Shown piece after piece: positions 1 to 64,000 of a stretch of 64,000 nucleotides of DNA. This stretch comes from a virus (taxonomy: Duplodnaviria; Heunggongvirae; Uroviricota; Caudoviricetes). Location: the IMG/VR virus record IMGVR_UViG_3300025162_000035; one strand, given 5' to 3'. Under the pieces are notes generated by a model. It worked only from the letters and a program-made list of their open reading frames with translations. It did no database searches and was not told where the DNA came from. The translations under genes were made by a program, and so were the position numbers. Positions within the stretch are counted from its first letter, which is position 1, and each line of letters opens with the position of its first letter.

Positions 1-50
1 AATTTGAAACAATTTCAAAAACTTATGATATATTAGAAGATAGCTGTATC

Positions 51-413
51 ATGAGGGAAGTCAATATTCAAAAAATGCTTGATTCTGTATATCCAGTAAT
101 TAATGAAGACCCAAAATTATTGGATTGCTACATTTTTAAGAATGGTAAATGCAATATTAATAAACTTACAAATCAGGTAAATGATATTTTAGATGATATT
201 TTTGATGACGGTGGGTGTGTAATCCTTGCAAGTGATGTGGATGAATATTGTAAAAATCCTAAATCCAGAACAGGCTTAGAAATACCAATATCAAGAATAA
301 ATAGGAAAAACAAAAATTTACTTACAGTGTCTTTAAGTGGGTACGGTAATGAACCATATATAATTGAAGATAAATATTACTCAGATGAATTTGGACTTGA
401 GTTTAAAAAATAA
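51..413 (+). CDS. hypothetical protein (120 aa)
   Basis: ORF track; codon usage matches neighbours; no recognisable motif. Confidence 0.4.
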   Translation: MREVNIQKMLDSVYPVINEDPKLLDCYIFKNGKCNINKLTNQVNDILDDIFDDGGCVILASDVDEYCKNPKSRTGLEIPISRINRKNKNLLTVSLSGYGNEPYIIEDKYYSDEFGLEFKK

Positions 414-421
414 ATAAAATT

Positions 422-1741
422 ATGCAATCAATTAATTTAGGAAGAAAGTTTTTAAATTGTTATAATAGAAAACACAAAACAAATTATACCGCCAAAGAAT
501 TTTTGGATAATATCGGATATGATCTTTTTTATGGCATAGGTGATGTTGCTGGTAAAAAATCATTTGTACATATAATAAATTCGCCATTCGCATATAAAAC
601 TAATTCTTTTGCTGAAGCAATGTCAAACTTTACAAATAAAATTGAAAGTGGTGTTAGGGATATGACAATTTGCCGTGAATTCCCAGCAGAGAGTGATTAT
701 CAAGCCACCGCATCTCAAGTAGATAGAACATGGATTTCTGCACTATCAGATAATGATGTATATCTGGGTGTAATTGGGGATAGCTTATTTGTCAAAGTTG
801 AAGGTGGGTACTCTGTTGCAATATATGATGAGGAAGTTCTTTATGATATTTTTCAAGGATGGATATATTATAGGAAAATGCTAAATGATAGCACTTATGA
901 TTTAAAGGGTAATCAATGTGAAACTTGGAATGGGGTGTGGCTGGTTTATTACTATGATAGCAAGCGTAAAATCAATGAGGATTCTGTTATTAATGATATA
1001 ATAAATGGTAGTATTAGTGTACCGACCGAGGAAAGTATTGAAAAATTGAAGAAAAAAGGAAGAAAAGAAGATCGAAGAGCCAGACTAAAAGATGTTAAAT
1101 GGTACACTCTTTTTTTATTAATGTCAAGAGTCTTAAATAACACTGAAATTAATATTAATGTTAAAGCTTTTGTTAAAACAAATAAATCATGTGGAAATAT
1201 AATTGTTGAATGTGATGATTTAAAATATGTTCATGATTTTTTATCGGCTGATTTTGAGGTTGATAACAAAAAAACAACTATTATTAAGATATTTAATGAT
1301 TGGGCACCTGAAACTTTTGGTAGTATAATTGATAAGTGTTATATTAGTAAAGAATGTTTTAAACCAAAAGATTTTGATGAAATCATTAGAAATTTAAGAA
1401 ATAGTAAAACTATTACTAAACCTAAAATTTCTAAAATAAAAAAATATATTCGCATGATACAGCAAACACCAGAGTTAGAAAAAATTATTCAAGACCTTTC
1501 AGATTATTTATCCAAATTTGCAAAATCAAATTTAAGAGATAGACCACGTGATATTAAAGATATAGTTAATTCAACCGATAAATCGGTATTTTACAAACGT
1601 ATATCAAATATTACAAAGAAATATGATGGTTTATTTGATTTAAAACAACTTACAGCTCATATATTAAAGTATAGTTCAGAAGATTATAAATCAGTTATAT
1701 TACCTCAATTAGTTATCAATTACTATTCAAATAAAAAATAA
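422..1741 (+). CDS. hypothetical Lys-rich protein (439 aa) next to the CRISPR-like array
   Basis: Long intact ORF packed 8 nt after the previous gene; no RuvC, HEPN or other nuclease motif recognised by eye. Confidence 0.5.
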   Translation: MQSINLGRKFLNCYNRKHKTNYTAKEFLDNIGYDLFYGIGDVAGKKSFVHIINSPFAYKTNSFAEAMSNFTNKIESGVRDMTICREFPAESDYQATASQVDRTWISALSDNDVYLGVIGDSLFVKVEGGYSVAIYDEEVLYDIFQGWIYYRKMLNDSTYDLKGNQCETWNGVWLVYYYDSKRKINEDSVINDIINGSISVPTEESIEKLKKKGRKEDRRARLKDVKWYTLFLLMSRVLNNTEININVKAFVKTNKSCGNIIVECDDLKYVHDFLSADFEVDNKKTTIIKIFNDWAPETFGSIIDKCYISKECFKPKDFDEIIRNLRNSKTITKPKISKIKKYIRMIQQTPELEKIIQDLSDYLSKFAKSNLRDRPRDIKDIVNSTDKSVFYKRISNITKKYDGLFDLKQLTAHILKYSSEDYKSVILPQLVINYYSNKK

Positions 1742-1770
1742 TTATTAATCAAAATCTAAATTAGAAAATT

Positions 1771-2949
1771 ATGAAAACCAAGAGAAGTTCAATTTATGTT
1801 AGAATTATTAGAAATTTTAGACAACCGACCGTATTATGTGTTGGTAAAAATGGTCAGAAAACCTATTGGCAAAATGGAAGGGAATTAGGTTATTCCTCAG
1901 CCCAGCAAGGTAGATATTCATTTATTGTAAAACTGTGTAAAGATTTTGGTGTGCCATTGGCAGATTTCGATTTTTACTATGATAAAGATAATAAGCAAGC
2001 GTCAAAAGGTATTTCTCTTGAAAATTTGGATCACATAGAAGCCTTGGTAAGAGGATATGCTGATATGGCACTATCTAAAAAAGTTAGAGAAAGCCCATTT
2101 AGTGTGTCAGCTATGACCCCAATTCATGAAAAATTGGCAGGGATAGGTTTTGATACAATTTCTGTCGGGAATGGGTTAAGAGAAAAACATGTTAATTTGA
2201 TTGTTAATAATTCAATCAACAATCCAACTTTAAAGAAAAAAAATGACGCTACCGAATCTGCCGACACTGATGGTGACCAAACAGAAACTTCAGTTCAGCC
2301 AGAAAAAGAAGAAAAATTAGATAAATGGTCATTAGCTACCCCAGAAGAAACAAATGCGTGGCTTGAAAATTACAAACTAACGGGTAAGGACCCAACAGCT
2401 CCAACATTAGCCACAAACGATAAGAAAGTTCTTTATGGCACATATGATAGATTCATGTCTATTGATCTAACAAGGCTTTTCATGTACAATAATGACAATA
2501 GGTTAAAAAAGGAGATTGATAGCATTGATGAAGCTAAATTAATTGAAAAGGGATGGATTCCAATAGAAACAAAATTGTATGGTAAATGCTTAATTGCCCC
2601 ACAAACTTATCGTGATTTATTAATGCAATCTATTGCTGATAGTGCAGTTACGAATGAGATCACATCAAATCAATCATCAAATTTAGCTTCTGATGAAATC
2701 ATAGCGATTATTGTTTCTGATGATGCAAGTAATCTTGGTTATGCCGCTTATGTTTCAGAAACAGACAATGGTGTAGAGGTTATTTTCGATGAAACTATTG
2801 AAAATACAAAAGTTTTCTTAACCCCACATGCGTTATCTCATAAGTATTACACTGGGTTTGATAGAACACACGCAAATTTTGCAAATCGGAATAATGCTAT
2901 TGATTATATCGAACAGGAATTAAGAAATTTTGATTATGAAGGTATATAA
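1771..2949 (+). CDS. hypothetical protein (392 aa) with an acidic central linker, directly upstream of the CRISPR leader
   Basis: Long ORF; ends just before the AT-rich leader of the array; function unknown. Confidence 0.5.
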   Translation: MKTKRSSIYVRIIRNFRQPTVLCVGKNGQKTYWQNGRELGYSSAQQGRYSFIVKLCKDFGVPLADFDFYYDKDNKQASKGISLENLDHIEALVRGYADMALSKKVRESPFSVSAMTPIHEKLAGIGFDTISVGNGLREKHVNLIVNNSINNPTLKKKNDATESADTDGDQTETSVQPEKEEKLDKWSLATPEETNAWLENYKLTGKDPTAPTLATNDKKVLYGTYDRFMSIDLTRLFMYNNDNRLKKEIDSIDEAKLIEKGWIPIETKLYGKCLIAPQTYRDLLMQSIADSAVTNEITSNQSSNLASDEIIAIIVSDDASNLGYAAYVSETDNGVEVIFDETIENTKVFLTPHALSHKYYTGFDRTHANFANRNNAIDYIEQELRNFDYEGI

Positions 2950-3016
2950 TCATTAATATTATCAATTTTTTTGTTCTTTGACATATTGTAAATATAAGTA
3001 TGATCCACTATTATAT
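2950..3016 (+). promoter_or_regulatory. AT-rich putative CRISPR leader
   Basis: Non-coding AT-rich stretch in front of the first repeat; the most intact repeats lie closest to this end. Confidence 0.35.
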
Positions 3017-4420
3017 ATTGTGGATACATACATTCTGTAAGGAAATAACAACTGCCCATTGTAATTGAAAGCAAGCTGTTCAAATTGTGGATACATACAT
3101 TCTGTAAGGAAATAACAACCGAGCATTAAATGACGTTTATTTGTTGGAAATTGTGGATACATAAAATAACAACTATACCAAAGTGTTTCTTTTGGTTGTT
3201 CTTATTGTGGATACATACATTCTGTAAGGAAATAACAACATTGATTATACACCCCCCGCTGGGCGACAACATTGTGGATACATACATTCTGTAAGGAAAT
3301 AACAACAACCCCAAGATGAAGAATAGAGTTTCAGTATGTGGATACATACATTCTGTAAGGAAATAACAACAGCTTTGATAATTCACGGATCACCAACAAG
3401 ATTGTGATTCACGGATCACCAACAAGATTGTGGATATTGTGGATACATACATTCTGTAAGGAAATAACAACTTAGATCGGTTTTCACGAGAAGGTGTGTT
3501 GGATTATGATTTGGATAACTCTGAATATTGCAGCCTAATTGTGGATAAACTGCGCTGCATTCTGTAAGGAAATAACAACTCCCCTGCTTTTATGGGCACA
3601 TTTGAACCATTGTGGATACATACATTCTGCAAGGAAATAACAACAATGTGCAACGGTTTGAATTCTGTACCATAATTGTGGATACATACATTCTGTAAGG
3701 AAATAACAACATAAGGTAGTCGAGATAGTAAGAATAATAGATTACATTCTGTAAGGAAATAACAACTACTGGGTAATGAATACTCCGCCTATGCGTATTG
3801 TGGATACATACATTCTGTAAGGAAATAACAACTCTGCATTAAGTTGGGTCTGCCTTCTACGATGTGAATACATATTCTGTAAGGAAATAACAACAAGAAG
3901 TATGGTATATCTACTGTTACCATCATTGTGGAACATACATTCTGTAAGGAAATAACAACTTTACGTTCAGCATTCATATTTATTGTTTTTATTGTGGATA
4001 TTCTGTAAGGAAATAACAACATGCGATATCGGCAGTTACACTGGTTCGTTACCAATATTTGAATACATTCTGTAAGGAAATAATAATCAGGTTGCAAAGT
4101 TATTTTTAGTAGCATTGGACACATTCTGTAAGGAAATAACAATTATTGACAAACAAATCCACGTGCACCAGATAACATTCTGTAAGGAAATAACAACAGC
4201 CTATACGATATGGAGTTGGACAACACATACATTCTGTAAGGAAATAACAACTGCTTGTGCCAGTGGAATTCACCTCTATGATTGTGGATACATTCTGTAA
4301 GGAAATAACAACGAAAGATATGTTCCGATATCCACCAGTTTCAATATTCTGTAAGGAAATAACAACCTGTTCGCATAACTTCACAACAATTGTGGGTATA
4401 CATAACATTCTGTAAGGAAA
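3017..4420 (+). CRISPR. CRISPR array, about 22 repeat units; 36-nt consensus ATTGTGGATACATACATTCTGTAAGGAAATAACAAC; spacers mostly 29-31 nt
   Basis: Near-perfect 36-nt repeats at 3017, 3084, 3204, 3271, 3336, 3436, 3609, 3675 and 3797. The distal units carry variable deletions of the 5' part but always keep the 3' 21 nt ATTCTGTAAGGAAATAACAAC. All spacers are unique and GC-richer than the genome. Confidence 0.7.
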
Positions 4421-4452
4421 TTTTTTTATCCGAATATTGTTTATATATTTGT
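4420..4452 (+). promoter_or_regulatory. promoter-like element (T-tract plus extended -10 'TTGTTTATATATTTG') for gene 4472
   Basis: Matches the motif that recurs upstream of at least 12 other genes; lies 20 nt before the ATG. Confidence 0.45.
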
Positions 4453-4471
4453 AACCTAAATCAAATATAAT

Positions 4472-4825
4472 ATGAGACTTACATCGGAAAATAAAGTTGC
4501 AATTGATAAGATAAAATCTCTTTATGCGGAAATCAGCAAGATTAAGGCTAACCTTATCAATGATTGCAAACTTCAGGTTGGCGATACAGTCGAAGTTACA
4601 TTTGAAATGTGGGATAAAAATTTCAAACTTGATTTAGAATCTCTATCCAAAGCATCCCAATCAAAAGTTATAATGTCCAGAAAAGCATATGTTCAGAAGG
4701 TTGACGTTGATGATGATGGTCGGTTCAATGTAACATTTCAGAAGATCAAGCAGAACGGTGAACTTTCATCACAGATCGATTCTTTTCAGGATGTTATCAA
4801 AGTCATATCAATTAAAAAAGTGTAA
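4472..4825 (+). CDS. hypothetical protein (117 aa)
   Basis: ORF track; promoter motif upstream. Confidence 0.5.
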   Translation: MRLTSENKVAIDKIKSLYAEISKIKANLINDCKLQVGDTVEVTFEMWDKNFKLDLESLSKASQSKVIMSRKAYVQKVDVDDDGRFNVTFQKIKQNGELSSQIDSFQDVIKVISIKKV

Positions 4826-4826
4826 T

Positions 4827-5057
4827 ATGGCAAAGAAAATCTTTAAGTTTGTCGGGAATGATACCATTCTTGTTGATATAACTACAAAGAAATCAGAAAT
4901 TCTGGAGTTTTTAAACCAGTTTTCAACTGATCATTTCGAAAAAACTTGTGCCGAGCCAGCAGCAGTTGCATTTGAAACATATTTAAAGTCCAATATATCA
5001 CAAGAACCTAAGTATTGGTATTTTGAAATTATTTACAGAGAATGGTTATCTAAATAA
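4827..5057 (+). CDS. hypothetical protein (76 aa; ATG at 4827, start MAKKIFKF)
   Basis: The track ORF 4758..5057 overlaps the previous gene, so the internal ATG 2 nt after that gene's stop is the more likely start. Confidence 0.4.
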   Translation: MAKKIFKFVGNDTILVDITTKKSEILEFLNQFSTDHFEKTCAEPAAVAFETYLKSNISQEPKYWYFEIIYREWLSK

Positions 5058-5064
5058 TAAAATT

Positions 5065-5414
5065 ATGGAAAATTCGAAACCTTATTACTTTATTAGCAAC
5101 ATCGACAATCAGGTTCATAAGACCACTGAGCTGGCTAATTGCAAAATAACACGGAAGCAGCACTCCACCAATGCGATTGGGGGTATTTTATTTTATCTAT
5201 TACACGTATGACCAGAGGAGAAATAATTATAAAAGAATTTATGACCAAACTCCCAAGGGGGTCTATGATTGGGCATCTTTTGCTAACCGAACCTTTAATA
5301 TTGAAAGCAATAAGGCAAAATTCTTTGGATTCGTGGCTTGAAGCATCTGGTGATCCTGATATTGAAGCTCAAACAAAAAAATTTAATAAATGGTATGACG
5401 AACTAATCAATTGA
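5065..5414 (+). pseudogene. possibly frameshifted gene (track ORFs 5023..5211 and 5139..5414 overlap in different frames)
   Basis: Two partially overlapping ORFs with the same GC-richer composition. Either an indel, a pseudogene or two small genes. Confidence 0.25.
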
Positions 5415-5440
5415 ATATTAACTTAACCCAATAAACTATT

Positions 5441-6736
5441 ATGGACTTTTTAAAAAACCTGTTTAATACTGGAAAGTATAAAACAAATTCCGAAGCGGTA
5501 ATAATTTCTTGTTATTTTAACCCGCAAAATTCACCCTACCGCCTGAAGGCGTTCAATATTTTCTATGATTCTATCAAACATTTGAATCATCGGATTATTG
5601 AATGTGTCATTGGCGATGCAAAACCTCAGCTTCCAGAAAATGAAAACATCAAGCGGGTGTATACTCAAAATCTTCTGTGGCATAAAGAAGCCCTGCTGAA
5701 CTTAATTGTTGCTGATCTTCCAAAGAAATTCAATTACGTTTTTTGGATTGATGCCGATGTCATTTTCACAAACAACAACTGGCTTGTTGAAGCATGTAAA
5801 GAGCTGGAGCTGCATTCAATTGTCCAGCCGTTTGAATACTGTATACATTTGGAACGGGATGAAGTTAAGCCGTCATTTGATTTGATGCCGCACAAACTGT
5901 CGTGCATGTCACCGAAATATACCAACAGGCGTGTCTGGAGAAGTTTTTGTGCAAATTTCCATGATGAAAATCTGGAAACAGATGTACAGAAAGACAATTA
6001 CAACATTCACGGTCATGTTGGATTTGCATGGGGTGCCAGAAGGGAAGTCCTTGACAAGGTTCCTTTGTACGATAAGGCACTTATTGGTGGTGCTGACCAC
6101 ATTATTGCCCATGCTGCCGCTGGTCAAATTCCCCATTCCTGTATTACAAAATCTTTCACCGATGATCTGGACAACGTTATGGCATGGTCGAGACGATTTT
6201 ATGCTGTCGTTGGGGAAAGTATCAGTTATGTCGAAGGTGACCTGTATCACATCTGGCATGGTGATATTGACAAGCGTCAATACCTGAAACGTATTCAGGA
6301 TTTTACTCCCAAGACAAAGCACCTGAGGAAGGACCCGACAGGACTTTATGTCACCCATGAAGGTGATGACGAGTATATGAAGAAATACTTCAGAACAAGG
6401 GAAGTTTCACCTGATGATGGATTCTTAACCTCCATGGCAATTGGCTATATGACCGACAGCACAGTCTTGGGAATGATGGGTGGAGGAAATCTAATGGGAG
6501 CTATGGTTGGCGACATGCTCAACAATTCTGATCAGGTTGACCAGCCGCAAAATTTTGGCGATGGTCAGATGGGTGGAGCTGGCTCAACTGTAACATGGAC
6601 GGATGATCCTAACACCCAGCAGCAAAACCAGCCGCAACAGGACATTCAACAGGATATGTCTGGTGCAGTAGTTGCTGAAGATATTTCTATCCCTGATGTT
6701 CCAAATTCTGAAGTGAACTCAGATACGTTTTCCTAA
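5441..6736 (+). CDS. putative glycosyltransferase (GT-A-like, DxD-type 'WIDADV') with a Q/N/G-rich low-complexity C-terminal tail
   Basis: Motif 'FWIDADVIF'; visibly higher GC than the flanks; tail MGGGNLMGAM...QQQNQPQQDIQQD. Confidence 0.35.
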   Translation: MDFLKNLFNTGKYKTNSEAVIISCYFNPQNSPYRLKAFNIFYDSIKHLNHRIIECVIGDAKPQLPENENIKRVYTQNLLWHKEALLNLIVADLPKKFNYVFWIDADVIFTNNNWLVEACKELELHSIVQPFEYCIHLERDEVKPSFDLMPHKLSCMSPKYTNRRVWRSFCANFHDENLETDVQKDNYNIHGHVGFAWGARREVLDKVPLYDKALIGGADHIIAHAAAGQIPHSCITKSFTDDLDNVMAWSRRFYAVVGESISYVEGDLYHIWHGDIDKRQYLKRIQDFTPKTKHLRKDPTGLYVTHEGDDEYMKKYFRTREVSPDDGFLTSMAIGYMTDSTVLGMMGGGNLMGAMVGDMLNNSDQVDQPQNFGDGQMGGAGSTVTWTDDPNTQQQNQPQQDIQQDMSGAVVAEDISIPDVPNSEVNSDTFS

Positions 6737-6863
6737 GCACCCAGAGCAGCACCCAGTACATTTAGATTTACCCTTGAACGTCTTTCTAATCTTGAAAAAG
6801 GTTATGAAAGACGTTCCTGTTATTATGAGGAATACAATAATATATTGGAAGATCATTTGTATA

Positions 6864-6900
6864 CATTTTTTTATTTGAATATTATTTATATATTTGCATG
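6864..6900 (+). promoter_or_regulatory. promoter-like element (T-tract plus 'TTTATATATTTGCATG')
   Basis: Same bipartite motif; 15 nt upstream of the ATG at 6915. Confidence 0.45.
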
Positions 6901-6914
6901 ATAAATCAATAAAT

Positions 6915-7118
6915 ATGAGTAGGATCGTTGATATTATTGCTGAGATGGAAAAAATGAAGGAACCAGTAATTGATTTTTGTATTGTTGAATTAGCCAGTGG
7001 TAGAATGACAATTCTTCAAATTCGAGAACTATTACATCCTATTGAAATTGATGATAAAATGTTACATACAATTAATACCAAGGTTAGAAAACTAAAATTA
7101 AATAAGATCGGAGGGTAA
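6915..7118 (+). CDS. small ORF (67 aa from ATG 6915) ending in the Lys-rich motif ...KVRKLKLNKIGG*; probably an N-terminal extension of MetRS
   Basis: C-terminal motif shared with at least 11 other small proteins; stop codon is preceded by GGAGGG; the MetRS frame opens at 7102, inside this ORF. Confidence 0.45.
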   Translation: MSRIVDIIAEMEKMKEPVIDFCIVELASGRMTILQIRELLHPIEIDDKMLHTINTKVRKLKLNKIGG

Positions 7119-8547
7119 CATCGAAAAGTTATTTATAACAACAACACTTCCATATAGTAACGGAGTGGCCCATGCGGGGCATTGTCTTGAATTTATATTA
7201 GCTGATTTTATTGCTCGATATAAGACTTCTGAAGGTTATGATGTATTTTTTAATGTCGGATTGGACGAGGCTGGTGCCAAAATTTCGGACGCTGCGTCAG
7301 CAGCCAATATACCAGTTGATGAATATTTAGAAGATTTGGCTATAAAATGGATTGAATTTTGCAAATTATTCAACATTTCATATACAAATTTCTATAGAAC
7401 AATATCAAAAGATCATCATGATAAAGTTCAATTATTTTGGGAAAGTTGTCTTTTAAATGGCGACTTATATAAGAAAGAATATACTGCAAAATATTGCACT
7501 GGATGTGAATCTTTCAAAACGGAAAAGGATTTAATAAATGGAAAGTGCCCAGAGCATACAAAATTGGAAATTTCCGAAATATCCGAAGAAAATTGGTTTT
7601 TCAGATTAACAAAGTATAAAGATGAAATTTATGATTTTGTTAAAAAGACTAACTTTTTAACTCCACACAATAAATTATACGAGTTACTTAATCAAATTTC
7701 TGGAGCTGAAGATATATCAGTATCAAGAGATAAGAGTCGTGTTTCATTAGGTGTAGATGTTCCAAACGATGACGGGCAAATAATATATGTGTGGTTTTCG
7801 GCACTTTTGAACTATATTATTGCTGCTGGCTGGGATGGCTCTGAAGATAAAACACTTTTCAATTCGTGGTGGAAAAATACCCTTCAGATTTGTGGTCCTG
7901 ATAATTTGAAATTTCAAGGGCTTATATTTCAGTCTTTGCTGGCATCCCAAAATATCTCATTCACCAAGAAGTTACTGGTTCATGGGACTATTACAGATTC
8001 CAACGGTAATAAAATGTCAAAGACAGAAGGTAATGTCATTGATCCAATATCCCAATTAAACAAATTTGGATTGGATGCTGTAAGGTATTACATTCTGGCT
8101 GGTCTCAATACAACCGCCAATAATAGTTGGAGTGAATTGGATTTGATTAATCTTTTCAATTCCGATGTTGTTGATGGGTTTGGTAATCTTATTGCCAGAA
8201 CACTTCATTTGATTGACATTAATAACGTTGAAGTTATTGAGCCAAGTGCGCTTTTTAAAGATTATATCGATGATATCTTAATTGATTCCAGAAAACAACT
8301 GGATAATTATGAAATTAAAGATGGTATAAAAACCGCCAATGAGGTTGTACGATATTGCAACACATATATTATTGAAAAAAAGCCTTGGTCTGATCCAGTC
8401 AATAGTGAAGAAGTTTTAAGCAACTTATATTATGCCCTGACCGCAATAGCTGACTTCTACCAGCCGATCTTCCCGAACAGGTACAAAGACATCACTGATG
8501 CATTAAAAGGCAAGAAAAAGGCTATTTTGTTCGCTAAAATTAAGTAA
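7102..8547 (+). CDS. metG: methionyl-tRNA synthetase (class I; core only, no C-terminal tRNA-binding domain); no ATG of its own
   Basis: KLFITTTLPYSNGVAHAGH (HIGH motif) and NKMSKT (KMSKS motif). The frame is open from 7102 but the first ATG/GTG codon is at 7165, after the Met-binding P-Y-x-N residues. Confidence 0.85.
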   Translation: MRSEGNIEKLFITTTLPYSNGVAHAGHCLEFILADFIARYKTSEGYDVFFNVGLDEAGAKISDAASAANIPVDEYLEDLAIKWIEFCKLFNISYTNFYRTISKDHHDKVQLFWESCLLNGDLYKKEYTAKYCTGCESFKTEKDLINGKCPEHTKLEISEISEENWFFRLTKYKDEIYDFVKKTNFLTPHNKLYELLNQISGAEDISVSRDKSRVSLGVDVPNDDGQIIYVWFSALLNYIIAAGWDGSEDKTLFNSWWKNTLQICGPDNLKFQGLIFQSLLASQNISFTKKLLVHGTITDSNGNKMSKTEGNVIDPISQLNKFGLDAVRYYILAGLNTTANNSWSELDLINLFNSDVVDGFGNLIARTLHLIDINNVEVIEPSALFKDYIDDILIDSRKQLDNYEIKDGIKTANEVVRYCNTYIIEKKPWSDPVNSEEVLSNLYYALTAIADFYQPIFPNRYKDITDALKGKKKAILFAKIK

Positions 8548-8549
8548 AT

Positions 8550-8816
8550 ATGTATATAAATGTAAAGCATAACATTGATTGGTGGGAAGGTGGAATTGAA
8601 ATTGATTACATAATAAGGGCATTTGCCAAAAAATTAGGAATGAAAGAGGGTAATTACAGTAAATATCAACCCCGTTATGAATGCCTTCAATACGAAGACA
8701 CGACAATGAAACAATTCAACACATTAAAAAGAAGATTGAATGCAAGTAAGAAATTAAAGGTGAGTAAAAAAGGTGTTGAAATTAAATTAATTGTAGAAGC
8801 TAATGATGTTCGCTAA
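8550..8816 (+). CDS. hypothetical protein (88 aa)
   Basis: ORF track; TAATG overlap with the next gene. Confidence 0.4.
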   Translation: MYINVKHNIDWWEGGIEIDYIIRAFAKKLGMKEGNYSKYQPRYECLQYEDTTMKQFNTLKRRLNASKKLKVSKKGVEIKLIVEANDVR

Positions 8817-9205
8817 TGACGAGAATTAATTGTAATATTCCAGTTGAGTCTTTAACTAATAAACATTTATTGGCGGAGCATCGTGAAATTAAAAGAATTT
8901 GTTTTAGGCTCGAAGTGCGTTTAAATCAGAATAAGTTTGATGATATTCCAGCACCATTTTTTGAAATCAAAAAAAATGGTGAAATTGCTTTTAAGGAATT
9001 ATTTTGGTTAGATAAAGGAAAATTTACTTTGGATCGATATAAGAAGATTCATGCTCTTTGCAAGCAAAAAGGGTTTGATGTATCCGATTATAGCAATAAC
9101 TGGGAAATATACAAAAGAAAGCCAGAATTCTTTAATGATTATACCCCAACGGATGAACAAAATAAAATGATATTGGATAGAATTAATCAAAGACTAAAAA
9201 AATGA
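8816..9205 (+). CDS. denV: pyrimidine-dimer DNA glycosylase / endonuclease V (T4 DenV family)
   Basis: N-terminus MTRINCNIPVESLTNKHLLAEHREIKRI closely matches T4 DenV [27 protein letters not shown]. Confidence 0.85.
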   Translation: MTRINCNIPVESLTNKHLLAEHREIKRICFRLEVRLNQNKFDDIPAPFFEIKKNGEIAFKELFWLDKGKFTLDRYKKIHALCKQKGFDVSDYSNNWEIYKRKPEFFNDYTPTDEQNKMILDRINQRLKK

Positions 9206-9432
9206 ACGATTCAAAATTTTTATTGAAGGTTATGATATTTATAACAAGTCTTGTTGCTATAAAAGACCTTTTTTTAACAACATGGTTTCTTGTAAAATTT
9301 TACAATGACCCCAAAGTTTTATATATAATTGTAGCCGCATGCTTTATGGGATTGAGCTTATTATTTCTCAACCTAAGAGCTAAAATGGTAAAAACAAGAG
9401 ATAAAATAGATGAAATCGAAAAGCGTTTATAA
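9202..9432 (+). CDS. small membrane protein (76 aa)
   Basis: Two hydrophobic helices; overlaps its neighbours by 4 nt. Confidence 0.4.
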   Translation: MNDSKFLLKVMIFITSLVAIKDLFLTTWFLVKFYNDPKVLYIIVAACFMGLSLLFLNLRAKMVKTRDKIDEIEKRL

Positions 9433-9994
9433 AAAACTCAGAGAACAATATACGGATGAAGAAATCGCTGAATCGATGATACTTCCATCTAAGAAATTAT
9501 CAAAGAAAGAAGAACAAGAATTTTCGGCATTTATAAAAAAGAAAAAAATGGAATTAACTGGTGAAAATGTAAGCATAGTTGTAAAGAACTGTTTGTTTGC
9601 TGGCAATGAAGATACATCAACTGCTGTATTGGCAAAAGGCGTACAAAACGAATTTGGATTTAATCCTGAAAGGTTAGCCAAAAATGAAGAAACAATAATC
9701 GAGTTTTTAAAACAACTTCCAGAGAACTTTCGGGTTGATAAAGGTGGCGGATGGTCATTTTTATCGGCTATAGATACAATAGATGGTACACAATGGGCAC
9801 AACATCAAAATGTCGATGAATTAATGTGCTTGGGGCTTGCTATTGGTCGGGTTAAATTTTTACTGCCACGAGAAATGTGGAATGCACTTCCTGGTGGAAT
9901 GCCTTATTTCTCAATTGATGTTACTCCATTGAAAGATATGAGAAAGAAGAAATTAGATCAACTAAATGAAAGGCAAGAAGGAAATAAGATTTAA
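9410..9994 (+). CDS. hypothetical protein (194 aa) with Lys-rich C-terminus ...MRKKKLDQLNERQEGNKI
   Basis: ORF track; carries a weaker copy of the C-terminal RKxKL motif. Confidence 0.45.
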   Translation: MKSKSVYKKLREQYTDEEIAESMILPSKKLSKKEEQEFSAFIKKKKMELTGENVSIVVKNCLFAGNEDTSTAVLAKGVQNEFGFNPERLAKNEETIIEFLKQLPENFRVDKGGGWSFLSAIDTIDGTQWAQHQNVDELMCLGLAIGRVKFLLPREMWNALPGGMPYFSIDVTPLKDMRKKKLDQLNERQEGNKI

Positions 9995-10280
9995 TTTTAG
10001 AACTGCTGTTTTCAAACGTGATGGTGGTAAATGTGTATTTTGCAATAAAGATGCGGAAGATTCACATCATATCACAGATAGAAACTCCCCAGAAATTTCT
10101 AATGGTGGATATGTTTTAGAAAATGGAATATCTCTTTGCGCTGAGCATCATTTGATAGCTGAAAAATTTCATATAAGTAATGGCACCAGTTGGGATGAAG
10201 GATTTCACCCAGATGATCTTTATAAGAAGATTGGATCATCAAAAGAATTAGCAATTCAGAAGAGTTCAGAATTATTATAA
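9966..10280 (+). CDS. small HNH endonuclease (104 aa)
   Basis: CVFCNK...SHHITDRN...NG...LCAEHH matches the HNH His-Me finger pattern. Confidence 0.55.
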   Translation: MKGKKEIRFNFRTAVFKRDGGKCVFCNKDAEDSHHITDRNSPEISNGGYVLENGISLCAEHHLIAEKFHISNGTSWDEGFHPDDLYKKIGSSKELAIQKSSELL

Positions 10281-10793
10281 ATCGAATCTTTTAGTTATTT
10301 TCCATTTATCATATTCGTTTTTAATATTAGATAATGGAAATTTATGCATAGCATATGCTGTTTCATATGTGAAGTGCTGGTCTTTAATTACAATTTTATC
10401 GGCAAACTTCTTATCAGCTAAAAAATCAAAAAGATTATCTACTTCTTCGGATTTGAAACTTGTTTCAGGTAAGAAAAATGTATAACCTCTAAGTCTATCA
10501 AAATTTTTATTTTTTCTAACTGAATATTTCCAAAATAAGTGGTCTACATATTCGAACGAGTTTATATTAAATATAGATTGATCAGCCCAATAAATTTCTA
10601 ATGTTTCCTCGTTTTTATTATTAATTGTAACGTAGTTTCTATATATTCTAATTTTACAACCTAACAGCGCACAAAGTAATTCTATAAATTTGTAAAGATC
10701 AAGTCTATCAAATTCTTCAAAATCTGCTTGATCTAAAAGGTCGCCCCTGAGAGTTTCTTTTGCTTCAGTTACAAATGAATTGTATTTTTTCAT
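10275..10793 (-). CDS. paralog-array member (172 aa), C-terminus ...KITKRFDL
   Basis: Shares the C-terminal K-x-F-D-L motif with the array members. Confidence 0.5.
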   Translation of the reverse strand: MKKYNSFVTEAKETLRGDLLDQADFEEFDRLDLYKFIELLCALLGCKIRIYRNYVTINNKNEETLEIYWADQSIFNINSFEYVDHLFWKYSVRKNKNFDRLRGYTFFLPETSFKSEEVDNLFDFLADKKFADKIVIKDQHFTYETAYAMHKFPLSNIKNEYDKWKITKRFDL

Positions 10794-10799
10794 ATATTT

Positions 10800-11177
10800 T
10801 TATAAATCAAATTGTTTCTGCTTGAAGAATTGCTCAGCATTTCCTAACCACTTGGGAAAATGTTTTAGCCTGACTGGGTTTCGGCTAAATTCTTTTATAA
10901 ATTTTTGTTTGAATTTTTCAACAAAATCATTATGTAGATAGACAACATCATTTTGATCCATTAAAATTGTCCATGTATTATCATTCCAGCTTTGATTAGC
11001 ACTTTGTGGAGTACTTTCAATAATAATACGGTATAGCCCATCAAATTGAACCTTCATGTCTATTTTAAGCCATTCCATTTCTTCCATGAGCTTTTTGTTA
11101 TAATAGTAAACATTATACTTTTCATCAGAAGAGTCACGCCTTCTATTTTCATTTAAGAATGTGTTATATGTAAGCAT
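10800..11177 (-). CDS. paralog-array member (125 aa), C-terminus ...KQKQFDL
   Basis: C-terminal FDL motif; its stop is followed by the start of 10275..10793. Confidence 0.5.
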   Translation of the reverse strand: MLTYNTFLNENRRRDSSDEKYNVYYYNKKLMEEMEWLKIDMKVQFDGLYRIIIESTPQSANQSWNDNTWTILMDQNDVVYLHNDFVEKFKQKFIKEFSRNPVRLKHFPKWLGNAEQFFKQKQFDL

Positions 11178-11226
11178 AAAATATTATTTAAGTTTTTTAT
11201 ATATATTAAAAAAAGTTGGAATAAAA

Positions 11227-11880
11227 ATGATCATAAAAACCAAAAAAGAATTAGAAGAAATTTTCAAAGCATTATATGATCAAGGGTTTGGTTATTTTCG
11301 TGATTATGACGCTCACAGCGCAAAAATTGATAAAATAATTAATAGTGCCAATACAAGGAATTTATCTGAGTATAAATATAATAATTTAAAGGATAGATTA
11401 ACAAAGATGAATGACTATGAAGAAATCAAAAAAGAAGCTGAAAAACATTTTTCAGCATATTCTCCAGAGGACAAAATAAAAGAATTAATGAATAAATTTT
11501 ATCTTATCCCAAATGCGGCTCAAAAAACACCCAGTGACTCAAGACCATCAGATTTGGATATTATTGGATGGCAAAAATTTAAGATGAAATATAATATTGA
11601 TGACTCTGGATATGGTGATTATACACACTTTGGTTATTATAATTTGGATAAAGGTCTTCGAATAAGATGGAGTAATGACTATGAATTTCCTACATTATGT
11701 GAACTTGTAAATGGTGGCCCTCCAGATTTTGAAATAAAAAAGGTGAGTGATGGTGTAGAGCTTAAGGGGAATCTTGGGAATTTTAAAGAAAGATACTTTA
11801 ATTCATTAAAAAGTGATAATGCGAATGAAATTCGAATTATAGATTATAACAATAAACGGTATATATTCAATAAAGAATAA
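11227..11880 (+). CDS. hypothetical protein (218 aa from ATG 11227; paralog of 14052..14864)
   Basis: Shares ...QGFG...DDSGYGDY... and an identical upstream palindrome TTTTTAATATATATTAAAAAA with 14052. Confidence 0.5.
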   Translation: MIIKTKKELEEIFKALYDQGFGYFRDYDAHSAKIDKIINSANTRNLSEYKYNNLKDRLTKMNDYEEIKKEAEKHFSAYSPEDKIKELMNKFYLIPNAAQKTPSDSRPSDLDIIGWQKFKMKYNIDDSGYGDYTHFGYYNLDKGLRIRWSNDYEFPTLCELVNGGPPDFEIKKVSDGVELKGNLGNFKERYFNSLKSDNANEIRIIDYNNKRYIFNKE

Positions 11881-11900
11881 AAAAAGGCGGCATGATTTTT

Positions 11901-12404
11901 TTATAAATCAAATCTACTTCCAGCTTTATTGCTAAAAAAGTCTTTGAAAGGCTCTAAGCTGGTTGGAAGTTTGTCTTTTTTTATCCAATACCCCATTTTA
12001 TCATTTCCTTTTTTATCTTGTATTTCTGTGCATTTTTCTACAACACCTTTCTCATATAAATAATCGAATAATTTAACAGGTAATTGTTGTTCAGCGAAAA
12101 CATGAAATAGTATATATTCAAGGTTGGTTGGGGAAAATAATATACTGATGTTTTGCCATTTTCTTTTTTCACCATCATATCCTTTAAACATAGTATCAAA
12201 TTTTACCATTTGATCATTTGAAAATGATAATGGTGGGTTTGTCTCCCACTCATATATTTCATACATTGACATATCCATTGCTAACTTCAAAAATTCAAAA
12301 AGAACAGCAACATTAAATTCATAGGATTCTATTTTATTTATTTCTACCGAATCTTTGCTTGGAATAAGCCATTTATCATTTTCAAAGGTTTTTAAGTATT
12401 TCAT
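11901..12404 (-). CDS. paralog-array member (167 aa), N-terminus MKYLKTFE, C-terminus SRFDL
   Basis: Conserved termini; 4-nt ATGA overlap with the upstream gene. Confidence 0.55.
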   Translation of the reverse strand: MKYLKTFENDKWLIPSKDSVEINKIESYEFNVAVLFEFLKLAMDMSMYEIYEWETNPPLSFSNDQMVKFDTMFKGYDGEKRKWQNISILFSPTNLEYILFHVFAEQQLPVKLFDYLYEKGVVEKCTEIQDKKGNDKMGYWIKKDKLPTSLEPFKDFFSNKAGSRFDL

Positions 12405-12811
12405 AAATCAAATTTTTGAATATTGGCTTTCTTTTTTAGCGCATCCTGAAATAGTTTGCCGTTAGGACCTTGGGTAGTAAATTCATTTTTATTTTTATCA
12501 ATCAATTCTATTAATCCAATATCCATTACATCGGAAGATTTATCTTCAACCAAATTGACACCGCTTTTAGGGAACCAAATAAAATATGCTTTAGATGTGG
12601 TATTTGAAAATGCTGTAAATTTAGCCCTCATCATCATTCCAATAATAGAATTATATCCTTGTTCATCTGGATCAATTTTATTCATTTTTTCAATTTCAAG
12701 TATTTTCTTGTATAATCCACCTTTAACTTCTTTGAAGCCTTCTTTTCCAATAAATACAAAAAGATCATGTGTTTCAATATCTTTATCTTCAAATGTTTTT
12801 AGATATATCAT
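12401..12811 (-). CDS. paralog-array member (136 aa), N-terminus MIYLKTFE, C-terminus QKFDL
   Basis: Conserved termini; overlapping junction CTATGA. Confidence 0.55.
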   Translation of the reverse strand: MIYLKTFEDKDIETHDLFVFIGKEGFKEVKGGLYKKILEIEKMNKIDPDEQGYNSIIGMMMRAKFTAFSNTTSKAYFIWFPKSGVNLVEDKSSDVMDIGLIELIDKNKNEFTTQGPNGKLFQDALKKKANIQKFDL

Positions 12812-13248
12812 AGATCAAATTGTTTTGATTTCATACTTACTGATAATTGATTTTTAATTTCATCTCGTCTTTTAATATAATTATCTACTAAATCTTGTAA
12901 TTTAATATCTAATTCACATCCAGCGGCTTTATACAAATCTTTTAGATATAGTTTAAAGAAATGTCTAATATCTTCATCTGTTGGTATATTATCTTCATCT
13001 AAAACAAAGAATTTAAGGTTTTGTGATCTTGCTTGAACTGGCTTTACATAATCTTTATAAAATGTATAACCTTCAAAATGATATAATCCAACCATAGCTG
13101 TATTTTCTGGCTGAAGTCGCATTAAATCAAATTTTGAAGTGTTTGGATAATCAAATTTAAAAATGTCGCCAACTTGAAGCCTGACCCCATTTTGATATTT
13201 AAGTTGTTCCTCATTATTAAAGGCTTCATACAGTTTCAAATACACCAT
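12808..13248 (-). CDS. paralog-array member (146 aa), N-terminus MVYLKLYE, C-terminus KQFDL
   Basis: Clear paralog of 13248..13655 (GDIFKFDYP vs GDIFRFTYP). Confidence 0.55.
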   Translation of the reverse strand: MVYLKLYEAFNNEEQLKYQNGVRLQVGDIFKFDYPNTSKFDLMRLQPENTAMVGLYHFEGYTFYKDYVKPVQARSQNLKFFVLDEDNIPTDEDIRHFFKLYLKDLYKAAGCELDIKLQDLVDNYIKRRDEIKNQLSVSMKSKQFDL

Positions 13249-13655
13249 TACATATCAAATTGTTTTGTAGATTTAAATATATTATATTCTTTTTCCATTT
13301 CATCACGTCTTTGATGAGCTTCTTTAATGGATATTTTTTTACCAGCTCCCCACAACTTTGAATTTGCACAACTTAGATATAAATCGAGTTCTTCTTTAGA
13401 CGGTATGCTTTCATCATCAACAGTAAAAAAATTTAATTGCACAGAATCTTTCTCTACGACACCTTTAGATTTTTTATTGAAAACATATCCTTTAAATATA
13501 TATCCATCGTCTTCATCTGGGTAATTAATAAGTCTTTCAATAGCAATTATATTGTTGTCTGGATACGTAAATCTGAAGATATCCCCAGTTTTTATTTTAA
13601 TCGTTTCTTCCCATTCCTCAAAAACACTTTCATTAAAATATCTGATATACACCAT
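13248..13655 (-). CDS. paralog-array member (135 aa), N-terminus MVYIRYFNE, C-terminus KQFDM
   Basis: Junction sequence CAATTTGATATGTAATGGTGTAT is identical to the next junction, indicating tandem duplication. Confidence 0.55.
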   Translation of the reverse strand: MVYIRYFNESVFEEWEETIKIKTGDIFRFTYPDNNIIAIERLINYPDEDDGYIFKGYVFNKKSKGVVEKDSVQLNFFTVDDESIPSKEELDLYLSCANSKLWGAGKKISIKEAHQRRDEMEKEYNIFKSTKQFDM

Positions 13656-13999
13656 TACATATCAAATTGTTTTCCTTTTAAAATTGGATCGACATTCCCG
13701 CAAATTTTAGGAACATATTTCATGTCGTCCAAATATACAGGTGCGTTTTTCTTAAATTCTATAGCAAATTTTTTCCAGAATGGCTCAATAGCATCTACTG
13801 GAAGTTTTAGCATCTCAATATTACCTTCCACTTCTAAAAGAACTTGACGCATATCACCATCTTCCATAACAATATTAATGAATTGGTGGTCTACGGCAAT
13901 TTTTTTCCAATTTTTATTCATCATATCTTTCCAATTCCAATAAACCAATTGGTTCTTTGTGGTTGATTCTTTAATAATAAATGATGTGTAGCTAAGCAT
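13655..13999 (-). CDS. paralog-array member (114 aa), C-terminus KGKQFDM
   Basis: C-terminal motif; first gene of the minus-strand array. Confidence 0.5.
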   Translation of the reverse strand: MLSYTSFIIKESTTKNQLVYWNWKDMMNKNWKKIAVDHQFINIVMEDGDMRQVLLEVEGNIEMLKLPVDAIEPFWKKFAIEFKKNAPVYLDDMKYVPKICGNVDPILKGKQFDM

Positions 14000-14051
14000 A
14001 TGTGATTTTACTTTTACTTTTTAATATATATTAAAAAATTCATCACATTTT

Positions 14052-14864
14052 ATGGAAATCGGCATAATAAAAAACAAAAGTGAATTAGAAAAAGTTTTAT
14101 CATTTTTCCAAGAACAGGGGTTTAGCACTGGTAGTGCAACATCATGGCATGATTCAAAGATTCGATATATAATAGAATCTGAAAATGTTAACAAATTAAA
14201 CATCAAATTTGATCATCAAAACGATTTTATAAAAAGTGATGATGCTTGGCTCACTACAAATGATAAAGAACAAGTATTACGAAAATTATATTGGGTTAAT
14301 GATTATGATGAAGTTCAAAAAATAGCGAAGCACTTTTTTTCTAAATTCACTGTTAATGATAAAATTGATGAATTGCTTAAGCATTTTAGTTTAGAAGAAG
14401 ATGATACTTGTACGATCCCACCAGTTAACAGTGAGCCGAGTTACAGTGATGTTGATGGTTGGTATAAATTTAGAATAAAATATGGAATAGATGACAGTGG
14501 AGATTTTTATTTCAGAAACAATCATAGAAATGAGGTGAAGGTTTTTAATTTTGATAAGAAGTCAATAAAAATATCTGGAATTAAGAAATATGAAGGGCTT
14601 CATGAATTCAGAAAGCTTTATGAAATAATATATGGAAAGCCGCCATTGGATTTTGATGTTGATAATAAAGGAGTTTGGCAAGACTTGGGGGAGATTCAAT
14701 TAAAATCATACAAAAATGGCACAACAGAGCTCAGTGGTAACCTCAAAAAATTGAAAGATTATTTTTACAATAAAGTAAAGACTCAGCAAAGGCACATTTT
14801 TAATGTTGTGTTTCATGATGGAAAGAAAGAATTTTTAGAAATGGATCAAAAATATAAAGACTGA
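14052..14864 (+). CDS. hypothetical protein (270 aa; paralog of 11227..11880)
   Basis: Shared motifs and shared upstream palindrome. Confidence 0.5.
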   Translation: MEIGIIKNKSELEKVLSFFQEQGFSTGSATSWHDSKIRYIIESENVNKLNIKFDHQNDFIKSDDAWLTTNDKEQVLRKLYWVNDYDEVQKIAKHFFSKFTVNDKIDELLKHFSLEEDDTCTIPPVNSEPSYSDVDGWYKFRIKYGIDDSGDFYFRNNHRNEVKVFNFDKKSIKISGIKKYEGLHEFRKLYEIIYGKPPLDFDVDNKGVWQDLGEIQLKSYKNGTTELSGNLKKLKDYFYNKVKTQQRHIFNVVFHDGKKEFLEMDQKYKD

Positions 14865-15298
14865 TGAAATATTTAAAAACTTTTGAAAAGAAAACAAACT
14901 ATAGTATTACATTATGTTTTAATGATATTTATGAAATATTGTCTAAATATTACGGTGATGCTTTTTTAAGAACTCCAGACACTGGATCGGATGATTGTGA
15001 ATATAGATTATCCAGAAAAATTATGATGGAGTATTTTGCAAATAAAAAAATAGAATTCTTTTGTAAAAGAATATATTTCTGTTCTCGATCAAAGGATTAT
15101 AATAATGTTGTGAATGGCTATGTTAAATATATAATGACAACCAATCCAGCTATAAGTCCCAGTTATGGTGAGGTGTCTGATTGGGTTACTTTGTTAATAG
15201 GAAGAACGGAATATAAAGCTGGGTTAAATGATATTATTACAGTGTATAGTAATCAAACTTTTGACTCATTTATTAGTTCTCGTAGATTTGATTTATAA
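14864..15298 (+). CDS. dispersed paralog-family member (144 aa), N-terminus MKYLKTFEKK, C-terminus SRRFDL
   Basis: Both conserved termini present. Confidence 0.55.
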   Translation: MKYLKTFEKKTNYSITLCFNDIYEILSKYYGDAFLRTPDTGSDDCEYRLSRKIMMEYFANKKIEFFCKRIYFCSRSKDYNNVVNGYVKYIMTTNPAISPSYGEVSDWVTLLIGRTEYKAGLNDIITVYSNQTFDSFISSRRFDL

Positions 15299-15300
15299 TT

Positions 15301-15348
15301 ATGAAATATATTAAACAATATGAAAACACTAAAAAAATATGGGGTTAA
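15301..15348 (+). pseudogene. vestigial paralog start 'MKYIKQYENTKKIWG*'
   Basis: ATGAAATATATTAAA directly after FDL*TAATT mimics the conserved gene junction, then terminates after 15 codons. Confidence 0.3.
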
Positions 15349-15743
15349 TTAACTGTTATTAAAAATTTAATAAAACTTATTAAAATCTAACATTATCTAC
15401 AACCAAAATTTATTTTACTAAAAATGAGTTTTTTACTTTAATATATAGTATTTATAGTTGATGTTCTTTGATATAGTGGTTGTTGACCAAAAACTTGGTC
15501 AGCGTAAAATCAAAAAAAGTAAAAAACATTGATTTGAAACAAAATCATACTTAATTTAGATTTTATAGGGAGCCGTACTCCCGAATTAACGCTTTTGGAG
15601 ATTATGTAAGACATTTAAACTTAATTTATTAAGTGAATATGCAATGGTCGATGAATTAAGAAGAATTAAATTTATCATCTTGTAGATTTTGGTAAGTTTT
15701 TTCATACGGTAATAAACCGCATATAAAAGAATATGAGGACACC

Positions 15744-16172
15744 ATGGAAGAGCTTTTTAAGTTTTTCCAGACCGCTATTGATATTCCATATGATGTTACT
15801 GTTAAAGAAGATACGTATCCGCATAAGATAGTTGGCAATTTTTATAAGGATAGAAAAAGTTTTTTGTGTGTTCAAATAGTATCTCAAGTAATACTACATT
15901 ATTATGGTGGACCAGCTTCCAATGTTAAATATTTTTTGAAGATAAGTTTTGAAGTTAAACCATCTCTATGGGAAAGGGAGAAATGTTGGGAAATAATTGA
16001 TTATTTGATGGATGAATCAATATTGCGTCCAGATACAGTCTTAACTACAAATAATAAAGGTGATGTTAGTGTAGTCTATGAAGTTCCAATTAATAATTTA
16101 GGATTTCTCAGGAAAAGGCTAACCTTAAATGGGCTGAAGCAAAATAAGACCCTAAAACGATTCGATTTATAA
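15744..16172 (+). CDS. paralog-family member (142 aa), C-terminus TLKRFDL
   Basis: C-terminal motif; preceded by a 445-nt non-coding gap. Confidence 0.5.
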   Translation: MEELFKFFQTAIDIPYDVTVKEDTYPHKIVGNFYKDRKSFLCVQIVSQVILHYYGGPASNVKYFLKISFEVKPSLWEREKCWEIIDYLMDESILRPDTVLTTNNKGDVSVVYEVPINNLGFLRKRLTLNGLKQNKTLKRFDL

Positions 16173-16409
16173 TTAGAATGCAATCGTACTTGGAAACGTG
16201 GTGGATATGTCATCTGCGTTGATAATAAATTATGTCCAGAACTTACTTTAAATAAGTCTTATACTGTCATAAGAATAGATCATGAAGATAAATACACATC
16301 AGTTATTAATGACTTGGGCAAAGAGTTTGCATATTATCACTATAGATTTAAAAATGATATTGCAAGACAGCGTAAAGAGAAATTAAATAAAATTTATGGT
16401 TTTAATTGA
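16173..16409 (+). pseudogene. member of the small Lys-rich-C-terminus family lacking an in-frame start (…YVICVDNK…RQRKEKLNKIYGFN*)
   Basis: Open frame directly after the FDL stop with family motifs V-I-C-V-D-N-K and RKEKLNKI, but no ATG/GTG. An ATG at 16186 lies in the +1 frame, so this is a frameshift or an indel. Confidence 0.3.
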
Positions 16410-16747
16410 ATTTTTGAGTATGTTTGCAATTCTGGATCATCAGGATAGAAAAATTGAATATCAAGTTTTCTCCCATTCCAGTTAAAAAAATGGGTATAGT
16501 TATCTTCTGTAAAATTACTATGATATTGCTCAGTGAATTGCAATGCTGTTTTTCCACGAATTGGTGGTATAATAATTGCAACATCAAGATCACTATCAGG
16601 TCTGGCGACACCTTTTGCTTCGGAACCAACAATAAAGGCATCAAGAATAGGTTTTCTAATTGGGTGTACCCAATTCATTCTAAGCTTTGTGCGAATGTCT
16701 TTTATTCTTGGATATTGATTATTAACATGCTCTAAAAATGTTTGCAT
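16394..16747 (-). CDS. minimal nucleotidyltransferase (Pol-beta/MNT fold)
   Basis: GSEAKGVARPDSDLDVAII matches the G[SG]-x-D-x-D NTase signature; 117 aa is typical of MNT-type proteins. Confidence 0.6.
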   Translation of the reverse strand: MQTFLEHVNNQYPRIKDIRTKLRMNWVHPIRKPILDAFIVGSEAKGVARPDSDLDVAIIIPPIRGKTALQFTEQYHSNFTEDNYTHFFNWNGRKLDIQFFYPDDPELQTYSKIQLKP

Positions 16748-16800
16748 ACCTTATATATAAAAATCGCAAACTTTTTTATTATCTTTGAATAAAATAAATT

Positions 16801-17280
16801 GTGAGATCATACTATTTTATATTAGAATCCCATCTTCGTAGAAGGATGAAAAATGCCACCGAACCAATGTATTTATCATTGCTAAGTGGTATTGGATGGG
16901 GAAATGGATATGTTTTAGTTGACAAATCCCATGAATGGTATGGCGTACATTATGATTCGATAAATGCTGATGCTCATGGGGGATTGACTTTATCCGAAAA
17001 CTTTAATTCGATAGATATTGATGATTGGTTTGCTGATTGTGAATTTAAATTATCGAATGATATGGATGAAATCGTTAAATCTAACGGATATAAGGCTTTT
17101 GATAATTATTGGTTGATTGGATTTGATACTGGGCATGCTGGTGATGGTCCGCACATAGATAAAGAGTATGTTTGGAACGAAACTGAAAAATTGTATAAAC
17201 AGTATATTGAAGCATCAAATGTATCCCAGCGGAAGAAGAAATTAAAAAATATAAAAAAACTGCTACAGAAAAAGGAATAA
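16801..17280 (+). CDS. hypothetical protein (159 aa) with C-terminus ...QRKKKLKNIKKLLQKKE
   Basis: ORF track; Lys-rich C-terminus. Confidence 0.4.
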   Translation: MRSYYFILESHLRRRMKNATEPMYLSLLSGIGWGNGYVLVDKSHEWYGVHYDSINADAHGGLTLSENFNSIDIDDWFADCEFKLSNDMDEIVKSNGYKAFDNYWLIGFDTGHAGDGPHIDKEYVWNETEKLYKQYIEASNVSQRKKKLKNIKKLLQKKE

Positions 17281-17456
17281 CGGTTTATAGTACCGACTGA
17301 TAAACGAGGAACCCCGAAAGACACAGGGAATGAAAATTCTGCTTGCTCTTAGATCAGTCCTGTAGCCAAATAAAACTAAAACTATGAATGCAATTTTTGC
17401 ACTTGGAATACTTTCTATTTTAATTATTGGAATATTTATGATATCAAAATGGTATT

Positions 17457-17669
17457 ATGACCAGCGAGGAAAAAAATAAGTTGTATAAGATTTTAGATAA
17501 GAATTGTTTCAAAATAAAATCACCAACAAGAATTGTGATTGATGGCGAAAAGTTATCTCGTCTCGAATCAAATTTTTTGATCCAAATGCAACTACATAGC
17601 GCAAATGTTCATGAAGAAGCTGTAAAATATATAAGAATGAAAAAACTTAAACAACTGAACAATGTTTGA
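17457..17669 (+). CDS. small hypothetical protein (70 aa), C-terminus IRMKKLKQLNNV
   Basis: ORF track; weak copy of the K-rich C-terminal motif. Confidence 0.35.
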   Translation: MTSEEKNKLYKILDKNCFKIKSPTRIVIDGEKLSRLESNFLIQMQLHSANVHEEAVKYIRMKKLKQLNNV

Positions 17670-17970
17670 TGAATGTACGAAAGATCAAAGTACAATTAAA
17701 GTTGGTGACTTTGTAGGAGATTACAACATAAGCTGGGATATTGAAGTATATCCATGTGTTGTTTTGCAAAAAGACCCAGTTAGAGGATTGCGGGTATGTG
17801 AAGCATTTTGTCGGGTTTCTAATCAAATACGATGGCTTGACGAATGGGTATTGTATGATAAAGAACTTCAAGCCAAATTACATAATGATTTAAAAACACG
17901 GCATGAGGCTCCACCAAATGTTATCCGAGATGTTATCCGAGTAATAAAACTAAGCAAATTAAACGTATGA
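17662..17970 (+). CDS. small hypothetical protein (102 aa)
   Basis: ORF track; ATGA-type overlap with neighbours. Confidence 0.35.
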   Translation: MFDECTKDQSTIKVGDFVGDYNISWDIEVYPCVVLQKDPVRGLRVCEAFCRVSNQIRWLDEWVLYDKELQAKLHNDLKTRHEAPPNVIRDVIRVIKLSKLNV

Positions 17971-18176
17971 TAAATTTTTTAATAGTTGGATTGATAATAA
18001 TTGTATTTATTCTTATCTATCTTTTGAGACAAACCAGATTAAAATTAAAAAAATTAGCACAGCGACAGGACCCAAAATATTCTCCTAATCAATTTAAAGA
18101 ACAGATTAGAAAACAACAACGGGAAATTAATAGATTAAATATTCAGCTAAGATCAGAACGAAAACGAAGAAGATGA
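17967..18176 (+). CDS. small membrane protein (69 aa) with a basic tail
   Basis: N-terminal TM helix; overlaps neighbours by 4 nt. Confidence 0.35.
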   Translation: MINFLIVGLIIIVFILIYLLRQTRLKLKKLAQRQDPKYSPNQFKEQIRKQQREINRLNIQLRSERKRRR

Positions 18177-18445
18177 CTGTTTTTTGTAAAAAATCATTTT
18201 GGGAATTTAATATCGGAATGATATATCATGTCCGTGAAGAAGAATTAAATGAAGAAACAATTTATATTGAGAATATAAATTCTGAAGGTTTATGCACATT
18301 TGGAAGAAGATTCATACTTAATAAAGGCATATATGATGCCAATCATGATGACTCAGTAAGGTTTATCCGAGATGTTTTTCATGATTATTTTTTAACTAAG
18401 GTAGAAGAAAGAAAAATAAAATTAGCACAATTAAATGCACGATAA
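18173..18445 (+). CDS. small hypothetical protein (90 aa)
   Basis: ORF track. Confidence 0.35.
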   Translation: MTVFCKKSFWEFNIGMIYHVREEELNEETIYIENINSEGLCTFGRRFILNKGIYDANHDDSVRFIRDVFHDYFLTKVEERKIKLAQLNAR

Positions 18446-18656
18446 AAAAATATGGACTACTCGTGAGGGAATTGAAATTGAGGTTTGTAAAATGTCCAAT
18501 GAACATATATCAAATGCCATAGTGTATGTTAATAAGCATTATGCTGAATGGGTTGCACACTTCGGAAAAAAAGAAGTTTTGGATCATTTGAAAAATCTTA
18601 AGGCTGAACTTCGTTACCGAAAATTAATCCGTATTAATAATTCAGAAGAACTTTAA
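18435..18656 (+). CDS. small hypothetical protein (73 aa)
   Basis: ORF track. Confidence 0.35.
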   Translation: MHDKKIWTTREGIEIEVCKMSNEHISNAIVYVNKHYAEWVAHFGKKEVLDHLKNLKAELRYRKLIRINNSEEL

Positions 18657-18690
18657 TTTTTTTTATTTGAAAATGTTTTATACATTTGTG
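18652..18690 (+). promoter_or_regulatory. promoter-like element (T-tract plus 'TTTTATACATTTGTG')
   Basis: Bipartite motif 18-21 nt upstream of the ATG at 18708. Confidence 0.4.
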
Positions 18691-18707
18691 GAATTAAACT
18701 TTATATT

Positions 18708-18896
18708 ATGGCACATGCACCGATAAAATTAGAAGAAAGTTTCAACAATGATGGATCAGTTCATGATATTAATTTCCGATTAATGATTCTGATAAATTCA
18801 TTAAATACCGCAAAATCTGGCGTTGATGATCTATTTATTCAAATTGCACACAAAAGAATTTTAGAATTGAAAGAACTTAAAAATAAACAAACTTGA
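18708..18896 (+). CDS. small hypothetical protein (62 aa)
   Basis: ORF track; promoter motif upstream. Confidence 0.35.
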   Translation: MAHAPIKLEESFNNDGSVHDINFRLMILINSLNTAKSGVDDLFIQIAHKRILELKELKNKQT

Positions 18897-19077
18897 ATTT
18901 TTTATATATAAGCAACATGAGAAAAATTTTTAGAGTTGATGATGATTGTAGCCTTCTGACTAACTGCCCTAAGACAGATTAGATGGTTATACATTTATCT
19001 CCTAAGGAACCCAGTGGTCAGAAGGCAACTGGGTTTTTTTATTTTATACAAAAAATTAAATATAGGAGATAATTATT
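18897..19077 (+). promoter_or_regulatory. structured 5' leader of aspS with a terminator / anti-terminator-like arrangement
   Basis: GCCTTCTGAC (18951-18960) is exactly complementary to GTCAGAAGGC (19017-19026), which forms the loop of the terminator hairpin CCCAGT/ACTGGG plus T7 (19010-19040). SD AGGAG at 19064. Confidence 0.35.
19010..19040 (+). terminator. intrinsic terminator hairpin plus T-run
   Basis: CCCAGTGGTCAGAAGGCAACTGGGTTTTTTT. Confidence 0.55.
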
Positions 19078-20343
19078 ATGAAACGAACAAAAGTTAATGA
19101 ATTAGAAAAAAATGTCGGTAGCAAAGTTACCGTTAAAGGTCATGCTTACATAATTAGAATTGTAGGCAATATATCATTCATCATTTTAAGGGAGTATACT
19201 GGCTTCTGCCAGATCGTTTGTGAAAGTGAACTGGTTGGTCATCTCACACCTGAAAGTGTCGTAGAAGTCACAGGAATGGTCAGAATGAATAAAGAATCAA
19301 GATATAATGGAATAGAAGTTGCTGCTGAGGAGATAACTGTAATTTCACTGGCTGAGGTCCTTCCATTTACTATCAACAAAAAAGAAGAGGTTCCATTTTT
19401 GATTTTGAATAACCATCGGGCACTTTCACTCAGAAGGATAAGAGAACGAAACATATTTAAAATTCAATCTGAAATCGTTTGGGCTTACCGTGAATTTATG
19501 AGAAGCCAAGGTTTCACAGAAATCCAAAGCACAAAAATTTCTGGGTCTGGACTGGAAGGTGGCGGTGATCTATTTGAAGTTAATTACTTCGGAAATAAGC
19601 TCTGCCTTACCCAAAGCCCTCAATTTTATAAGCAAATGATGGTTGGGGTTTATGAGCGGGTATTTGAAGTTGGTAAAGTATATCGAGCCGAAAGCCATGG
19701 TTCTAACCGACATTTGGCTGAGTTTGTTGGGTTCGATTTTGAAATGGGATTCATCGAAAATGTTGAAGAAGTGATGGTTATGGAACAAGAAGCCTTGAAA
19801 TATATCTTCAACCATTTGAATTCTGTTTGTGCCAGCGAACTTGCATTTTTTAAAGTTCAGGCACCGAGTATCACAGAAATCCCAATGCTTACATATGAAG
19901 AAGCCCTTCGAAACACTGGTAAGAAATTTAATCGTGCTGGGTTAAATCCAGAAATGGAATCATTGATAAGCAAATATGTCAAGAAAACGTACAACAGTGA
20001 ATTTACATTCATTACAAAGTACCCATTATCTGAAAGACCATTCTATGCTATGCCATCAAAAGAGGAAGGTTGTTCTGAGACTTTTGAATTACTCTATAAT
20101 GGACTGGAAATAACCACAGGTGGTCAGCGTATTCATAATTATAAAATGCTTTTGGAAGTTATGGAAAGCAAAGGTATGAAACCTGAAAACTATAAAAGTT
20201 ACTTAGCAGCGTTTCGTTATGGTATGCCGCCACATGGTGGGCTTGGTATTGGCTTGGAGCGTATTATAATGAAATTGCTGAACCTTCAAAGTGTCGAGGA
20301 AGCATCATTAATTCCAAGAACCAGAGAAAAATTTATAAATTAA
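19078..20343 (+). CDS. aspS: aspartyl-tRNA synthetase, archaeal/eukaryotic type (class IIb)
   Basis: QSPQFYKQ, motif 2 YRAESHGSNRHLAEFVGFDFEM, and C-terminal FRYGMPPHGGLGIGLERIIM...IPRTREK; SD AGGAG 8 nt upstream. Confidence 0.9.
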   Translation: MKRTKVNELEKNVGSKVTVKGHAYIIRIVGNISFIILREYTGFCQIVCESELVGHLTPESVVEVTGMVRMNKESRYNGIEVAAEEITVISLAEVLPFTINKKEEVPFLILNNHRALSLRRIRERNIFKIQSEIVWAYREFMRSQGFTEIQSTKISGSGLEGGGDLFEVNYFGNKLCLTQSPQFYKQMMVGVYERVFEVGKVYRAESHGSNRHLAEFVGFDFEMGFIENVEEVMVMEQEALKYIFNHLNSVCASELAFFKVQAPSITEIPMLTYEEALRNTGKKFNRAGLNPEMESLISKYVKKTYNSEFTFITKYPLSERPFYAMPSKEEGCSETFELLYNGLEITTGGQRIHNYKMLLEVMESKGMKPENYKSYLAAFRYGMPPHGGLGIGLERIIMKLLNLQSVEEASLIPRTREKFIN

Positions 20344-20380
20344 TTTTTTTATATTAAAAATTGTTTTATATTTGCATTGG
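20341..20380 (+). promoter_or_regulatory. promoter-like element between the aspS stop and a strong terminator
   Basis: AATTTTTTTATATTAAAAATTGTTTTATATTTGCATTGG resembles the recurring promoter motif; no ORF before the terminator at 20424. Confidence 0.3.
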
Positions 20381-20423
20381 TTTTATGATTTCATATGTTT
20401 TAGTTTTATGCGTTTTAGTGAGA

Positions 20424-20450
20424 GAGGGGCTTCGTGCCCCTCTTTTTTGA
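20424..20450 (+). terminator. intrinsic terminator
   Basis: AGAGGGGCTTCGTGCCCCTCTTTTTTG: 8-bp GC stem, TTCG loop, T-run. Confidence 0.65.
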
Positions 20451-20526
20451 TTAAAGACAAAAATAATGTTTGAATAATTTTTTTATTAAAGAAAGAATAT
20501 TTACTTTTGTCAAAAATAAACTCGAT

Positions 20527-20745
20527 ATGAAAACTAATATTAAAGAATTGCTGAAGAATTTAAAGGCTCTCAACCTTAAATTCGAAAATTCAGAAGATGA
20601 ACAATTGTTGAATAGCGAAAAAAATTATCATCTTCACGACAGGTTTTTGGTTAATACGACTAAGCATGAATATACATTCCCATGCTTGGTTGAAATTGAA
20701 ATCGGAAATTCGAAAGTTTTCAATCTTCAAAGAATTGTAAAATGA
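20527..20745 (+). CDS. hypothetical protein (72 aa from ATG 20527)
   Basis: Track ORF 20470..20745; the internal ATG after an AT-rich upstream region is the more likely start. Confidence 0.35.
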   Translation: MKTNIKELLKNLKALNLKFENSEDEQLLNSEKNYHLHDRFLVNTTKHEYTFPCLVEIEIGNSKVFNLQRIVK

Positions 20746-21068
20746 AGCTAAAAAGTATTCGCAAAAATCTTGCAGAAATTTATAAAGATTTACAAGATAT
20801 AAAAATTGAACCAACTGATAGCTTTCAATCATCGTTGGATAAATTTTATTCTGTAATGAGAAAGTGGGGTGTAAAGCAAGGCACTTGGACAAAGGGTGGT
20901 GGTCGATTATGCGATAATCCAGAGTGGTCAATGCTTTGGGCTGTTTATCGTGAAAATAAGATATTATCCTTAGATGTTTGGATGGCTCTTAGCGAACCAC
21001 CTAAAGATTTACTTGCATATGGAAAGCCCCCTAAATTAGCAAAAAAATTAGCAAAAAAAAGAAAATGA
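20742..21068 (+). CDS. hypothetical protein (108 aa)
   Basis: ORF track; 4-nt overlaps with neighbours. Confidence 0.4.
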   Translation: MKLKSIRKNLAEIYKDLQDIKIEPTDSFQSSLDKFYSVMRKWGVKQGTWTKGGGRLCDNPEWSMLWAVYRENKILSLDVWMALSEPPKDLLAYGKPPKLAKKLAKKRK

Positions 21069-21478
21069 AAAAAAGTGATCCAGTAATTGAAATTCCAATT
21101 GAGCTTCCACCAATTAGTATCTATGCCATTCGAAATAAAGAAGGTAAATGGTTCCGTAGAAAAGGATATGGTGGATATGGAGATAGCTGGGTTGCAGATT
21201 TTACTGGTGCCCGAATTTTCCTTAAGTCTGGTCCTGCCAGATCGGTTGTAACGTTTTGGGCAAATTCGTACCCGCATTACGGTGTCCCAGACATCATCCA
21301 AATTCGCTGTACAAGTGCCGTTATACTTGATGAAACAGCACGTGTCGAAAAAGCTAAGCTTGCCAGAGAAACAAAAGAAGCTAAGCGATTAGCTGCAAGA
21401 AAAAAATATGAAGCTGAAGAAGCCATGCGAAAGCTTATTGACGCACAAGCGGCAGTTTTGAAACTCAAAAAAAAGTAA
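21065..21478 (+). CDS. hypothetical protein (137 aa) with a coiled-coil, Lys-rich C-terminus
   Basis: ORF track. Confidence 0.4.
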   Translation: MKKSDPVIEIPIELPPISIYAIRNKEGKWFRRKGYGGYGDSWVADFTGARIFLKSGPARSVVTFWANSYPHYGVPDIIQIRCTSAVILDETARVEKAKLARETKEAKRLAARKKYEAEEAMRKLIDAQAAVLKLKKK

Positions 21479-21665
21479 TATGATAATAATTAACTTATTT
21501 TTTTTGAAATGGTTTTTACTTGTACTTGCAGTGGCAATATATATTTTTGCAGGGTACATTTATGAATCAAAATTCAGGGGTATTCGTATTCTTGTGAGTA
21601 CGGCAGTACTTTCAATATTTATATTTTTTTGGACTCTTATTTTTTATTATCTAAATTAGAAAATT

Positions 21666-21869
21666 ATGGCACTACTTATCTTTAAATGGGTATTATTCGC
21701 TATTGGAACTGCGATGTATATTTTCTTCACATTCCTTTACAAAGGAAAAAATGATGGCGGAAATGAAGGTCTTGGTAAAATTGTTCCATGGCTTGTCAAT
21801 CTTGGTATCAATACACTTGTTTATGTGTTGCTGCTTACAGCTTGGCTTGTTGTATTTAATCTAAAATAA
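21666..21869 (+). CDS. small membrane protein (2 TM)
   Basis: Hydrophobic helices. Confidence 0.4.
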   Translation: MALLIFKWVLFAIGTAMYIFFTFLYKGKNDGGNEGLGKIVPWLVNLGINTLVYVLLLTAWLVVFNLK

Positions 21870-21870
21870 A

Positions 21871-22071
21871 ATGAGCGAAAGAGAAATGTTTGAGCTGTCT
21901 TTTCAAAGACCGAGTAATTATTTTAAATTATCTGGCGAAAGGCAATGGGAAATCGATAAAGACTTAGGAATTTTGGATTGGATGGGCACTGGGTTGTCTG
22001 CTGAAGATAAAAAAAGGTTTAATTCACATTATGGATTAAAAGAACCAAAACCAAAAAAGCCCAAAAAATGA
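21871..22071 (+). CDS. small hypothetical protein (66 aa)
   Basis: ORF track. Confidence 0.35.
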   Translation: MSEREMFELSFQRPSNYFKLSGERQWEIDKDLGILDWMGTGLSAEDKKRFNSHYGLKEPKPKKPKK

Positions 22072-22301
22072 CACTTGAAGAAAAACTTTCCAAATTGCGG
22101 TCATTAACAAGTAATTTCCTTTATGTTGAGTATTATACCCATGAAGAATGTGATTGCTATAAGATCGATAATGTATATACGAACTATAGAAAAGATGTTC
22201 GTGTGCTTGGTAAAGTTTCAGACGGGTTCGAAATTTGCTTAGAACGTGCCATTTCTGAAATAACTAAATGTAAAGAAGAATTTGAAAAACATGAAGAATG
22301 A
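22068..22301 (+). CDS. small hypothetical protein (77 aa)
   Basis: ORF track. Confidence 0.35.
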   Translation: MTLEEKLSKLRSLTSNFLYVEYYTHEECDCYKIDNVYTNYRKDVRVLGKVSDGFEICLERAISEITKCKEEFEKHEE

Positions 22302-22540
22302 AAAGTTATAAGCTCATTATCGCAGTTGGTGCAATGAATGTTATTCATGGTGGAGTTCATATTTTTCAGTTCATTCAATCGTTTTTACTGAGTTACTACA
22401 GCCTTAGTCATAAAGATGGTGAATGGGTTCACAAGATAATGGAAAATCCGTGGATGGGGCTTGTTTGGGGTATTCTTGGCATTCTAACACTATATATTGG
22501 ATTCAGAGATTATAAGCATCACAAACATCATAAAGATTAA
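22298..22540 (+). CDS. small membrane protein with a His-rich tail (HHKHHKD)
   Basis: Two TM segments; holin-like size. Confidence 0.4.
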   Translation: MKSYKLIIAVGAMNVIHGGVHIFQFIQSFLLSYYSLSHKDGEWVHKIMENPWMGLVWGILGILTLYIGFRDYKHHKHHKD

Positions 22541-22545
22541 AATAA

Positions 22546-22622
22546 GGGCCCTTAGCTCAGATGGTTAGAGCAACTGACTCATAATCAGTAGGTCGCTGGT
22601 TCAAATCCAGCAGGGCCCACCA
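22546..22622 (+). tRNA. tRNA-Met (anticodon CAT; could be initiator, elongator or Ile2), with encoded CCA
   Basis: Cloverleaf: acceptor GGGCCCT/AGGGCCC, D-arm GCTCAGATGGTTAGAGC, anticodon loop CTCATAA, T-arm GCTGGTTCAAATCCAGC, then ACCA. Confidence 0.85.
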
Positions 22623-22635
22623 AAATATATTAATT

Positions 22636-23157
22636 ATGGGTCAATTAAAGCAAGGTGATCTGGTAAGATGTATTACTACTAAATTAAAATATTGTGATTT
22701 TAATTCTGTATATACTGTTGCTGAATATGATTTCTTTAAAATTCGATTGGAAGGATCAAAACAATTTATATCAATTCATAATTTTGCCCCAGCGGGTCTC
22801 AAAGATATTCGTTTAGCGAAACTAAAAGTTCTGAGCGGTGAACCAGTTAACCCCATACAAGTGGATACTGGTCGAAAAATTGACAGAAATAAAGACGTTA
22901 ATGAAAAAAAGTTCAAATTATTTGAAATGCTGTTGACCAGATGGTTTACAGACAGGGGGCATATTGGTTCTGAAGCTTGGAATAAAAATGAAAAATATTA
23001 TCGTGGTGTATATTTCAGTTATGAAGATTTTTTAGCTAAAATTGTTAAGACTGATAGAACATTCGATGTTAAATTGGAAGATTTTGAAACCATTAAGGAT
23101 ATGAAAGTGTCTGAAGCGTTTGATTTGTATATAAAAATGAAAACAAATAAATTATGA
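22636..23157 (+). CDS. hypothetical protein (173 aa)
   Basis: ORF track. Confidence 0.45.
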   Translation: MGQLKQGDLVRCITTKLKYCDFNSVYTVAEYDFFKIRLEGSKQFISIHNFAPAGLKDIRLAKLKVLSGEPVNPIQVDTGRKIDRNKDVNEKKFKLFEMLLTRWFTDRGHIGSEAWNKNEKYYRGVYFSYEDFLAKIVKTDRTFDVKLEDFETIKDMKVSEAFDLYIKMKTNKL

Positions 23158-23296
23158 CTTGCGAATATTGTACTCAAAATATTAGTAAAAAAAGACCAAG
23201 TGAAATATTGATGGATTGGTGCGAAGAAATGAAAAAATATCTTATTTATAAAATAAAATCCGAAAGAAAAGAGAAATTAAAAAAATTAAGACGGAA

Positions 23297-23599
23297 ATGA
23301 AAAAATTTAAACCACTTACGTGGAGAGATAATACAACAAAGCAGGGTAAACACCTTGGTATTGTATATATTGCTTCTGATGTTGATGTGCTCGAAATATA
23401 TTATTCGATCACAAATTATAAAAACTTTGAAGGTGAAATAAAGCCTACTGATGATGACACTAATAAATTCTATTTCCAGATCGGTGGACATTATTTTGAT
23501 GAAGAGCCAGAACCTGTAGTGGTGTCTTCAATTGAAGAAGCAAAACTATTAGCTCAGCAAGATTTCGAAAAAAGAGTAACTGAATTATTTTTCATTTAA
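23297..23599 (+). CDS. hypothetical protein (100 aa)
   Basis: ORF track. Confidence 0.4.
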   Translation: MKKFKPLTWRDNTTKQGKHLGIVYIASDVDVLEIYYSITNYKNFEGEIKPTDDDTNKFYFQIGGHYFDEEPEPVVVSSIEEAKLLAQQDFEKRVTELFFI

Positions 23600-23634
23600 T
23601 TTTTTATTACAATATTTTTTTATATCTTTGCACG

Positions 23635-23889
23635 ATGAATAAAAAGAAGCTAAATAAAGTTTATGATATTCTGGTCACCATAGGTGATGCAAATGAAAGA
23701 ATGAGAGAATCATTTATTCATTATCACCTTAGGGAAAGCGGATCACATGAATGGCGATTTAGTGGAAACCTTGGGTTTGGTGGTAAATATCGATTGGATG
23801 AAAACTCTGTCGATTGTTATTCTGAAGATGAAACACCAGAAAGATTTGAAATAATAAAACGAATTAACGAAGAATTATCAAAGATATGA
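23635..23889 (+). CDS. hypothetical protein (84 aa)
   Basis: ORF track; variant promoter-like T-tract plus TATATCTTTGCA upstream. Confidence 0.4.
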   Translation: MNKKKLNKVYDILVTIGDANERMRESFIHYHLRESGSHEWRFSGNLGFGGKYRLDENSVDCYSEDETPERFEIIKRINEELSKI

Positions 23890-24098
23890 TAAACAATATT
23901 ATGGCAACAACAGATTTAAAACAAGGTGAAAGATTTCTTGTCCAGTATAACGGTAATCAAAGAGTTGAAGAAGCAATTGTTGTTGAAGTTTCAACCACAA
24001 GCTACAAATTCAGTGAAATACTTGGAAATTTTAATTCCAAATGGATATTAAAAAGTCTTTTTGATTCAAATTTTAATATAATTGAACAATTAAAATAA
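23886..24098 (+). CDS. hypothetical protein (70 aa)
   Basis: ORF track. Confidence 0.35.
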   Translation: MINNIMATTDLKQGERFLVQYNGNQRVEEAIVVEVSTTSYKFSEILGNFNSKWILKSLFDSNFNIIEQLK

Positions 24099-24261
24099 AA
24101 AAATAGAAAAAAACAAACTTTTTGAAATAATATATATACAATAGTAATGAGAAAAATGACTCACATAGTTAACACTGCTCTCCAGCAACAACAGTATCTG
24201 ATACGATACCTGGTTGGGATGACCGTGTAATTATCTGAGTACATTATAAAAGTACCATGAA

Positions 24262-24299
24262 AGTCGCCCAGACAGGTTAACCTGATCTGGGTTTCTTTT
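24262..24299 (+). terminator. strong intrinsic terminator ending a GC-richer non-coding segment (24130-24260)
   Basis: CCCAGACAGGTTAACCTGATCTGGG followed by TTTCTTTTTTTT. Confidence 0.55.
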
Positions 24300-24319
24300 T
24301 TTTAAAAAAATGGTACAGT

Positions 24320-24517
24320 ATGAACAAAGGTAGAAGAAATGAATTGACGAAGCTGAAGTTTAAGAAAAGGATTAAACAATTAGGCTTAAAAAAAGAAGAT
24401 GGAAATTTGTTTTGCTATAAGACAAGCGGCAAACCTTGTAGTTGTGAAATGTGTTCTCCATATAAGTTCTCTCGAAAGAGAAAACATAAAGATAAGTTCT
24501 TTGAAGATTTGGATTAA
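24320..24517 (+). CDS. small basic Cys-containing protein (65 aa)
   Basis: ORF track; CSCEMCSP. Confidence 0.35.
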   Translation: MNKGRRNELTKLKFKKRIKQLGLKKEDGNLFCYKTSGKPCSCEMCSPYKFSRKRKHKDKFFEDLD

Positions 24518-24522
24518 AATTT

Positions 24523-24597
24523 GGCCCTATAGTATAATGGCAAAAAGTACGGAAAATTTTGGATTTTCAGGATAAGGTTCGATTCCTTATAGGGCTG
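24523..24597 (+). tRNA. tRNA, anticodon tentatively TTG (Gln)
   Basis: Acceptor GGCCCTA/TAGGGCT, D-arm GTAT-AATGGCAAAAA-GTAC, anticodon stem GAAAA/TTTTC with loop TTTTGGA, T-arm TAAGGTTCGATTCCTTA. Confidence 0.55.
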
Positions 24598-24615
24598 CAA
24601 AAAAATATAACATAC

Positions 24616-24686
24616 TGATCCATAGCATAATGCAGTGTGTCACCCTTTGAAGGTGTTCGGTATAGGTTCGAGTCCTATTGGATCAA
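24616..24686 (+). tRNA. tRNA with a reduced D-arm, anticodon tentatively TTG (Gln)
   Basis: Acceptor TGATCCA/TGGATCA, anticodon stem CACC/GGTG with loop CTTTGAA, T-arm ATAGGTTCGAGTCCTAT; D-stem only 3 bp and no GG in the D-loop. Confidence 0.4.
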
Positions 24687-24691
24687 CACAA

Positions 24692-24763
24692 TGCTCCATC
24701 GACCAACGGCTAAGTCGTGAGTCTCTGAAACTCAAGATGATGGTTCAAATCCATCTGGGGCAA
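24692..24763 (+). tRNA. tRNA, anticodon tentatively CTG (Gln)
   Basis: Acceptor TGCTCCA/TGGGGCA (one G-U pair), D-loop CAACGGCTAA, anticodon stem TGAGT/ACTCA with loop CTCTGAA, T-arm GATGGTTCAAATCCATC. Confidence 0.5.
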
Positions 24764-24830
24764 CAATGTCCATATTGGTATTTTTTTGACTTTTTTATTT
24801 TAATATATAGAATAAAAAAGAATTATACCT

Positions 24831-25832
24831 ATGGACAAACTAATTGATATTTATGGAAGAGAAAAAATTGAGAATGTAGTAAAAAAATCCAAATCTTTTA
24901 CAGATGTTCTAATAAAATTAGAATTACCAAAATCCAAGAGAAGAAATATTGAAAGAACAATCAGAAGATTAGGAATATCTGTTGATCATTTCGAGACTAT
25001 ACAAAATTTAAAGGCGACTAATGAAAGATATTCTTTTGAGAATTTATCTGAAGCCGTTAAGCTCAGTTATAATCTTAAACAAGTTATTGAAAAATTAGAC
25101 CTACTACCAATAACACGGAATTATATTACATTAAAAAAGAAATTAAAAGAAACGGGGGTAGATTGTTCACATTTTAGAAGATATGGCGCAGACTATTCCA
25201 AAGATAATTTGGAAATAGTTTTTAAAGATTCTAAAAGTTTTGCTGATATATTTAAAAAACTGGGGCTTGAAAGTGTTGGAACTGGGAACTATAAAACTTT
25301 AAAATATTATATCAATAAATATAATTTAGATACCTCGAATTTTGAACACGCTAAACTCTCCAAAAATATTCTTTATAAAACCTCTATTAATGATATATTG
25401 GTTGAGAATTCAACAGTCGGTAGTTCAAAAGTAAAAGAACGTCTCTATAAAGAAGGTCTAAAAGAACGTAAGTGCGAACTTTGCGGTCAGGATGAAACGT
25501 GGCAAGGAAAATATATGAGTTTGATTTTGGATCACATTAACGGAGTGTATAATGACAATAAAATCGAAAATCTGAGGATCGTTTGCCCAAATTGTAATGC
25601 AACCTTACCGACACATTGTCGTGGAAAAAGAGTAAAAAAAGATAAGCATGTTCCAGTGGATATAAAAAAAGCCAATAGGGTCGCTTATAGTATCACCAGA
25701 CGTAAAGTGGAGCGACCCTCTTATGGTCAGCTTAAAGTTGAAATTGATCAACTGGGATATGTTCAAACGGGTAAGAAATATGGGGTTAGTGATAATGCTA
25801 TTAGAAAATGGGTGAAGGCGTATGAAAAATAA
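24831..25832 (+). CDS. HNH homing endonuclease with N-terminal repeated DNA-binding modules
   Basis: C-terminal CELCGQ...LDHINGVYNDNKIENLRIVCPNCN (HNH); three N-terminal repeats ...F-x-D-(V/I)-(L/F)-(I/K)-K-L-(E/G)-L-... Sits directly after the tRNA cluster. Confidence 0.7.
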   Translation: MDKLIDIYGREKIENVVKKSKSFTDVLIKLELPKSKRRNIERTIRRLGISVDHFETIQNLKATNERYSFENLSEAVKLSYNLKQVIEKLDLLPITRNYITLKKKLKETGVDCSHFRRYGADYSKDNLEIVFKDSKSFADIFKKLGLESVGTGNYKTLKYYINKYNLDTSNFEHAKLSKNILYKTSINDILVENSTVGSSKVKERLYKEGLKERKCELCGQDETWQGKYMSLILDHINGVYNDNKIENLRIVCPNCNATLPTHCRGKRVKKDKHVPVDIKKANRVAYSITRRKVERPSYGQLKVEIDQLGYVQTGKKYGVSDNAIRKWVKAYEK

Positions 25833-26064
25833 ACTAATCACATTTATTTTCATTCAAAACAATTGAATGCACTATCAGTTGTTACAAAAACGGTATTCAT
25901 AATACATTTGAAATTTTCATATTATTGAATATGATTTAGAATTTTTTGATAATGAAAAAATTCATTGGTTACGTTTGTCGTTTGAGTGTGTAAACGAAAA
26001 TGAAAACGGTGATTGATAACTCGTCTACCAACTTTGAATTTCGGAGGTTTAATTCTGGTTAGAA

Positions 26065-26265
26065 TCATTTCTTTATTACATTAAATGCGCTTGAAATAAG
26101 AACCTGATATCCCATTTTTTGAAGGATTCTTCTGGCATAGATGATGTCACAGTATGATTCACCGTATTCTATGGTTGGACTTAACCCAGCAGCGTAAAAA
26201 TCGTCATACGTTATGATTTTACACTGTTTACCCATTAATTCCTTCGAACCACTCTGCGGATTCAA
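26065..26265 (-). CDS. small hypothetical protein (66 aa)
   Basis: ORF track. Confidence 0.3.
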   Translation of the reverse strand: MNPQSGSKELMGKQCKIITYDDFYAAGLSPTIEYGESYCDIIYARRILQKMGYQVLISSAFNVIKK

Positions 26266-26296
26266 AAAGTTTTAATATTTTTTCTTTTTTTGTCAT

Positions 26297-26566
26297 TTAT
26301 TTTATTGGTGTACCACACTGATCACAAACTTCAATAAATCCATCTTCAATAGTTTCTGGGATTAATCTATCTGCACCTATCGGGCATTCACCCAAATGTT
26401 TACATTTTTCGTAAACACCTTCAAATCCTATCCGATCACCTTTTGTATTATATTTTATTTTGGTTAGTAGAAACTTATCACCAGTGGCAAACCGAGTAGT
26501 GTAAGTTTTACCAATTTCAAATGGTAGCTCTTTGTGTTTTATGAGTTTTTTGATGCCCATAATCAA
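26297..26566 (-). CDS. small zinc-ribbon-like protein (89 aa)
   Basis: CKHLGECP...CDQCG. Confidence 0.4.
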   Translation of the reverse strand: MIMGIKKLIKHKELPFEIGKTYTTRFATGDKFLLTKIKYNTKGDRIGFEGVYEKCKHLGECPIGADRLIPETIEDGFIEVCDQCGTPIK

Positions 26567-27477
26567 TCTCCTCCACCATCTCCTCCACCATCACCGCCAT
26601 CACCACCGCCATCACCACCGTCACCCGCATCTGATTCTGCATCGACACCAGTTTCTGCATCAACTTCGGCTTGTTCCACCCCAGTATTTTCAAGCTCAGT
26701 AAGGCTTTCTTGTTCCTCAGTTTGAAATAACGTGTTTGTGGTATTATCCATATTGATGTTTACAATAAACATCCAAACATTAATAAAATCATCATCAGTC
26801 ATACCATCATCTTTTTTGAGTGTACCACCACCAAATGATTGCTTGGAAATTTTTATCTTTTGAAAATCAAGCATTTTTGTGATTGTTTTGAATGAAGTTT
26901 TTACTTCTGGGTGTTCTTTTTTAAATGCCACCCAAGCGGTTGCCAAATACTTTGGCTCCCTGTTGTATTGATAATTCTTATTCAGATAATTGGCGAACAT
27001 CCCAGCATCTTTGGTTTTTGATTGGAGATTCTTGACATAATGAAAATTGGCTGTTGTTTGGTTATTATCACAACTTGAAAGCCATGAAAGTGTCACCAAT
27101 AAGAATCCAATGAAGCCTATTGTTAAAAATGATGCGACTGGAAACATGATCGTAAATATGTAAGTGTCACTGTAATTTTTTTTATTTTTCATATAATTTT
27201 TATTTTCTCTATTTTTACCTAAATGATATCCGTCACAAAAAATGCATTTATAATTACTGAAATGTACACCTTTTTTTTCTGACATTTGATTAGCTACTCT
27301 GACGGCAGTTTCTTTGGTTTTGTAGCTAACCTTTGGACTTCCATCCATTCTGTAATGACTTCTTTTATGAAAGAGCCCAAGCACATGACCTTTGAGCAAA
27401 TTTCTTATAAATCGCTTCAAAGGCATCTGATCTTTCAATCCCAGATATATGTTACGCCTTTTCATAATAATTGTCAA
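26563..27477 (-). CDS. membrane protein (304 aa) with an N-terminal Cys/His cluster and a C-terminal (GDGG)n acidic repeat tail
   Basis: TM segment IFTIMFPVASFLTIGFIGFLLV; tail GDGGDGGGDGGDGGGDGGGD; the + strand ORF 26534..26725 is its antisense. Confidence 0.45.
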   Translation of the reverse strand: MTIIMKRRNIYLGLKDQMPLKRFIRNLLKGHVLGLFHKRSHYRMDGSPKVSYKTKETAVRVANQMSEKKGVHFSNYKCIFCDGYHLGKNRENKNYMKNKKNYSDTYIFTIMFPVASFLTIGFIGFLLVTLSWLSSCDNNQTTANFHYVKNLQSKTKDAGMFANYLNKNYQYNREPKYLATAWVAFKKEHPEVKTSFKTITKMLDFQKIKISKQSFGGGTLKKDDGMTDDDFINVWMFIVNINMDNTTNTLFQTEEQESLTELENTGVEQAEVDAETGVDAESDAGDGGDGGGDGGDGGGDGGGD

Positions 27478-27601
27478 ATATTGAATCTTTAATTACTTTT
27501 GATCTCCAAAACTCAAAGGTAAGATTTTTTCTGGTACCAACTACTTCAGCAACCCCAAATATGTTGAATATGGAATTAGCTAATATAATCTTTTTCATGG
27601 T

Positions 27602-28480
27602 TTACAGTTTAGAGTGAATAGATTTAACAAAATCAATATGGTCCTTTGATTGCGGAACCCCAGCAAAATTTAACCTGAGGAACTGGGCAATTGTATCTTC
27701 ATCCGTAGTTGTTTGGGATAAAGTTGCATAAGAAAATTGCTGATGATTTGTAAACCGCTGCTGGGCACGTGTAGAAAGATCGGAAAAATAATTTCCACGA
27801 CTATCAGGATATTCACCAAGAACAAACCCACGTATGGCGTTCAGCCGCTGTTTTCCGTCAACTATATCAAAAAATGCAATATTGGTTGTATTACCTTTTT
27901 TGATTTCAGATTCAACGAATTCCCAACTACGCTCACGAATGAGAATTCTACCACATTCTATACCCATATAGACACTTTCGAGGAGAAGTTGATTATCTTC
28001 CAATGTCCACACGAAAGGTCGCTGGTAATGGAGCTTATTGCCATCCTTATCATAAACAAAAGGATTCCAATTAATCTCAGGTACATTCACACCAAGAATA
28101 ACAGTCGGATCAGTATCTTTTGTTCCAAGAACGTTTAAATTGAAAATAATAGATTCAAGTGTAAATGCTGTGAATTGAACGTTTCCTTTTTGGGAGACAA
28201 ATGGATTTTCTCCGATTTCCATTTCTGTGAGTCGTGTGTTTATATTTTCGATGTAAATGACAACTGGCACACCGAAAGCATATTCCAGTTCTCTAACTTC
28301 AACCTTCTGGTCATTTATAATCTTTGTGATTTCACAGGAATATATTCTACCAGTTGGGTTAGCTCTGATCCATTTGTCGGCAACATAAACTATGTCACCA
28401 ACGGTTGGCTTGGATGCTTCAAAAGCTTGAAGAAGTTTTTCTTTCTTATCGGATACAAGTTTGGTTTTTATCGTCATACT
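27602..28480 (-). CDS. DUF262 (ParB/GmrS-like NTPase-nuclease N-domain) protein; start at MTIKTKL
   Basis: Motifs YQRPFVW and DGKQRLNAI match the DUF262 QR...W / DGQQR signature. Track ORF 27602..28624 overlaps the upstream gene, so the start was trimmed to 28480. Confidence 0.6.
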   Translation of the reverse strand, partial: SMTIKTKLVSDKKEKLLQAFEASKPTVGDIVYVADKWIRANPTGRIYSCEITKIINDQKVEVRELEYAFGVPVVIYIENINTRLTEMEIGENPFVSQKGNVQFTAFTLESIIFNLNVLGTKDTDPTVILGVNVPEINWNPFVYDKDGNKLHYQRPFVWTLEDNQLLLESVYMGIECGRILIRERSWEFVESEIKKGNTTNIAFFDIVDGKQRLNAIRGFVLGEYPDSRGNYFSDLSTRAQQRFTNHQQFSYATLSQTTTDEDTIAQFLRLNFAGVPQSKDHIDFVKSIHSKL

Positions 28481-28481
28481 T

Positions 28482-29666
28482 TTAAAGTTTAAAATATTTA
28501 ATTGCCCACAGTGGTTTTTCAATATCTGGAATGTTACAAGCAGTAACACGGTGTTTTGCATATCCAAAATCCAAAAATCCTTTACCATGCTGACCATACT
28601 GATACAATGCTTGGATTTGTTCATCGGTTATCGGGATATTTGAATCATATCCACTGTAAATAACCCATTCATTATGAATTTTCACCCATCCCTCTTTATC
28701 AAGAATGTCGCAAGCATTACCCCTGATATGGGTTTCACCAAAATCTTTATCTTCGATGATACCAGCGTCCAGAAGTGCATCGGCAATCTGAATATGGAGA
28801 TTGTGCGCAATATCTCCATTGAGTGCATAATAAACACCTTTTGGTGAAATCCAGCCAGCAGATTTTGGCTCAGTAACTGAGCTTGGTTGGATTCCATGTT
28901 TCAGTTCACGATCAATATTGCGCTGAGATTCGATGTAACTGTCAACAGCACTAAATTTCTTAGAATCAGGATCACCTATTGCTTCAGCATATTTTACTTT
29001 ACGCTGGTCATCTTCCAGTTTAATTGTGACGAGATCAGCATTGAGAAGATACTCAAGTGAAAATTGCTCAATATACCCTCTTCTCATGGCACTTCCAACC
29101 TGATTGATATCTTGTGGAACTTCAAAATTGACAAAATTGACAATTGGAAGATCAGCAATTGATTTACCAATGTGATTACCAACGAACATAAGTTGCCTTA
29201 CAATAGCATCAAATTTTTCTTTCCGATGTATGTAGACCTTACGATCTTCTTCGAGTGATATAACATACCCATCCCAAATTTCGAACCCGCAGAAGCGATA
29301 TAATGCACCATTCTGTTCATCGGCATTCCCAAGAATCATAATTCTCCGCTGAAGTGATTGCAAATCACCAAGAGCATTGAAATACTGTCGGGCTAAACGG
29401 CTCCAAACTGATTCGACTGTCAATGGGATTCCAACAACATCAGAAACGGTGTTATCTTCTTCAACTCCGCAACCTTCGTCACTATCTCCAGTAACTTTCA
29501 GTTTACCTAAAACAATATCCCATGCCATATCATCTTTCATTCCAATCAAAGATTTTGTCAGGAATTCTACGGCATTTTTTGGAGTATCTTCAACAAAAAG
29601 ATTTCTGGCATGTTCTGTCATGAATTCGCCAGTTATTGTGAAATGGAGGGATTTTCTTTCGATCAT
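28482..29666 (-). CDS. hypothetical protein (about 394 aa), co-operonic partner of the DUF262 gene; GC-richer
   Basis: Intact ORF; the track start at 29702 uses a TTG codon lying in the promoter motif, so the likely start is MIERK at 29666; no known motif recognised. Confidence 0.5.
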   Translation of the reverse strand: MIERKSLHFTITGEFMTEHARNLFVEDTPKNAVEFLTKSLIGMKDDMAWDIVLGKLKVTGDSDEGCGVEEDNTVSDVVGIPLTVESVWSRLARQYFNALGDLQSLQRRIMILGNADEQNGALYRFCGFEIWDGYVISLEEDRKVYIHRKEKFDAIVRQLMFVGNHIGKSIADLPIVNFVNFEVPQDINQVGSAMRRGYIEQFSLEYLLNADLVTIKLEDDQRKVKYAEAIGDPDSKKFSAVDSYIESQRNIDRELKHGIQPSSVTEPKSAGWISPKGVYYALNGDIAHNLHIQIADALLDAGIIEDKDFGETHIRGNACDILDKEGWVKIHNEWVIYSGYDSNIPITDEQIQALYQYGQHGKGFLDFGYAKHRVTACNIPDIEKPLWAIKYFKL

Positions 29667-29690
29667 ATAGATGAGGTTTAGAATTAGACT

Positions 29691-29745
29691 ACAAATATAC
29701 AAACATTATACGAGAAAAAAAAATTATACGAGAAAAATTATTAAC
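29691..29745 (-). promoter_or_regulatory. promoter-like element (duplicated T-tract/CTCGTATAA plus TTGTATATTTGT)
   Basis: Minus-strand reading ...TTTTTTTTTCTCGTATAATGTTTGTATATTTGTAGTC, 24 nt before ATG(MIERK). Confidence 0.45.
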
Positions 29746-29867
29746 ATTTATGATAATCCCCCCAATAAGGAGTCCCACACTTTGAACAAAAGTGTCTGGA
29801 ATCTTCTTCTTTTTTCTTATCTTCTTTATCACGATTCCTTCTGCGTCTTGCAGCATTAGTTTTCTTA
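29730..29867 (-). CDS. small basic putative zinc-binding protein (about 45 aa; below the track cutoff)
   Basis: MSKKTNAARRRRNRDKEDKKKEEDSRHFCSKCGTPYWGDYHKC; its ATG overlaps the FDL* stop of the upstream gene (CTATGA). Confidence 0.3.
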
Positions 29868-29868
29868 C

Positions 29869-30348
29869 TCATAGATCAAATTTTTTGGTATTATATTTTA
29901 CTTGAGCGATTTTTATTTTTGTTGTGATATAACTGTAAAGATTGTTTTTTTCAAGTTCTGTGCGTTTTTCAATTGGAATAAGACTGATGAAATGAATAAT
30001 TTCTTCAAGCCCATTAAATGTCATTTTATCGCTTTTGAAATTAAAATCCATTTCGAATTTTTCAAAAATATAGAATCGGTCCTCAGTAACTGCCTTGGCG
30101 TACTTTTTTAAATCTGGGAGGTTCGCCATAATCATGGCTTCAAATTGCTTGTGCAAGTGCCAAAGAAAATTTTCTTCCATATTATCAAATACCCCAGTTC
30201 CAGCGTAATCTTCTTTGTTTTGCTTCATGTATCCGACAAACCAAGTTTCTGGGTCAATATCAAATCTGGCGCATAATTGACTAATGCTGGCAATTTGCTT
30301 ACCATAATTCTTATCAATCCACCCGTTGAAAAATTCTTTAAATTCCAT
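29869..30348 (-). CDS. dispersed paralog-family member (159 aa), C-terminus NTKKFDL
   Basis: C-terminal K-x-F-D-L motif and the same overlapping junction design. Confidence 0.5.
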   Translation of the reverse strand: MEFKEFFNGWIDKNYGKQIASISQLCARFDIDPETWFVGYMKQNKEDYAGTGVFDNMEENFLWHLHKQFEAMIMANLPDLKKYAKAVTEDRFYIFEKFEMDFNFKSDKMTFNGLEEIIHFISLIPIEKRTELEKNNLYSYITTKIKIAQVKYNTKKFDL

Positions 30349-30349
30349 T

Positions 30350-30577
30350 TTATTTGATTTGTGAGAAATGATCTGGCTTGAAATATGTGTAACCTTTCTT
30401 GTTGAGTTCCTTTACCGCAAATGCGAATGAGGATTCGATGTGCTTAATGCGTGAAATGTCATTTTTTAAAAGCTCTACGCAAACATTTAACATTTTCTTG
30501 CTGGCTTCATTCATTGAAAAATTGCTCTTCGGATTTAAATCGCAACCGATTTGGAATAACTGATCTGATAGTAACAT
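30350..30577 (-). CDS. small hypothetical protein (75 aa)
   Basis: ORF track. Confidence 0.35.
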   Translation of the reverse strand: MLLSDQLFQIGCDLNPKSNFSMNEASKKMLNVCVELLKNDISRIKHIESSFAFAVKELNKKGYTYFKPDHFSQIK

Positions 30578-30662
30578 AGGCTTTAGATTTTGAGATTAAT
30601 ATTTGGTGAATTACTATACGATTCGGTTGCACCCCCGTCTAAGACTGGAAGTACCCCCGTCC

Positions 30663-30914
30663 TTATTTGAAATTTGATTCTATGTTTTCTGGTGTAGCTT
30701 CAACAGCTTCCCTAAAATCTACCATTGATTTAGGATCGCCATTATTATCAAACTCAATAGTACGGGCTTTACAAGATGTAATAACACCTGTTCGGGGGAA
30801 GTAATATCCACGACCAGACTTGTCAATATCCCTGTTGAAGAGATAGATTATTCTTTTTCCGATGAAGTTCTTCAGTTCGGATTTCTGAATTTGGGTTCCA
30901 GTTAAATATGCCAT
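30663..30914 (-). CDS. small hypothetical protein (83 aa)
   Basis: ORF track. Confidence 0.4.
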   Translation of the reverse strand: MAYLTGTQIQKSELKNFIGKRIIYLFNRDIDKSGRGYYFPRTGVITSCKARTIEFDNNGDPKSMVDFREAVEATPENIESNFK

Positions 30915-30915
30915 A

Positions 30916-31432
30916 TTATTTGGAATTAATAATGTTCATAATTGCAGTGAGTTGCTCATGAGTCAAGGTGTCAATGGATTTCCTGACATCATCCTTCATT
31001 TTATTGATTTCACTGTTTAGCCGCCATTTGGCTGATATTTCTTTGGCTTCATCATCGGAAATAATTTCGCAGCGGCTAACGGAACCCATATCCATTCTAC
31101 TTGAGCCAACTCCCCGACCACTACCAGTGAAATCAAACAACGTAGGCTCATCCCCAATTTTGAATGATGTTTTAGTAACTTTGGTTATTTTACTGATTGA
31201 ATCTTTTTGGGAGTAGCTCATTCCATGAGTCCATAGAACGTATTTTCCGACAAGCTTTTCGTGATGACCATCAAATGAACGAAAAGTAACAGTAATTGAA
31301 TTTTCATCAGCGAAAGATATTCCACCACCACCATCAAATTCTACGATGCACTGGCTACCTTCACCATAACGCTGAAATGTACCATGTTTGCCATCTACTG
31401 TGATTCTGTCTCCGAAATTAAGATTTTTCATA
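30916..31432 (-). CDS. hypothetical protein (about 172 aa from MKNLNFGDRITVDGK)
   Basis: The track ORF extends through the terminator and promoter; the internal ATG at 31432 lies 22 nt after the promoter motif. Confidence 0.45.
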
Positions 31433-31454
31433 TGGAATATTTTAGTTTGACTCT

Positions 31455-31490
31455 GCAAATATATAAACATTCTTCGAATAAAAAAAATTT
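31455..31490 (-). promoter_or_regulatory. promoter-like element (T-tract plus TTTATATATTTGCAGAG)
   Basis: Same bipartite motif on the minus strand. Confidence 0.45.
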
Positions 31491-31496
31491 TAGTTA

Positions 31497-31526
31497 AAAA
31501 AAATCCCCCGATGTCGGGGGATTTTA
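31497..31526. terminator. bidirectional intrinsic terminator
   Basis: AAAAAAATCCCCCGATGTCGGGGGATTTTAATT: 5-GC stem flanked by an A-run and a T-run, 20 nt after the stop of the SPFH gene. Confidence 0.6.
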
Positions 31527-31546
31527 ATTCACATGGCAAATGGCAT

Positions 31547-32440
31547 TTATTTGTGTGCGCCATTTGTTGTATCAGGTGTGCTGACTTTCTTTGGTGCAGC
31601 GGGTGCCCTGCCACCTCCGCCAGTTTCGACAGGTAATGTTGCTGGAATTCCACCGAAAATGATTGTTACATTGGTGTGATCCTTGATCAACTCAACCTTT
31701 TCCTTTTCAATTTCAAGCTGTCTTAAGTGCAAATATTCACCTATTGACATTCCCATTGAACTCTGGTATGCTTTATCCGCAATAGCCTTCTTTGTTTCGG
31801 CAGCAGCTCGTGCATCTTCAGCTTTTGCTCTTGCGCCTTGCGTAAGGATACTTTGATTCTGCGCAGCGGTCAATTTTGTTTCTGTAAGAACCTGTTCGGG
31901 CGGGGTAATTGCACCAATAGAAACCTGAACAACTGATATTGGAAGTCCCATCTTTACGCAAAAATCCGTAATTTCTTTAAATATCTCTTTTTCAAGCTGT
32001 TCTGAAATTTCACGTTTACTTGCTAAATCGAACATTTTGAAAACACATGCTTTATCACGGACCATTGTACGGAAAGGTGCTTGTAGGTTATTTTTGTACC
32101 ATTCAACTCCAAAATGCTGGTGTAGATAAGGAGTCTTGCCTGATATAACCTGAATTCTCAAATACACAGAAAATGAAATTGGTGTATTATCGGATGGAAT
32201 CATGTTACTGAAATCTTCAGTGAACGTAAGTGGTGTAATTGTATACAACTGGCTTTCAGTAGTCCACACACACCATTCAGCTCCTGTTTGAACAGGCACT
32301 GGATCAACGCCCCCATGCCCGAAAAGGTATGGTTTGTAAGTTAGTACAGCTTCTTCGCCAGCGTTTGGCTGAACCCGATAGCAACTTGTTAAGCTTGTAA
32401 GCGTAAGCGCAAGTACAATCATTAAATAGATTTTTTTCAT
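31547..32440 (-). CDS. SPFH/band-7 (prohibitin/HflC-like) lipoprotein
   Basis: Signal plus lipobox LTSLTSC; SPFH-like core with an Ala/Glu/Lys-rich coiled-coil (ARAKAEDARAAAETKKAIADKA); GC-richer. Confidence 0.65.
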   Translation of the reverse strand: MKKIYLMIVLALTLTSLTSCYRVQPNAGEEAVLTYKPYLFGHGGVDPVPVQTGAEWCVWTTESQLYTITPLTFTEDFSNMIPSDNTPISFSVYLRIQVISGKTPYLHQHFGVEWYKNNLQAPFRTMVRDKACVFKMFDLASKREISEQLEKEIFKEITDFCVKMGLPISVVQVSIGAITPPEQVLTETKLTAAQNQSILTQGARAKAEDARAAAETKKAIADKAYQSSMGMSIGEYLHLRQLEIEKEKVELIKDHTNVTIIFGGIPATLPVETGGGGRAPAAPKKVSTPDTTNGAHK

Positions 32441-32472
32441 TTTTGATTGGGATTAAGTTAATAATAGGTGAA

Positions 32473-32667
32473 TTATAAATTATCTTTTTTTGGAGTATTT
32501 TGTTTTATCCAAAGTTTTAGTTTTTCAACTTCAGCATCAGCTCTTCGTTTTTGTTCATTCCTGACCCATTCATCAATATCATATTTAAATTTATCAAGAA
32601 TAAACTTATTTACAATTACTATAATTGCGACTCCTACAAGAAGGACTAATATTGCTTGCCACCACAT
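32473..32667 (-). CDS. small single-TM protein (64 aa)
   Basis: MWWQAILVLLVGVAIIVIV... Confidence 0.4.
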   Translation of the reverse strand: MWWQAILVLLVGVAIIVIVNKFILDKFKYDIDEWVRNEQKRRADAEVEKLKLWIKQNTPKKDNL

Positions 32668-32909
32668 ATTTTTTTATTACGTTTTTAAATTTCTAAAACA
32701 AAGATAAATTAAATATTTGTTAAAAAAAAATAATCTTAAAAATAATTGTGTTTGATATCCAACGAAGTACCAAAATTGGATGGAAAAGTGTTATTTTTTG
32801 AAAATATATAGTTGTGATGATGATTTTTTCACTACCCAAAACACAAATAGCCGTAATTGTTTTTCAAGAATAGTTACGGCTATTTTGTTTAAAAAATAAA
32901 ACAAACTAT

Positions 32910-33668
32910 ATGGCTAATAGAAGAAAAGGAAGTAGTTACCTACTGGATCAAGATTTCGATGTTGATACAATTTTAAACAAGAAACAAGATACAATTGTTC
33001 ATAGGCGGGGGAACATCGAACAGTTATTGAGGGGAGTTAAACTAAAATGCAAAAATCAAAAACAAAAAGAATTTGTCAATTTAATTGAATCCAATGAGAT
33101 TACTATTTGTATCGGTGATTCTGGCGTTGGGAAATCTTATTTATCATTAATAAAAGCATTGGAATTGTTAAAAGACCCTAATAAAGGGTACCAACAGATT
33201 TTTATTATAACACCAATTGTTGAAGTTGAAGATTCAATTGGATTTTTAAAGGGGAGCTTAACAGAAAAATTGGACCCATATCTTTATTCAATATATTATT
33301 TGATTGATAAAATGATTGGTGAAGAAGCAAGAAAAAAGCTCGTGGAAATGGAAGTCATCAAACCATTATGTATTAGTTATCTCAGAGGAGTAAATATTGA
33401 CAATTCAATTATGATCAGTGATGAAACCCAAAATATGACAATTAAGGGGATTAAAACATTGCTAACCAGAATTGGCTTTAATTCAAAATTTATTTTATCT
33501 GGGGATATTAATCAAATTGATCGTTTTAAAAATGAAGATGAGTCTGGATTGAAATACGCATATGACAATTTAAATGATGTTGAGGGGGTTGGCGTATTTA
33601 AATTTGGTAAAGAAGATATAGTTAGAAATAAAATAATTGGATTGATTTTGGATAAGTTCAAGAAATAA
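32910..33668 (+). CDS. phoH: PhoH-like ATPase
   Basis: Walker A ICIGDSGVGKSYLSL and overall PhoH-like layout. Confidence 0.8.
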   Translation: MANRRKGSSYLLDQDFDVDTILNKKQDTIVHRRGNIEQLLRGVKLKCKNQKQKEFVNLIESNEITICIGDSGVGKSYLSLIKALELLKDPNKGYQQIFIITPIVEVEDSIGFLKGSLTEKLDPYLYSIYYLIDKMIGEEARKKLVEMEVIKPLCISYLRGVNIDNSIMISDETQNMTIKGIKTLLTRIGFNSKFILSGDINQIDRFKNEDESGLKYAYDNLNDVEGVGVFKFGKEDIVRNKIIGLILDKFKK

Positions 33669-33670
33669 AA

Positions 33671-33694
33671 AAGAGGGTTGCGTCCAACCCTCTT
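33671..33694 (+). terminator. hairpin terminator after phoH
   Basis: AGAGGGTTGCGTCCAACCCTCT, 9-bp stem. Confidence 0.5.
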
Positions 33695-33759
33695 AGTCTA
33701 CTGGTGCTTTATTGGCATCACGTTAGTAGGGAACGTATCTTAGTATTTTTAAAGAAGGC

Positions 33760-33784
33760 TGGTCAACCCAGCCTTCTTCGTTTC
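33760..33784 (-). terminator. hairpin terminator for the convergent minus-strand genes
   Basis: GAAGGCTGGTCAACCCAGCCTTC, 9-bp stem. Confidence 0.5.
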
Positions 33785-33866
33785 CCAATGGAATCGAACC
33801 ATTCGTAATGATACATAAATATCATTCTTGCTTTCGTGGCTTATACACCTTATAAAAGAAACGATC

Positions 33867-34253
33867 TTAATCCCATGAGGATGTATCTTCTGAATTCTGA
33901 TGAATGTAATAACGACTATAAATATACCTACGCAATTCACGCAAATCTTTTGTAGCTGATTCTAATGACACTTTAAATGTTCCAACCAGATACTGTTTGT
34001 TCTTATACGGTGGAATTAATTTCTTATACATATCAATATCCCATTTTAAACGTTGAATCATATCTTTGATTGAGACTGGGGTAAACCAATTTCCAGTTAT
34101 TGGAGTTGATATAATATTAGTGCCAGCGTATATGACAAATCTATCTAATCTCTCCATTAGAGAATAGTTAAATTCTATCATCTTGCAGTTGCACTGATAT
34201 TCCAATTTTTCAATATAATCAATATTTTCAAATCTTATAATGCGTGGTATCAT
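33867..34253 (-). CDS. hypothetical protein (128 aa)
   Basis: ORF track. Confidence 0.4.
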   Translation of the reverse strand: MIPRIIRFENIDYIEKLEYQCNCKMIEFNYSLMERLDRFVIYAGTNIISTPITGNWFTPVSIKDMIQRLKWDIDMYKKLIPPYKNKQYLVGTFKVSLESATKDLRELRRYIYSRYYIHQNSEDTSSWD

Positions 34254-34513
34254 AGGTTTAAGTTTTTAATTTTTAGCCGATATTCGCCAATTCTACATTT
34301 TGTATTACCATGCTCAATTTGAGTATGTGCAAAGCATGGGGTTTCTTTATACCACGGATAATTGTGAACTTTGCACATATTATTTTCATCCAAATGCTGG
34401 CACCTACCATCTTCTTTGCCTTTCAAATTGCCATCAATTATTCCAAGTTCTGGATTATCTATAATGACAACCAGTAATTCTGTACAGCAATATCCGCAAT
34501 GTAAACAAATCAT
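34250..34513 (-). CDS. small Cys-rich protein (87 aa; CxxCC...C...C)
   Basis: MICLHCGYCC...CQHL...CKVH...CFAH...C. Confidence 0.4.
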   Translation of the reverse strand: MICLHCGYCCTELLVVIIDNPELGIIDGNLKGKEDGRCQHLDENNMCKVHNYPWYKETPCFAHTQIEHGNTKCRIGEYRLKIKNLNL

Positions 34514-34514
34514 A

Positions 34515-35405
34515 TTAGTGATTATTAGGTTCTACGTGAATTGTGACAATTGAAAATTGATCATATTCTATAATTTTTTTCTCAAGATTTTCTGATATAT
34601 CATGAGCATCAACAAGTGTTAATGATCCATCTACATGAATAGTGGCATCTATCATTAGCTGGTGTCCAGATTGGCGAATTCTCAAATCGTGATATTCAAT
34701 TACATCTGGAAAATGTTTAATAATTTTTTCAATGTCCTTACTTTCTTTAACTGGTACTTTATCCAATAATGCATTAACAGCCCTCATTCCAAGACTCCAA
34801 GACACATAAATGACAAGTACTGCCACCATAAGGGCCGCAATGCTGTCAGCATAGTAAAATGCTGTAATACCAGTCCATTTTCCAATTGATACGCAAACGA
34901 GCCCAATTAATACTACGGCAGAACTCCATATATCAGTTGAAAAATGTAATGCGTCAGCTTCAAGTGCTTGGCTCTTATGTTTTTTGGCAACTCTACTCAA
35001 CTTTCGTGATCTCCAAATATCAATCGTAATTGAAGTTATAATTACAATATAACTGAAAGGGTTTACTTTAATAATTAATGCATCACCACCCAAAGTTAAT
35101 CTATGGATCGCTTCGTATACAATCCAAACGCATGTAGCCAGTAATAAAAAAGTTTCAATTAATGCTGAGAAATTTTCAACTTTACCGTGCCCATAGTGAT
35201 GATCGCTATCTGAAGGTTTGGATGATATTCTTATTGCGAAAAGTGTTACAACAGCGGCAACCAGATCAAGGCTGGAATGTAACGCTTCAGCTTTAATTCC
35301 AAGGCTGCCCGTTAAAATTCCAATGGTAGCCTTAAATGTTGTTAAAAAAATAGCAGCTAAAACACTGATAAGAGCAACCTGATTTTTTTCTTTTTCTTTC
35401 GTCAT
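34515..35405 (-). CDS. cation diffusion facilitator (CDF) family metal efflux transporter
   Basis: Six TM segments, HSSLDLVAAVV, HHYGHGKVENF, HFSTDIWSS, cytoplasmic C-domain. The track start MYICS is a TTG artefact, so the start is MTKEKEK. Confidence 0.8.
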   Translation of the reverse strand: MTKEKEKNQVALISVLAAIFLTTFKATIGILTGSLGIKAEALHSSLDLVAAVVTLFAIRISSKPSDSDHHYGHGKVENFSALIETFLLLATCVWIVYEAIHRLTLGGDALIIKVNPFSYIVIITSITIDIWRSRKLSRVAKKHKSQALEADALHFSTDIWSSAVVLIGLVCVSIGKWTGITAFYYADSIAALMVAVLVIYVSWSLGMRAVNALLDKVPVKESKDIEKIIKHFPDVIEYHDLRIRQSGHQLMIDATIHVDGSLTLVDAHDISENLEKKIIEYDQFSIVTIHVEPNNH

Positions 35406-35423
35406 ATGGATATGAATTGGACT

Positions 35424-35458
35424 ACAAATATACAAACATATTATGAGAAAAAAAAATC
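35424..35458 (-). promoter_or_regulatory. promoter-like element (T-tract plus TTGTATATTTGT)
   Basis: 18 nt upstream of ATG(MTKEKEK). Confidence 0.45.
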
Positions 35459-35828
35459 AGATGACCTTATTTTTAAGTAATTCTGAAATATATTTTGAGA
35501 TTGTGTCTATCAATATATCCTTAGTCATCCCTAAGAAAAGCTGATAATTTAAATCATCAATATCTTCATCTGAAGGATCAGGGGTTGGTATATCGGAGTT
35601 TTTTGTGAAATATTCTTCAAATGTAAATATTATAATTGTTATAATTGTTTTTACGGCACCTTTTCTGGAATGCTTCATTATTATTTCAACTCCGTCAACA
35701 ACATTTTTTATTGATATGACAGTAGCTTCATTAACATCGATATTTTCGAAGTTAGATTTTAACATCGGTTTGTTTATAATGAAAGATATATAGACAATAT
35801 CACCAATTTCCAAATCTTGCCACGTCAT
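35457..35828 (-). CDS. hypothetical protein (123 aa)
   Basis: ORF track. Confidence 0.4.
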   Translation of the reverse strand: MTWQDLEIGDIVYISFIINKPMLKSNFENIDVNEATVISIKNVVDGVEIIMKHSRKGAVKTIITIIIFTFEEYFTKNSDIPTPDPSDEDIDDLNYQLFLGMTKDILIDTISKYISELLKNKVI

Positions 35829-36304
35829 ATTTTACCGATTAAAAAGTTTATAAATGCAATAGAATCAAGCTGGTAGTACATGTAATTTATAACTGCCAGT
35901 GTCAGTAAAATTATCGATAATACCGAATCTATAGAAAATAGAAAATTTCTTATTTTGAAGCTTTTCTTGAATATACGTTTAGATAGTTCATGAAGGAGCA
36001 TCAAAACAATTACCCCAGCAAAAAATATATAATTGTACGTGAATAATCCAATGATCAGACATATGAAATAAAATAACTGAAAAAATGCATGTTTCAGGGT
36101 ATTTATCATAAATTTGCTTGGAGTGTGCTTTTTCCACTTGACTTTTATTTGATCCTTATATTTTGAGTAGATTTCAAGCGTCCTGTAGTACACCTTATTT
36201 TGAATTATGCACTGGATTTCATAAGCTATCAATATTGTTATTAACAGATAGAATACCATATTAAATATTTTTAGATTAAGCCCAAAGTTACAAAGATTTT
36301 TCAA
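35825..36304 (-). CDS. polytopic membrane protein (159 aa)
   Basis: Four hydrophobic segments. Confidence 0.45.
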   Translation of the reverse strand: MKNLCNFGLNLKIFNMVFYLLITILIAYEIQCIIQNKVYYRTLEIYSKYKDQIKVKWKKHTPSKFMINTLKHAFFQLFYFICLIIGLFTYNYIFFAGVIVLMLLHELSKRIFKKSFKIRNFLFSIDSVLSIILLTLAVINYMYYQLDSIAFINFLIGKI

Positions 36305-36334
36305 ACAAAAAAATAATTATAAACTATTATTTGT

Positions 36335-36706
36335 ATGGCTAAACAAAGAATTCAAATTAAAGGAATTGGTGGTGATAATATGCTACTATTAAAGTATATA
36401 ATTCAAATAAAGATTGATGGGGTAGTTTATTATAAATCTTCAGCCTTATTGGAGTTGGGCTCAGCCCAAAAATTCTATAAATTTATCAATAAAAATAGAA
36501 TGCAAATAGAATGGCTTAATTATATTGATCCATTCAGAAATCAAAAATTTAGAATTCATTTGTGTGAATTGAAAGTTCATAATGAATCTGGACCAGCTAT
36601 TATAGATTGGTATGGTGATCATTATATGTTAAATGGAATACATTATAAAAAACATGATTGGATTATAAAACTCAGGAAGGAAAAATTACTTAAGCTTGGC
36701 GGATAA
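36335..36706 (+). CDS. small protein of the Lys-rich-C-terminus family (...IIKLRKEKLLKLGG*)
   Basis: C-terminal motif. Confidence 0.45.
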   Translation: MAKQRIQIKGIGGDNMLLLKYIIQIKIDGVVYYKSSALLELGSAQKFYKFINKNRMQIEWLNYIDPFRNQKFRIHLCELKVHNESGPAIIDWYGDHYMLNGIHYKKHDWIIKLRKEKLLKLGG

Positions 36707-36885
36707 TTTTGTTTTGAATTTATCATCTCTCAGCACACTATAAAATTTATATTTTTTATTTGACATAATATCAACCAATAGCCAAATATCATTTAAATTA
36801 TCATGTGCTATCTCATACTTAATTTTTGGTTTCCATAAAATCATGTCAAATTGCCCAAGTATATTTCCAACTATATATTAAAATG

Positions 36886-37209
36886 TTATTGTGATTTTTT
36901 GATTTTTTCCAATTTAATACGTCTTTCTTCGGTTAAAGACGTGAAGAATTTATTGTAAAATGGACCGCCAGAACTTTCACAACTATATGCGAATGGGCAA
37001 ATTCGGCACAGTCCTGTCATTTTCTTTCTAATAAATTGCTCAAGAGTAAACTCGACCGTACCGATATAATATCCAGATGGCGTACAATCGATTGATGCAA
37101 CACCGTCATAGACACTAACGATCTTATATCGTTGACCTTTTTTAAAGAATTTTTTTTTCTTAACGGAATAATCTTTAATGCAAAAAACCGTATCACCTTG
37201 TTTGATCAT
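36886..37209 (-). CDS. small protein of the Lys-rich-C-terminus family (VFCIKDYS...FKKGQRYKIVSV...EERRIKLEKIKKSQ*)
   Basis: N-terminal V-x-C-x-K-D-Y core and C-terminal motif; ATGA overlap with the RNA ligase gene. Confidence 0.45.
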   Translation of the reverse strand: MIKQGDTVFCIKDYSVKKKKFFKKGQRYKIVSVYDGVASIDCTPSGYYIGTVEFTLEQFIRKKMTGLCRICPFAYSCESSGGPFYNKFFTSLTEERRIKLEKIKKSQ

Positions 37210-37835
37210 ACGGTTTTTGCTAAAATATTTGGAATAACTTTTTCATACATCCAATGATTATCAGTTTCAACATGACCTTTGCGAACCCATTTAGCCATTG
37301 AAAAATAAAAATCATCGAAATGAAAACTATCGGCAAGCCTGATAACCCATCCTTCTTGCTTGGTTGTATCAATTTTAATATTTCTGATAACTTTTTCATC
37401 AAAAATACCTCTCCACATGAGAGGAACCATGGTCAACCCAAATAACTGGCACCACTCAACGGTATCATCATAAGATAAGCACACATTTTTTTCATTCCAA
37501 ATAGAAAACACTTCGAAGAAAGTTTTCAAATCTGTATAATGAATGCTATGCTTGGCATAAAGATTTTCACCACAAATACGCCAATCTTCTGGAATATCGT
37601 ACCTGATATTAGCCCACAGTTGACCTTTTAACCAATGCCTTGATGGGTGATCCACGCTATCCAAAGAACGAGCAAATGTTTTTTCTTTTTTTAATGAAGA
37701 ATTTTCCCCATCCCTTTTTTCGGACAAGATAACTTCTTTTCCATAAAAGTGATCCAGCGACAATAAAATTTTATCATCGTTGGTAGCACCTTCGGAAAAT
37801 GGTACATGTGGGGTACGTGGGTATTTTTCTTTCAT
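37206..37835 (-). CDS. ATP-dependent RNA ligase (KYPRTPH... / motif I EKRDGEN family)
   Basis: N-terminal MKEKYPRTPHVPFSEG and the lysine-adenylation motif K-R-D-G-E-N, characteristic of the compact phage/bacterial RNA-ligase family. Confidence 0.65.
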   Translation of the reverse strand: MKEKYPRTPHVPFSEGATNDDKILLSLDHFYGKEVILSEKRDGENSSLKKEKTFARSLDSVDHPSRHWLKGQLWANIRYDIPEDWRICGENLYAKHSIHYTDLKTFFEVFSIWNEKNVCLSYDDTVEWCQLFGLTMVPLMWRGIFDEKVIRNIKIDTTKQEGWVIRLADSFHFDDFYFSMAKWVRKGHVETDNHWMYEKVIPNILAKTV

Positions 37836-37841
37836 TTCATT

Positions 37842-38033
37842 TTATGGTTTCTCTGGTTCTTCCCAGCAATCAAGTTTTTTTTGGTCAACTTCAGCTAAAT
37901 GCTCATTGATTTTGAACCATTCACGCATTACATCAGAATGACCATTTTTGCAACGCCTTGGTAAGTAGCCACGGAAATCTTCCTCACTTGGAAGATAATG
38001 CTTGCAGCTTGGGCAATTTTTACATGTTTCCAT
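37842..38033 (-). CDS. small zinc-finger protein (63 aa)
   Basis: CKNCPSC...RRCKNGH. Confidence 0.4.
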   Translation of the reverse strand: METCKNCPSCKHYLPSEEDFRGYLPRRCKNGHSDVMREWFKINEHLAEVDQKKLDCWEEPEKP

Positions 38034-38077
38034 ACTTCATTGTATTAACGGTTGGAAACGGTTCCAACCGAAAATTA

Positions 38078-38246
38078 TTTGCTGAAAAGCTCAGCCTTCT
38101 CCACTTCACTTAATTCGTTACGATCAAAAGGAGATTCTTCCATTCTGCATGCGACCATGTTACTGGCAGCTTCGAAATAATTAAAATCTAATGTTTCAAC
38201 AGTATTGCTGACGGCAGGGGTATCATTTCCTTTATTGTTTGTCATA
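38078..38246 (-). CDS. small ORF (about 55 aa; MTNNKGNDTPAVSNTVETLDFNYFEAAS...)
   Basis: Below the track cutoff; preceded by a promoter motif 38 nt upstream. Confidence 0.25.
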
Positions 38247-38280
38247 GCGATTAAGTTTTAGAGGGTTATAATGTTTTAAC

Positions 38281-38316
38281 GATACAAATGTACAACAGTT
38301 TATCGAGAAAAAAAAA
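38281..38316 (-). promoter_or_regulatory. promoter-like element (AAATTTTTTTTTCTCGATAAACTGTTGTACATTTGT)
   Basis: Canonical copy of the recurring motif. Confidence 0.45.
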
Positions 38317-38317
38317 T

Positions 38318-38638
38318 TTAAGGTGATTTTTTTTCAATTTTTTTCAATTTCTTTTTTCTAATTTCAGATTGGGTGCAGAAATATGTCCATAAATAAGGAT
38401 AAACTTGCCTTTTGTTTTGATGCACTCTAAATCCAAAGGTCGTTATTAATTTAACCTTTGAATTTGTTATATAAATTACTGTCATCAATTCTAATGGAAT
38501 ATCGTATGTGTACCCAAGTTCAATAGCCTTTTCAGGATCACCTTCACCGCCATTGACATTGTAATATTCACCCACTTCAAAAATTCCTCCCCAATTTTTT
38601 TTACAATACAATACCTTTAGATTGTTTAATGTCAGCAT
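38318..38638 (-). CDS. small protein of the Lys-rich-C-terminus family (VLYCKKNWGG...SEIRKKKLKKIEKKSP*)
   Basis: Family motifs; 7-nt overlap with purN. Confidence 0.45.
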   Translation of the reverse strand: MLTLNNLKVLYCKKNWGGIFEVGEYYNVNGGEGDPEKAIELGYTYDIPLELMTVIYITNSKVKLITTFGFRVHQNKRQVYPYLWTYFCTQSEIRKKKLKKIEKKSP

Positions 38639-39204
38639 ATTTTTAAAATTTTTTCAATTGTTTCTGGAAAATGTTTATATTCCAACAAATGAATTTTGTT
38701 TGCTAATGATTCTGGGGTTTCATCAGCATCTATTTTACATGTAGACTGAAAAATAATATCACCGTCATCATATTTTTCATTGACGTAATGAATTGTGATC
38801 CCAGAAGCTTTTTCCTTATTTGATATGACTGCCTTGTGAACCTTCATGCCATACATTCCTTTTCCGCCATATTTTTTTAATGATAGGGCTGGATGAATGT
38901 TTATGATATTATTACTATAAGCGGTTATAATAGACTTTGGTATTAACCAAAGAAATCCAGCAAGTACAATAAAGTCTATTCTATAGAATGCCAACATATC
39001 TGTAACTTTGTTACTTTCATATAGATCATATTTATCAAACACCATGGACTTCAATTTTAGGTCTTTACATCTATTCAAAACCCCAGCCTTTGAATTATTA
39101 CATAGCACCAATTCTATCTGAATTTCATTACTATTCTTGAAATATTCAGATATTCTTTGTACATTTGAACCATTACCAGACGCAAATAAAGCTATTTTTA
39201 TCAT
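38632..39204 (-). CDS. purN: phosphoribosylglycinamide formyltransferase (PurN family)
   Basis: LFASGNGSN, VLAGFLWLI, NIHPALSLKKYGG, HYVNEKYDDGDIIFQ all match the PurN formyl-transferase core. Confidence 0.75.
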   Translation of the reverse strand: MIKIALFASGNGSNVQRISEYFKNSNEIQIELVLCNNSKAGVLNRCKDLKLKSMVFDKYDLYESNKVTDMLAFYRIDFIVLAGFLWLIPKSIITAYSNNIINIHPALSLKKYGGKGMYGMKVHKAVISNKEKASGITIHYVNEKYDDGDIIFQSTCKIDADETPESLANKIHLLEYKHFPETIEKILKIC

Positions 39205-39259
39205 AAACTTTTTATTCAGATTTAACTACAAAGATAACTAATTATTATTTAATTTCCAA

Positions 39260-39640
39260 ATGTCAAGAATAGAGCAACGCCAAGAAAGTGTACTTTGCAA
39301 GAAAGATTATTTAGTAGGCGAAGACTTAAGATTCAAAAAAGGCGAAATTTATCAATCTGTTTTCATAACAAGTGATAAAAGTTTATTTTTATCTGAGGAA
39401 TGTATTGTCTATAAAACTCAAAATTTTATGGAATATAGCTTTCCAAAATTAACATTTCCAAAAAACAGAATTGCGATTATGGGTGGGTCAACAGATAGGT
39501 TTCATATTAAATATACTATAAAAAATGCAAGTTATAAAATAACAATAATTTGCGGGTTGCCAGAATTTAGTGAATATTTTTGTGATACTGTTGAATTAAG
39601 AAAGTTTAAACTTCAAAAAATTAAATCATGCATACTTTAG
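39260..39640 (+). CDS. small protein of the Lys-rich-C-terminus family (VLCKKDYLVGEDLRFKKGEIY...VELRKFKLQKIKSCIL*)
   Basis: Family motifs; 13-nt overlap with the start of the CCA-type NTase. Confidence 0.45.
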   Translation: MSRIEQRQESVLCKKDYLVGEDLRFKKGEIYQSVFITSDKSLFLSEECIVYKTQNFMEYSFPKLTFPKNRIAIMGGSTDRFHIKYTIKNASYKITIICGLPEFSEYFCDTVELRKFKLQKIKSCIL

Positions 39641-40473
39641 AAAGCCTAACGGATCAAATTTTATCATCCATTAGTGATTACGTTGAATTTGATGCCAAAG
39701 AAATTTTTGAGCAAGGAGATTTTATTGCAATATTTGGTGGAGCTGTCAGGGATAGCATTGCTAAAAAAGAAATTCATGATATAGATATTCTTTGTTTACC
39801 TGAATCTGCCCATCATTTAAGGGAGTTCGTGATAAGTAAAGGGTATGAGCTTGCTGATTTATACGATAAAGACCAGTGGGAGCAATATGAGCATATCAGT
39901 ATCATTGCGGAGCCTTGGTGCTTTCAAAAAGGCAAAAAGATAATACAGATAATACGCCCCAGATTTGTTCCGAAAAATAAAGGCGGTCCCAGATTCACAT
40001 GTGGTAATATGACATTACCATGGGTACCAGTTGAGTTGGAAGCCGTTAAAGCATATTATTTAGCACTTGGTGGAGTAGATATAACTTGTTGCGGAGTGTT
40101 TATAGAAAAAAATAACCATCAAGAAAAATTATGTGCTAATGATTCGAAAGACTCTATAATTTTGAAAGAAAGTCACGATAATGCAATTCTTCATTGCTTA
40201 GCACATGTATTTAATACTCAGAAGAATTCTGGAATGTATAGTGAAAAAAGAACTCTGAACCGTGAATTTAAATTGATTGACAGAGGATGGAAAAGTATGA
40301 CCAATCGCTATAGCTATATTAAGAATATTGTTTTTGAGAGAATTCTAAAATTAGCTAACATAGAATTCATACCAGAATATGATTACAAAGTTTTCAAATA
40401 TTTTTATACTTTAAATCCACAGCAAAGTAATTTTGATGATTTGAATTTGACTGATTTTTTTGATGTTGATTAA
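39628..40473 (+). CDS. class II tRNA nucleotidyltransferase / poly(A)-polymerase head-domain protein (minimal CCA-adding-like)
   Basis: FGGAVRDSIAKKEIHDIDIL matches the GGxVRD...DxD signature of CCA-adding enzymes; 281 aa. Confidence 0.65.
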   Translation: MHTLESLTDQILSSISDYVEFDAKEIFEQGDFIAIFGGAVRDSIAKKEIHDIDILCLPESAHHLREFVISKGYELADLYDKDQWEQYEHISIIAEPWCFQKGKKIIQIIRPRFVPKNKGGPRFTCGNMTLPWVPVELEAVKAYYLALGGVDITCCGVFIEKNNHQEKLCANDSKDSIILKESHDNAILHCLAHVFNTQKNSGMYSEKRTLNREFKLIDRGWKSMTNRYSYIKNIVFERILKLANIEFIPEYDYKVFKYFYTLNPQQSNFDDLNLTDFFDVD

Positions 40474-40505
40474 TTTAATATATACTTAAAAATAATCAAT
40501 ATAAA

Positions 40506-40952
40506 ATGAAGCATGTGCGTATATTCAATTTGAACGAAGATAATGGGTTGGATAGCAGTAATCCTCAGTTACTGGTTCTGAATTTACTAAAAGGCTTAAA
40601 TGTTGGTAAATATAAAGGTAAAATAAAACCAGATGGAAATATTCCACCATTTACTATTGGTTCTGAAACTGAAAGAAAAGTAGAAGATGTTGATATTGAT
40701 ATTGAAGGTACCGACATCAGCCTTCGTTTTAATGTATACTGGTCATATGAAATAAAGGCTGGTATGTCAAGCCCAAAACCTTGGGAACTCCCAAACGACC
40801 CGCAGGAAGTTATATTGAAGGATATGGACGTAAATAGAATACTTCTATATGACGGTGATGATGAAACGGAAATTACAATTACCCCAGAGATAACAAAATT
40901 AGCCGTCAGTTATCTTGAAGACTTCCCAGATGTAGACGAGATCGATCTATAA
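40506..40952 (+). CDS. acidic hypothetical protein (148 aa)
   Basis: ORF track; Asp/Glu-rich. Confidence 0.4.
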   Translation: MKHVRIFNLNEDNGLDSSNPQLLVLNLLKGLNVGKYKGKIKPDGNIPPFTIGSETERKVEDVDIDIEGTDISLRFNVYWSYEIKAGMSSPKPWELPNDPQEVILKDMDVNRILLYDGDDETEITITPEITKLAVSYLEDFPDVDEIDL

Positions 40953-41066
40953 AAAATTTCTTATTTATTTAACATTATTTATCGAAAAATAGACTTTTTC
41001 ACCTTTATTGTTTTATATATAAATTTACCATTAAAAAGGTAAATTTTCCAAAAAAACAGGTGATAA

Positions 41067-42083
41067 ATGAAAATTCTATTTATATTAAAAGACCGATTTT
41101 ACAATCAGTCGAAGAACTCGTATGGACTAATTAATTCCTCAAGACAAGTTGCTGAATTTTTAGAAACGATTGGTTATGAATGCAAAGTTGTACAAGTTGT
41201 TGATTATAATGCTATAGATAAAGAATTATTTCAATATAAACCAGATGTTGTAATAATTGAAGCCCTTTGGGTTACAGGCGCAAAAATGAAGGAGTTAATT
41301 GAAATTAAAAGGTATCAAAATATTAAATGGATTGTTAGGGTTCATAGTGATGCTGGATTCTTAGCCGCTGAAACAATGGCATTCAAATATATTAATGATT
41401 ATATTGAGCTTCATAAACCAAACTTTTATGTTTCTATGAATAATGAAGATTTCAATAATTATGCTGGAATTGCATTGGATAATAGTTTTCTATATCTTCC
41501 AAATATTATTACAATTAAGCATCATAGAAAAACACATAAAAATAAAAACTACATGGATGTTGGATGTTTTGGGTCACTGCGTATTTTAAAAAACCAATGC
41601 TATCAAGCATTATGTGCAATGGATGCTGCTGAAAGACTTGGTAAAACCCTAAGATTTCATATTACAGTTGATGTAAATATGACGAATACATCAGTTTTAT
41701 ATCCAGTTCTTAAAAACTTAGAAGAAATATTTGAATATAGTCGTCATGAGTTGGTAAAGCATTACTGGCTTGACAATTCTGAATTTCATGAATTAATTCG
41801 TGAAATGGATATTGGACTACAACTTTCTTACACTGAAAGTTTTAATATTGTTGCTGCTGATTTTGTTGTTAATGATGTTCCAATTGTAGTTAGTGATGCT
41901 ATTGGATGGATGCCATCTTTTATGAAAACGTCCACAGTCGAGTATGAAAAAACGATAAGGAAAATTATGTGGATTTATCGGTTGAGAAAATGGAAATTTT
42001 TAACACGATGGTCAAAAGCAAAACTAATAAAATTTAACGCTACAGCAAAGCTTATTTGGACTAATGCTCTGATTCATTTATAA
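41067..42083 (+). CDS. putative GT-B (GT4-like) glycosyltransferase
   Basis: MKILFI... N-terminal Rossmann start and C-terminal ESFNIVAADFVVNDVPIVVSD resembling the GT4 E-x7-E region; variant promoter motif upstream. Confidence 0.45.
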   Translation: MKILFILKDRFYNQSKNSYGLINSSRQVAEFLETIGYECKVVQVVDYNAIDKELFQYKPDVVIIEALWVTGAKMKELIEIKRYQNIKWIVRVHSDAGFLAAETMAFKYINDYIELHKPNFYVSMNNEDFNNYAGIALDNSFLYLPNIITIKHHRKTHKNKNYMDVGCFGSLRILKNQCYQALCAMDAAERLGKTLRFHITVDVNMTNTSVLYPVLKNLEEIFEYSRHELVKHYWLDNSEFHELIREMDIGLQLSYTESFNIVAADFVVNDVPIVVSDAIGWMPSFMKTSTVEYEKTIRKIMWIYRLRKWKFLTRWSKAKLIKFNATAKLIWTNALIHL

Positions 42084-42417
42084 TATAGAGCTTTTGCTTT
42101 CTTATTATTTTTCTGGCATTCATGATCGGAACTTTAAGTACTTTTGCTAATTTTTCATCCCCATGTGAAAGTACATAGTTATAATCAACAAAAATGCATA
42201 CAGGAAATGTATCAGGTAATGGTAATTCTGGTATTCCAGAAAACCACATATGATTAGCTTTTATGAGGTATGATTCTATTGTCCGAAAGTCTTTTTCGGT
42301 TGAACATTTAATGGCAATCCGTTCTTCAGCGAATTTTTGAGTTACTTCTTTTTGAGTTACTGCCAGCCATTTTGATGTTTCTTTATTCCCCATCCTCGTC
42401 CTTTCAAGATTCTGCAT
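42061..42417 (-). CDS. hypothetical protein (118 aa)
   Basis: ORF track. Confidence 0.35.
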   Translation of the reverse strand: MQNLERTRMGNKETSKWLAVTQKEVTQKFAEERIAIKCSTEKDFRTIESYLIKANHMWFSGIPELPLPDTFPVCIFVDYNYVLSHGDEKLAKVLKVPIMNARKIIRKQKLYIINESEH

Positions 42418-42498
42418 ACGGGTTTAACTAATAAGAAAATAGCAAGTAATGCTGCGGTTAATCCGAAAATTGGGTCCATATATTTAAAATTAAGTGAA

Positions 42499-42753
42499 TT
42501 AAATTCCCATATACGTGGCGATTGCACCAGCGATAAAAAACATAAATTGCAATATGATAATGAATTTTCTTACCTTGACACTGTACAACCATGCTCCAGT
42601 TACTAAGAATTGGGCTGGATTTGCCAATTCGACCACTGTAGTTAACGCTGCCAGAACTAAAAAATAAAAAGCAATTGCGCTAACTGAGGTTGCGCACAAA
42701 AAGGTTACGAGCAATAAAAATGTGATTGAGATAATTACTGAGCTTTTCGACAT
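42499..42753 (-). CDS. small membrane protein (84 aa)
   Basis: Three hydrophobic segments. Confidence 0.4.
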   Translation of the reverse strand: MSKSSVIISITFLLLVTFLCATSVSAIAFYFLVLAALTTVVELANPAQFLVTGAWLYSVKVRKFIIILQFMFFIAGAIATYMGI

Positions 42754-42781
42754 AGTTTTAAGGTTTTAGGTTAATATTAAA

Positions 42782-43469
42782 TTATTCTGTGTAGTTCTTT
42801 GTAACTTTACGACATTTTAAATGGGCGGATACATTGTTCATTTCACTCATCCCACGTTCCAGCTTTGCAGCTTTTCTCTTTAACACGAGTCCTTCAAACA
42901 TATCGATCCTTACAAGGGCATCCCAAATTTTTTGGAAGTCACCATAAAAAGACTTGACCCTGAATATCTTTTCGGTGTATTGATATAAAAATTCATCATA
43001 ATCAATTTTACCAAAAAGTTCATCCAGTAATAGTGAGCGATCTTCGAATGTTGATCCTAACAAATATTTTCCATGATAAACAAGGATATCAAAGATAACG
43101 AATTTATTGTTCCAAGGCTTACCATCTTTATATTTTTTACTGGTGTTCATGAATTCACCAACGATAAGGTTCCATTTACCTTCAGTTTCAAATTTGAATA
43201 ACGGATCAATATCAGCATCGGAAAATGAAAAATGTGAAAGATTCTCATTTCTGTGCCTACCGAAATTTTTATGTTTTGTACCATTGGAAAAAATCAAACA
43301 GCAGTCACCGTTTAATTTGGGCTGGGCAAAGTGTAAGCCGTTTTGATCATGCTTTAGTAATTCACTACGGCTGATACGATTTTTAGGTCTTGGGGGGAAC
43401 ATATAACAGAAGTCGTTATATGGTACTGACTTTTCAAGTATTCTTTCGAGGATTGCTGTGAAGTCCATA
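42782..43469 (-). CDS. possible nucleotidyltransferase-superfamily ligase (about 229 aa)
   Basis: AQPKLNGD (motif I-like KxNG), LIVGEFM (motif III-like) and FEGLVLKRK (motif IV EGLVLK). The track start at 43489 is a TTG artefact, so the start is MDFTAIL. Confidence 0.35.
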
Positions 43470-43484
43470 GGTTCGTATTTATTC

Positions 43485-43520
43485 GGCAAATATAAGAAAT
43501 TTTTTCGTATAAAAAAAATT
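43485..43520 (-). promoter_or_regulatory. promoter-like element (T-tract plus TTCTTATATTTGCC)
   Basis: 19 nt upstream of ATG(MDFTAIL). Confidence 0.4.
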
Positions 43521-43983
43521 ATATGATGATTTTTTGAATTTTTTTCAATTTTTCTTTACGAATCATTTTTTTAGCAACGTCTTCATCAATGTTAAAATAT
43601 TTGAGCATTTCTTCTGTGATTGGAATATTCCGCCTTTTCCAGAATTCAATTAATCTATTATGCCATTCATTTTTCTTTTAAATATTTTAAATGATAGTAT
43701 CGAGCAATTATTAGAAGAACAATTGTAATTATTGACATTATTCCGCCAGATATTCAAAATACACCACCGAAAAATACCATACAAAATCCTTTAAATATTC
43801 TTTAACGTTCATAAAAATTTTGTTTAGTGAGTCTTTTATTCATATTAACTTTCCACTGATTCTTAAAGAACCATTTATATTCAACTATAACATCCTCACA
43901 CGATAGCCAAGGTATTCCGTACCTGTAAGAGTACTTCTTCTTAACCATTTTCTTTTTTCTGCGGGATATTCGTTCTTTCGGCA

Positions 43984-44376
43984 TTACAGTTTATTAATTT
44001 GGTCCAATTTCTTTTTCCGCAAGCTTTTGGTAGATTCCATTATTAAACGTGAGCAATAAGTATTGATTGATTTTATGAGTGGATGATCGATAGGCACATC
44101 AATAATGACAAGCTCAGCAGATTGATTCTCCCAAAAATTACAACCTTTAAATCGATTTTTTCTGTACTCATGTAGTGTACCACCCAACGCTTCACCAGTG
44201 TATATTGTATACATATCCTTTTTCTTTTCGATAACCGCTTTGAATGAAAGAAAAAGTGATCCAAGCCCGAAATAGCTTAAGTTATGAAATTGTTCCGATG
44301 TGATATTTATACTGGACGGGGGTTTGATATAGATTGGATAGTTTAGTGCCATAAGTTTAAAGTTGCATATTTCCAA
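43984..44376 (-). CDS. hypothetical protein (130 aa) with C-terminus ...KSLRKKKLDQINKL*
   Basis: C-terminal RKKKL motif. Confidence 0.4.
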   Translation of the reverse strand: MEICNFKLMALNYPIYIKPPSSINITSEQFHNLSYFGLGSLFLSFKAVIEKKKDMYTIYTGEALGGTLHEYRKNRFKGCNFWENQSAELVIIDVPIDHPLIKSINTYCSRLIMESTKSLRKKKLDQINKL

Positions 44377-44668
44377 TTAAAAAAGATTGCCAACAATCAC
44401 TATTTTCAAAATCTTTTAAAAATCTTTCAGCACACGACCAATCAGATTTAACCATTTCATCTTCTGTTTGTGAATATTCTGGAGATAATCTATACACTGA
44501 AAAATTGTTCAATATCATTATATACCAAGAATACATACAACCATTGGCGTTTTTGTATATAATCGGGTCTTTTGTTACCGATTTTAAAAATATTGCTGGG
44601 TATGAATTAATAAATTTGTTGTGCAATATTTCTTTAAACTTCTTTGTAAGTTCTTCCATTTCAACCAA
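44357..44668 (-). CDS. hypothetical protein (103 aa)
   Basis: ORF track. Confidence 0.35.
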   Translation of the reverse strand: MVEMEELTKKFKEILHNKFINSYPAIFLKSVTKDPIIYKNANGCMYSWYIMILNNFSVYRLSPEYSQTEDEMVKSDWSCAERFLKDFENSDCWQSFLIGNMQL

Positions 44669-44878
44669 ATTTAAAGATGCCAGAACTGGTCAACCACCAC
44701 GCTACCCACCATGTTTCGTGCACCGAGATATGGTAAAAACGATTTTTGCAATCTCCCATATTTTACGATAGCCTTACTATGCCTTAGCCTTGTCCGTTGT
44801 TTTCTGACTTTGACTACAAAAATACAAAATATATTTCAATAAAAAAAAATAGTGATAAAAATTTAATATATAGAGAAT

Positions 44879-45430
44879 ATGGAGAAAAAAAAGCTGAATA
44901 ATCTGATCAGTCAATCCGATTTCAAAAAATCTTGGGAAGCAAAGAAAGCTTCAAAAACAAAGAGAACTGAAGTTGGTCTTGATATTTTGGAAAAAAAGAA
45001 GATTTTGAAAAAGGCTGCATCACCTGAAACAAAAGTTGATAGTACACCAGAGCCAAAGGGTAGTGGTAATTGTGAAACCCCAGAAATGAAAGAATCCTTG
45101 TTAGAAGCCTTAACTATAACTGATGTGTCTAACAATTTAAGAACATTAGTTTTTGATGCTGATTGGGATCATCAAAATCCAAGAAAGACATTAAAAGTTT
45201 CTGGCGTAAATTCATATGAATATGATGAGAAAGGTCAATTAATATTGCATGTGCAATTAGAAGCAAATAATGTTGTTGGTCAAAGTATAAAAATTGTAAT
45301 CGGAGATAGCCCTGATAATATTTTAATGTATGATGATAATTATAATGGAAAATTAATATCAGGAAAAATAGTGTCAAATACTAAAACATGGCTATTTAAC
45401 CTAAAACAGTATTTACCAAAACAAAAATAA
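44879..45430 (+). CDS. hypothetical protein (183 aa)
   Basis: ORF track. Confidence 0.45.
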   Translation: MEKKKLNNLISQSDFKKSWEAKKASKTKRTEVGLDILEKKKILKKAASPETKVDSTPEPKGSGNCETPEMKESLLEALTITDVSNNLRTLVFDADWDHQNPRKTLKVSGVNSYEYDEKGQLILHVQLEANNVVGQSIKIVIGDSPDNILMYDDNYNGKLISGKIVSNTKTWLFNLKQYLPKQK

Positions 45431-45434
45431 AAAT

Positions 45435-45986
45435 ATGAAAAAATATATTAAATCTTTTGATAATCTTTATGAAGATATCAATATTGGAATTGATAATGAT
45501 AAAGATACTATCAATTTTTTAAATAAATTGCTATCAAATCATTTCATTTTGTTTCTCAAATTGTGGAATTTTCATTGGAATGTTTTTGGCTCTGGATTTA
45601 TGGCTAATCATAAATTTCTTAATGAATTATATGATAAATTCTTTGAAGATATTGATAGCATCTCAGAAAGAATAAGAGCCTTAGGTGGAAGACCAATAGG
45701 TACATTGAAAGGATATTTGGATAAGACAGATTTAAAAGAATATGACGATGATAAAGATATTCCAAAAGTTGAAAAAATGTATGAAATTATATTGGAAGAC
45801 TATGAATCAATTATAAAAGATATACGAAAATTCTTAGGTGATAAAGTTGATAATGGCACCAGCAATTTCCTTGAAGATATGATCATGAAGAAAGAAAAAG
45901 ATGCTTGGATGGTAAGATCGAATATTGAAAAAAATAAAGAAAAATCAGATTCAGATTCTGAATCATCGGATAACTCCGATAATTAA
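45435..45986 (+). CDS. dps: Dps / ferritin-like protein with an acidic Ser/Asp-rich C-terminal tail
   Basis: LWNFHWNVFGSGFMANHKFLNELYDKFFEDIDSISERIRALGGRP matches the Dps ferroxidase-region pattern; tail SDSDSESSDNSDN. Confidence 0.75.
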   Translation: MKKYIKSFDNLYEDINIGIDNDKDTINFLNKLLSNHFILFLKLWNFHWNVFGSGFMANHKFLNELYDKFFEDIDSISERIRALGGRPIGTLKGYLDKTDLKEYDDDKDIPKVEKMYEIILEDYESIIKDIRKFLGDKVDNGTSNFLEDMIMKKEKDAWMVRSNIEKNKEKSDSDSESSDNSDN

Positions 45987-46000
45987 AAAAAATAAAAATT

Positions 46001-46444
46001 ATGAAATATTTAAAGAAATTCGAACTAAAAGATGTAGATGATTTGGCTATGTATAATATCCCAGACGAACAACTACAAATGGAAGAACCTGGAATACCAA
46101 GAAGAACTCCCACTGATGATTATATGGATGAGTATATGATAACAAGACCCGCAATCAGACATTTCATTTCGAGGATTCGTGACCCTAAAGAATTTACTCC
46201 AGATGAATTAAAAACATTCACTGATGAAATTCTCAATATTGAAGATTTTGAGGTTTCGACTGCATTATTGTCATATTTAAATAAACAACATAAGGCTAAA
46301 ATTAATTATAGCAAAATTTGGGATGATGTTATAAAAAGGTGGCATGAGGATAAATATAAATTGGTTGATCCAGACACACATAAATCTGTTATTAAAGTAA
46401 CAGATAGAATACATGGAACAAACTATGCTGATAAAGAATACTAA
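46001..46444 (+). CDS. hypothetical protein (147 aa) with a paralog-family-type N-terminus MKYLKKFELKD
   Basis: The N-terminal motif is shared; the C-terminus (…ADKEY) is not. Confidence 0.45.
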   Translation: MKYLKKFELKDVDDLAMYNIPDEQLQMEEPGIPRRTPTDDYMDEYMITRPAIRHFISRIRDPKEFTPDELKTFTDEILNIEDFEVSTALLSYLNKQHKAKINYSKIWDDVIKRWHEDKYKLVDPDTHKSVIKVTDRIHGTNYADKEY

Positions 46445-47457
46445 ATTATTTTATTCTGAATATCATCCATCATAGACTCATAATACCAGCCGAGGAAGTC
46501 AGCTTTGATTTCTTCGGCTGTTTTTTCTTTTAAGAATATTTCCATCCGATCAGCACGATACCTCATCAAGCATGTACCAAGTTCTTTATCTTTTAATCCA
46601 GTCCATTCCATGACAAGTGAACCGTTGAACTTGGCAATGATCGTTTGATTATTTTTATCCTGTTCCTCAATCTCAGCGATTGTTGCTAATAATTTTGCCT
46701 CAGGAAAACTTTTATCGATAAATTCACGATAGATTTCTTTATTCTTTTCAAAGCTGTAGCCTTCACTTTCAAACTTAACGTCTTTGATGTATTCCAAAAA
46801 TTTATTGAATGTTGGACGTTTGCGATTACGCTTCCGATCTGTTTGATTTAAATTTTCAAATTGAAACAATTCAGGATTGAAATATTTAGATGAAATGATC
46901 CAATCGAAAATTTGCTCTAATGTATCAAACCCATTATATTTTTGCTCTGGGTCTAAACCCATAAAAGTCATCATTTTTCTGAAGTCCGTGGTGATCAAAA
47001 TATCTTTCATTGCACGACCACCTTCACTGCGGTACGGAAAATACAATCCTTCGGGCCGATATTTTAGCGCAAATTTGTGAAATAATTTACCAAGTAAATT
47101 GCTTGATGGATCATAGTCCATCCAGAACTTAGTGGACTCCCAATGTTTTTCTGGTACCAGCGTTAAGTCAATTTGAAATTCTGAGAAATCAAATGAATAT
47201 GTGCTATCATTGGAAGCAATTTCAATTGGGTCTAATGCATTAAGAGCCTCACGAACATTGATATTAAAGTTTTCCCTAACCATCATTAAAATATCCATAT
47301 CCCCATGATCAGGCTTTTTACTATAATACTTAAGAATATGAAAATCTGTGTTGAAAATTTCATTCAACTTTGGAATAATACTATCGGCAATTTCTAAAAA
47401 TTCCTTAGTAGTTTTTCTTTCTGTTATTGCTTTCTTTAGTGCATGTCCACCTAACAT
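46441..47457 (-). CDS. hypothetical protein (338 aa), possible Pol-beta-fold nucleotidyltransferase
   Basis: KKPDHGDMDILMMV resembles an NTase hG..DhDh motif; otherwise unrecognised. Confidence 0.3.
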   Translation of the reverse strand: MLGGHALKKAITERKTTKEFLEIADSIIPKLNEIFNTDFHILKYYSKKPDHGDMDILMMVRENFNINVREALNALDPIEIASNDSTYSFDFSEFQIDLTLVPEKHWESTKFWMDYDPSSNLLGKLFHKFALKYRPEGLYFPYRSEGGRAMKDILITTDFRKMMTFMGLDPEQKYNGFDTLEQIFDWIISSKYFNPELFQFENLNQTDRKRNRKRPTFNKFLEYIKDVKFESEGYSFEKNKEIYREFIDKSFPEAKLLATIAEIEEQDKNNQTIIAKFNGSLVMEWTGLKDKELGTCLMRYRADRMEIFLKEKTAEEIKADFLGWYYESMMDDIQNKII

Positions 47458-47474
47458 TTCAATTGTTTTAGTGA

Positions 47475-47657
47475 TTATTCAAAATATGTAATTACAATGT
47501 ATTTAACTCCGCCATGGTCGGCAGAAAATGAAATTACACTCTCAACATCAATGTGCTGATTATTTTTTATGAATTCTTCATAATCTGAAATAACATAACT
47601 TATGTTAGTCCCACCGATTTTTTCAACCTTTCTTTTTTTACCCTCTGGAGTTTGCAT
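47475..47657 (-). CDS. small hypothetical protein (60 aa)
   Basis: ORF track. Confidence 0.3.
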   Translation of the reverse strand: MQTPEGKKRKVEKIGGTNISYVISDYEEFIKNNQHIDVESVISFSADHGGVKYIVITYFE

Positions 47658-47661
47658 ATTA

Positions 47662-47886
47662 TTATTTCTTTTTAAAAAAACACATTTTCATGTTATTACC
47701 TTTGACCGATTTAAATCTGAATTCAATTTCTTCTTTATACTTGGCTTTATGCATTCGGCAAACTTTGAATAACCATTTTCTTGATTCCTTAGTTGCCGCA
47801 AATGGAAGTTCGATAGCTGGGTCTTTTTTGAATGCTGCGTTCAAACTATCAACGGTGAATTCTAAATAAAAATCATTTTTATCCAT
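47662..47886 (-). CDS. small basic protein (74 aa)
   Basis: Its ATG is embedded in the ...KNG* stop region of the upstream gene (AAAAATGGATAA). Confidence 0.4.
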   Translation of the reverse strand: MDKNDFYLEFTVDSLNAAFKKDPAIELPFAATKESRKWLFKVCRMHKAKYKEEIEFRFKSVKGNNMKMCFFKKK

Positions 47887-48160
47887 TTTTTATTTTTTGT
47901 AGTTTTTTCTTTCGTTGTATACAAACACATTCTTTTTTTATTAGTTCAACGCATTCGGTAGCAGTAGCTTCTTCTTCTTGCATTAAAGACGTGTTCCAAG
48001 TATTTTTACTATGTTTTTCTCTATAAGTACCAATAACATAAGTAAAATCACCCAACTTTCTTATATGATAATAATCCCCTAATGCATGATCAACATGAGT
48101 TCCATAAGGTTTCATATAAGCTATAAATTCTTTTTCTGTTGTAATTTCTTCCATTTTCAT
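47879..48160 (-). CDS. small protein of the Lys-rich-C-terminus family (...IQRKKKLQKIKNG*)
   Basis: C-terminal motif ending exactly in KNG with the overlapping ATG. Confidence 0.45.
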   Translation of the reverse strand: MKMEEITTEKEFIAYMKPYGTHVDHALGDYYHIRKLGDFTYVIGTYREKHSKNTWNTSLMQEEEATATECVELIKKECVCIQRKKKLQKIKNG

Positions 48161-48401
48161 AGTGCAAATATAGTGAACATTTTATTAATAAAAAAATCGC
48201 AAATATCTATCAACTTTATGTATATTTGCGATTATAAATAACCTATAAAAAAATAATAAAATAATTGAAGGCTAAATATAGTTTTATTCGTTGATTATCA
48301 GATTTTTAAATAATAAAATTGGCAAAAAACGAGTTTTATATTTACATATATACGTGCACATTCAAAAAATAAAAAAATAAGGAGGAAAAAATACCTAAGA
48401 A

Positions 48402-49448
48402 ATGAAAACAGATGAAGATAGCGAATGGCTCATTTCAGTTCGCAACTCGATAAAAACCCTTGAAGAGTTAGCGAGCCAATTAGACTTAACTGAAGAAGAA
48501 AAAATTGAAATAACAAAGAAGTTACCCTTAAGGATAACCCCATATTACCTTGAGTTAATTAAAACACACCCAGTTCTTAGAAGAACCGTGGTTCCAACAA
48601 TAAACGAATTCATTGTTTCAGATGATGAATCAAATGATCCATTGGATGAGGTTGGTCATAATCCAACGCCATGCATTGTGCATAAATACCCAGACAGGGC
48701 ATTATTTTTAGTTACAAATTTTTGTGCTGCTAACTGCCGATATTGCACACGGTCCCGTATTTTTGATGGTCAAAATCGCAATGCAAGCCGAGAGGATATT
48801 GAAGCAGCATTTCAATATTTGACCGAGCATACCGAAATCAGGGATGTTATTATTTCTGGTGGTGATCCATTAACCATGTCAGATGGTAATTTGGAGTATA
48901 TTTTACATAAGCTTCGTGCTATTAAGCACATTGAAATTATTCGTATTGGTACAAAGGTGCCAGTAGTTCTACCAGAACGTATTACTCATAAACTGGTTAA
49001 CATGCTTAAGAAGTACCATCCGCTGTATATAAGCATACATTTTATTCATCCCGATGAAATCACTAATGAATGTAAGAAAGCTTGTGAGCGATTAGCTAAT
49101 GCTGGAATCGTATTGAGAAGTCAAACGGTACTTTTAAAAGGTATCAATGATGACGTTGAAACGATGAAGACTTTGATGCATAAGCTTCTTACTATTCGTG
49201 TTAATCCATATTATATTTATTCAACAGATAAAATTTCTGGCTCAGCCCATTTTAGATGTACTCTTGATAAAGGATTAGAGATAATAAATGGTTTAAGAGG
49301 GTTTACATCAGGTTATGCGGTCCCGACATTCATTGTCGATACAAAGCATGGAAAGATTGCGTTGCATCCTGATAATGTATTATATCGTGATGAAAATGTA
49401 ATAAGATTGAAAAGCTATACAGGTGACGTTGTAGATTACCCATTATAA
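48402..49448 (+). CDS. radical-SAM lysine 2,3-aminomutase family protein (KamA/EpmB-like)
   Basis: CAANCRYCTRS (CxxxCxxC cluster) with KamA/EpmB-like flanks; 348 aa fits the EpmB (YjeK) size; SD AAGGAGG upstream. Confidence 0.8.
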   Translation: MKTDEDSEWLISVRNSIKTLEELASQLDLTEEEKIEITKKLPLRITPYYLELIKTHPVLRRTVVPTINEFIVSDDESNDPLDEVGHNPTPCIVHKYPDRALFLVTNFCAANCRYCTRSRIFDGQNRNASREDIEAAFQYLTEHTEIRDVIISGGDPLTMSDGNLEYILHKLRAIKHIEIIRIGTKVPVVLPERITHKLVNMLKKYHPLYISIHFIHPDEITNECKKACERLANAGIVLRSQTVLLKGINDDVETMKTLMHKLLTIRVNPYYIYSTDKISGSAHFRCTLDKGLEIINGLRGFTSGYAVPTFIVDTKHGKIALHPDNVLYRDENVIRLKSYTGDVVDYPL

Positions 49449-49572
49449 AATATATCAAAAAGTGACTATAAACCAATGAATTTCTTTCATAGCGTAAACA
49501 AGCCACACATAAAATTTTATGTACCATGGGGTTCGTTTACGTATTGCTTCTAATCTGGGGTTTTTTAACATA

Positions 49573-50277
49573 TTAATATGGTTGGTGGTTACTGAATCCT
49601 TCGCAATTATTGCAAATGAGCTGGGCTAAATCAACCCCATGATGCTCACACGTAGCGCAAGATACTTGGTCTTCCGTTGGTAGTGCAGAAAGCTTATGTG
49701 CCCTGATAAACACCAAAAGTGCTTTCTCCAAGTTATCTTTTGTGACTTTATCCATGTGCGGTCTTTCTTTGCAAAATTTCTGCATGGTGCTGAAAACCTT
49801 AAGAACAAAATGTGATGGTGGTTCTTTTGGACGGACCTGATTGATTGTTTTATTGTTTAGCAGCATTTTCATGAACCTTGACTGATCAATTGACGGCAAT
49901 ACGATCTTTGTCTTTTCGTCAATTTTTGTAATAAGCGCAAGTGTTTCTTCATTGCATTCCAGAAGTTCAAACTCGATCTTATTAGCATCACTCAGCTTAG
50001 CCCAAAAACGGCTACCAGCAAGCGGGTGTTTTTTATTCACATCCTTTGGGATAGTAAAAGTTACAGAACTGTAATTACTTACACCTTTTCTGATGTAGAT
50101 GCGATCAACCCCAAGGGTTGTACCTTCTGGAATGGTTACAACTTCATTGCATCTGTACGACATGGTTTTACCGAGTAGTTGAAAAAGTTTTGCATTTCTG
50201 CTTTCCCCACACAATACAAATGTCCAGTCTGCTGTGAGTTTAAGTTTGGTTCCGATTTCTGGAATAAATAGATTCAT
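49573..50277 (-). CDS. hypothetical protein (234 aa), GC-richer
   Basis: ORF track; C-terminal CxxC...CNNCEG. Confidence 0.45.
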   Translation of the reverse strand: MNLFIPEIGTKLKLTADWTFVLCGESRNAKLFQLLGKTMSYRCNEVVTIPEGTTLGVDRIYIRKGVSNYSSVTFTIPKDVNKKHPLAGSRFWAKLSDANKIEFELLECNEETLALITKIDEKTKIVLPSIDQSRFMKMLLNNKTINQVRPKEPPSHFVLKVFSTMQKFCKERPHMDKVTKDNLEKALLVFIRAHKLSALPTEDQVSCATCEHHGVDLAQLICNNCEGFSNHQPY

Positions 50278-50440
50278 AAATTTTCGTTTTGAATGTTAAT
50301 TGCGATTTGATGCAGAACGTTTGGTAATAAAACCTTTCCAACTGCACCATGCTTTAATCTTTCAGATGTTTTCTGAATGAAGATTTGTCCATTTTCTAAT
50401 AATTCGACTGAGTACCACATAGTTTTAAAAATTAAACAGA

Positions 50441-50460
50441 AAAACCCCACCGAAGTGGGG
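50441..50460 (-). terminator. intrinsic terminator for the minus-strand gene 50483..51115
   Basis: Minus-strand CCCCACTTCGGTGGGGTTTT; an A-run on the other side gives it bidirectional potential. Confidence 0.6.
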
Positions 50461-50482
50461 TTTGACTGGATTGGTTAATACT

Positions 50483-51115
50483 TTATTTTATTGCGATGGT
50501 CGGGTCGATTTCCCTGAGGAACTTTTCAACATCACCCTTGCCAGTTGTCATGGCTTCGTCAATGGCACCTTTCTTGATGCTGACTGTCGTGTTAGGTTTG
50601 ATGAGATTAACTTTTTCTTCAGGGGTCAAAAACTTTGCGCTCATGATAAGCTTTCCAAGTGCTTCAGCGTGATCTCCAAGGATTTTAGGATCGAATGAGA
50701 AAGTTGTTTCTTCCACAACAACATCCTCCCCATAGATTTCCTGAAGTTCCTGAGCCCTTTCAGGGGAAAGGATTTTGTAAGCATCCTTAGGCTGGATCAT
50801 GACAGCCAGTACATCATTCGGGTCTTTTGCTTCGGTGAGAAGGTCAAAACTGTCAGGGTTACGTTTGTTTTCGGCATACAGGCGGATGAATTCGGTTGTT
50901 CCCAAATCCTTGATGATTCCCTGAGCAGTTTCGAGGTCTGCCTTTGCGTTAGCAAGGTCAGTCTTGGCTTTCTTGAATTTCGCAACGGTGTCTGCGAATT
51001 CTGCGCCCTTGATCGTGACCTGAGGTCTTGACGATTTCTTGGCAGCGGTCTTTGTGTTCGGGGTTGCCTTCTGTGCGAAAGGATTAAAAGCTGGGGTTGA
51101 AGTTGATTTTGCCAT
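50483..51115 (-). CDS. hypothetical Ala/Lys-rich protein (210 aa), GC-richer, with its own promoter motif and terminator
   Basis: Stand-alone unit; composition differs from the flanks. Confidence 0.5.
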   Translation of the reverse strand: MAKSTSTPAFNPFAQKATPNTKTAAKKSSRPQVTIKGAEFADTVAKFKKAKTDLANAKADLETAQGIIKDLGTTEFIRLYAENKRNPDSFDLLTEAKDPNDVLAVMIQPKDAYKILSPERAQELQEIYGEDVVVEETTFSFDPKILGDHAEALGKLIMSAKFLTPEEKVNLIKPNTTVSIKKGAIDEAMTTGKGDVEKFLREIDPTIAIK

Positions 51116-51162
51116 AGTTTTAAGTTTTTGAGGTTAAAATTTTCTGTGAATTAATTACTCGA

Positions 51163-51197
51163 CAAATGTACGAACTATTTCTGAATAAAAAAAATTT
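51163..51197 (-). promoter_or_regulatory. promoter-like element (T-tract plus TCGTACATTTGTCG)
   Basis: 46 nt upstream of ATG 51115. Confidence 0.4.
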
Positions 51198-51218
51198 CAG
51201 AGAAAGTTTTTTGAAAAT

Positions 51219-51590
51219 TTATGTTAAATCTTCGATAAGTTTCTTTGTGGCAAGGTATTCGGGGTTTGTGATTGATGTAATATATTCTTGTACATTCAGA
51301 CAACATAATTGAATGACGGTGCCAATGCCTGACATAAATGCCACAATACCAAGAATAATACCCAATGTTTCTTCATTACTGTGACCATAAGAGTCATGCG
51401 GCAATGCCATAACTTTAAAGCAAAGAATGATAGTAATCGCACCAAGGAGCATGGCAAAGGCAAACTTCATCCAGAAATAGATTCCGATCAGCTTAACCTG
51501 TTTCAGATACTGTCCGTAGACTTTTTCGGCTGTGGTTCCCATTTTCTCAGCCAATTTTTCGATGAGGGGAAGAAAATCTTTTGTTTCCAT
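51219..51590 (-). CDS. membrane protein (123 aa, 3 TM)
   Basis: Hydrophobic segments. Confidence 0.45.
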   Translation of the reverse strand: METKDFLPLIEKLAEKMGTTAEKVYGQYLKQVKLIGIYFWMKFAFAMLLGAITIILCFKVMALPHDSYGHSNEETLGIILGIVAFMSGIGTVIQLCCLNVQEYITSITNPEYLATKKLIEDLT

Positions 51591-51628
51591 ATGTTATAAA
51601 TTTAAGTTAAACGACATTGTTTAACGAT

Positions 51629-51663
51629 GCAAATGTACAACCTTATTTCGAGAAAAAAAAATT
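51629..51663 (-). promoter_or_regulatory. promoter-like element (AAATTTTTTTTTCTCGAAATAAGGTTGTACATTTGC)
   Basis: 38 nt upstream of ATG 51590. Confidence 0.45.
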
Positions 51664-51674
51664 TAAACGAAAAT

Positions 51675-52370
51675 TTAATATCTCATGCCAGATTTTGATA
51701 CTCCGTTTTTTGCAATGTTATCTTGACCCTTTTGATAATTTCTTAAATAATTACTATGTTCAGCCTTTTCTCTTGATTCAACAAAATTTCTTTGGGTAGC
51801 TTCATATTCAGCTTCATCTTTACATCTTTGTTGTTCCCATTTTTGTTCCCATTCTGATGAATGTCTATGAGTTTCCTTTGGCTGGGCCAAATCGATCATA
51901 TATTGATGTTTTTCCTCAAATGAATATCCCCATAGTGCACTACGTGATGCTATAGCTGCCAAGTCTCTGATCAATGAGATTAATCTGACCCTTTTATCAT
52001 TTTGAAAAAGGTTTTCAAGAGCGTTAGACATGTCGGACAAAGTATATATTGTCCATGCAACAAGTGATACTGGCTTAATTTTATTATATGCGTTGATAGC
52101 ATAGAAATCTTTCAAATCCAGATTTTGATAATTCCAATATAATCGATGACTAAAATCTTCATGAGAGTATTCAGAACGATAGTTGTGATTTATTTTCCAC
52201 CATTCTAATGCCGATCCCTTTAGCATGTTTTTAATATGTGTAAAATGTGAATGGTCAGGAAAATGTTCATTTAAACATTGAAATACCAACCAAACATACA
52301 TATCTTCTAACTGAGAATTGGTTGGCTCTTTTGATAATAAAAATTCGAATTTTTCTAATGAGTTGTCCAT
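51675..52370 (-). CDS. hypothetical protein (231 aa)
   Basis: ORF track. Confidence 0.45.
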   Translation of the reverse strand: MDNSLEKFEFLLSKEPTNSQLEDMYVWLVFQCLNEHFPDHSHFTHIKNMLKGSALEWWKINHNYRSEYSHEDFSHRLYWNYQNLDLKDFYAINAYNKIKPVSLVAWTIYTLSDMSNALENLFQNDKRVRLISLIRDLAAIASRSALWGYSFEEKHQYMIDLAQPKETHRHSSEWEQKWEQQRCKDEAEYEATQRNFVESREKAEHSNYLRNYQKGQDNIAKNGVSKSGMRY

Positions 52371-52385
52371 TGGTTTAGTTTTGAG

Positions 52386-52420
52386 GCAAATCTACAACCT
52401 TTTTTCGAATAAAAAAAATT
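52386..52420 (-). promoter_or_regulatory. promoter-like element (T-tract plus TTGTAGATTTGCC)
   Basis: 15 nt upstream of ATG 52370. Confidence 0.45.
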
Positions 52421-52882
52421 TCACTTAATCTTTTTTTGTTTTGATCCCCAACTTCCACTTTTTACAACTACTTTTACTATTTGGGTAATAGGATCAGCGT
52501 TAGCTAACGATTCCAATTTCGACCGTCTCAATTCTTTCAAAGCACCTTTACCTTCAAGCCATGTAATATCTTTTGTAAGTCTTAGGCTTACAAATTTATC
52601 TTTGGCAAGAGATTCTGCTTGTGATCTATAGTTTGATAAATGATAATTAGCTTCACATCTAATAAGCTCTATTTTTGAATAACCAGTAGCATACTCATCG
52701 AGTTCTCTTACATGGACATAAACATCAATACTTGTACCCCACGCTGATGCATGCTGAGTATAAAATCCTATTCTTTTTGTAGATACCGATAAATAATCAT
52801 TTATCATTTTACGATATCTTAGATTAGAAACTCCAAGTACGATGGACGTTGCTAAAAATAATAATGTTGTAAGTAGTATCAT
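52421..52882 (-). CDS. N-terminally membrane-anchored protein (153 aa)
   Basis: TM helix MILLTTLLFLATSIVLGV. Confidence 0.45.
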   Translation of the reverse strand: MILLTTLLFLATSIVLGVSNLRYRKMINDYLSVSTKRIGFYTQHASAWGTSIDVYVHVRELDEYATGYSKIELIRCEANYHLSNYRSQAESLAKDKFVSLRLTKDITWLEGKGALKELRRSKLESLANADPITQIVKVVVKSGSWGSKQKKIK

Positions 52883-53202
52883 ATCAATAAAACGTTTGGT
52901 TGGTGATCGAATTCATATCTTTTATATGCGTATTCAAAATTTTCATAGTTGTACCACAATCTTCTTTTACCTTTAACATTTACGGTACCATTAAATAAAT
53001 ATTCCATATGGAAAGCAAGAACTGAGTCATCGGCAGCTAATTTAATAAGTTGTTCTTGTCGATATAAGGTAATTGTGAAACTGATATCTTCAGCGTTTGC
53101 CCCCGTAATTCTTCGTCCATCAGCCGCCATTGGCCCCGTTACCTTATCAAGATCGGTATAATTTACCAAAAACCAATCTTTAAATTCGTCAAACGTTTTC
53201 AT
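52879..53202 (-). CDS. hypothetical protein (107 aa)
   Basis: ORF track; 4-nt overlap. Confidence 0.4.
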   Translation of the reverse strand: MKTFDEFKDWFLVNYTDLDKVTGPMAADGRRITGANAEDISFTITLYRQEQLIKLAADDSVLAFHMEYLFNGTVNVKGKRRLWYNYENFEYAYKRYEFDHQPNVLLI

Positions 53203-53740
53203 GTATGCTTAGTAGTTTCCTTTTTCTTAATTCAGTAATTGTGGATTCTTGGTGATCTATTGGGTTTATTGCAACACCTGTACTTGTAGAAACATCACCA
53301 AAATCAACCGTTAATGAAATTGGAAGATTATTTTTTCTTTTTAATTTCACTTCAAACCCACCTGTACTCCAACCACCATCATTTATGGCAGCCCCATCAT
53401 CATTGATTGCATGAATTAAAAGATCAAGTATTGTTGATTGTATTTCTTTCACACCATCATTTTGCCAACCCCAGCTCCAACCACTATTTTTCATATGTGA
53501 TTGAATTTTACCGTAGTCCAATTTATTGAAGATGTCATTTATCAAATATACAAGAGTTTTATTCTTGTTGAATATTTTCCAATACTCAAGTTCATACAAT
53601 GGCTGATAGCATTCTTTCCAATATGGGGTCCAATCATTATTGCCAGTCCTCCGCTCATATTCATCGTGGCTCATTGTTGGATTGATATTGTCAAATCTTC
53701 TACTCATCATTGCCAGTTTTTGATGTATTTTAATCATCAT
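53189..53740 (-). CDS. hypothetical protein (183 aa) with C-terminus ...TELRKRKLLSIHENV*
   Basis: C-terminal ELRKRKL motif; 14-nt overlap with the downstream gene. Confidence 0.45.
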   Translation of the reverse strand: MMIKIHQKLAMMSRRFDNINPTMSHDEYERRTGNNDWTPYWKECYQPLYELEYWKIFNKNKTLVYLINDIFNKLDYGKIQSHMKNSGWSWGWQNDGVKEIQSTILDLLIHAINDDGAAINDGGWSTGGFEVKLKRKNNLPISLTVDFGDVSTSTGVAINPIDHQESTITELRKRKLLSIHENV

Positions 53741-54002
53741 TCAATTTTTGAATCTTGTACTTTCTCTTTGGTATTTCCAATAATTCTTTGAGAACTGGAT
53801 CGGTGGATTTTATGTGAGTATATAATTTACCGTCCCCAACCTCATCGAATTTACAAAATTCATAATCATGAAATATTTCAAGATGATTGTGAAGTGGATT
53901 CCATATTACTTTATTGAAAATGATTTCATGTTTTTTAGGATTGATATCATATATACGATAAAAATATCCACCCTTTCTTAAAATGTCACCAATTTCAAGC
54001 AT
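53730..54002 (-). CDS. hypothetical protein (90 aa)
   Basis: ORF track. Confidence 0.4.
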   Translation of the reverse strand: MLEIGDILRKGGYFYRIYDINPKKHEIIFNKVIWNPLHNHLEIFHDYEFCKFDEVGDGKLYTHIKSTDPVLKELLEIPKRKYKIQKLNDD

Positions 54003-54032
54003 AATACATATAGTATGTTTTTATGCTAAAGT

Positions 54033-54365
54033 TTAGCGAAGAATAGCTACAAGAATATTGCTGACGATTTTTACAATCCCCCAGAAACCAAAGGCGACAC
54101 CAAGCACAAATCCGAAATCATACATTCCAGCACCGCTTTTGTCATAAATGACAATGGTATTGGAAAACAATTCACCAATGGCACTGAAATAGAATGTCAT
54201 TCCATTCCACAATCCCCACCAAAATCCTGGTGTGGTAGCAACATCGGTGCATTTCTGAATGTCAACATGATGAGCGCATCCGCTGAAGACTAATACAATA
54301 GCCAACAAACTAATAACATAAGCATACTTTTTCATAGGTTTTGTTTTTAAAAGTTTAGGATACAA
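54033..54365 (-). CDS. putative lipoprotein / membrane protein (110 aa)
   Basis: Signal plus lipobox LVFSGC; C-terminal hydrophobic segment. Confidence 0.45.
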   Translation of the reverse strand: MYPKLLKTKPMKKYAYVISLLAIVLVFSGCAHHVDIQKCTDVATTPGFWWGLWNGMTFYFSAIGELFSNTIVIYDKSGAGMYDFGFVLGVAFGFWGIVKIVSNILVAILR

Positions 54366-54417
54366 AGATATAAATAATTTTAAAATAAAAAAATTATTTA
54401 ATTAGCTTTCATCTAAA

Positions 54418-54963
54418 ACACTAAAATCTCAATGGAACAATCCAGAATCAAGAAAGACATTATCTATAGCAAACAGTATAAAAAACAAAGGTCGAAAGCA
54501 TAGTGATGAGAGCAGAAAAAATATGAGCGAAGCACATAAAGGCTTTAAGCCGTCACAAGAATCTATAAATAAAAGACTTTTGAAAGTAACTGGTAGAAAG
54601 CAATCTCAGGAATGGATAAATAAAAGAGTTTTGAAAACAACTGGTCAGAAAAAGTCAGATGAAATGAAGCATAGATTATCAGAATCTGCAAAAAATAGAA
54701 AGATTTCTAAAGAAACTAAATTAGAAATGTCGAAAAAAATGTCTGAGTCAAAAAAGTTACCAAGAAAACAATATAAATTAATTTCACCAAATAATGTCGA
54801 ATACATATTCGATGGATTAAAGAAAGTATTCGAGTTTGCAAAAGAAAATAGTTTATCTAAAAATTTATTAAAAGATTTTTTCAACAAAGGAAAAGTAATT
54901 TCAAAATCAAAATACTCAAAAAATAGTGAAAATTGGGAATTTATCTTATTGAAAAAATTATAA
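54418..54963 (+). pseudogene. remnant of a homing endonuclease: NUMOD3-type DNA-binding repeats without a catalytic domain
   Basis: Three repeats G-(R/Q)-K-(H/Q/K)-S-x-E-x-(R/I/K)-K-(N/R)-(M/V)-S (GRKHSDESRKNMS, GRKQSQEWINKRV, GQKKSDEMKHRLS). The frame is open from 54418 but the first ATG is at 54523. Confidence 0.45.
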
Positions 54964-55467
54964 ATTATTGTGATAAGTTTCTATTTTTTTGAATGACCAC
55001 TTTGGGTCTGGCTTATATTTATTTTTTTTAAAATATTCATAAATTGGTTTCCAATCGGTTTCTGGATTAAATGACGCTTTATCATCGATTAAAACGTTGT
55101 AATATGGCTTCTTATCGTAACATCCAAAACTTCCGTTAGCGTCTGAAATTTCTGGATTTTCATTTATATATTTGAAATGGATACCATCTTTTTCTAATAT
55201 ATCCAAATATATTTTAATTTCATCAGGATATGAAGAAGTAAAAAGAATCATAATAATATCTGGTCTGTTCTTTGATATGAATTGCAAAGTTTCTTTACAA
55301 TATTTATAATAAACAATTTCTTTAACAGATTTACGATAATCTGGTATTGATATCACACCATGGAGATCCAGGAACCAGTATGTTTCAAACCAATGATGTT
55401 CTTTTGCATGTTTGAACATTTTTTTTATCCATTTTAATATTGACGGCTGATAAAAAGGATTTAGCAT
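54958..55467 (-). CDS. hypothetical protein (169 aa), possibly HAD-like
   Basis: FLDLHGVIS loosely resembles HAD motif I; weak. Confidence 0.3.
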   Translation of the reverse strand: MLNPFYQPSILKWIKKMFKHAKEHHWFETYWFLDLHGVISIPDYRKSVKEIVYYKYCKETLQFISKNRPDIIMILFTSSYPDEIKIYLDILEKDGIHFKYINENPEISDANGSFGCYDKKPYYNVLIDDKASFNPETDWKPIYEYFKKNKYKPDPKWSFKKIETYHNNL

Positions 55468-55628
55468 ATTTATGAGTATTTAAATGACATTGTTAATAAT
55501 AATAGCCACCAAGGTGAAAATGCTATTGCAAAGCAGACAACCAATGCAAGCAAGACAATTTCAATCTCATTAATTGAGCTCCTTTGTAATAATAAAAGGA
55601 ATAACCACCAAGGGGATACCAAAATTGA

Positions 55629-55955
55629 TCATGTGCTTAAATATTGAATGATATGCTGTTTGTATATTTGATAAAAAAGATCATTTGAAATTAATATTGG
55701 GTTATAATATTCATCTTTTTTTGATGTTTTCTCAAAGATACGACTAATTCCAGAATGGCGAAAAAAGATTCTGTTGGAAATTTTAAATTGTTTACCATTT
55801 TTTTTGAATATAACATTCTCAAGTTTCTTACTCCATAAAAGCTCACCATGGAACCCATACACGTTGGTTTCTTCCTGATCCAAACTAAAGGTGATCCCCA
55901 GAGCCAGCAATTCAGCAATTACGTTTTGAACAGATTTATCTTCGAGTGCTGTCAT
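55629..55955 (-). CDS. hypothetical protein (108 aa)
   Basis: ORF track. Confidence 0.35.
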   Translation of the reverse strand: MTALEDKSVQNVIAELLALGITFSLDQEETNVYGFHGELLWSKKLENVIFKKNGKQFKISNRIFFRHSGISRIFEKTSKKDEYYNPILISNDLFYQIYKQHIIQYLST

Positions 55956-56623
55956 TTTTTCATAAAGTTATATACGCATCTGTCGGTACCAATTGCAATT
56001 TCAATAACTTTGTACCCTTCAAGGTCTTTCCGTTTACTCATTGAACAAATTTCCATGGAATTCTTGGCACATATAATATCCATCGTTTCTTCCGAATAGT
56101 CTGGAAGACGATCACTTTGACCAAGTTCACATCGTCCGATCATATTATTCATCATAGCCAAAACATCGGAATATAGTTTGATTGAATAATCGTTCATGGT
56201 AGTGGTGGCAAAAATGATCTGGTATTCCAATTGATAGAATTCCTTCAATCGCATGAAATGGGTTGGCTGGTCCTGTTCCTTACGGAATGACTTCCCATGT
56301 TGCCAAACAACGATAGGTGGGCGATATTTTATATTGTTGTGTCCTGATAGCATTTCTTTGGCATATAAATAAGACCCCATAGTGGTTTCTGGTCTTAATG
56401 CAACATCTTCAAATGCCCAGATATCATCTTCAGTATAGTTTGGGTTGATAAATTCTCGTGGGGTTAGTATGGGGGCTTCAACCTGAATAAATTGAAATGC
56501 AGCGTTCTGTTGCTTTAATGATTGAATCAATTTGAATGTGAAGTGTTCTTCCAGCATTTTTCGAATGCGGATTTCTTCTTCAGTCCAAAATATTAAACCA
56601 TTTTTATTATATAGGCTTTCCAT
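55952..56623 (-). CDS. mini histidyl-tRNA-synthetase-like class II catalytic core (223 aa; no insertion or anticodon-binding domain)
   Basis: FEDVALRPETTMGSY (cf. HisRS FEDRNGDSLTLRPEGTAG), motif 2 SFRKEQDQPTHFMRLKEFYQLE (cf. FRHERPQKGRYRQFHQLG), motif-3-like IEIAIGTDRCV (cf. GFAMGLERLV). Confidence 0.55.
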   Translation of the reverse strand: MESLYNKNGLIFWTEEEIRIRKMLEEHFTFKLIQSLKQQNAAFQFIQVEAPILTPREFINPNYTEDDIWAFEDVALRPETTMGSYLYAKEMLSGHNNIKYRPPIVVWQHGKSFRKEQDQPTHFMRLKEFYQLEYQIIFATTTMNDYSIKLYSDVLAMMNNMIGRCELGQSDRLPDYSEETMDIICAKNSMEICSMSKRKDLEGYKVIEIAIGTDRCVYNFMKK

Positions 56624-56870
56624 TGCTAATTTTTTTAAGTTTTAATTTTCTTAATTCTTTGGTAGTTATAAAGTATTCGTCAAACATTGGTTTACCATAT
56701 AGCCAAGGTTTACCTATATTAAATGTTACAAGATATCCACCAGCACCAGATATTAAAACTATGGATAATTCACATTTACTATAAACTTGATATTTAACCC
56801 CAGCTTGAAATAATATTATTTTTTCTGGTGGATATGTATGCTTACAATAAACTTGCTCCACATTTTCCAT
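56607..56870 (-). CDS. small protein of the Lys-rich-C-terminus family (MENVEQVYCKHTYP...FITTKELRKLKLKKISNGKPI*)
   Basis: Tandem paralog; the NG codons contain the ATG of the HisRS-like gene. Confidence 0.5.
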   Translation of the reverse strand: MENVEQVYCKHTYPPEKIILFQAGVKYQVYSKCELSIVLISGAGGYLVTFNIGKPWLYGKPMFDEYFITTKELRKLKLKKISNGKPI

Positions 56871-57123
56871 TTTTCAATTTATCAAGTTTTAATTTTCTTA
56901 ATTCTTTGGTAGTTATAAAGTATTCGTCAAACATTGGGTGCTCATATAGCCAGCGTTTACCTATGTTAAATCTAACACCCCTACCACCATCTCCAATTAT
57001 TCCAACATATTTTTCATTTCTTTCAACCAATTTATATTTAGTACCTTCACTAAATATAACTTTTTCTTCTGGATACCAATGTGGAACTTGCGGATATGTA
57101 GATTTACAGTAGACTTCTTCCAT
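56842..57123 (-). CDS. small protein of the Lys-rich-C-terminus family (MEEVYCKSTYP...FITTKELRKLKLDKLKNGKCGASLL*)
   Basis: Tandem paralog; 29-nt overlap with the next copy. Confidence 0.5.
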   Translation of the reverse strand: MEEVYCKSTYPQVPHWYPEEKVIFSEGTKYKLVERNEKYVGIIGDGGRGVRFNIGKRWLYEHPMFDEYFITTKELRKLKLDKLKNGKCGASLL

Positions 57124-57394
57124 TTTTCAATTTATCAAGTTTTAACTTTCTTAATTCTGATTTGCTTGCAAAATAATGCTCAAAAATAGGCAAATTAGTT
57201 GGTCGTGGATTTCCAATTCGTATATAAAATCTTATAAGATGCTGACTTATATTTTTATTCTTACTAATTATTACTATGGCTGTCTTATTTTCATGAAAAA
57301 CATGGTAGCTTTTTCCAGAGATAAAAAGTATTTCAACATCTTCTTTACAATCTGCTGGTTCCCAATACGTTTCTTTACAATATACTTCAGCCAT
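57104..57394 (-). CDS. small protein of the Lys-rich-C-terminus family (MAEVYCKETYW...SKSELRKLKLDKLKNGRSLL*)
   Basis: Tandem paralog; 20-nt overlap with the next copy. Confidence 0.5.
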   Translation of the reverse strand: MAEVYCKETYWEPADCKEDVEILFISGKSYHVFHENKTAIVIISKNKNISQHLIRFYIRIGNPRPTNLPIFEHYFASKSELRKLKLDKLKNGRSLL

Positions 57395-59624
57395 TACCCA
57401 GTTTCCAATTCATAAAATCATTTTTATGCAACCATTTCATAAATTCAAAAGCATATAAGCATTTTTTGCCTTCACACTCACGATTTCTATTTTTATCACC
57501 ATAGGTACCATATGCTGGATCGCTGGATTTCATTTTTGCAAACTCTGCTATTACCCATTTATGAATATCTGGGTGGTTTTTGGCTCCACTACCACCTTTA
57601 AATGAAAAAGTGTTGAAATGCCTTTCATCAATTTCATATTGTAGAATTGGTACCCATGAATCCATGGTAAGTTGGCAAACCGAAAAAGACTTACATCCAT
57701 TACTAAAGTATTCTTTACCATTCGTGTTGTCAGGATGTTCTGATCCAAGCGTATCGGATTTATGAGTAAGCAACATTAATCCAGTACCATCAAGAATAAG
57801 TGCTTGCTCATGTTGACCTATCATAAACCCATTCTTTATGAATTCTTTTTCGCTTTCTCTTTTATCTTCTTCATATTTAATATATTCTTCATCCAGATGC
57901 AATTGAAATACAATCTCAGTATTATCAGGAGTTTTTTCATAGAAAAATGAAATATATTTTATTCCTTCAATAGATGTAAGATTATAACCGTGTGTTTTAA
58001 ATCTGCTGTAAATAGGACTATTTATCAAATAATCAACACTGTTTCCAAACCCCATTGGAAGGTCTGGCTGTGGAGTTACAAATTTTATGCTCACTGTTAT
58101 TTTATCACTTGCATATTCATTTTTCCTTTTATCAGAAAAATCAAATGTGCAAGACACATCAGTAGATTTTTTGAAAATCGTAAATTCTTTTTTGACCGCT
58201 CTGAATAATTTATCCTTATCAATTTCTTCTGGGATGAAGTCTTTATATCGACCATCCTTCGTAACAATTGCTAAGAATTTTTTTGCGAATTTAACATTAC
58301 TACCTTTGCTATATTCGCTTGCCATTTCTTCTTCTTCGTGAGCCAATATATCTTTACAGATTTCAATTCCAGCATCAATATAAGATTGATGTACGCTTTT
58401 TATACGTTCCCGCTTAAGGCTATCCTTATTGATCATTATGTCAATTATGGAGTAATCACAAATAGGATAATACGGATGATAATCTGGGTCTATTTTAGTG
58501 AATTTTGATCCGCTTGGCTTTTTATTTTTTTCTTCATTAAATTTTAATTGAATGAAGGCATCCATAACATCATGCAGTTCATCAGTAGTAAGATCATCGA
58601 TGGACTTTTCACCAAATCTGGAATCTTTCGGAAGCGTATCACCATAGATGCGTTTCATTGCATCTTTGATCATATCAAATTGCTTATTTTCTTTTGATTT
58701 TTCTTTTTGAATAATTTTATTCATTTCTGAACCGTATTCATCCACCGTCAATTTAACTTCTGGAATAGAAAGTATTTTATCAACAACGATCTGAATTTCT
58801 GGACTAAATTTGGCATTCTGCCAATCACCATATAAAGATTTATCTTGGTCTGCACCAAGTTCTTCAATGACGTACCCAGCTTTATTCAACCCGTATCCAG
58901 TTCCGATGGTGCAAAGTAAATGATCTAAAACACGTTTACGAGTTTTATAAAGAGAATAGTATCGATGTTGCGGATTTGTTAAAATTTCAACCCACTCGTC
59001 AAATGTTTTATTGATCTTTAACTGCTTCTTTTCAAGTTCAGTTATTTCGTGCAGCCTACCTTCAAGTATCAATTTTTTAAATGATTCAAAGTTGATAGAT
59101 TGGTGATCAAAAGATTCCCGAACATGTAAGCTCCAAGCATCGTAAATTAAATTTTCAATCCTTTCATTTTTAGGATTGATCATTTCAATTTTATATTTTG
59201 GATTTTCTTCGCAGTCATAGGATGTTTCGCTTTTGGATAAACGTCCTTTATGTCCCCAACAAATCCTACCAGCACTAAATAGTGTTTCGTATATGTAGCC
59301 CAATTTGGCTAATTGTGGAAGATTTGCACGTTTTGATAAATAAACCTGATGCTCACTAATTGCATTTAAAAGTGGATCAATGACATTTTTTTCAAATTTG
59401 AAAGTATTATCATCTACTTTACATTTTCTTATTTCATCCTCAGTAATCTTGAAATCTGCAATGGTTTTACCATTATCACTGATAACTTTTAAAATATCAT
59501 CAGTAGTACATTCAAACTCAGATTTTATGTCGGTAAGAGTATCAAATCCGTTATAATGTTTTCCTTTACTGGATTGTACTAAAGCATCAAAAATTGTTTC
59601 CATGTCCATTGTTTTTTCGATCAT
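57387..59624 (-). CDS. large hypothetical protein (745 aa) ending ...NWKLGNG*
   Basis: Intact long ORF; its terminal NG codons (AATGGC) carry the ATG of the next gene; no motif recognised. Confidence 0.55.
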   Translation of the reverse strand: MIEKTMDMETIFDALVQSSKGKHYNGFDTLTDIKSEFECTTDDILKVISDNGKTIADFKITEDEIRKCKVDDNTFKFEKNVIDPLLNAISEHQVYLSKRANLPQLAKLGYIYETLFSAGRICWGHKGRLSKSETSYDCEENPKYKIEMINPKNERIENLIYDAWSLHVRESFDHQSINFESFKKLILEGRLHEITELEKKQLKINKTFDEWVEILTNPQHRYYSLYKTRKRVLDHLLCTIGTGYGLNKAGYVIEELGADQDKSLYGDWQNAKFSPEIQIVVDKILSIPEVKLTVDEYGSEMNKIIQKEKSKENKQFDMIKDAMKRIYGDTLPKDSRFGEKSIDDLTTDELHDVMDAFIQLKFNEEKNKKPSGSKFTKIDPDYHPYYPICDYSIIDIMINKDSLKRERIKSVHQSYIDAGIEICKDILAHEEEEMASEYSKGSNVKFAKKFLAIVTKDGRYKDFIPEEIDKDKLFRAVKKEFTIFKKSTDVSCTFDFSDKRKNEYASDKITVSIKFVTPQPDLPMGFGNSVDYLINSPIYSRFKTHGYNLTSIEGIKYISFFYEKTPDNTEIVFQLHLDEEYIKYEEDKRESEKEFIKNGFMIGQHEQALILDGTGLMLLTHKSDTLGSEHPDNTNGKEYFSNGCKSFSVCQLTMDSWVPILQYEIDERHFNTFSFKGGSGAKNHPDIHKWVIAEFAKMKSSDPAYGTYGDKNRNRECEGKKCLYAFEFMKWLHKNDFMNWKLGNG

Positions 59625-60484
59625 AATTGATCTTTACATTTTTGCAAGTTTGCGGTTTGGGCGGCAGTCAATGCTGGATATTCCAAATTAAGTTTTTTCA
59701 TTCGGTCCAGCAGAATTTCAGATACAATCAATCTGGACGCTTTCTTTTGGTTTGATGGAACAACATACCAAGGGCATTCTTTAGTTGAAGTTTCATTAAT
59801 CAAATCTTCATAGCATTCCATATATTTTTCCCAGAACGTGCGTTCTTTCAGATCAGATTCCGAAAATTTCCAATTCTTGGATTTATCTTCGATCCGTTCA
59901 AGCAATCTCTTTTTTTGCTCATCTTTGGTGATGTTCAAAAAAAGTTTTATGACAATGGTGCCATTTTTGTGAAGCATCCGTTCAAAATCCTTGATTTGCT
60001 TGAACCGTTCTTCAAAAATGTCTTTATGGATAAGTTCTGTTGGTATTTTTTGAAAAACAATTAAATCATGAACTCGAACAACCAGCACTTCTTCGTAATA
60101 TGAACGGTTAAAAATCCCAATGTGACCTCTTTCTGGCATTGATTTATGGGCTTTCCACAAATAATCATGACCTAATTCTTCCGCACTGGGTTGCTTAAAG
60201 CTTGAAACTTGAGTTGATTGCGGATTGAATCCAGCCATAACATGCTTTATGATTCCGTCCTTCCCCGCAGTGTCCATGGCTTGAATTACAATCAATATGG
60301 AATACTTTCCGTCTGCATATAATTTACCTTGCAGATCAACAAGTTCTTCAATATTTCCAGACAGTTCATCAATATCTTCCAACGTTGAATCGGCTCTCAT
60401 TTTTTTAAGGCTGATTTTATTACTACCATCAACCTCGAATTTGTCTATATTCATATTTTTTTTGTTTTTAGTGACATTGAGCAT
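59621..60484 (-). CDS. ppk2: polyphosphate kinase 2 (PPK2) family protein
   Basis: Walker A AMDTAGKDG, FNRSYYEEVLVVRVH and PWYVVPSNQK match the PPK2 signature. Confidence 0.85.
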   Translation of the reverse strand: MLNVTKNKKNMNIDKFEVDGSNKISLKKMRADSTLEDIDELSGNIEELVDLQGKLYADGKYSILIVIQAMDTAGKDGIIKHVMAGFNPQSTQVSSFKQPSAEELGHDYLWKAHKSMPERGHIGIFNRSYYEEVLVVRVHDLIVFQKIPTELIHKDIFEERFKQIKDFERMLHKNGTIVIKLFLNITKDEQKKRLLERIEDKSKNWKFSESDLKERTFWEKYMECYEDLINETSTKECPWYVVPSNQKKASRLIVSEILLDRMKKLNLEYPALTAAQTANLQKCKDQL

Positions 60485-60696
60485 TTAAATACTGGTGTTT
60501 CGATTATTTTTGCAACCCAATATCCACCTTCTGGGTTATTTTTTTGTAATCTGTTTGCACATGCGATTGTGCTTTTGAGTGATTTATAATTATAATAATC
60601 ATCATCGGAAGGCAAAACGGTGAAATAATCGTATTCACCATCCCCTTTCATTCTCACCTCATAATAAGTTGTTTTTTTCATATCAGTCAGTATCAA
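60451..60696 (-). CDS. small hypothetical protein (81 aa)
   Basis: ORF track. Confidence 0.3.
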   Translation of the reverse strand: MILTDMKKTTYYEVRMKGDGEYDYFTVLPSDDDYYNYKSLKSTIACANRLQKNNPEGGYWVAKIIETPVFKCSMSLKTKKI

Positions 60697-61126
60697 GTTC
60701 TGAAATTTTCAACATTCTATCTAAAAGCAGACCACTTTTAAATCTGAATTCTTTTTTAAATGGTACAGCTTTGTTTTCTTTGGTGTAAGAAAAATATTGG
60801 GCATCTTTACAAGTAACATTAAACCTCATACCCTGAGCAAATTTATCAGTAGTACCCCTTACATTATAATTTACTTCTGGAGCAGAAAAAACACACTCAC
60901 GATACAATGTGCATGAATCCGTTTTGTGCTTCCACTGCCAAGCCAGAAAGATTTGATCATCAGGCGAAAAAGAATTGAGCTTACCAATAAATTCGTTAAA
61001 GGCAGCAATATCAATAATAATAAGCACAAACCCATTTTCGGATTGGTTGATCATTTTATAGTTTTCCTTCTCTGACCTGAACAATTTGATAAATCTCTTC
61101 TTCATAGGATATATTTTAGGTAGCAA
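60683..61126 (-). CDS. hypothetical protein (147 aa)
   Basis: ORF track. Confidence 0.4.
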   Translation of the reverse strand: MLPKIYPMKKRFIKLFRSEKENYKMINQSENGFVLIIIDIAAFNEFIGKLNSFSPDDQIFLAWQWKHKTDSCTLYRECVFSAPEVNYNVRGTTDKFAQGMRFNVTCKDAQYFSYTKENKAVPFKKEFRFKSGLLLDRMLKISELDTD

Positions 61127-61223
61127 AAGTAATAAAGTTTATTGATTAAAAAAAATATTAAACAAAAAAATTCAAATCTTATATAACTTATCATGGAAGT
61201 AAAATTGAAAAAAATGTATTAAT

Positions 61224-61451
61224 ATGGGAAAAGAAATTGTTACAATAGGTGATTTATTAACAGAATATATAAAATCTGTAATCGAAGAAGAATTCCCAGA
61301 TCATCCACCAACATTTATTGTGTCTAAATTATTTGAAGATAGCCAAATTCTTCTAACAATAACTAATTATGGCTGGAGTCATACCAGTGTAATTGGATTT
61401 CAAACTGATATAAAAAGATTAATTCATGATTTACAACATGAAACAACATAA
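61224..61451 (+). CDS. small hypothetical protein (75 aa)
   Basis: ORF track. Confidence 0.35.
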   Translation: MGKEIVTIGDLLTEYIKSVIEEEFPDHPPTFIVSKLFEDSQILLTITNYGWSHTSVIGFQTDIKRLIHDLQHETT

Positions 61452-61466
61452 AAATAAATCCACTAA

Positions 61467-62678
61467 ATGACGCTAAAAAATGAAACTCTATTACAGCTCA
61501 TACCACGTGACTTTCAATATTTAACACAGCAGAAGAAGCTTCAGTATCAAACGAACACCCAGCAAGGTGTAATACACCTTAAAACAGAATATTTGATTGA
61601 TATTATCAGTCATTTCATGAAAAAATATTTTTATAATTGCAAACAGGAATTAAATTTCGGTATGCACTCATTATTACTTAAACAAAAATATGGTGAGCAT
61701 TATAATTTTTACATGGACTGGCTTCAATCAAAAAAATTCCTATTCATGGTTTCAAATTATTATAGTGGGGTAAAAACAAAAACATATCAAATAAATAATA
61801 TTTTTTTATCCGATGTCATCAGATATAAAAGTTATGATAAGATTTTAATAAAGAAGACTAAAAAATATTTGCTTGATTCGATTTCTGATGGACCGAGCCC
61901 GATATTAATCGATGTTAGAAAAAAACTCGTTGATAATCTGAAATACATAAATATTGATCATGATGGGGCTTCTGCTTTTTTAGATACATATTTTGATAGA
62001 CGAAAAGGCTCTAAAGATATTGAAAAGTACAAAAAGAATAAGCAAACCATAGATGATATAAAGGCTGGAGATATGTATTTTGTTTTTGATACGTATGGTA
62101 GATTTCATACTAATTATACAGTTTTGAAAAGAGAACTACGAAAGAATTTCTTAACAATAAATAATGAACGTTTGGGAGAAATCGATATTAAAAATTCACA
62201 GCCTTATTTTCTTGCATTGTATATGAAGCAACTTGATCCTACTATTAATGGATCAAGCCAAAATTATTTTGATTTGGTTAAAAATGGATTAATATATGAA
62301 GATATCATGGAGAGAAGTATTGTTAAGGATCGTGATGATGCCAAAGATTTGATGATTAAAGTTCTGTTCGATAATCAGGATCGTGGTGATCATAAATGGG
62401 AAAATGCAATATTTAAAGAACTATACCCATCAATTCATGCGCACATTAGAGAAATGAAAGCTATAAACCATAAGGAATGCGCTCATAAATTACAACGGTT
62501 GGAAAGTGATTTTCTTATGAACATTGTTATAAAGGAAATAATTACAACCTACCCAGAACTAATCTTCTTCACAGTTCATGATTCAATAATGTACCCGATA
62601 TCTTATGATACAAAGGTTAAAGATATTTTCTACAAGCACAAAAAAGAAATGGATAAGGTATTAGATAGAAAATTATAA
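61467..62678 (+). CDS. hypothetical protein (403 aa) with polymerase palm-like motifs
   Basis: YINIDHDGASAF (motif A-like Asp), IKNSQPYFLALYMK (motif B-like Lys/Tyr) and IFFTVHDSIMYP (motif C-like HDS, cf. T7 RNAP IHDSFG). Suggestive only. Confidence 0.4.
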   Translation: MTLKNETLLQLIPRDFQYLTQQKKLQYQTNTQQGVIHLKTEYLIDIISHFMKKYFYNCKQELNFGMHSLLLKQKYGEHYNFYMDWLQSKKFLFMVSNYYSGVKTKTYQINNIFLSDVIRYKSYDKILIKKTKKYLLDSISDGPSPILIDVRKKLVDNLKYINIDHDGASAFLDTYFDRRKGSKDIEKYKKNKQTIDDIKAGDMYFVFDTYGRFHTNYTVLKRELRKNFLTINNERLGEIDIKNSQPYFLALYMKQLDPTINGSSQNYFDLVKNGLIYEDIMERSIVKDRDDAKDLMIKVLFDNQDRGDHKWENAIFKELYPSIHAHIREMKAINHKECAHKLQRLESDFLMNIVIKEIITTYPELIFFTVHDSIMYPISYDTKVKDIFYKHKKEMDKVLDRKL

Positions 62679-63803
62679 TTTTATCACGGCTGGTTCTTCC
62701 CCTATTTGACGATATCTAAAATTACTATTTTCAACGAATTTCTTCATTTTCTTCAATGACGTTGCAGCAATAATAAACCCATGATTCCTTAAATTTATAG
62801 CGAATACACCATCTTTTTCGGAGTTCTTGTCGGCTAACACTGAGGATATTTCACTGATTTCCCTCATATCACCGCATGGATAATAATATTGTGTCAATGG
62901 TACCATATTTATATAGGCATGCCCATGAATAATATAATTTATCTTCTTGAAATTCGAATATATGAATAACTGGATAGGAGTATCCACACTTGGTTTTTTT
63001 GATTCATCAACTTCATAGAAGAAATAATTGGATGTAATATCATTGTTTATTGCTCTTGCTGCAATGAAATCATCAGGGGAAATTGATGCCTTAGGAATAT
63101 TCCTTGATGACACCATTATACATTGGCTTTTTTCTGCTGGTCTAAATGATGGAAATAGTTTTGAACATCTGGTTGATGCGTTTCCAAAATATCTTCCCCC
63201 ACGCTGGGCTTCAACTTTAGCTGCCACAGTTTTAATAATGTTACAGAAATCTGGAAGGTCTTTTGGTGTTGTCATTTTTAAATCCTTAATGCACATCCCA
63301 GTAACTCTTTTTGATGCTACCCTTATAGATTCAGTTGACCAGTTGTAAAGCTTCAATATGGAAATTGAAAGTTCTTTGATATCTGTAGTTTTACACCAAA
63401 GGTTTCCGAGGGCATCTACAAAATGAAACATGAATTTTCCTGTTTCATCTGAATCAATGGCGATAACAGCATTTGCACTCATCTTGAATATTCTTGCAAC
63501 AGCATCACCAATGGTTCTATCATCCCTCAGAACTTTGGAGCATATTAATACAGCACCAGTTTTCTTTTTAGGATAAAATTTTTCAACGTCATTGCTGACA
63601 TTTGGTGCCCAGATAATCAGATCATATTGAGTATAATCTTCAGACGTTAATTGCTTTATTGGGCCGCCATTGATGCACCAAATATTACAGTTTTTGTAGA
63701 ATGGTATAATTGCTTCAGCAAGAAGATCAGTCAATTTTTTAATAACTGATGATGCTTTTGGGGTATCACCAAATGTCCCACCGACAATCATTATATTTTT
63801 CAT
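62673..63803 (-). CDS. two-domain protein: N-terminal Rossmann-like domain of unknown function fused to a C-terminal class II aldolase/adducin-like domain
   Basis: C-terminal IIHGHAYINM...PCGDMRE...LRNHGFIIAATSLKKM resembles the class II (metal-dependent) aldolase signature. Confidence 0.5.
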   Translation of the reverse strand: MKNIMIVGGTFGDTPKASSVIKKLTDLLAEAIIPFYKNCNIWCINGGPIKQLTSEDYTQYDLIIWAPNVSNDVEKFYPKKKTGAVLICSKVLRDDRTIGDAVARIFKMSANAVIAIDSDETGKFMFHFVDALGNLWCKTTDIKELSISILKLYNWSTESIRVASKRVTGMCIKDLKMTTPKDLPDFCNIIKTVAAKVEAQRGGRYFGNASTRCSKLFPSFRPAEKSQCIMVSSRNIPKASISPDDFIAARAINNDITSNYFFYEVDESKKPSVDTPIQLFIYSNFKKINYIIHGHAYINMVPLTQYYYPCGDMREISEISSVLADKNSEKDGVFAINLRNHGFIIAATSLKKMKKFVENSNFRYRQIGEEPAVIKL

Positions 63804-64000
63804 AAGTTTCCGTGTTTAAAATCGTTTAAAGTTCATTTAATATGCTTAGTTTAGCCTTTCTTAAAAATACCTGTACCTCTGGTCTTTTGAAAAATTCAAC
63901 CCCAACAGAATAAATATTTTCATATGGGGAATTTAATAAATCCAATGGGTTAATATTCCAATCAACCAAATGACTTGATATAAAATTTCCTTTTTTATCA

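Follow-up and report, generated by a model that had tools for sequence, protein, structure and literature searches.

Promoters of Bacteroidota with TTTG at -33, some 19-21 bp ahead of the -7 box, and TAnnTTTG at -7 are said to have been described also by Bayley in 2000, Vingadassalom in 2005 and Chen in 2007. TAnnTTTG is the -7 element of the primary sigma factor of this phylum (Baez 2019, PMC6847099; Ryan 2020, PMC7366714), and transcription starts 4-5 nucleotides (nt) after the G of the box (PMC6847099). In Flavobacterium johnsoniae the box, refined to TAHHTTTG, is placed at -12 to -5, and the -33 motif is weak or undetectable (PMC6847099). Among phages, a family of conserved strong promoters from Bacteroides phages is used as P_BfP1E6 (Whitaker et al. 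2017, cited in 10.1101/2025.03.18.644028). For Mahaphages, transcription signals have apparently not been described in the accessible literature.

The window analyzed here is a whole stretch of 64,000 nt from an uncultured huge phage, and the pattern A(A)-T7-9-N15-17-TAnnTTTG occurs in it 20 times, compared with 0.3-0.6 copies expected by chance. We consider it likely that these 20 elements, hereafter class I sites (Table 1), are promoters of the Bacteroidota type with TAnnTTTG as the -7 box, which are probably read by the host RNA polymerase. The nearest complete genome was LR756501.1 (735,411 bp), with 13 proteins in common and a PhoH protein that is 74% identical. This relative is placed in the Mahaphage clade and is predicted to replicate in Bacteroidetes (PMC7162821).

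When a PWM score of at least 15 was required, 20 sites were observed in the window and 0.27 were expected, and every class I site scored at least 14.5 in the leave-one-out calculation. T7 runs located 14-18 nt before TAnnTTTG were also found 20 times, versus 0.6 in Markov simulations (maximum 3); these matches consisted of 19 of the 20 class I sites and one intragenic antisense site at 58301 (+). At the remaining 97 occurrences of TAnnTTTG in the window, the upstream module was found at none. All of the class I sites lay in non-coding DNA, which makes up 9.9% of the window, and all were oriented toward a downstream ORF. A preliminary description of this DNA, which called the motif promoter-like, had proposed a motif scan and a check of coding regions; the motif was not scattered in coding DNA, and where the sites lie, which way they face, their fixed geometry and their conservation in relatives all support the promoter reading well. 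The mean folding energy upstream of the sites was the same as that of random windows. In total, the class I motif covers about 79 of the 124 genes in the window.

The same description had counted at least 13 copies. Twelve of them were real (4420, 6864, 18652 and 20341 on the plus strand; 29691, 31455, 35424, 38281, 43485, 51163, 51629 and 52386 on the minus strand), but the variant at 40990 was rejected as a member, having no T-run, CACCTTTA in place of TAnnTTTG and a PWM score below 8. The gap that holds it contains the other intergenic motif treated below, as TTTATATATA, at 41012. Eight full copies were added, with boxes at 20502+, 23623+, 32706-, 36290-, 44824-, 48172-, 54370- and 61131-. 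The distance to the ATG, previously given as 15-46 nt, was 4-47 nt at 18 sites but 152 and 157 nt at the other two, and a position right after a terminator, said to be frequent, was found at only two of the 20 sites (31463 and 48172). The product driven from the site at 20341 may be a peptide of 21 aa or else a small RNA, and the ORF-free stretch that follows the site at 44817 may be a structured RNA or a leader. A phage type I-B CRISPR-Cas locus is located at 51-4426.

Table 1. Positions and surroundings of the 20 putative class I promoters in the window
Position	Strand	Box to ATG (nt)	ATG	Remarks
4418..4451	+	20		AAATTTTTTTATCCGAATATTGTTTATATATTTG; gene 4472-4825; last truncated CRISPR repeat fused with the T-run
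6863..6896	+	18	6915	head of MetRS operon
18655..18688	+	19	18708	
20341..20374	+			followed by about 80 nt, then hairpin and T-run; no long ORF
20476..20509	+	17	20527	head of 11-gene run of small ORFs including tRNA-Met
23597..23630	+	4 (exactly, past TTTG)		T6 run; three tRNA-Gln genes in unit
29692..29725	-	25	29666	T9 run; false ORF start is TTG at 29702
31456..31489	-	24	31431	top PWM score (40.0); terminator hairpin 31500-31525 just upstream
32699..32732	-	31	32667	
35425..35458	-	19	35405	cation-efflux gene; false ORF start is TTG at 35435
36283..36316	-	23	36259	
38285..38318	-	39	38245	RNA ligase gene in unit
43487..43520	-	18	43468	DNA-ligase-like gene; false ORF start is TTG at 43489
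44817..44850	-			157 nt without ORF downstream; stretch conserved in a related phage
48165..48198	-	4 (exactly, past TTTG)		T-run adjoins hairpin
51163..51196	-	47	51115	
51630..51663	-	39	51590	
52387..52420	-	16	52370	box TAGATTTG at 52394; the only box with G at an n position
54363..54396	-	27	54335	
61124..61157	-	18	61105	head of 10-gene unit including PPK2 and a 745-aa protein

Inspection of the aligned sites showed that TA and TTTG were invariant in all of them, and the strongest conservation was at TTTG, which extends two bases beyond a -10 hexamer. Neither of the two variable positions was G in 19 of the 20 boxes, which matches the refined consensus TAHHTTTG. The T-run ended 15, 16 or 17 nt before TA (5, 12 and 3 sites, respectively), so that the gap is fixed and the N4-8 spacing given previously does not hold. 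Two other parts of the earlier consensus were also minority features, because only 9 of the 20 sites had CG in the spacer and about 7 of the 20 had the G that ends TTG in front of TA (0.39 in the pseudocounted PWM). The upstream module consists, in this order, of A(A), T7-9 at about -35 to -29, A/C-T-Y-(C/T)-G-A with an A-rich stretch at about -24 to -19, and TTT at -16 to -14, and positions farther upstream carried almost no information. The canonical -33 TTTG was not present as such at the class I sites, the T-run filling its position with T in place of G; the canonical form, TTTG-N20-TATCTTTG, was found at one other promoter of the window (box at 39236-).

The motif also bears on the gene starts. 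The ORF list begins at TTG codons at 29702 and 35435, which had rightly been regarded as false starts, and also at 43489, and metagenome gene calls use ATGs instead (394 aa and 296 aa). Together with an ORF over-extended from an ATG at 31563, these are the gene models that the motif corrects. At the sites 23597 and 48165, the ATG follows TTTG so closely that we predict leaderless mRNAs, and this distance fits the published spacing of 4-5 nt between the box and the start (PMC6847099). Shine-Dalgarno cores were found before 5% of genes, which equals the background, and the upstream regions were A-rich.

When we scanned bacterial genomes with the pattern, the matches were mostly in Bacteroidota, and some directly preceded tRNA genes and cobalamin riboswitches. 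There the tRNA or riboswitch starts just past the pattern, which lends indirect support to the start position 4-5 nt after the box. Among candidate promoters, the T-run was present at about 6% of the 49 from hosts and at none of the 23 from three cultured Bacteroidota phages. This rarity suggests that the class I site belongs to a known promoter type in a variant specific to the lineage; it also means that the module could be read by a phage factor and not by the host enzyme alone.

In the mechanism that we favor, host RNA polymerase with the primary sigma factor (sigma-ABfr / sigma-A) would recognize TAnnTTTG at -12 to -5 and would start transcription 4-5 nt past the G of the box, giving leaders mostly of 12-43 nt without a Shine-Dalgarno sequence and two leaderless mRNAs. 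The T-run stands where host promoters have the weak -33 TTTG and may strengthen polymerase binding, either by contacts with sigma region 4 or alpha or by phased A/T-tract curvature, and class I promoters would consequently be strong and would not need an activator.

The motif was conserved in LR756501, where 56 of 60 PWM matches fell within the 7.4% of the genome that is non-coding. In a test that did not use the PWM, the T-run was present at 48% of the intergenic TAHHTTTG boxes versus 3.6% of the intragenic boxes, and the ends of the T-runs showed a sharp peak at one position. In the relatives L182, L183, L187 and LR756501, the CG core was absent at most sites, and nothing but the T-run and the A-rich stretch was kept.

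LR756501 also contains a second motif, TT(A/T)ATATATA (class II), with 188 intergenic sites ahead of large proteins. It precedes 35 of the 45 largest proteins, including the terminase large subunit and a tail fibre, whereas small genes and tRNAs, arranged in runs, follow the class I motif, and the two intergenic motifs are mutually exclusive. When units were drawn by assigning crude ORF calls to the closest motif upstream, at distances that exceeded 8 kb for some of them, the median protein size was 111 aa in class I units versus 191 aa in class II units, and 8 of 9 orthologues of the class I genes of the window were in class I units. This division suggests that class I is probably a non-late class served by the host polymerase, and it lends indirect support to the earlier proposal of a specific regulon or temporal class. 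With lower confidence, class I promoters would define an early or non-late class of a Mahaphage-like huge phage, comprising small ORFans, tRNAs, aminoacyl-tRNA synthetases, RNA and DNA ligases and PPK2, and TT(A/T)ATATATA-N5-A, whose mRNAs are often predicted to be leaderless, would serve later genes. A more speculative extension, to which we give a rather low probability, is that the A-T7-9-A/TTCGA module is the site of a phage-directed change of the polymerase or of a phage factor, and that TT(A/T)ATATATA-N5-A is read by a phage-encoded specificity factor. If the module is read in this way, Mahaphage-like huge phages would own a dedicated early regulon that can be shut off as a block, and the two motifs would represent a transcription programme of two tiers in the largest phages known.

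Other explanations of the motif were also considered. The -7 box could be a basal host promoter and A-T7-9-A-TTCGA-A4-5 an operator for a dimeric regulator of the phage or the host, which switches the gene set together; the presence of the module in all 20 sites versus its low frequency at the host candidates, and its absence from the three cultured phages, would fit this. Repressors often bind the -33 region, which the module overlaps, and the T7-A-TTCGAA-A5 stretch forms a partial palindrome centered on TTCGAA in 9 of the 20 sites. Nevertheless, we regard an operator as unlikely, because the CG core is missing from 11 of the 20 sites and from most sites of the four relatives, and the pattern is also found at tRNA and riboswitch promoters of diverse Bacteroidota, which would hardly share a phage regulator. 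In addition, a DNA-binding protein was looked for in the window and none was identified.

Recognition by a sigma factor or an RNA polymerase of the phage, with a specificity that mimics the host -7, would account for an upstream module that is lineage-specific, and we count in its favor the ability of huge phages to encode sigma-70-like and anti-sigma proteins (PMC7162821). The box is, however, identical to the host sigma-A consensus, and a tblastn search of the window and LR756501 with E. coli sigma-70 regions 2-4 and T4 gp55, which are approximate queries of low sensitivity, found nothing. Early phage genes, moreover, generally depend on the host enzyme or on one packaged in the virion, and this explanation is in our view quite improbable.

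The preliminary description had fitted the element to an extended -10 (TGnTATAAT), with the T-tract in the place of an UP element, which would make it a sigma-70 promoter like those of E. coli. TATATT agrees with TATAAT at five of six positions in about half of the sites, TG stands just before TA in about 7 of the 20, and the upstream DNA is T-rich. However, the TTTG of the invariant TA..TTTG belongs to the -7 box (PMC6847099, PMC7366714), and sigma-70 does not explain the trailing TTG outside the -10 hexamer. None of the sites has the G expected for TGnTA (0.02 in the pseudocounted PWM), and the -35 TTGACA is absent. Many boxes (TAACTT, TACTTT, TATCTT) agree badly with TATAAT, and TAACTTTG, TACTTTTG and TATCTTTG, for example, make poor -10 hexamers. 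The T-run lies at the -33 position and not at -40 to -60, where an UP element is expected. Sites of the sigma-70 type were not clearly enriched overall (103 versus 115, 121 versus 94 and 111 versus 103 expected), the genes lack Shine-Dalgarno sequences and the relatives of the phage are Bacteroidetes phages, so that this assignment is very hard to maintain. Finally, there is hardly any chance that the motif is a non-promoter dispersed repeat, such as a terminator T-run with an adjacent element, a signal for recombination or packaging or a miniature mobile element, since its copies, although short, repeated, AT-rich, only intergenic and in two cases adjoined by hairpins, all 20 face the gene downstream of them, lie 4-47 nt from an ATG in 18, have upstream hairpins at only two sites and no flanking repeats, and match a well-characterized promoter consensus exactly.

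Taken as Bacteroidota-type promoters, the class I sites are probably an ordinary kind of signal that is useful as a pointer to the host phylum and to a gene class that is probably non-late. The host of this uncultured huge phage is most likely a member of Bacteroidota, as judged from sequence alone. The motif further splits the genome into transcription units, and the two motifs together give a testable model in which gene timing in the Mahaphage lineage follows two classes. Being compact (34 bp), probably strong and free of a Shine-Dalgarno sequence, class I promoters are possible parts for engineering of Bacteroides or Flavobacterium.

Compared with the extended -10 plus UP promoters of E. 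coli, the class I sites share AT-rich DNA in which a TA-rich box precedes the start by about 10 bp, and the predicted start coincides, as about 7 nt past TATATT, the distance proposed in the preliminary description, happens to equal the Bacteroidota rule of 4-5 nt past the G. Unlike those promoters, they lack TGn, carry an invariant TTTG that remains unexplained there, and have the T-run at the wrong place for an UP element. Early promoters of T4 are super-consensus host promoters, and its late promoters are a lone -10-like TATAAATA. Similarly, two mutually exclusive intergenic motifs are found here, the strengthened host-type one before small genes and tRNAs, and class II resembles the T4 late class in having a single A/T box (TTAATATATA), which is followed about 6 nt later by a conserved A and precedes the terminase and tail-fibre genes. 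There is no sequence relation to T4, gp55-like and gp33-like proteins were not found in the low-sensitivity search, and the timing of the classes is deduced here from sequence. The repeated promoter of phage B124-14 also keeps the host -7 box (TAnnTTTGCA) with a conserved upstream module of its own in many copies per genome, although its module is GTTAAAAYTTAAASTTT... and has no T-run. From the sigma-A promoters of Bacteroidota, the class I sites differ in that the loose -33 TTTG is replaced in every copy by a strictly positioned A-T7-9 and an (A/C)TYYGA-A-rich spacer. They share with them the identical -7 box with G avoided at the variable positions, followed by C/T and then A, AT-rich features phased at about -18 and -28, genes without Shine-Dalgarno sequences, and the usual leader length with a few leaderless cases.

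The preliminary description had listed 13 copies of a promoter-like element, and its core, TTGTAYATTTG, matched 20 times in the window with at most one mismatch against 8.6 expected. The informative signal was the full architecture. When the 20 sites referred to here as class I were aligned on the box TAnnTTTG, the consensus was A(A)-T7-9-(A/C)-T-Y-(C/T)-G-A-A-rich-N-TTT-N-TAnnTTTG-(C/T)-A, and the T-run ended 15 nt (5 sites), 16 nt (12) or 17 nt (3) before the TA, an essentially fixed gap instead of the N4-8 described. The motif scan of the window placed all 20 sites in non-coding DNA, which makes up 9.9% of the sequence, and their number was far above chance: 20 sites had a PWM score of at least 15 against 0.27 expected, and a PWM-free pattern (T7 located 14-18 nt ahead of TAnnTTTG) gave 20 sites against 0.6 in Markov simulations, one of them an antisense, intragenic match at 58301 (+). 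Leave-one-out scores of the class I sites were all at least 14.5, and the upstream module of T-run and spacer was present at 0 of the 97 other TAnnTTTG occurrences in the window. Each site was followed by an ORF on the same strand, with the box 4-47 nt before the ATG in 18 sites and 152 and 157 nt before it in two. Twelve of the 13 copies were confirmed and eight had been missed; the 'variant' at 40990 was rejected as a member after the PWM scan and inspection. The proposed link with terminators did not hold, an upstream hairpin being found at only 2 of the 20 sites; the first terminator finder was too strict and overlooked a hairpin near 20430.

The false ORF starts at TTG noted previously at 29702 and 35435 are real, and another was found at 43489. 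Metagenome gene callers also predict a 215-aa product from the ATG at 31563, which would span a terminator hairpin and a class I promoter; the 171-aa product from 31431 is favored instead by a variant contig (L004) and by where the motif lies. The weak class I-like site GAATTTTTTTGCGAATTTAACATTACTACCTTTG (PWM score 12.6), antisense within a 745-aa gene, represents either an antisense promoter or a match arising by chance.

The consensus for the primary sigma factor of Bacteroidota is TTTG at -33 and TAnnTTTG at -7 (PMC6847099; PMC7366714; PMC9723704), and the F. johnsoniae refinement is TAHHTTTG at -12 to -5, transcription starting 4-5 nt past the box (PMC6847099). Judged by sequence, the invariant TA..TTTG bases of class I are this -7 element, and no G occurred at the variable box positions in 19 of the 20 sites. 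A box at -12 to -5 puts the T-run at about -35 to -29, which is the -33 position, and the A-rich stretch at about -24 to -19. A strict form of the pattern, scanned over one genome per prokaryotic species, matched mostly Bacteroidota, including Flavobacterium, Segatella, Bacteroidales, Algoriphagus and Zobellia. Among those matches, it directly precedes tRNA genes and cobalamin riboswitches, which are bona fide transcription units starting just past the box. Shine-Dalgarno cores were found ahead of 5% of genes, the level of random windows, and the upstream regions were A-rich. The low Shine-Dalgarno frequency, the genome-scan matches and the tRNA and riboswitch placement are independent signs of a Bacteroidota host. 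We consider it likely that class I is a Bacteroidota sigma-A-type promoter read by the host polymerase. The host holoenzyme would bind the -7 box, and the phased T-run at -33 and A-run in the spacer would raise its affinity, either by direct contacts or through DNA curvature.

At two leaderless candidates, the ATG lies exactly 4 nt past TTTG (TTTGcacgATG and TTTGcactATG), and their mRNAs are predicted to lack a leader if transcription starts 4-5 nt past the box. A canonical Bacteroidota promoter without the T-run, TTTG-N20-TATCTTTG, was found 24 nt upstream of the ATG of a formyltransferase gene; the phage therefore has plain host-type promoters as well.

The uniformity of the module and its partial TTCGAA palindrome would also suit an operator for a regulator, but outside this phage the A-T7-A block and the A-rich spacer are conserved and the CG of TTCGA is not, and the pattern also occurs at host tRNA promoters. 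Recognition by a phage-encoded sigma factor or polymerase was addressed by tblastn with E. coli sigma-70 and T4 gp55, which found nothing in the window or in LR756501, the queries being approximate and the test of low power. The initial interpretation as an E. coli-type promoter, that is, a sigma-70 extended -10 with an UP element, was tested on its defining features, and these were not found: G at the TGn position occurred in 0 of the 20 sites (0.02 in the pseudocounted PWM), G directly ahead of TA in about 7 (0.39), the T-run is not at an UP-element position, and sigma-70-type sites were not clearly enriched in the window scan. A repeat without promoter function is excluded by the strict orientation and spacing.

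The window has a G+C content of 32%, with short ORFs packed tightly onto the two strands. It carries genes for MetRS, an Asp/Asn-type tRNA synthetase, PhoH, an RNA ligase, a DNA-ligase-like protein, PPK2, a cation-efflux protein and a radical-SAM enzyme, together with four tRNA genes, the only features that Rfam detected there. Several ENA metagenome assemblies contain near-identical copies. Searched by megablast against cultured and deposited phages, 20 kb of the window gave no match, and the 745-aa protein as a query against IMG/VR found nothing. The best match among deposited phages was LR756501.1, an uncultured phage genome of 735,411 bp, with homologues of 13 of the 124 window proteins (28-74% identity), PhoH being 74% identical. 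The largest genome of Al-Shayeb et al. 2020 is 735 kb, and in that study all genomes above 634 kb fall in the 'Mahaphage' clade, with replication predicted in Bacteroidetes (PMC7162821). From this homology and placement, the window is therefore a distant relative inside that huge-phage lineage.

At 49 other candidate host promoters from Bacteroidota loci, the frequency of T at -35 to -29 was 31-49% and a T-run was present in about 6%, an approximate baseline owing to crude ORF-based filtering and retrieval of the loci with the motif pattern, the seeded site being excluded. The T-run was present at 0 of 23 TAHHTTTG candidates of Bacteroides phage B124-14 and Flavobacterium phages 11b and FCL-2. 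B124-14 (L229) has its own repeated module, GTTAAAAYTTAAASTTT-N-TAnnTTTGCA, in at least five copies, and in phage 11b (L246) terminator hairpins and T-runs abut TGTATATTTG boxes; the same -7 box is decorated differently by each of these Bacteroidota phages. Multiple class I copies were found in the closest PhoH relatives (phage loci L182, L183 and L187) and in several 300-430-kb IMG/VR contigs. AT-rich phage loci retrieved via PhoH mostly gave zero PWM matches, indicating that the PWM does not simply detect AT-richness. LR756501 had 60 PWM hits, 56 of them in non-coding DNA (7.4% of the genome), and, independently of the PWM, a T-run at 48% of intergenic TAHHTTTG boxes versus 3.6% of intragenic ones, the T-run ends of the intergenic boxes showing one sharply preferred position. 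Since the T-run is rare at host candidates, absent from the cultured phages and common in relatives, the module is a lineage-specific elaboration of a known promoter type; on these sequence comparisons, its use is occasional in hosts and systematic in these phages.

A second motif, TT(A/T)ATATATA (class II), occurred 14 times in the window, 13 times in non-coding DNA, and all eight copies of TTAATATATA in the window were non-coding. It lies 5-35 nt ahead of the ATGs of genes without the T-run motif. In LR756501 (L231-L245) it occurred 215 times, 188 of them in non-coding DNA, and an A was found six nt downstream in 82%, beginning an ATG in 22 cases. This pattern suggests a start site at that A and frequent leaderless mRNAs for these genes, and the motif probably acts as a middle or late promoter specific to the phage.

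Most promoter-proximal genes are ORFans for which PHROGs and Pfam gave no useful annotation, and a temporal class could therefore not be assigned from gene function in the window. The genes of LR756501 were each assigned to the closest same-strand motif upstream. Class I units contained small genes (median 111 aa) and tRNAs, and class II units contained larger ones (median 191 aa). The 45 largest proteins followed class II in 35 cases and class I in 2, and genes for a tail fibre and a terminase large subunit had class II sites 30-37 nt ahead of them. Among nine orthologues of class I genes from the window, eight were in class I units, the nine representing five independent units versus one, where the class I share of assigned genes was 35%. 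This gene content supports the distinct regulon proposed at the outset, and slightly favors class I being an early or non-late gene class.

The window tRNAs, tRNA-Met and three tRNA-Gln (anticodons TTG, TTG and CTG), are part of class I transcription units, and class I promoters directly precede tRNA genes in LR756501 and L187 as well. A stretch of about 150 nt without an ORF downstream of promoter 44824 is conserved in the related phage L183 (8868-9020, +) at its 5′ end (ACAACGGACAAGGCTAAGGC) and 3′ end (GGGYAGCG..GTGGTTGACCA); in L183, too, it lies between a class I promoter and a tRNA. The two-sequence consensus fold had 8 pairs with compensatory changes, Rfam gave no match for the stretch, and it may be a structured RNA or leader. 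After promoter 20367 come about 80 nt that end in a hairpin, GAGAGGGGCTTCGTGCCCCTC, and a T-run, with promoter 20502 immediately after; this stretch could encode a small RNA or a hydrophobic peptide of 21 aa, MISYVLVLCVLVREGLRAPLF. The MetRS gene has a conserved N-terminus without a canonical start codon ahead: its frame reads IEKLFITTTLPYSNGVAHAGH from 7120, upstream of the first GTG at 7165 and just past in-frame stops, and the ORF next after the promoter is in another frame. A frameshift, a non-canonical start or an assembly error could account for this anomaly.

At the start of the window is a phage type I-B CRISPR-Cas locus, and no cas1, cas2, cas4, cas5 or cas6 was visible within the window. 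Minus-strand ORF calls at 2962-4408, in the array region, were rejected as spurious. The 5′ halves of the repeats are degenerate from about 3851 onward, and the final, truncated repeat merges into the T-run of the class I promoter at 4418-4451. The leader contains AATTTTTTTG-N15-TAAATATA about 13 nt ahead of the first repeat. Its T7-N16-TAAATATA layout resembles class I in T7 run and 16-nt gap, the box deviating by TATA for TTTG, and it may be the array promoter.

Coordinates of features in the window
Feature	Position	Strand	Remark
CRISPR-Cas locus	51-4426		type I-B
Cas3b C-terminus	51-413		match 1.8e-16
Cas8b	422-1741		match 7.7e-54
Cas7b	1771-2949		match 1e-41
CRISPR leader element	2964-2996	+	candidate array promoter
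CRISPR array	3009-4426		at least 21 repeats ATTGTGGATACATACATTCTGTAAGGAAATAACAAC, spacing 54-67 nt
MetRS gene	6915-8547	+	
67-aa ORF	6915-7118	+	other frame than MetRS
Class I promoter 20367	20341-20374	+	
Stretch ending in hairpin	20375-20455	+	
Class I promoter 20502	20476-20509	+	
tRNA-Met, tRNA-Gln genes	22546-22622 and 24523-24764	+	
Leaderless candidate	23623-23637	+	
215-aa product	30916-31563	-	
Formyltransferase gene	38632-39204	-	
Plain promoter	39229-39260	-	
Stretch without ORF	44665-44816	-	
Class I promoter 44824	44817-44850	-	
Leaderless candidate	48158-48172	-	
745-aa gene	57387-59624	-	
Weak class I-like site	58275-58308	+	
Second-motif boxes	11196, 14021, 15438, 18901, 24800, 40475, 41012, 44863	+	
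Second-motif boxes	11209, 14034, 16761, 36881, 41023	-	

Because this promoter family is textbook knowledge for Bacteroidota, the finding does not represent a new category. No description of this T-run promoter in phages was found in the searchable literature, and three features appear to be undescribed there: the rigid form of the T-run, its systematic use by huge phages of the Mahaphage type, and its combination with the second motif. The motifs are of practical value for host assignment, correction of gene starts and delimiting of transcription units, and they provide a testable two-class model of timing. Phages commonly express early genes from strengthened host-type promoters and late genes from a phage-specific signal. 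The two-class layout, as deduced here, would fit this common pattern of early host-type and late phage-specific promoters.

Follow-up and report, generated by a model that had tools for sequence, protein, structure and literature searches.

Why do small proteins with dissimilar middles, encoded almost side by side in a huge phage, begin and end with the same few residues? The question is raised by a 64,000-nt stretch of viral DNA carrying 127 genes (hereafter the window), in which one locus is a hot-spot for cassettes, genes whose products consist of a small variable core with a short peptide tag at either end. The answer we favour, at slightly less than even chances, is that the members are modular cargo or effector proteins, directed to the prohead and probably delivered by injection.

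Organization of the locus

N-terminal leaders are of two kinds, type 1 with MK(Y)(L/I)KxFE and type 2 with M-x-x-Y-x-x-F-(I/L/V)-x-E, and the two versions are interchangeable. The C-terminal tag reads (K/R/Q)-F-D-(L/M) here and is the local variant of K-(F/Y)-N-(L/I), an end that occurs widely. The features of the window are as follows.

10275..10793, minus: member, 172 aa; N-end MKKYNSFVTEA (type 2, resembling the T4 capsid-targeting sequence, CTS), C-end KRFDL
10800..11177, minus: member, 125 aa; N-end MLTYNTFLNEN (type 2), C-end KQFDL
11178..11226: divergent intergenic region; palindromic TTTTTAATATATATAAAAA promoter-like box for 10800 (minus) and 11227 (plus)
11227..11880, plus: X-family gene inside the array, 217 aa, no known domain
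11901..12404, minus: member, 167 aa; MKYLKTFEN ... SRFDL (type 1)
12401..12811, minus: member, 136 aa; MIYLKTFED ... QKFDL
12808..13248, minus: member of the SH3-like subfamily, 146 aa; MVYLKLYEA ... KQFDL
13248..13655, minus: SH3-like member, 135 aa; MVYIRYFNE ... KQFDM
13655..13999, minus: member, 114 aa; N-end MLSYTSFIIKES (type 2, Glu shifted by one), C-end KQFDM
14000..14051: divergent intergenic region; TTTTTAATATATATTAAAAA box for 13655 (minus) and 14052 (plus)
14052..14864, plus: X-family gene, 270 aa; stop overlaps the start of 14864 (ATGA)
14864..15298, plus: member, 144 aa; MKYLKTFEK ... RRFDL
15301..15345, plus: 5′ part of a split member gene, MKYIKQYENTKKIWG
15346..15707: 362-bp insertion splitting this gene; contains a TATATA box
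15708..16172, plus: 3′ part of the split gene; ORF from ATG 15744, 142 aa, ends KRFDL
16176..16393, plus: frameshifted SH3-like member remnant; MQSYLETWW... / ...GGYVICVDNK...KIYGFN*
29869..30348, minus: dispersed member, 159 aa; C-tag only (KKFDL)
45435..45986, plus: Dps-like ferritin protein; N-terminal extension MKKYIKSFDN
46001..46444, plus: N-tag-only protein, 147 aa; MKYLKKFEL

The array had been described in an earlier note as seven consecutive minus-strand genes, a row that the plus-strand gene 11227-11880 in fact splits into five and two. Gene 13655 opens the 5-gene operon, and 10800 opens the 2-gene operon with a TATATA box at -26/-28. The two X-family genes are paralogs (E 3e-23), and a homolog of 11227 adjoins a member in another locus, L051. 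Two supposed pseudo-starts have different origins. The remnant at 15301 is no separate copy: 15708-16172 is in frame with 15301-15345, and 15744-16172 and the remnant are the halves of one gene which is intact (169 aa) in the diverged strain L142. The insertion between them matches no Rfam family and has no second copy in the window. The pseudo-start past 16172 does belong to a decayed member, the frameshifted gene 16176-16393, which is missing from L142.

The terminal tags and their distribution

Ten window ORFs end in [KRQ]FD[LM] (minus strand: 10275, 10800, 11901, 12401, 12808, 13248, 13655, 29869; plus strand: 14864, 15744), against 0.054 expected by chance from the internal FD[LM] frequency over 127 genes (Poisson p ~ 5e-20). 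The conserved C-terminus proposed earlier is therefore upheld, as is the N-terminal motif M.Y[LI][KR].[FY], which starts 11901, 12401, 12808, 13248, 14864, 46001 and the 15301 fragment. Genes 10275, 10800 and 13655 had been said to lack an N-terminal motif, and all three bear the second one, M..Y..F[ILV].E. The extension MKKYIKSFDN on the Dps-like ferritin 45435 is possibly, though uncertainly, a tag on a known domain.

The tags are not private to this huge phage: among its uncultured relatives they are very common. More than 120 viral contigs match a DNA pattern for MKYLKxF[ED]; in the matching loci 147 ORFs end in [FY][ND][LIMV] and 87 have both tags. More than 30 viral contigs, all AT-rich, have tandem arrays flanked by the ends MK[YH][LI]Kx[FY]E and K[FY]N[LI], with ATGA-overlapped arrays of up to 9-11 genes. 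The SH3-like subfamily that includes 12808 and 13248 has 92 matches in one search and 1021 representative clusters in another. The tagged family is large in uncultured AT-rich phages with a T4-type head module.

Unrelated cores between the tags

Within the window, core homology is detectable for two pairs only. The similarity of 12808 and 13248 had been recognized before, but as the only one; 10800 and 13655 are similar too (E 1e-7). Profile searches of the ten window members against Pfam and PHROGs gave nothing below E 0.01. In the wider family, C-tag proteins include 15 with ankyrin repeats, two with LRR, and others with ExoX-like_C, DnaJ zinc finger and DMP19 domains, while the N-tag stands alone on lysozyme, SET and AAA kinase proteins, among others; an NFACT-like protein is also headed by the N-tag. 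The tags sit on unrelated cores, and the description of the members as fast-diverging paralogs is insufficient since the cores of the wider family are often unrelated domains.

These domains also make it quite unlikely that we are dealing with an ordinary fast-evolving paralog family, in which the ends would be the most constrained elements of one ancestral fold whose middles have drifted. Such a family is suggested by 77 of the 126 C-tag proteins, which fall in one BLAST-connected cluster, by the end-to-end alignment of 12808 and 13248 with the large SH3-like subfamily, and by purifying selection on orthologs. AF2 models have low confidence (pLDDT 54-55) and leave the first 10 and the last few residues unstructured, yet the C-terminal 60 residues of 12808 are modelled as a helical hairpin (pLDDT 70-82), which again fits a common fold. 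A single ancestor accounts poorly, however, for the scarcity of similar pairs in the window, for lysozyme, SET and kinases headed by the N-tag alone, and for cores that change their tags: the homolog of the 13655 core in L051 has the other N-tag (type 1) and a KYNL end, and a homolog of the 29869 core in another phage lacks the C-tag.

Selection and exchange at the gene ends

Conservation of the ends might reflect the DNA rather than the peptide. The share of minor synonymous codons in related loci is 10.9% at N-tag positions and 17.1% at C-tag positions, compared with 13.9% in gene interiors, and the tag codons vary among the window copies (TTT/TTC, TTA/CTA, AGA/CGA, TAT/TAC). Synonymous variation at the ends equals that of gene interiors; the tags are therefore selected as protein, not as DNA alone, and the objection that the termini are conserved only as DNA falls away. 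Between strains, dN/dS ranges from 0.03 to 0.7 (0.20 for 10275 against L142; 0.38, at 64% amino acid identity, for 15708-16172 against the same strain). This points to purifying rather than diversifying selection and counts against our favoured reading.

The junctions nevertheless have a role as DNA. Junctions 13655|13248 and 13248|12808 have an identical 26-nt stretch in common, aaacaatttgatatgtaatggtgtat, as had been noticed, and the junction at 12404 reads TTTGATTTATGAAATA. Slot 13248 is polymorphic among strains that are ~96% identical: L142 and L143 hold a different paralog there (35% identical in L142), and L144 has lost the cassette by a clean deletion at that same junction. Strains carry a 156-aa form of 12401, with an in-frame 60-nt indel just past the N-tag, at an 11-nt repeat. 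Members are thus gained, lost and replaced between strains, as the suggested birth and death of copies implies, and the tag-coding junctions serve as homology arms for cassette loss and replacement.

Could the ends then be primarily a nucleic-acid element (a recombination junction, ATGA translational coupling or an AT-rich unstructured initiation region), with peptide conservation as a by-product? We consider this very unlikely. The deletion and the replacement do fall exactly at junctions, two of which share the 26-nt stretch; A/T-only codons encode nearly all motif residues, and in AT-rich relatives a TATATA box lies 3-7 nt before the ATG of the first array gene. Against it stand the synonymous variation described above and amino acid substitutions that are conservative (F/Y, L/I, N/D, K/R). 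Moreover, the tags occur separately, at first and last array genes and in dispersed genes, and junction spacing differs (ATGA overlap, TAATG or a 6-nt gap).

Likeness to the T4 head-loading signal

The CTS of T4 IPI, IPII, IPIII and Alt is MKTYQEFIAE, in which the aromatic residues 4 and 7 target the protein, as mapped in IPIII, and residues 8 and 10 direct processing (PMC9026906). Judged by its residues, the type-2 leader closely matches this signal. All four mapped positions (Y4, F7, aliphatic-8, E10) are kept in 10275 (MKKYNSFVTE; V8/E10) and 10800 (MLTYNTFLNE; L8/E10), while 13655 (MLSYTSFIIK) has Y4 and F7 with Glu one residue later. The six type-1 members of the window have Y3, F/Y7 and E8, off the T4 register; most of their leaders have no aliphatic residue at P3 of a Glu, and only 12808 (L-Y-E-A) fits the (L/I)-x-E cleavage pattern. 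Both points count against our favoured reading. MKYLKTFE itself does not share the T4 register. The CTS likeness noted earlier holds, and it is strongest in the very members that had been set aside. As in CTS-led proteins, the same leader stands on proteins with unrelated mature parts.

Genes for a gp21-type prohead protease, a scaffold core and a gp23-type capsid protein are absent from the window; the head genes of this phage lie outside it, which counts against our favoured reading. Relatives have a T4-type protease/scaffold module. LR756501 and 80 related contigs carry portal, gp21-like protease fused to scaffold, and gp23-like capsid genes, and an array (L063) and a head module (L178) lie on one contig. 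The relatives' scaffold consists of 10-14 repeats of YSEY[IL]AENLDK, where YSEYIAE resembles the T4 signal; with a matrix built from these repeats, the T4 CTS outscores every LR756501 N-terminus. In this relative M..Y..F[LIV].E starts four genes (0.05 expected). Its head module and type-2 leaders occur without the C-tag family; a head of this type can therefore do without the C-tag, a further point against our favoured reading. Two head modules (L082, L097) have, between portal and protease, a gene that starts MKYLKLFEQFVNEA. A TATATA-type box lies upstream of 73% of head genes, compared with 41% for the genes next to them (p 3e-13). Of the 127 window genes only 17 have such a box, including the first gene of both array operons. 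The box also precedes a topoisomerase homolog in LR756501, hence it is not a proven late promoter.

The tags may instead dock to a hub outside the capsid (a host or phage protease, a chaperone, a sliding clamp or a PDZ-like reader), the proteins being intracellular host-takeover effectors or adaptors whose common ends would let them be regulated together or deliver the targets they bind. F-D-L-COOH and F-N-L-COOH have the hydrophobic-x-hydrophobic pattern that C-terminal peptide readers bind, and both tag ends are unstructured in the AF2 models. Binders and effectors typically use modules such as the ankyrin, LRR and DNA-mimic-like cores. A hub would also suit the inconsistent protease site of type-1 leaders and the N-tag on enzymes unlikely as cargo: lysozyme, kinases and the NFACT-like protein count against a cargo role. 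So does the frequency of the N-tag, on 4-5% of genes in the tested loci (35/782 head-locus genes, 5/127 window genes), which would be a lot of cargo. We still regard a hub as unlikely, given the four CTS residues kept in the type-2 leader, the resemblance of this leader to the phage's own scaffold repeat, the tagged gene in the gp67/gp68 position of two head modules, and the promoter-like box common to arrays and head genes. In the loci examined, the arrays are accompanied by no candidate partner gene.

A possible route into the head

If the members are indeed prohead cargo, the leader would attach each protein to the scaffold repeats in the prohead core, in the manner of the T4 CTS, and a gp21-type protease would cut it off after Glu. 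The cargo would then travel in the head and enter the host along with the DNA, providing host-takeover or anti-defence proteins in a set whose members could be exchanged rapidly. The C-terminal tag, without counterpart in CTS-led T4 proteins, could be a second docking peptide for a putative partner. A tentative and somewhat unlikely extension is a two-ended peptide address, where a scaffold-mimicking N-leader and a C-terminal K[FY][ND][LI] tag would load dozens of interchangeable cargo proteins into the prohead and inject them, with the tag DNA acting as recombination arms; the system would be that of a large group of uncultured huge phages related to T4. This would amount to an integron-like cassette system at the protein level, its cargo cores spanning ankyrin, LRR, SH3-like and DNA-mimic-like domains.

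Comparison with known systems

Encapsulins take up diverse cargo by means of a short C-terminal cargo-loading peptide, which binds inside an HK97-fold shell. The short C-terminal peptide on diverse cores is a candidate likeness, although the K[FY][ND][LI] end has no sequence similarity to cargo-loading peptides.

The T4 internal proteins are comparable in their leader of about 10 residues on otherwise unrelated small proteins, in gene content polymorphic from strain to strain, and in the portal, protease, scaffold and capsid module of T4 type found in our relatives. By contrast, genes of the present family are far more numerous in each genome and stand in ATGA-overlapped operons; the family also has a second leader type (MKYLKxFE) off the T4 register, and cores including ankyrin, LRR and SH3-like domains. 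Phages phiKZ and SPN3US have expanded head paralog families with long propeptides, proven by mass spectrometry (PMC5694885). As is proposed for the cargo here, they combine variable numbers of inner-head or ejection proteins with a gp21-related protease that cuts after Glu; however, these are true paralogs with propeptides of at least 100 residues, and profile searches found no sequence relationship to the window members.

Finally, promoter-early stem-loop (PeSL) cassettes mediate modular shuffling in T4-type phages (PMC2839356, PMC4122927). In both systems, short conserved flanks of non-essential ORFans provide homology for deletion, insertion and replacement in close relatives, and indel or replacement of a single ORF at conserved flanks is seen here at slot 13248 (L142/L143, L144). 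An intergenic sigma70-like promoter with stem-loop is absent, there being no intergenic space inside the array. Unlike PeSL, the flanks at this locus are coding: they are the last and first codons of neighbouring genes and are selected as peptide.

Tagged members of the array

The shared ends of the array members, proposed from the sequence by an earlier note, are borne out in the window. Ten ORFs end in [KRQ]-F-D-[LM], against 0.054 expected from the internal FD[LM] frequency (p ~5e-20), and six ORFs and one fragment start M-x-Y-[LI]-[KR]-x-[FY]. The members are named here by their start coordinates. Three of them, 10275, 10800 and 13655, had been listed as devoid of an N-terminal motif. Their starts (MKKYNSFVTEA, MLTYNTFLNEN and MLSYTSFIIKES) nevertheless fit a second leader type, M-x-x-Y-x-x-F-(I/L/V)-x-E.

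The layout of the genes is less simple than first described. The minus-strand genes are not consecutive: a plus-strand gene (11227-11880) interrupts the run, and its paralog, the other gene of this X family, lies at 14052-14864 (E 3e-23). Nor are 12808 and 13248 the only detectably similar pair: 10800 and 13655 form a second pair of paralogs (E 1e-7). An identical stretch of 26 nt is common to the junctions 13655|13248 and 13248|12808. The two minus-strand operons and the two plus-strand X genes are all read from divergent intergenic regions, where a TTTTTAATATATAT box stands 26-31 nt upstream of the ATG.

Similarity searches returned little. Pfam and PHROGs gave no match for the ten members, the X family and the head-adjacent tagged genes, and the array DNA matched none of 50,697 phage records; against the same records, tblastn with all members concatenated found matches to a Dps-like part only. 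A profile of all 11 window members retrieved strain variants only from 5.8 billion proteins. The profile built from 113 mixed family members gave only 7 matches because the shared signal is too short.

A wider family in viral contigs

A degenerate DNA pattern for MKYLKxF[ED] matched at least 120 IMG/VR contigs. Among the matches listed, these are mostly of 22-30% GC and 20-500 kb, and many carry several matches. In the loci drawn from these listed matches, 147 ORFs end [FY][ND][LIMV], with the consensus [ATS]-[NK]-K-[FY]-N-[LI], and 87 ORFs bear both tags. Up to 9-11 genes, linked by ATGA overlaps, follow one another in the arrays of related loci. Their flanks hold gp32-like, GIY-YIG/NUMOD3, PPK2 and metallophosphatase genes, which identifies the array-bearing contigs as phages.

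Over their full length, members 12808 and 13248 align with a subfamily of the form MKYIKxFE...VGDYVI...NNIGxI...YENIP...SKNKEELE...ANKYNL. It counts 92 matches in a clustered database and 1021 representative clusters at E <= 1e-3 in an exhaustive search. The K-x-F-D-L end of the window is thus a local spelling of K-[FY]-N-[LI]. The tagged family matched no curated family, and a full-text literature search with the motif strings gave nothing relevant. The observation extends to a large and apparently undescribed family.

Portable peptide tags

Termini conserved at the DNA level only would point to a recombination scar. In the related loci, the share of minor synonymous codons is 10.9% at N-motif positions, 17.1% at C-motif positions and 13.9% in the interior of these genes. 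The motif codons of the window members differ as well (TAT/TAC, TTA/CTA/TTG, TTT/TTC, AGA/CGA), and replacements at motif positions are conservative (F/Y, L/I, N/D, K/R/Q). Furthermore, each motif is found without the other and without a neighbouring family gene. Synonymous variation, conservative replacement and independent occurrence show that the ends are conserved as protein and not merely at the DNA level.

The cores between the tags are diverse. Among 113 C-tag proteins there are 15 with ankyrin repeats, 2 with LRR, and one each with ExoX-like_C, DnaJ zinc-finger, DMP19 and Anti-TRAP domains. The 111 proteins with the N-tag only include a phage lysozyme, a SET domain and AAA_28/33 kinases. 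When its termini are stripped, the core of 13655 finds a homolog in locus L051 with the ends MKYLKLFED...EKYNL, adjoining an X-family homolog, and the core of 29869 finds one in L112 that has no C-tag. Since the ends occur on unrelated domains, and core homologs carry another tag or no C-tag, the ends behave as portable tags. The earlier description as fast-diverging paralogs is not sufficient: some subfamilies are true paralogs, but cores are often unrelated (ankyrin, LRR and others). As peptide modules, the tags sit on cores that can be exchanged. A sliding-clamp motif reading of Q-F-D-L was considered; the first position varies among K, R and Q.

Strain comparison and cassette turnover

Identity to the window is about 90-96% for the strain contigs L142-L144; L001-L005, near-identical strains, were too similar and were left out of the dN/dS analysis. 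Array genes have dN/dS of 0.03-0.70, mostly 0.1-0.4, and two aaRS genes 0.04-0.07. The array genes are under purifying but relaxed selection, and the diversifying selection that had been suspected is not demonstrable.

Copies are lost and replaced between the strains. In L142 and L143 the slot of 13248 holds another SH3-like paralog (130 aa, 35% identical) with the same ends. In L144 the slot is empty and the junction is the clean shared sequence caatttgatatgtaATGgtgtatttgaaa. Member 12401 shows an in-frame 60-nt indel directly after the tag, at an 11-nt repeat. The remnant reported at 15301 is not a separate copy: together with ORF 15744-16172 it is one gene broken by an insertion, and L142 retains the intact 169-aa form (MKYIKQYENTKKIWGNKPHIKEYEDTMEELFKFF...KQFDL). 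The insertion and one further difference in this region are as follows.

15346-15707: 362-bp insertion, absent from L142; no Rfam match, no second copy in the window, its own TATATA box
16176-16393: frameshifted SH3-like member, absent from L142

The insertion may be a small mobile element, or an intron not recognised as such. A group I intron was rejected, as the insertion and its surroundings match no Rfam family and the U/G splice-site rule cannot hold at both ends. From the loss and replacement at slot 13248 and the other strain differences it follows that the tag-coding junctions act as recombination arms; tag-coding sequence mediates cassette turnover.

Genomic setting

The window is of ~30% GC and densely coding. 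It encodes four tRNAs, MetRS and an Asn/Asp/Lys-type aaRS, together with PhoH, PPK2, a formyltransferase, a lysine-2,3-aminomutase-like radical SAM enzyme, an RNA ligase and a GmrSD_N protein. The tRNA genes (24523-24764 and 22546-22622) are three tRNA-Gln in a row (anticodons TTG twice, CTG once) and one tRNA-Met; with them go MetRS and a class II aaRS, a further aaRS-like ORF of class II that is truncated (55952-56623), a formyltransferase and an EpmB-like radical SAM enzyme. This translation toolkit is unusually rich. The GmrSD_N (DUF262) domain is encoded by the phage itself (27602-28624, E 1.5e-11). Other features of the window are the following.

2962-4408, minus strand: second tandem array of small overlapping ORFs, all starting MYPQ/MYPH/MCPM and ending ...ECMYPQ..
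56607-57394, minus strand: third tandem array, a trio of paralogs of 87, 93 and 96 aa starting ME(E)VYCK.TYP; pairwise E to 1e-20
45435-45986: Dps-like DNA-binding ferritin with an N-extension of 16-26 residues (MKKYIKSFDNLYEDIN) and an acidic Ser/Asp tail, directly upstream of the N-tagged 46001

Strain L002 is without ~680 bp of the MYPQ array (3119-3796), so the copy number of this array varies.

The window PhoH shares 74% identity with its counterpart in the 735-kb uncultured phage LR756501.1, which we take to have the largest genome in the 'huge phages' survey. Homologs of only 14 window genes occur there, in non-syntenic order, and the window is thus an accessory-rich region of a distant relative. 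Several metagenomes hold contigs nearly identical to it. A giant-virus origin, suggested by the aaRS, tRNAs, ankyrins and low GC, was dropped in view of the gp32-like and GIY-YIG genes in the array flanks and the T4-type head module of relatives.

Head module and scaffold repeats in relatives

The head genes of the source phage lie outside the window, and the head module was read from relatives. In LR756501 a gp20-like portal (E 2e-29) is followed by an 807-aa protein with a gp21-like N-terminal part and tandem repeats, and then by a gp23-like capsid protein. A search with the protease domain gave 80 further head modules at 67-100% identity. The prohead protease sought on the advice of the earlier note is therefore found, as a gp21-like protein, in these relatives. 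Three of the 80 modules sit on contigs also matched by the MKYLK scan, and one 30-kb contig carries an array (L063) together with a head module (L178).

The protease-scaffold fusion lies at 73913-76336 in LR756501 and at ~6001 in the head-module loci L148-L227. All scaffolds consist of 10-14 tandem 14-residue repeats, YSEY[IL]AENLDK[SN]Ix. Each repeat ends in a gp21-type (I/L)-A-E site, and its core resembles the T4 capsid-targeting sequence (YQEFIAE). Scored with a matrix of the repeat core, the T4 sequence reaches 10.7, above every LR756501 N-terminus; six LR756501 N-termini exceed the 99.9% null, against about one expected. M-x(1-3)-[YF]-x-x-[YF]-[ILV]-x-E starts at least 13 LR756501 proteins, and the strict M..Y..F[LIV].E starts 4 genes against 0.05 expected.

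The gene that occupies the T4 gp67/gp68 position in L082 and L097, between portal and protease, begins MKYLKLFEQFVNEA; L097 has an extra domain there between two VNEA copies. A conserved gene of ~129 aa directly follows the capsid gene (L198 10002-10391, L221 9976-10359 and equivalents). It starts tag-like, MIKNFNLFNESKK or MKYLKYFESKK, and its product, judged from sequence, may resemble an NFACT-R/DUF814-type domain.

TATATA-type box

Of 186 portal, protease and capsid genes, 135 have a TATATA-type box in the 60 nt upstream, compared with 207 of 501 other genes of the same loci (odds ratio 3.8, p 3e-13). In the window it precedes only 17 of 127 genes, including the first gene of both array operons. 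The T-rich + AATATATA box recurs at 11178-11226, 14000-14051, 4409-4471 and 6857-6914 of the window and at LR756501 head genes, 20-45 nt upstream of the ATG; it is often palindromic and set between divergent gene pairs. In AT-rich relatives only 3-7 nt separate it from the start codon of the first array gene, so that mRNAs would be nearly leaderless. A strictly late promoter was not sustained: the box also stands before a gp39-like topoisomerase homolog of LR756501, and a gp55 homolog was not detected.

Possible capsid targeting and comparison with known systems

The T4 capsid-targeting sequence is MKTYQEFIAE (bioRxiv 10.1101/2021.01.19.427310). Suppressor analysis assigned its residues 4 and 7 to targeting and 8 and 10 to processing (PMC9026906). 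The likeness to T4 noted earlier is upheld in the second leader type: 10275 and 10800 keep all four mapped residues, and in 13655 the Glu stands one position later. Judged from sequence, the N-leader may be a capsid-targeting, scaffold-mimicking propeptide and the proteins head cargo delivered to the host; we put the chance of this slightly below even.

Several points weaken the packaging reading. The MKYLKxFE leader is out of the T4 register, and P3 is not aliphatic in most copies. Of the genes in the loci tested, 4-5% carry the N-tag (35/782 head-locus genes, 5/127 window genes); the tagged ones include enzymes and the NFACT-like protein adjoining the capsid gene. The topoisomerase box and the gp55 result count against it as well, as does LR756501, which has a head module and type-2 leaders and in which the C-tag family was absent. 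The AF2 models of 12808 (9 and 96 input sequences) stay at pLDDT 54-55; values of 70-82 are confined to the C-terminal helical hairpin (residues 91-144), and the first ten residues have no structure. The position of the source phage's head genes weakens the reading too.

Should the tags prove to be signals for head loading, the T4 arrangement of a 10-residue leader on arbitrary cargo would be ancient and reach the largest known phages. Thousands of hypothetical proteins could then be recognised by sequence alone as candidate injected effectors, giving a direct route to mining anti-defence and host-takeover functions, and the tags would be new handles for packaging foreign proteins. Even without packaging, peptide tags that double as recombination arms for unrelated cores would be an unusual mode of gene-cassette evolution. 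This turnover is like the PeSL-mediated shuffling of T4-type phages (PMC2839356), except that the arms of the tagged arrays are coding.

Follow-up and report, generated by a model that had tools for sequence, protein, structure and literature searches.

The locus considered here raises the question of what a class II aminoacyl-tRNA-synthetase catalytic core of only 223 residues does in a phage, and whether the genes around it take part in that function. The gene (55952..56623, minus strand; hereafter the mini-synthetase) lies in the window, that is, the whole stretch of 64,000 nucleotides that was analysed, and its product has neither anticodon-binding nor insertion domains. A preliminary description of this DNA had read it as a mini-HisRS with motifs 1-3, possibly able to charge tRNA-His via G-1:C73, or else as an EpmA-like ligase of beta-lysine, in one pathway with a KamA-type aminomutase, a polyphosphate kinase 2 (PPK2) and a 745-aa protein. 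All open reading frames of that description are present at their coordinates, and the same genes had been called independently on four metagenome contigs that are near-identical to the window.

The class II core, its motifs and the missing anticodon domain were borne out by searches with family models, albeit with GlyRS, not HisRS, as the best match. Among NCBIfam models, GlyRS PRK04173 came first both for the window protein and for each of four diverse relatives (E 1e-9 to 1e-17), and hisS ranked below it for each of these proteins; the window protein scored 40.5 bits against the GlyRS HMM, far under the family cut-off of 312. A PDB profile search returned GlyRS entries only, and then PylRS, which was also among the top Foldseek matches of the predicted structure. 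That structure was predicted with confidence; it is compact and its antiparallel sheet is complete. No HisRS signature motifs were found in the protein, and no EpmA/GenX match was obtained with NCBIfam-type family models.

The residues of the three motifs were compared in 86 diverse relatives, with identity down to 23%. In the motif 1 region (residues 43-55, FQFIQVEAPILTP; 56459..56497, minus strand, as for the following segments), read from the alignment as the class II dimer-interface motif including its proline, 73 of the 86 have P51 and 64 have P55. Motif 2 (residues 110-135, GKSFRKEQDQPTHFMRLKEFYQLEYQ; 56219..56296), placed by alignments to GlyRS motif 2, contains R114, E116 and F129, which by alignment would bind ATP and are each present in 84-85 relatives. 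Motif 3 (residues 206-220, VIEIAIGTDRCVYNF; 55964..56008) aligns with 'VLELSFGVDR' of N. equitans GlyRS, is of the GlyRS type 'VIExAxGxDR', and includes the motif 3 arginine R215 (84/86). The alignment to GlyRS continues past motif 2 into the GlyRS-specific segment 'SDRLPDYSEET.DI' / 'KDKLSHYSDRTVDI'.

In alpha2 GlyRS, E245, E296 and E522 form the pocket for glycine together with Ser or Ala at position 524 (PMC4938167). Its first glutamate, human E245, corresponds to E79 (85/86) in the segment 'RPETT' (residues 77-81; 56381..56395), which HMMER aligns to GlyRS 'LRPETAQG' (residue roles from PMC4938167). The second, E296, corresponds to E133 (85/86) and the third, E522, to E208 (86/86), with A210 at the Ser/Ala position (human 524; 67 Ala, 15 Ser and 2 Gly, together 84/86). 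The preliminary description had asked whether ATP- and amino-acid-binding residues were lacking; R114, E116, F129, R215 and the three glutamates are each kept in at least 84 of the 86. Because the best model scores, the pocket glutamates and the type of motif 3 all point to GlyRS, and HisRS motifs are absent, the gene is, as judged from its sequence, a stand-alone class II core that is GlyRS-like and not HisRS-like. Charging of tRNA-His via G-1:C73 is not supported by such a pocket and motif 3.

The dimeric (alpha2) class IIa enzymes (GlyRS-A/GlyRS-E; PDB 5z5e, 8t5n, 1ati, 2pme) share with the mini-synthetase the class II fold, motifs 1-3, 'LRPET', the three-glutamate pocket, the Ser/Ala position, the motif 3 pattern 'V(I/L)E.(S/A).G.DR' and the 'YS..T.DI' segment after motif 2. 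In contrast to them, the mini-synthetase amounts in size to about half of the GlyRS catalytic region, is about 20% identical, lacks the HGTP anticodon-binding domain and the insertion domains, and scores far below equivalog cut-offs. Compared with HisRS, the histidine-binding motifs specific to that enzyme are missing and the pocket is of the GlyRS type.

Homologs of the mini-synthetase number 1055 and are nearly uniform in length; a search of cluster representatives gave 298 clusters (50% identity), nearly all of 210-260 aa. None of the representatives examined has an anticodon-binding domain, and a few relatives retain an insert at the GlyRS insertion-1 position. Among 28 close relatives 58 positions are invariant and the motif 2 loop is strongly conserved. 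Phage contigs as long as 633 kb, cultured jumbo phages and the chromosomes of Rhizobium, Phenylobacterium and Devosia all contain relatives. RefSeq labels them "aminoacyl--tRNA ligase-related protein", and no functional study of the family was found in the literature. Homology thus places the mini-synthetase in a large uncharacterised family of huge or jumbo phages and some Alphaproteobacteria.

The overlaps reported earlier for six genes from PPK2 to the mini-synthetase are real, but the chain is longer: nine minus-strand genes run from 61126 down to 55629, with overlaps of 4-34 nt and no terminator-like site on that strand within the chain. It begins with two additional overlapping ORFs of 81 and 147 aa (60451..61126), followed by PPK2 (287 aa, 59621..60484), rightly named (PF03976, E 5e-68; TIGR03709, 357 bits, cut-off 247), and by the 745-aa protein (57387..59624), with a helical N-terminal and an alpha/beta C-terminal part. 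Then come three small basic paralogs of 96 aa (57104..57394), 93 aa (56842..57123) and 87 aa (56607..56870); the third has a pI of 9.4 and no relatives in IMG/VR, and its 3' end shares 17 nt with the start of the mini-synthetase. DNA alignment of upstream sequences revealed a 37-nt junction element, TTAAGAAAnTTAAAACTTnAnAAAnTnAnnAATGGAA, whose third copy lies at 56618..56654 (minus strand) and the others at 57118-57154 and 56865-56901. Every copy includes the start codon (ATG) of the gene that follows; in the third copy this gene is the mini-synthetase, and the tail 'LRKLKL.K..NG' of the gene before it is encoded there as well. The 'K-motif' ascribed to the small proteins is explained in part by this element, which is repeated three times. 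The last gene (108 aa, 55629..55955) overlaps the mini-synthetase stop codon by 4 nt and is a lineage-restricted ORFan with only two homologs among 5.8 billion clusters; it has no similarity to the tRNA_bind protein found at the same position in the phage context L005.

The mini-synthetase probably shares a transcript with the genes for PPK2, the 745-aa protein, the small paralogs and the 108-aa product. That they form a functional unit with it, as had been suggested, is not supported: relatives 66-74% identical to the mini-synthetase sit in markedly different neighbourhoods. The gene arrangement of the window recurs only in near-identical contigs, the small-paralog and 108-aa genes are confined to its lineage, and the 745-aa family has varied contexts of its own. 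A single phage record, LR745206.1, holds both a PPK2 and a mini-synthetase, and that PPK2 is distant (30% identical). Across 14 bacterial and 8 phage contexts no conserved neighbour of the mini-synthetase was found. By this comparison the chain genes are not conserved partners, and the "operon" is a lineage-specific arrangement of genes that are neighbours in position alone.

The KamA-family radical-SAM aminomutase (348 aa, 48402..49448, plus strand) was correctly assigned to its family (TIGR00238, 331 bits, cut-off 199) and matches lysine 2,3-aminomutase 2A5H with E 3e-100. C108/C112/C115, R117, D276, D313 and K318 correspond to C125/C129/C132, R134, D293, D330 and K337 of that enzyme, and the substrate residues are of the lysine type. 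Its proposed link to the mini-synthetase through beta-lysine and EpmA is not supported: no other phage record contains both, and it is a single plus-strand gene among minus-strand genes, 6.5 kb away, near the mini-synthetase but unlinked to it.

As to function, we tentatively favour a functional stand-alone minimal catalytic domain of the alpha2, class IIa GlyRS kind. ATP would be held between R114, E116 and F129 of motif 2 and R215 of motif 3, and glycine would sit in the pit of E79, E133 and E208 with the small A210 beside it; from the conservation of these residues, glycyl-adenylate is the most likely product. Either a tRNA charged without reading of the anticodon or a non-tRNA target is a candidate acceptor. 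The likeliest would be the 3' end of tRNA, and, as an anticodon-binding domain is missing, recognition would involve the acceptor end alone, which is a weaker step that draws on genomic context and precedents; the protein would then be a supplementary, anticodon-blind GlyRS in the phage's own translation toolkit. With no conserved neighbour in phages or bacteria, the acceptor should be something ubiquitous. PylRS without its N-terminal domain (275 aa) and urzymes such as GlyCA demonstrate that tRNA charging is possible for a class II core to which little is added, although PylRS brings tRNA-binding elements of its own and is paired with a dedicated tRNA, and GlyCA is a laboratory excerpt from an unrelated bacterial GlyRS alpha subunit. 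This 81-residue fragment is reported to activate glycine and to charge tRNA-Gly (bioRxiv 10.1101/2024.01.11.575260). On the other hand, the mini-synthetase lacks the anticodon-binding and insertion domains that aid tRNA holding in canonical alpha2 GlyRS; its acidic pI of 5.5 and its GlyRS HMM scores far under the cut-offs also speak against the favoured reading. Charging of tRNA is not an activity of most known class II core paralogs that stand alone (HisZ, AsnA, EpmA, amino acid:carrier-protein ligases), and Alphaproteobacteria presumably already possess a full GlyQS-type GlyRS, so that the bacterial homologs would hint at a non-redundant, possibly non-translational role.

The absent tRNA-binding domains, the acidic pI and the homologs in Alphaproteobacteria, which presumably have a full GlyRS, would suit a less probable but serious alternative, a tRNA-independent ligase of glycine or another small amino acid that passes the aminoacyl-adenylate to a protein, a carrier-protein thiol, a small molecule or a nucleic-acid base. 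EpmA, AsnA, the SerRS-like amino acid:carrier-protein ligases and the class I enzyme GluQRS work by such transfer. Bll0957 and the other amino acid:[carrier protein] ligases descend from SerRS of the methanogen type, and their genes adjoin those of carrier proteins; by comparison, the mini-synthetase has no detectable sequence similarity to them (phmmer did not list Bll0957 even at E up to 10), and neither a carrier protein nor any other constant neighbour appeared in the 14 bacterial and 8 phage contexts. The class II motif 2 loop touches the tRNA acceptor end, and its high conservation in close relatives argues against this alternative, as does the position of the gene among tRNA and aaRS genes in several phages.

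The remaining explanations are far less probable. Synthesis of a dinucleoside polyphosphate or another nucleotide signal, which the adjacent PPK2 could assist in this phage, is improbable: Ap4A synthesis is a side activity of GlyRS, PPK2 regenerates nucleoside di- or triphosphates using polyphosphate, both genes share one overlapping chain and the ATP-site residues are intact, but PPK2 accompanies the family in no other context examined apart from the distant one in the single shared record, and a strictly conserved three-glutamate pocket would be superfluous for a glycine-independent reaction. Slightly more doubtful is a role without catalysis, as a subunit or regulator comparable to HisZ or to the accessory subunit of DNA polymerase gamma, in which the protein binds a partner enzyme or poisons host GlyRS through mixed dimers. 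Motif 1 of the dimer interface is kept and a Caulobacter phage homolog weakly matches hisZ (E 1.5e-5). HisZ, however, has lost its catalytic residues, and the mini-synthetase family retains its own (catalytic arginines, adenine-stacking phenylalanine and the glutamates), which is unexpected for a pure scaffold; no hisG-like partner was found among the Pfam-scanned window genes. The cultured hosts Caulobacter, Sinorhizobium and Xanthomonas use an unrelated alpha2-beta2 GlyRS, which makes mixed dimers unlikely. The HisRS or EpmA-like pathway of the preliminary description, largely refuted by comparative genomics, is very improbable. EpmA (PoxA/GenX) is indeed a class II paralog in truncated form, which joins an amino acid to an acceptor other than tRNA, and the KamA homolog is EpmB-sized with its lysine-binding residues kept. 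Yet EpmA comes from LysRS and belongs to class IIb; the mini-synthetase is of class IIa, has a GlyRS-type pocket and motif 3, gives no GenX match and co-occurs with KamA in no other phage; the neighbourhood itself is conserved only in near-identical contigs. Decay of a full-length synthetase, suggested by a length far below that of any canonical GlyRS or HisRS, has a negligible probability and is refuted by the number and near-equal length of the homologs, the invariant positions, the compact predicted structure and the absence of aaRS fragments flanking the gene. With more than 1000 relatives of the same length and catalytic residues so widely kept, the mini-synthetase is an intact, conserved gene and not a pseudogene.

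Genes for tRNA and aaRS near the mini-synthetase were observed in several phages, an association of guilt by proximity only. L005 has ThrRS, eight tRNA genes, the tRNA_bind protein directly downstream of the mini-synthetase, and Tpt1 and TyrRS close by; in Phosso, CysRS, a tRNA gene, an RNA ligase and a peptidyl-tRNA hydrolase lie near it. No such tRNA or aaRS genes were found near it in L007 and L008. In XbC2 a tRNA gene lies 20 nt upstream, in L009 an RNA ligase directly upstream, and in L006 MetRS nearby. The 64-kb window, too, encodes MetRS and AspRS and has four tRNA genes.

The central observation of the preliminary description holds and concerns a protein of interest, but the labels and linkages given there need correction. 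All the genes named there were recovered in the ORF list of the window, including that of the 223-aa mini-synthetase (55952..56623, minus strand). This protein had been called a mini-HisRS, i.e. a reduced histidyl-tRNA synthetase. The class II aminoacyl-tRNA synthetase (aaRS) core stands, with the antiparallel beta-sheet fold, motifs 1, 2 and 3, and the arginines of motifs 2 and 3, but the sequence evidence points to the glycyl (GlyRS) type rather than to HisRS. A Pfam match to tRNA-synt_2b was below threshold. In the NCBIfam ranking GlyRS (PRK04173, E 1.5e-10) came first and hisS (E 1.2e-7) second, and the same order was repeated in four diverse relatives, with E values of 1e-9 to 1e-17 for GlyRS. 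Searches of the PDB with phmmer and with the family profile returned GlyRS entries only, followed by PylRS. Past motif 2 the alignment enters a GlyRS-specific segment ('SDRLPDYSEET.DI' versus 'KDKLSHYSDRTVDI'), and motif 3 of the mini-synthetase, 'VIEIAIGTDR', aligned to 'VLELSFGVDR'. HisRS identity was rejected, as the GGRY, GG.YD and R...YY patterns are absent, TIGR00442 reached 31.1 bits (cut-off 286.75), and GlyRS always ranks above it. The AlphaFold2 model proposed as a check was confident (pLDDT 83, pTM 0.80) and confirmed the class II fold, with M. tuberculosis GlyRS as the top Foldseek match, albeit the distinction between GlyRS and HisRS comes from the sequence, since fold alone cannot separate them.

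In alpha2 GlyRS the amino group of glycine is bound by Glu245, Glu296 and Glu522, and residue 524 is Ser or Ala (Valencia-Sanchez et al., PMC4938167). Human E245, E296, E522 and position 524 map to E79, E133, E208 and A210 of the mini-synthetase (query 76-135 versus human 242-298, and the motif 3 alignment), so that the three-glutamate glycine pocket of dimeric GlyRS, with its Ser/Ala position, is present. Among 86 diverse family members, with identity down to 23%, E208, R198 and D200 were kept in 86/86, E79 and E133 in 85/86, and R114, E116, F129, E191 and R215 in 84/86, while position 210 was A in 67, S in 15 and G in 2. This is the conservation pattern to be expected of an active enzyme, and formation of glycyl-adenylate by the mini-synthetase is a well supported prediction from it. 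On the other hand, the full-length architecture of dimeric GlyRS is lacking. The mini-synthetase ends 8 residues past the motif 3 arginine, it has no Pfam match to the HGTP-type anticodon-binding domain PF03129, and its equivalog scores are below cut-off (PRK04173, 40.5 bits versus 312; TIGR00389, 30.6 versus 243).

A search of 5.8 billion clusters gave 1055 homologs, the best 120 of which are 66-95% identical, almost all exactly 223 aa long, and located on contigs of up to 633 kb. Exhaustive searching of 50%-identity representatives gave 298 clusters, nearly all of 210-260 aa; the few longer members examined owe their extra length to an insertion behind motif 1 or to a short tail, and none has an anticodon-binding domain. 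Cultured carriers are Sinorhizobium phage Phosso, Xanthomonas phage XbC2, Caulobacter Bertelyviruses and Brevundimonas jumbo phages, in which the label varies between serine-tRNA synthetase, class II RNA synthetase, aminoacyl-tRNA synthetase and hypothetical protein. Unexpectedly, chromosomal homologs of 249 aa, about 40% identical, were found in many Alphaproteobacteria, among them Rhizobium, Phenylobacterium, Devosia, Caulobacter, Shinella and Labrys (loci L012-L091; for example L053, Rhizobium ruizarguesonis chromosome, 6001-6723). Matches by tblastn to the Rhizobium and Phenylobacterium proteins (~249 aa) cover residues 1-220 at 40-46% identity (E 1e-50 to 1e-69), and the homology to these alphaproteobacterial proteins, named 'aminoacyl--tRNA ligase-related protein' in RefSeq and 'glycyl-tRNA synthetase' by JGI, is thus full-length. 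No description of a family of GlyRS-like mini paralogs was found in the literature.

Other identities for a reduced class II protein fared worse. Decay to a pseudogene, which the preliminary description had considered, is ruled out by the size and conservation of the homolog family (1055 homologs, 298 clusters, 86-member alignment), which is intact and has near-invariant catalytic residues. A HisZ-like regulator is very unlikely: the window protein has no hisZ match, the homolog from a Caulobacter phage alone gave a weak one (24 bits versus a cut-off of 272), and no HisG-like gene was present among the Pfam-scanned window proteins. The SerRS-like amino acid:[carrier protein] ligases (Bll0957/3mey type) resemble the mini-synthetase in structure at superfamily level only; 3mey was missing from the phmmer matches at E up to 10, there was no serS match, and there is no conserved neighbour. 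EpmA/PoxA is not supported either, as the mini-synthetase does not match genX, the model of that LysRS-like, class IIb core.

The overlapping gene chain described earlier as six genes is real but longer, with nine genes from 61126 to 55629 on the minus strand and overlaps of 4-34 nt, and four near-identical metagenome contigs, whose genes were called independently, show identical genes and overlaps. It runs through PPK2 (59621..60484, 287 aa), a 745-aa protein (57387..59624), three small basic paralogs (57104..57394, 96 aa; 56842..57123, 93 aa; 56607..56870, 87 aa) and the mini-synthetase. The PPK2 assignment is secure at the level of sequence profiles (PF03976, E 5e-68, 229.5 bits versus a cut-off of 22.3; TIGR03709, 357.3 bits versus 247.2). 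No terminator-like sites were found inside the chain on the same strand, and promoter-like matches scarcely exceeded shuffled expectation and were uninformative. Co-transcription of 61126..55629 is plausible, since the genes overlap without an internal terminator-like site. The 'K-motif' ascribed to the small paralogs is partly explained by a 37-nt A-rich junction element repeated three times (57118-57154, 56865-56901 and 56618-56654, minus strand). Each copy encodes the basic C-terminal 'LRKLKL.K..NG' tail of one small paralog together with the ATG of the next gene, and the last copy supplies the start of the mini-synthetase. The element looks like a triplicated translational-coupling unit.

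The view of this operon as a functional unit of the mini-synthetase with PPK2, the 745-aa protein and the small proteins was not borne out. Neither the five distant mini-synthetase contexts nor the four contexts of the 745-aa family repeat the arrangement; those five, with relatives 66-74% identical to the mini-synthetase, have entirely different surroundings, and all-against-all BLAST of the flanking genes gave nothing in common. In 14 bacterial loci only the mini-synthetase gene was common and no neighbour was conserved across genera; the flanks of the Rhizobium locus, for instance, are an Mla-type transporter and a D-Ala-D-Ala carboxypeptidase on one side and a large repeat protein on the other. 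PPK2 and the mini-synthetase occur together in one phage record (LR745206.1), the PPK2 of which is only 30% identical. The 745-aa family (71 homologs) has variable contexts of its own, and one homolog is fused to the head domain of a CCA-adding enzyme, with a 2H phosphoesterase and then an RNA ligase downstream. The small paralogs had no Pfam or PHROG match and no IMG/VR relatives, and the idea that they are carrier proteins, or form a widespread domain, was dropped. Judged by gene context, the genes around the mini-synthetase are not its partners.

The readings diverge over the acceptor of the glycine that the mini-synthetase is predicted to activate. In several unrelated phages the gene lies in a translation or RNA-repair island. 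On a 633-kb phage contig (L005), a truncated ThrRS of 403 aa is encoded two genes upstream, the contig also carries eight tRNA genes, Tpt1 and TyrRS, and the gene directly downstream (10675-11001) encodes a 108-aa stand-alone tRNA_bind (Trbp111-like) protein (E 1e-14). The Phosso locus (L001) has CysRS, a tRNA gene, RNA ligase and peptidyl-tRNA hydrolase, a tRNA-Ser gene lies 20 nt upstream of the XbC2 homolog, and in another phage context (L009) an RNA ligase is directly upstream. Because of these islands and the 745-aa homolog fused to the CCA-adding head domain, a tRNA 3'-end theme is plausible, as an association only. The downstream gene of the window also encodes 108 aa, but it is an ORFan with two homologs in the whole cluster database, unrelated to the tRNA_bind protein of equal length at the same position in L005, and was rejected as a tRNA-binding partner. 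An adjacent tRNA as dedicated substrate was rejected as well: the window has no tRNA near the gene, and the Phosso and XbC2 neighbours are not tRNA-Gly and were judged coincidental. The Phosso tRNA (6594-6669), one gene upstream of the mini-synthetase and annotated 'tRNA-Undet', has the anticodon CTA of an amber suppressor, a C1:G72 pair, discriminator G73 and an encoded CCA, and is not tRNA-Gly-like.

We tentatively prefer anticodon-blind charging of tRNA as the acceptor step, while rating it short of probable. Against it stand the absence of a tRNA-binding domain, the acidic character of the mini-synthetase (pI 5.5) and the occurrence of homologs in Alphaproteobacteria, which so far as is known already carry a complete GlyRS. 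Most of the truncated class II paralogs known to date lack tRNA-charging activity, which was also counted against a canonical role. Transfer of glycine to a non-tRNA acceptor is rather unlikely in our estimate, and would imply a new tRNA-independent ligase family common to huge phages and rhizobia. If tRNA is charged, 223 residues would suffice for specific aminoacylation, a point of relevance to models of how synthetases first evolved, and an anticodon-independent GlyRS would be of use in genetic-code engineering. A wider and doubtful reading is that the family could be a natural anticodon-blind GlyRS of ~220 residues, with which huge phages and some Alphaproteobacteria might, without recourse to the host enzyme, keep tRNA-Gly charged or aminoacylate tRNAs whose anticodons are altered. 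If it holds, we know of no smaller natural aaRS; the engineered 'urzymes' would then have a living counterpart, and orthogonal translation a compact scaffold. Whether glycine goes to tRNA or elsewhere, more than 1000 entries that now go under 'glycyl-tRNA synthetase', 'serine-tRNA synthetase', 'hypothetical protein' or 'aminoacyl--tRNA ligase-related protein' would gain a tested function, and tallies of huge-phage 'tRNA synthetases' should count the mini-synthetase family apart.

The radical-SAM enzyme, encoded on the plus strand at 48402..49448 (348 aa) and described as KamA/EpmB with a possible EpmA partner, belongs to the KamA family (TIGR00238 above cut-off; E 3e-100 to lysine 2,3-aminomutase, 2A5H). 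Its C108/C112/C115, K318, D276, D313 and R117 align with C125/C129/C132, K337, D293, D330 and R134 of 2A5H, giving the CxxxCxxC cluster, the PLP lysine, the two aspartates and the arginine of the aminomutase type; we take the cysteines to hold the Fe-S cluster, the lysine to bind PLP, and the arginine and aspartates to bind lysine. The protein is EpmB-sized, but its TIGR03821 score (262.5 bits) is below the equivalog cut-off of 369.3, and the EpmB label thus fails. No EpmA was found in the window, whose sole class IIb gene encodes a complete AspRS. A link to the mini-synthetase was rejected, as the phage distributions are disjoint, with no common phage record. KamA-like homologs occur in uncultured phages of 735 kb and 462 kb, in 200-kb Pseudomonas putida phages and in Vibrio phages.

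The nearest relatives of the window genes sit in phage genomes of 0.46-0.74 Mb, which makes it most likely that the window comes from a huge phage. It also encodes MetRS, AspRS and four tRNA genes, namely a short MetRS (7165-8547, 460 aa), an AspRS of the non-discriminating type (19078-20343, 421 aa), and one tRNA-Met and three tRNA-Gln genes (22546-24764). PADLOC defence and anti-defence models gave no meaningful match. A 146-aa ORF on the strand opposite to the mini-synthetase (54523-54963, plus strand) has repeated 'SQE.INKR'-type motifs resembling the NUMOD3 DNA-binding repeats of homing endonucleases, and may be a remnant. Further genes encode a ferritin-like protein (45435-45986, plus strand), a protein with a GmrSD N-terminal domain (27602-28624, minus strand) and one with a class II aldolase-like domain (62673-63803, minus strand).
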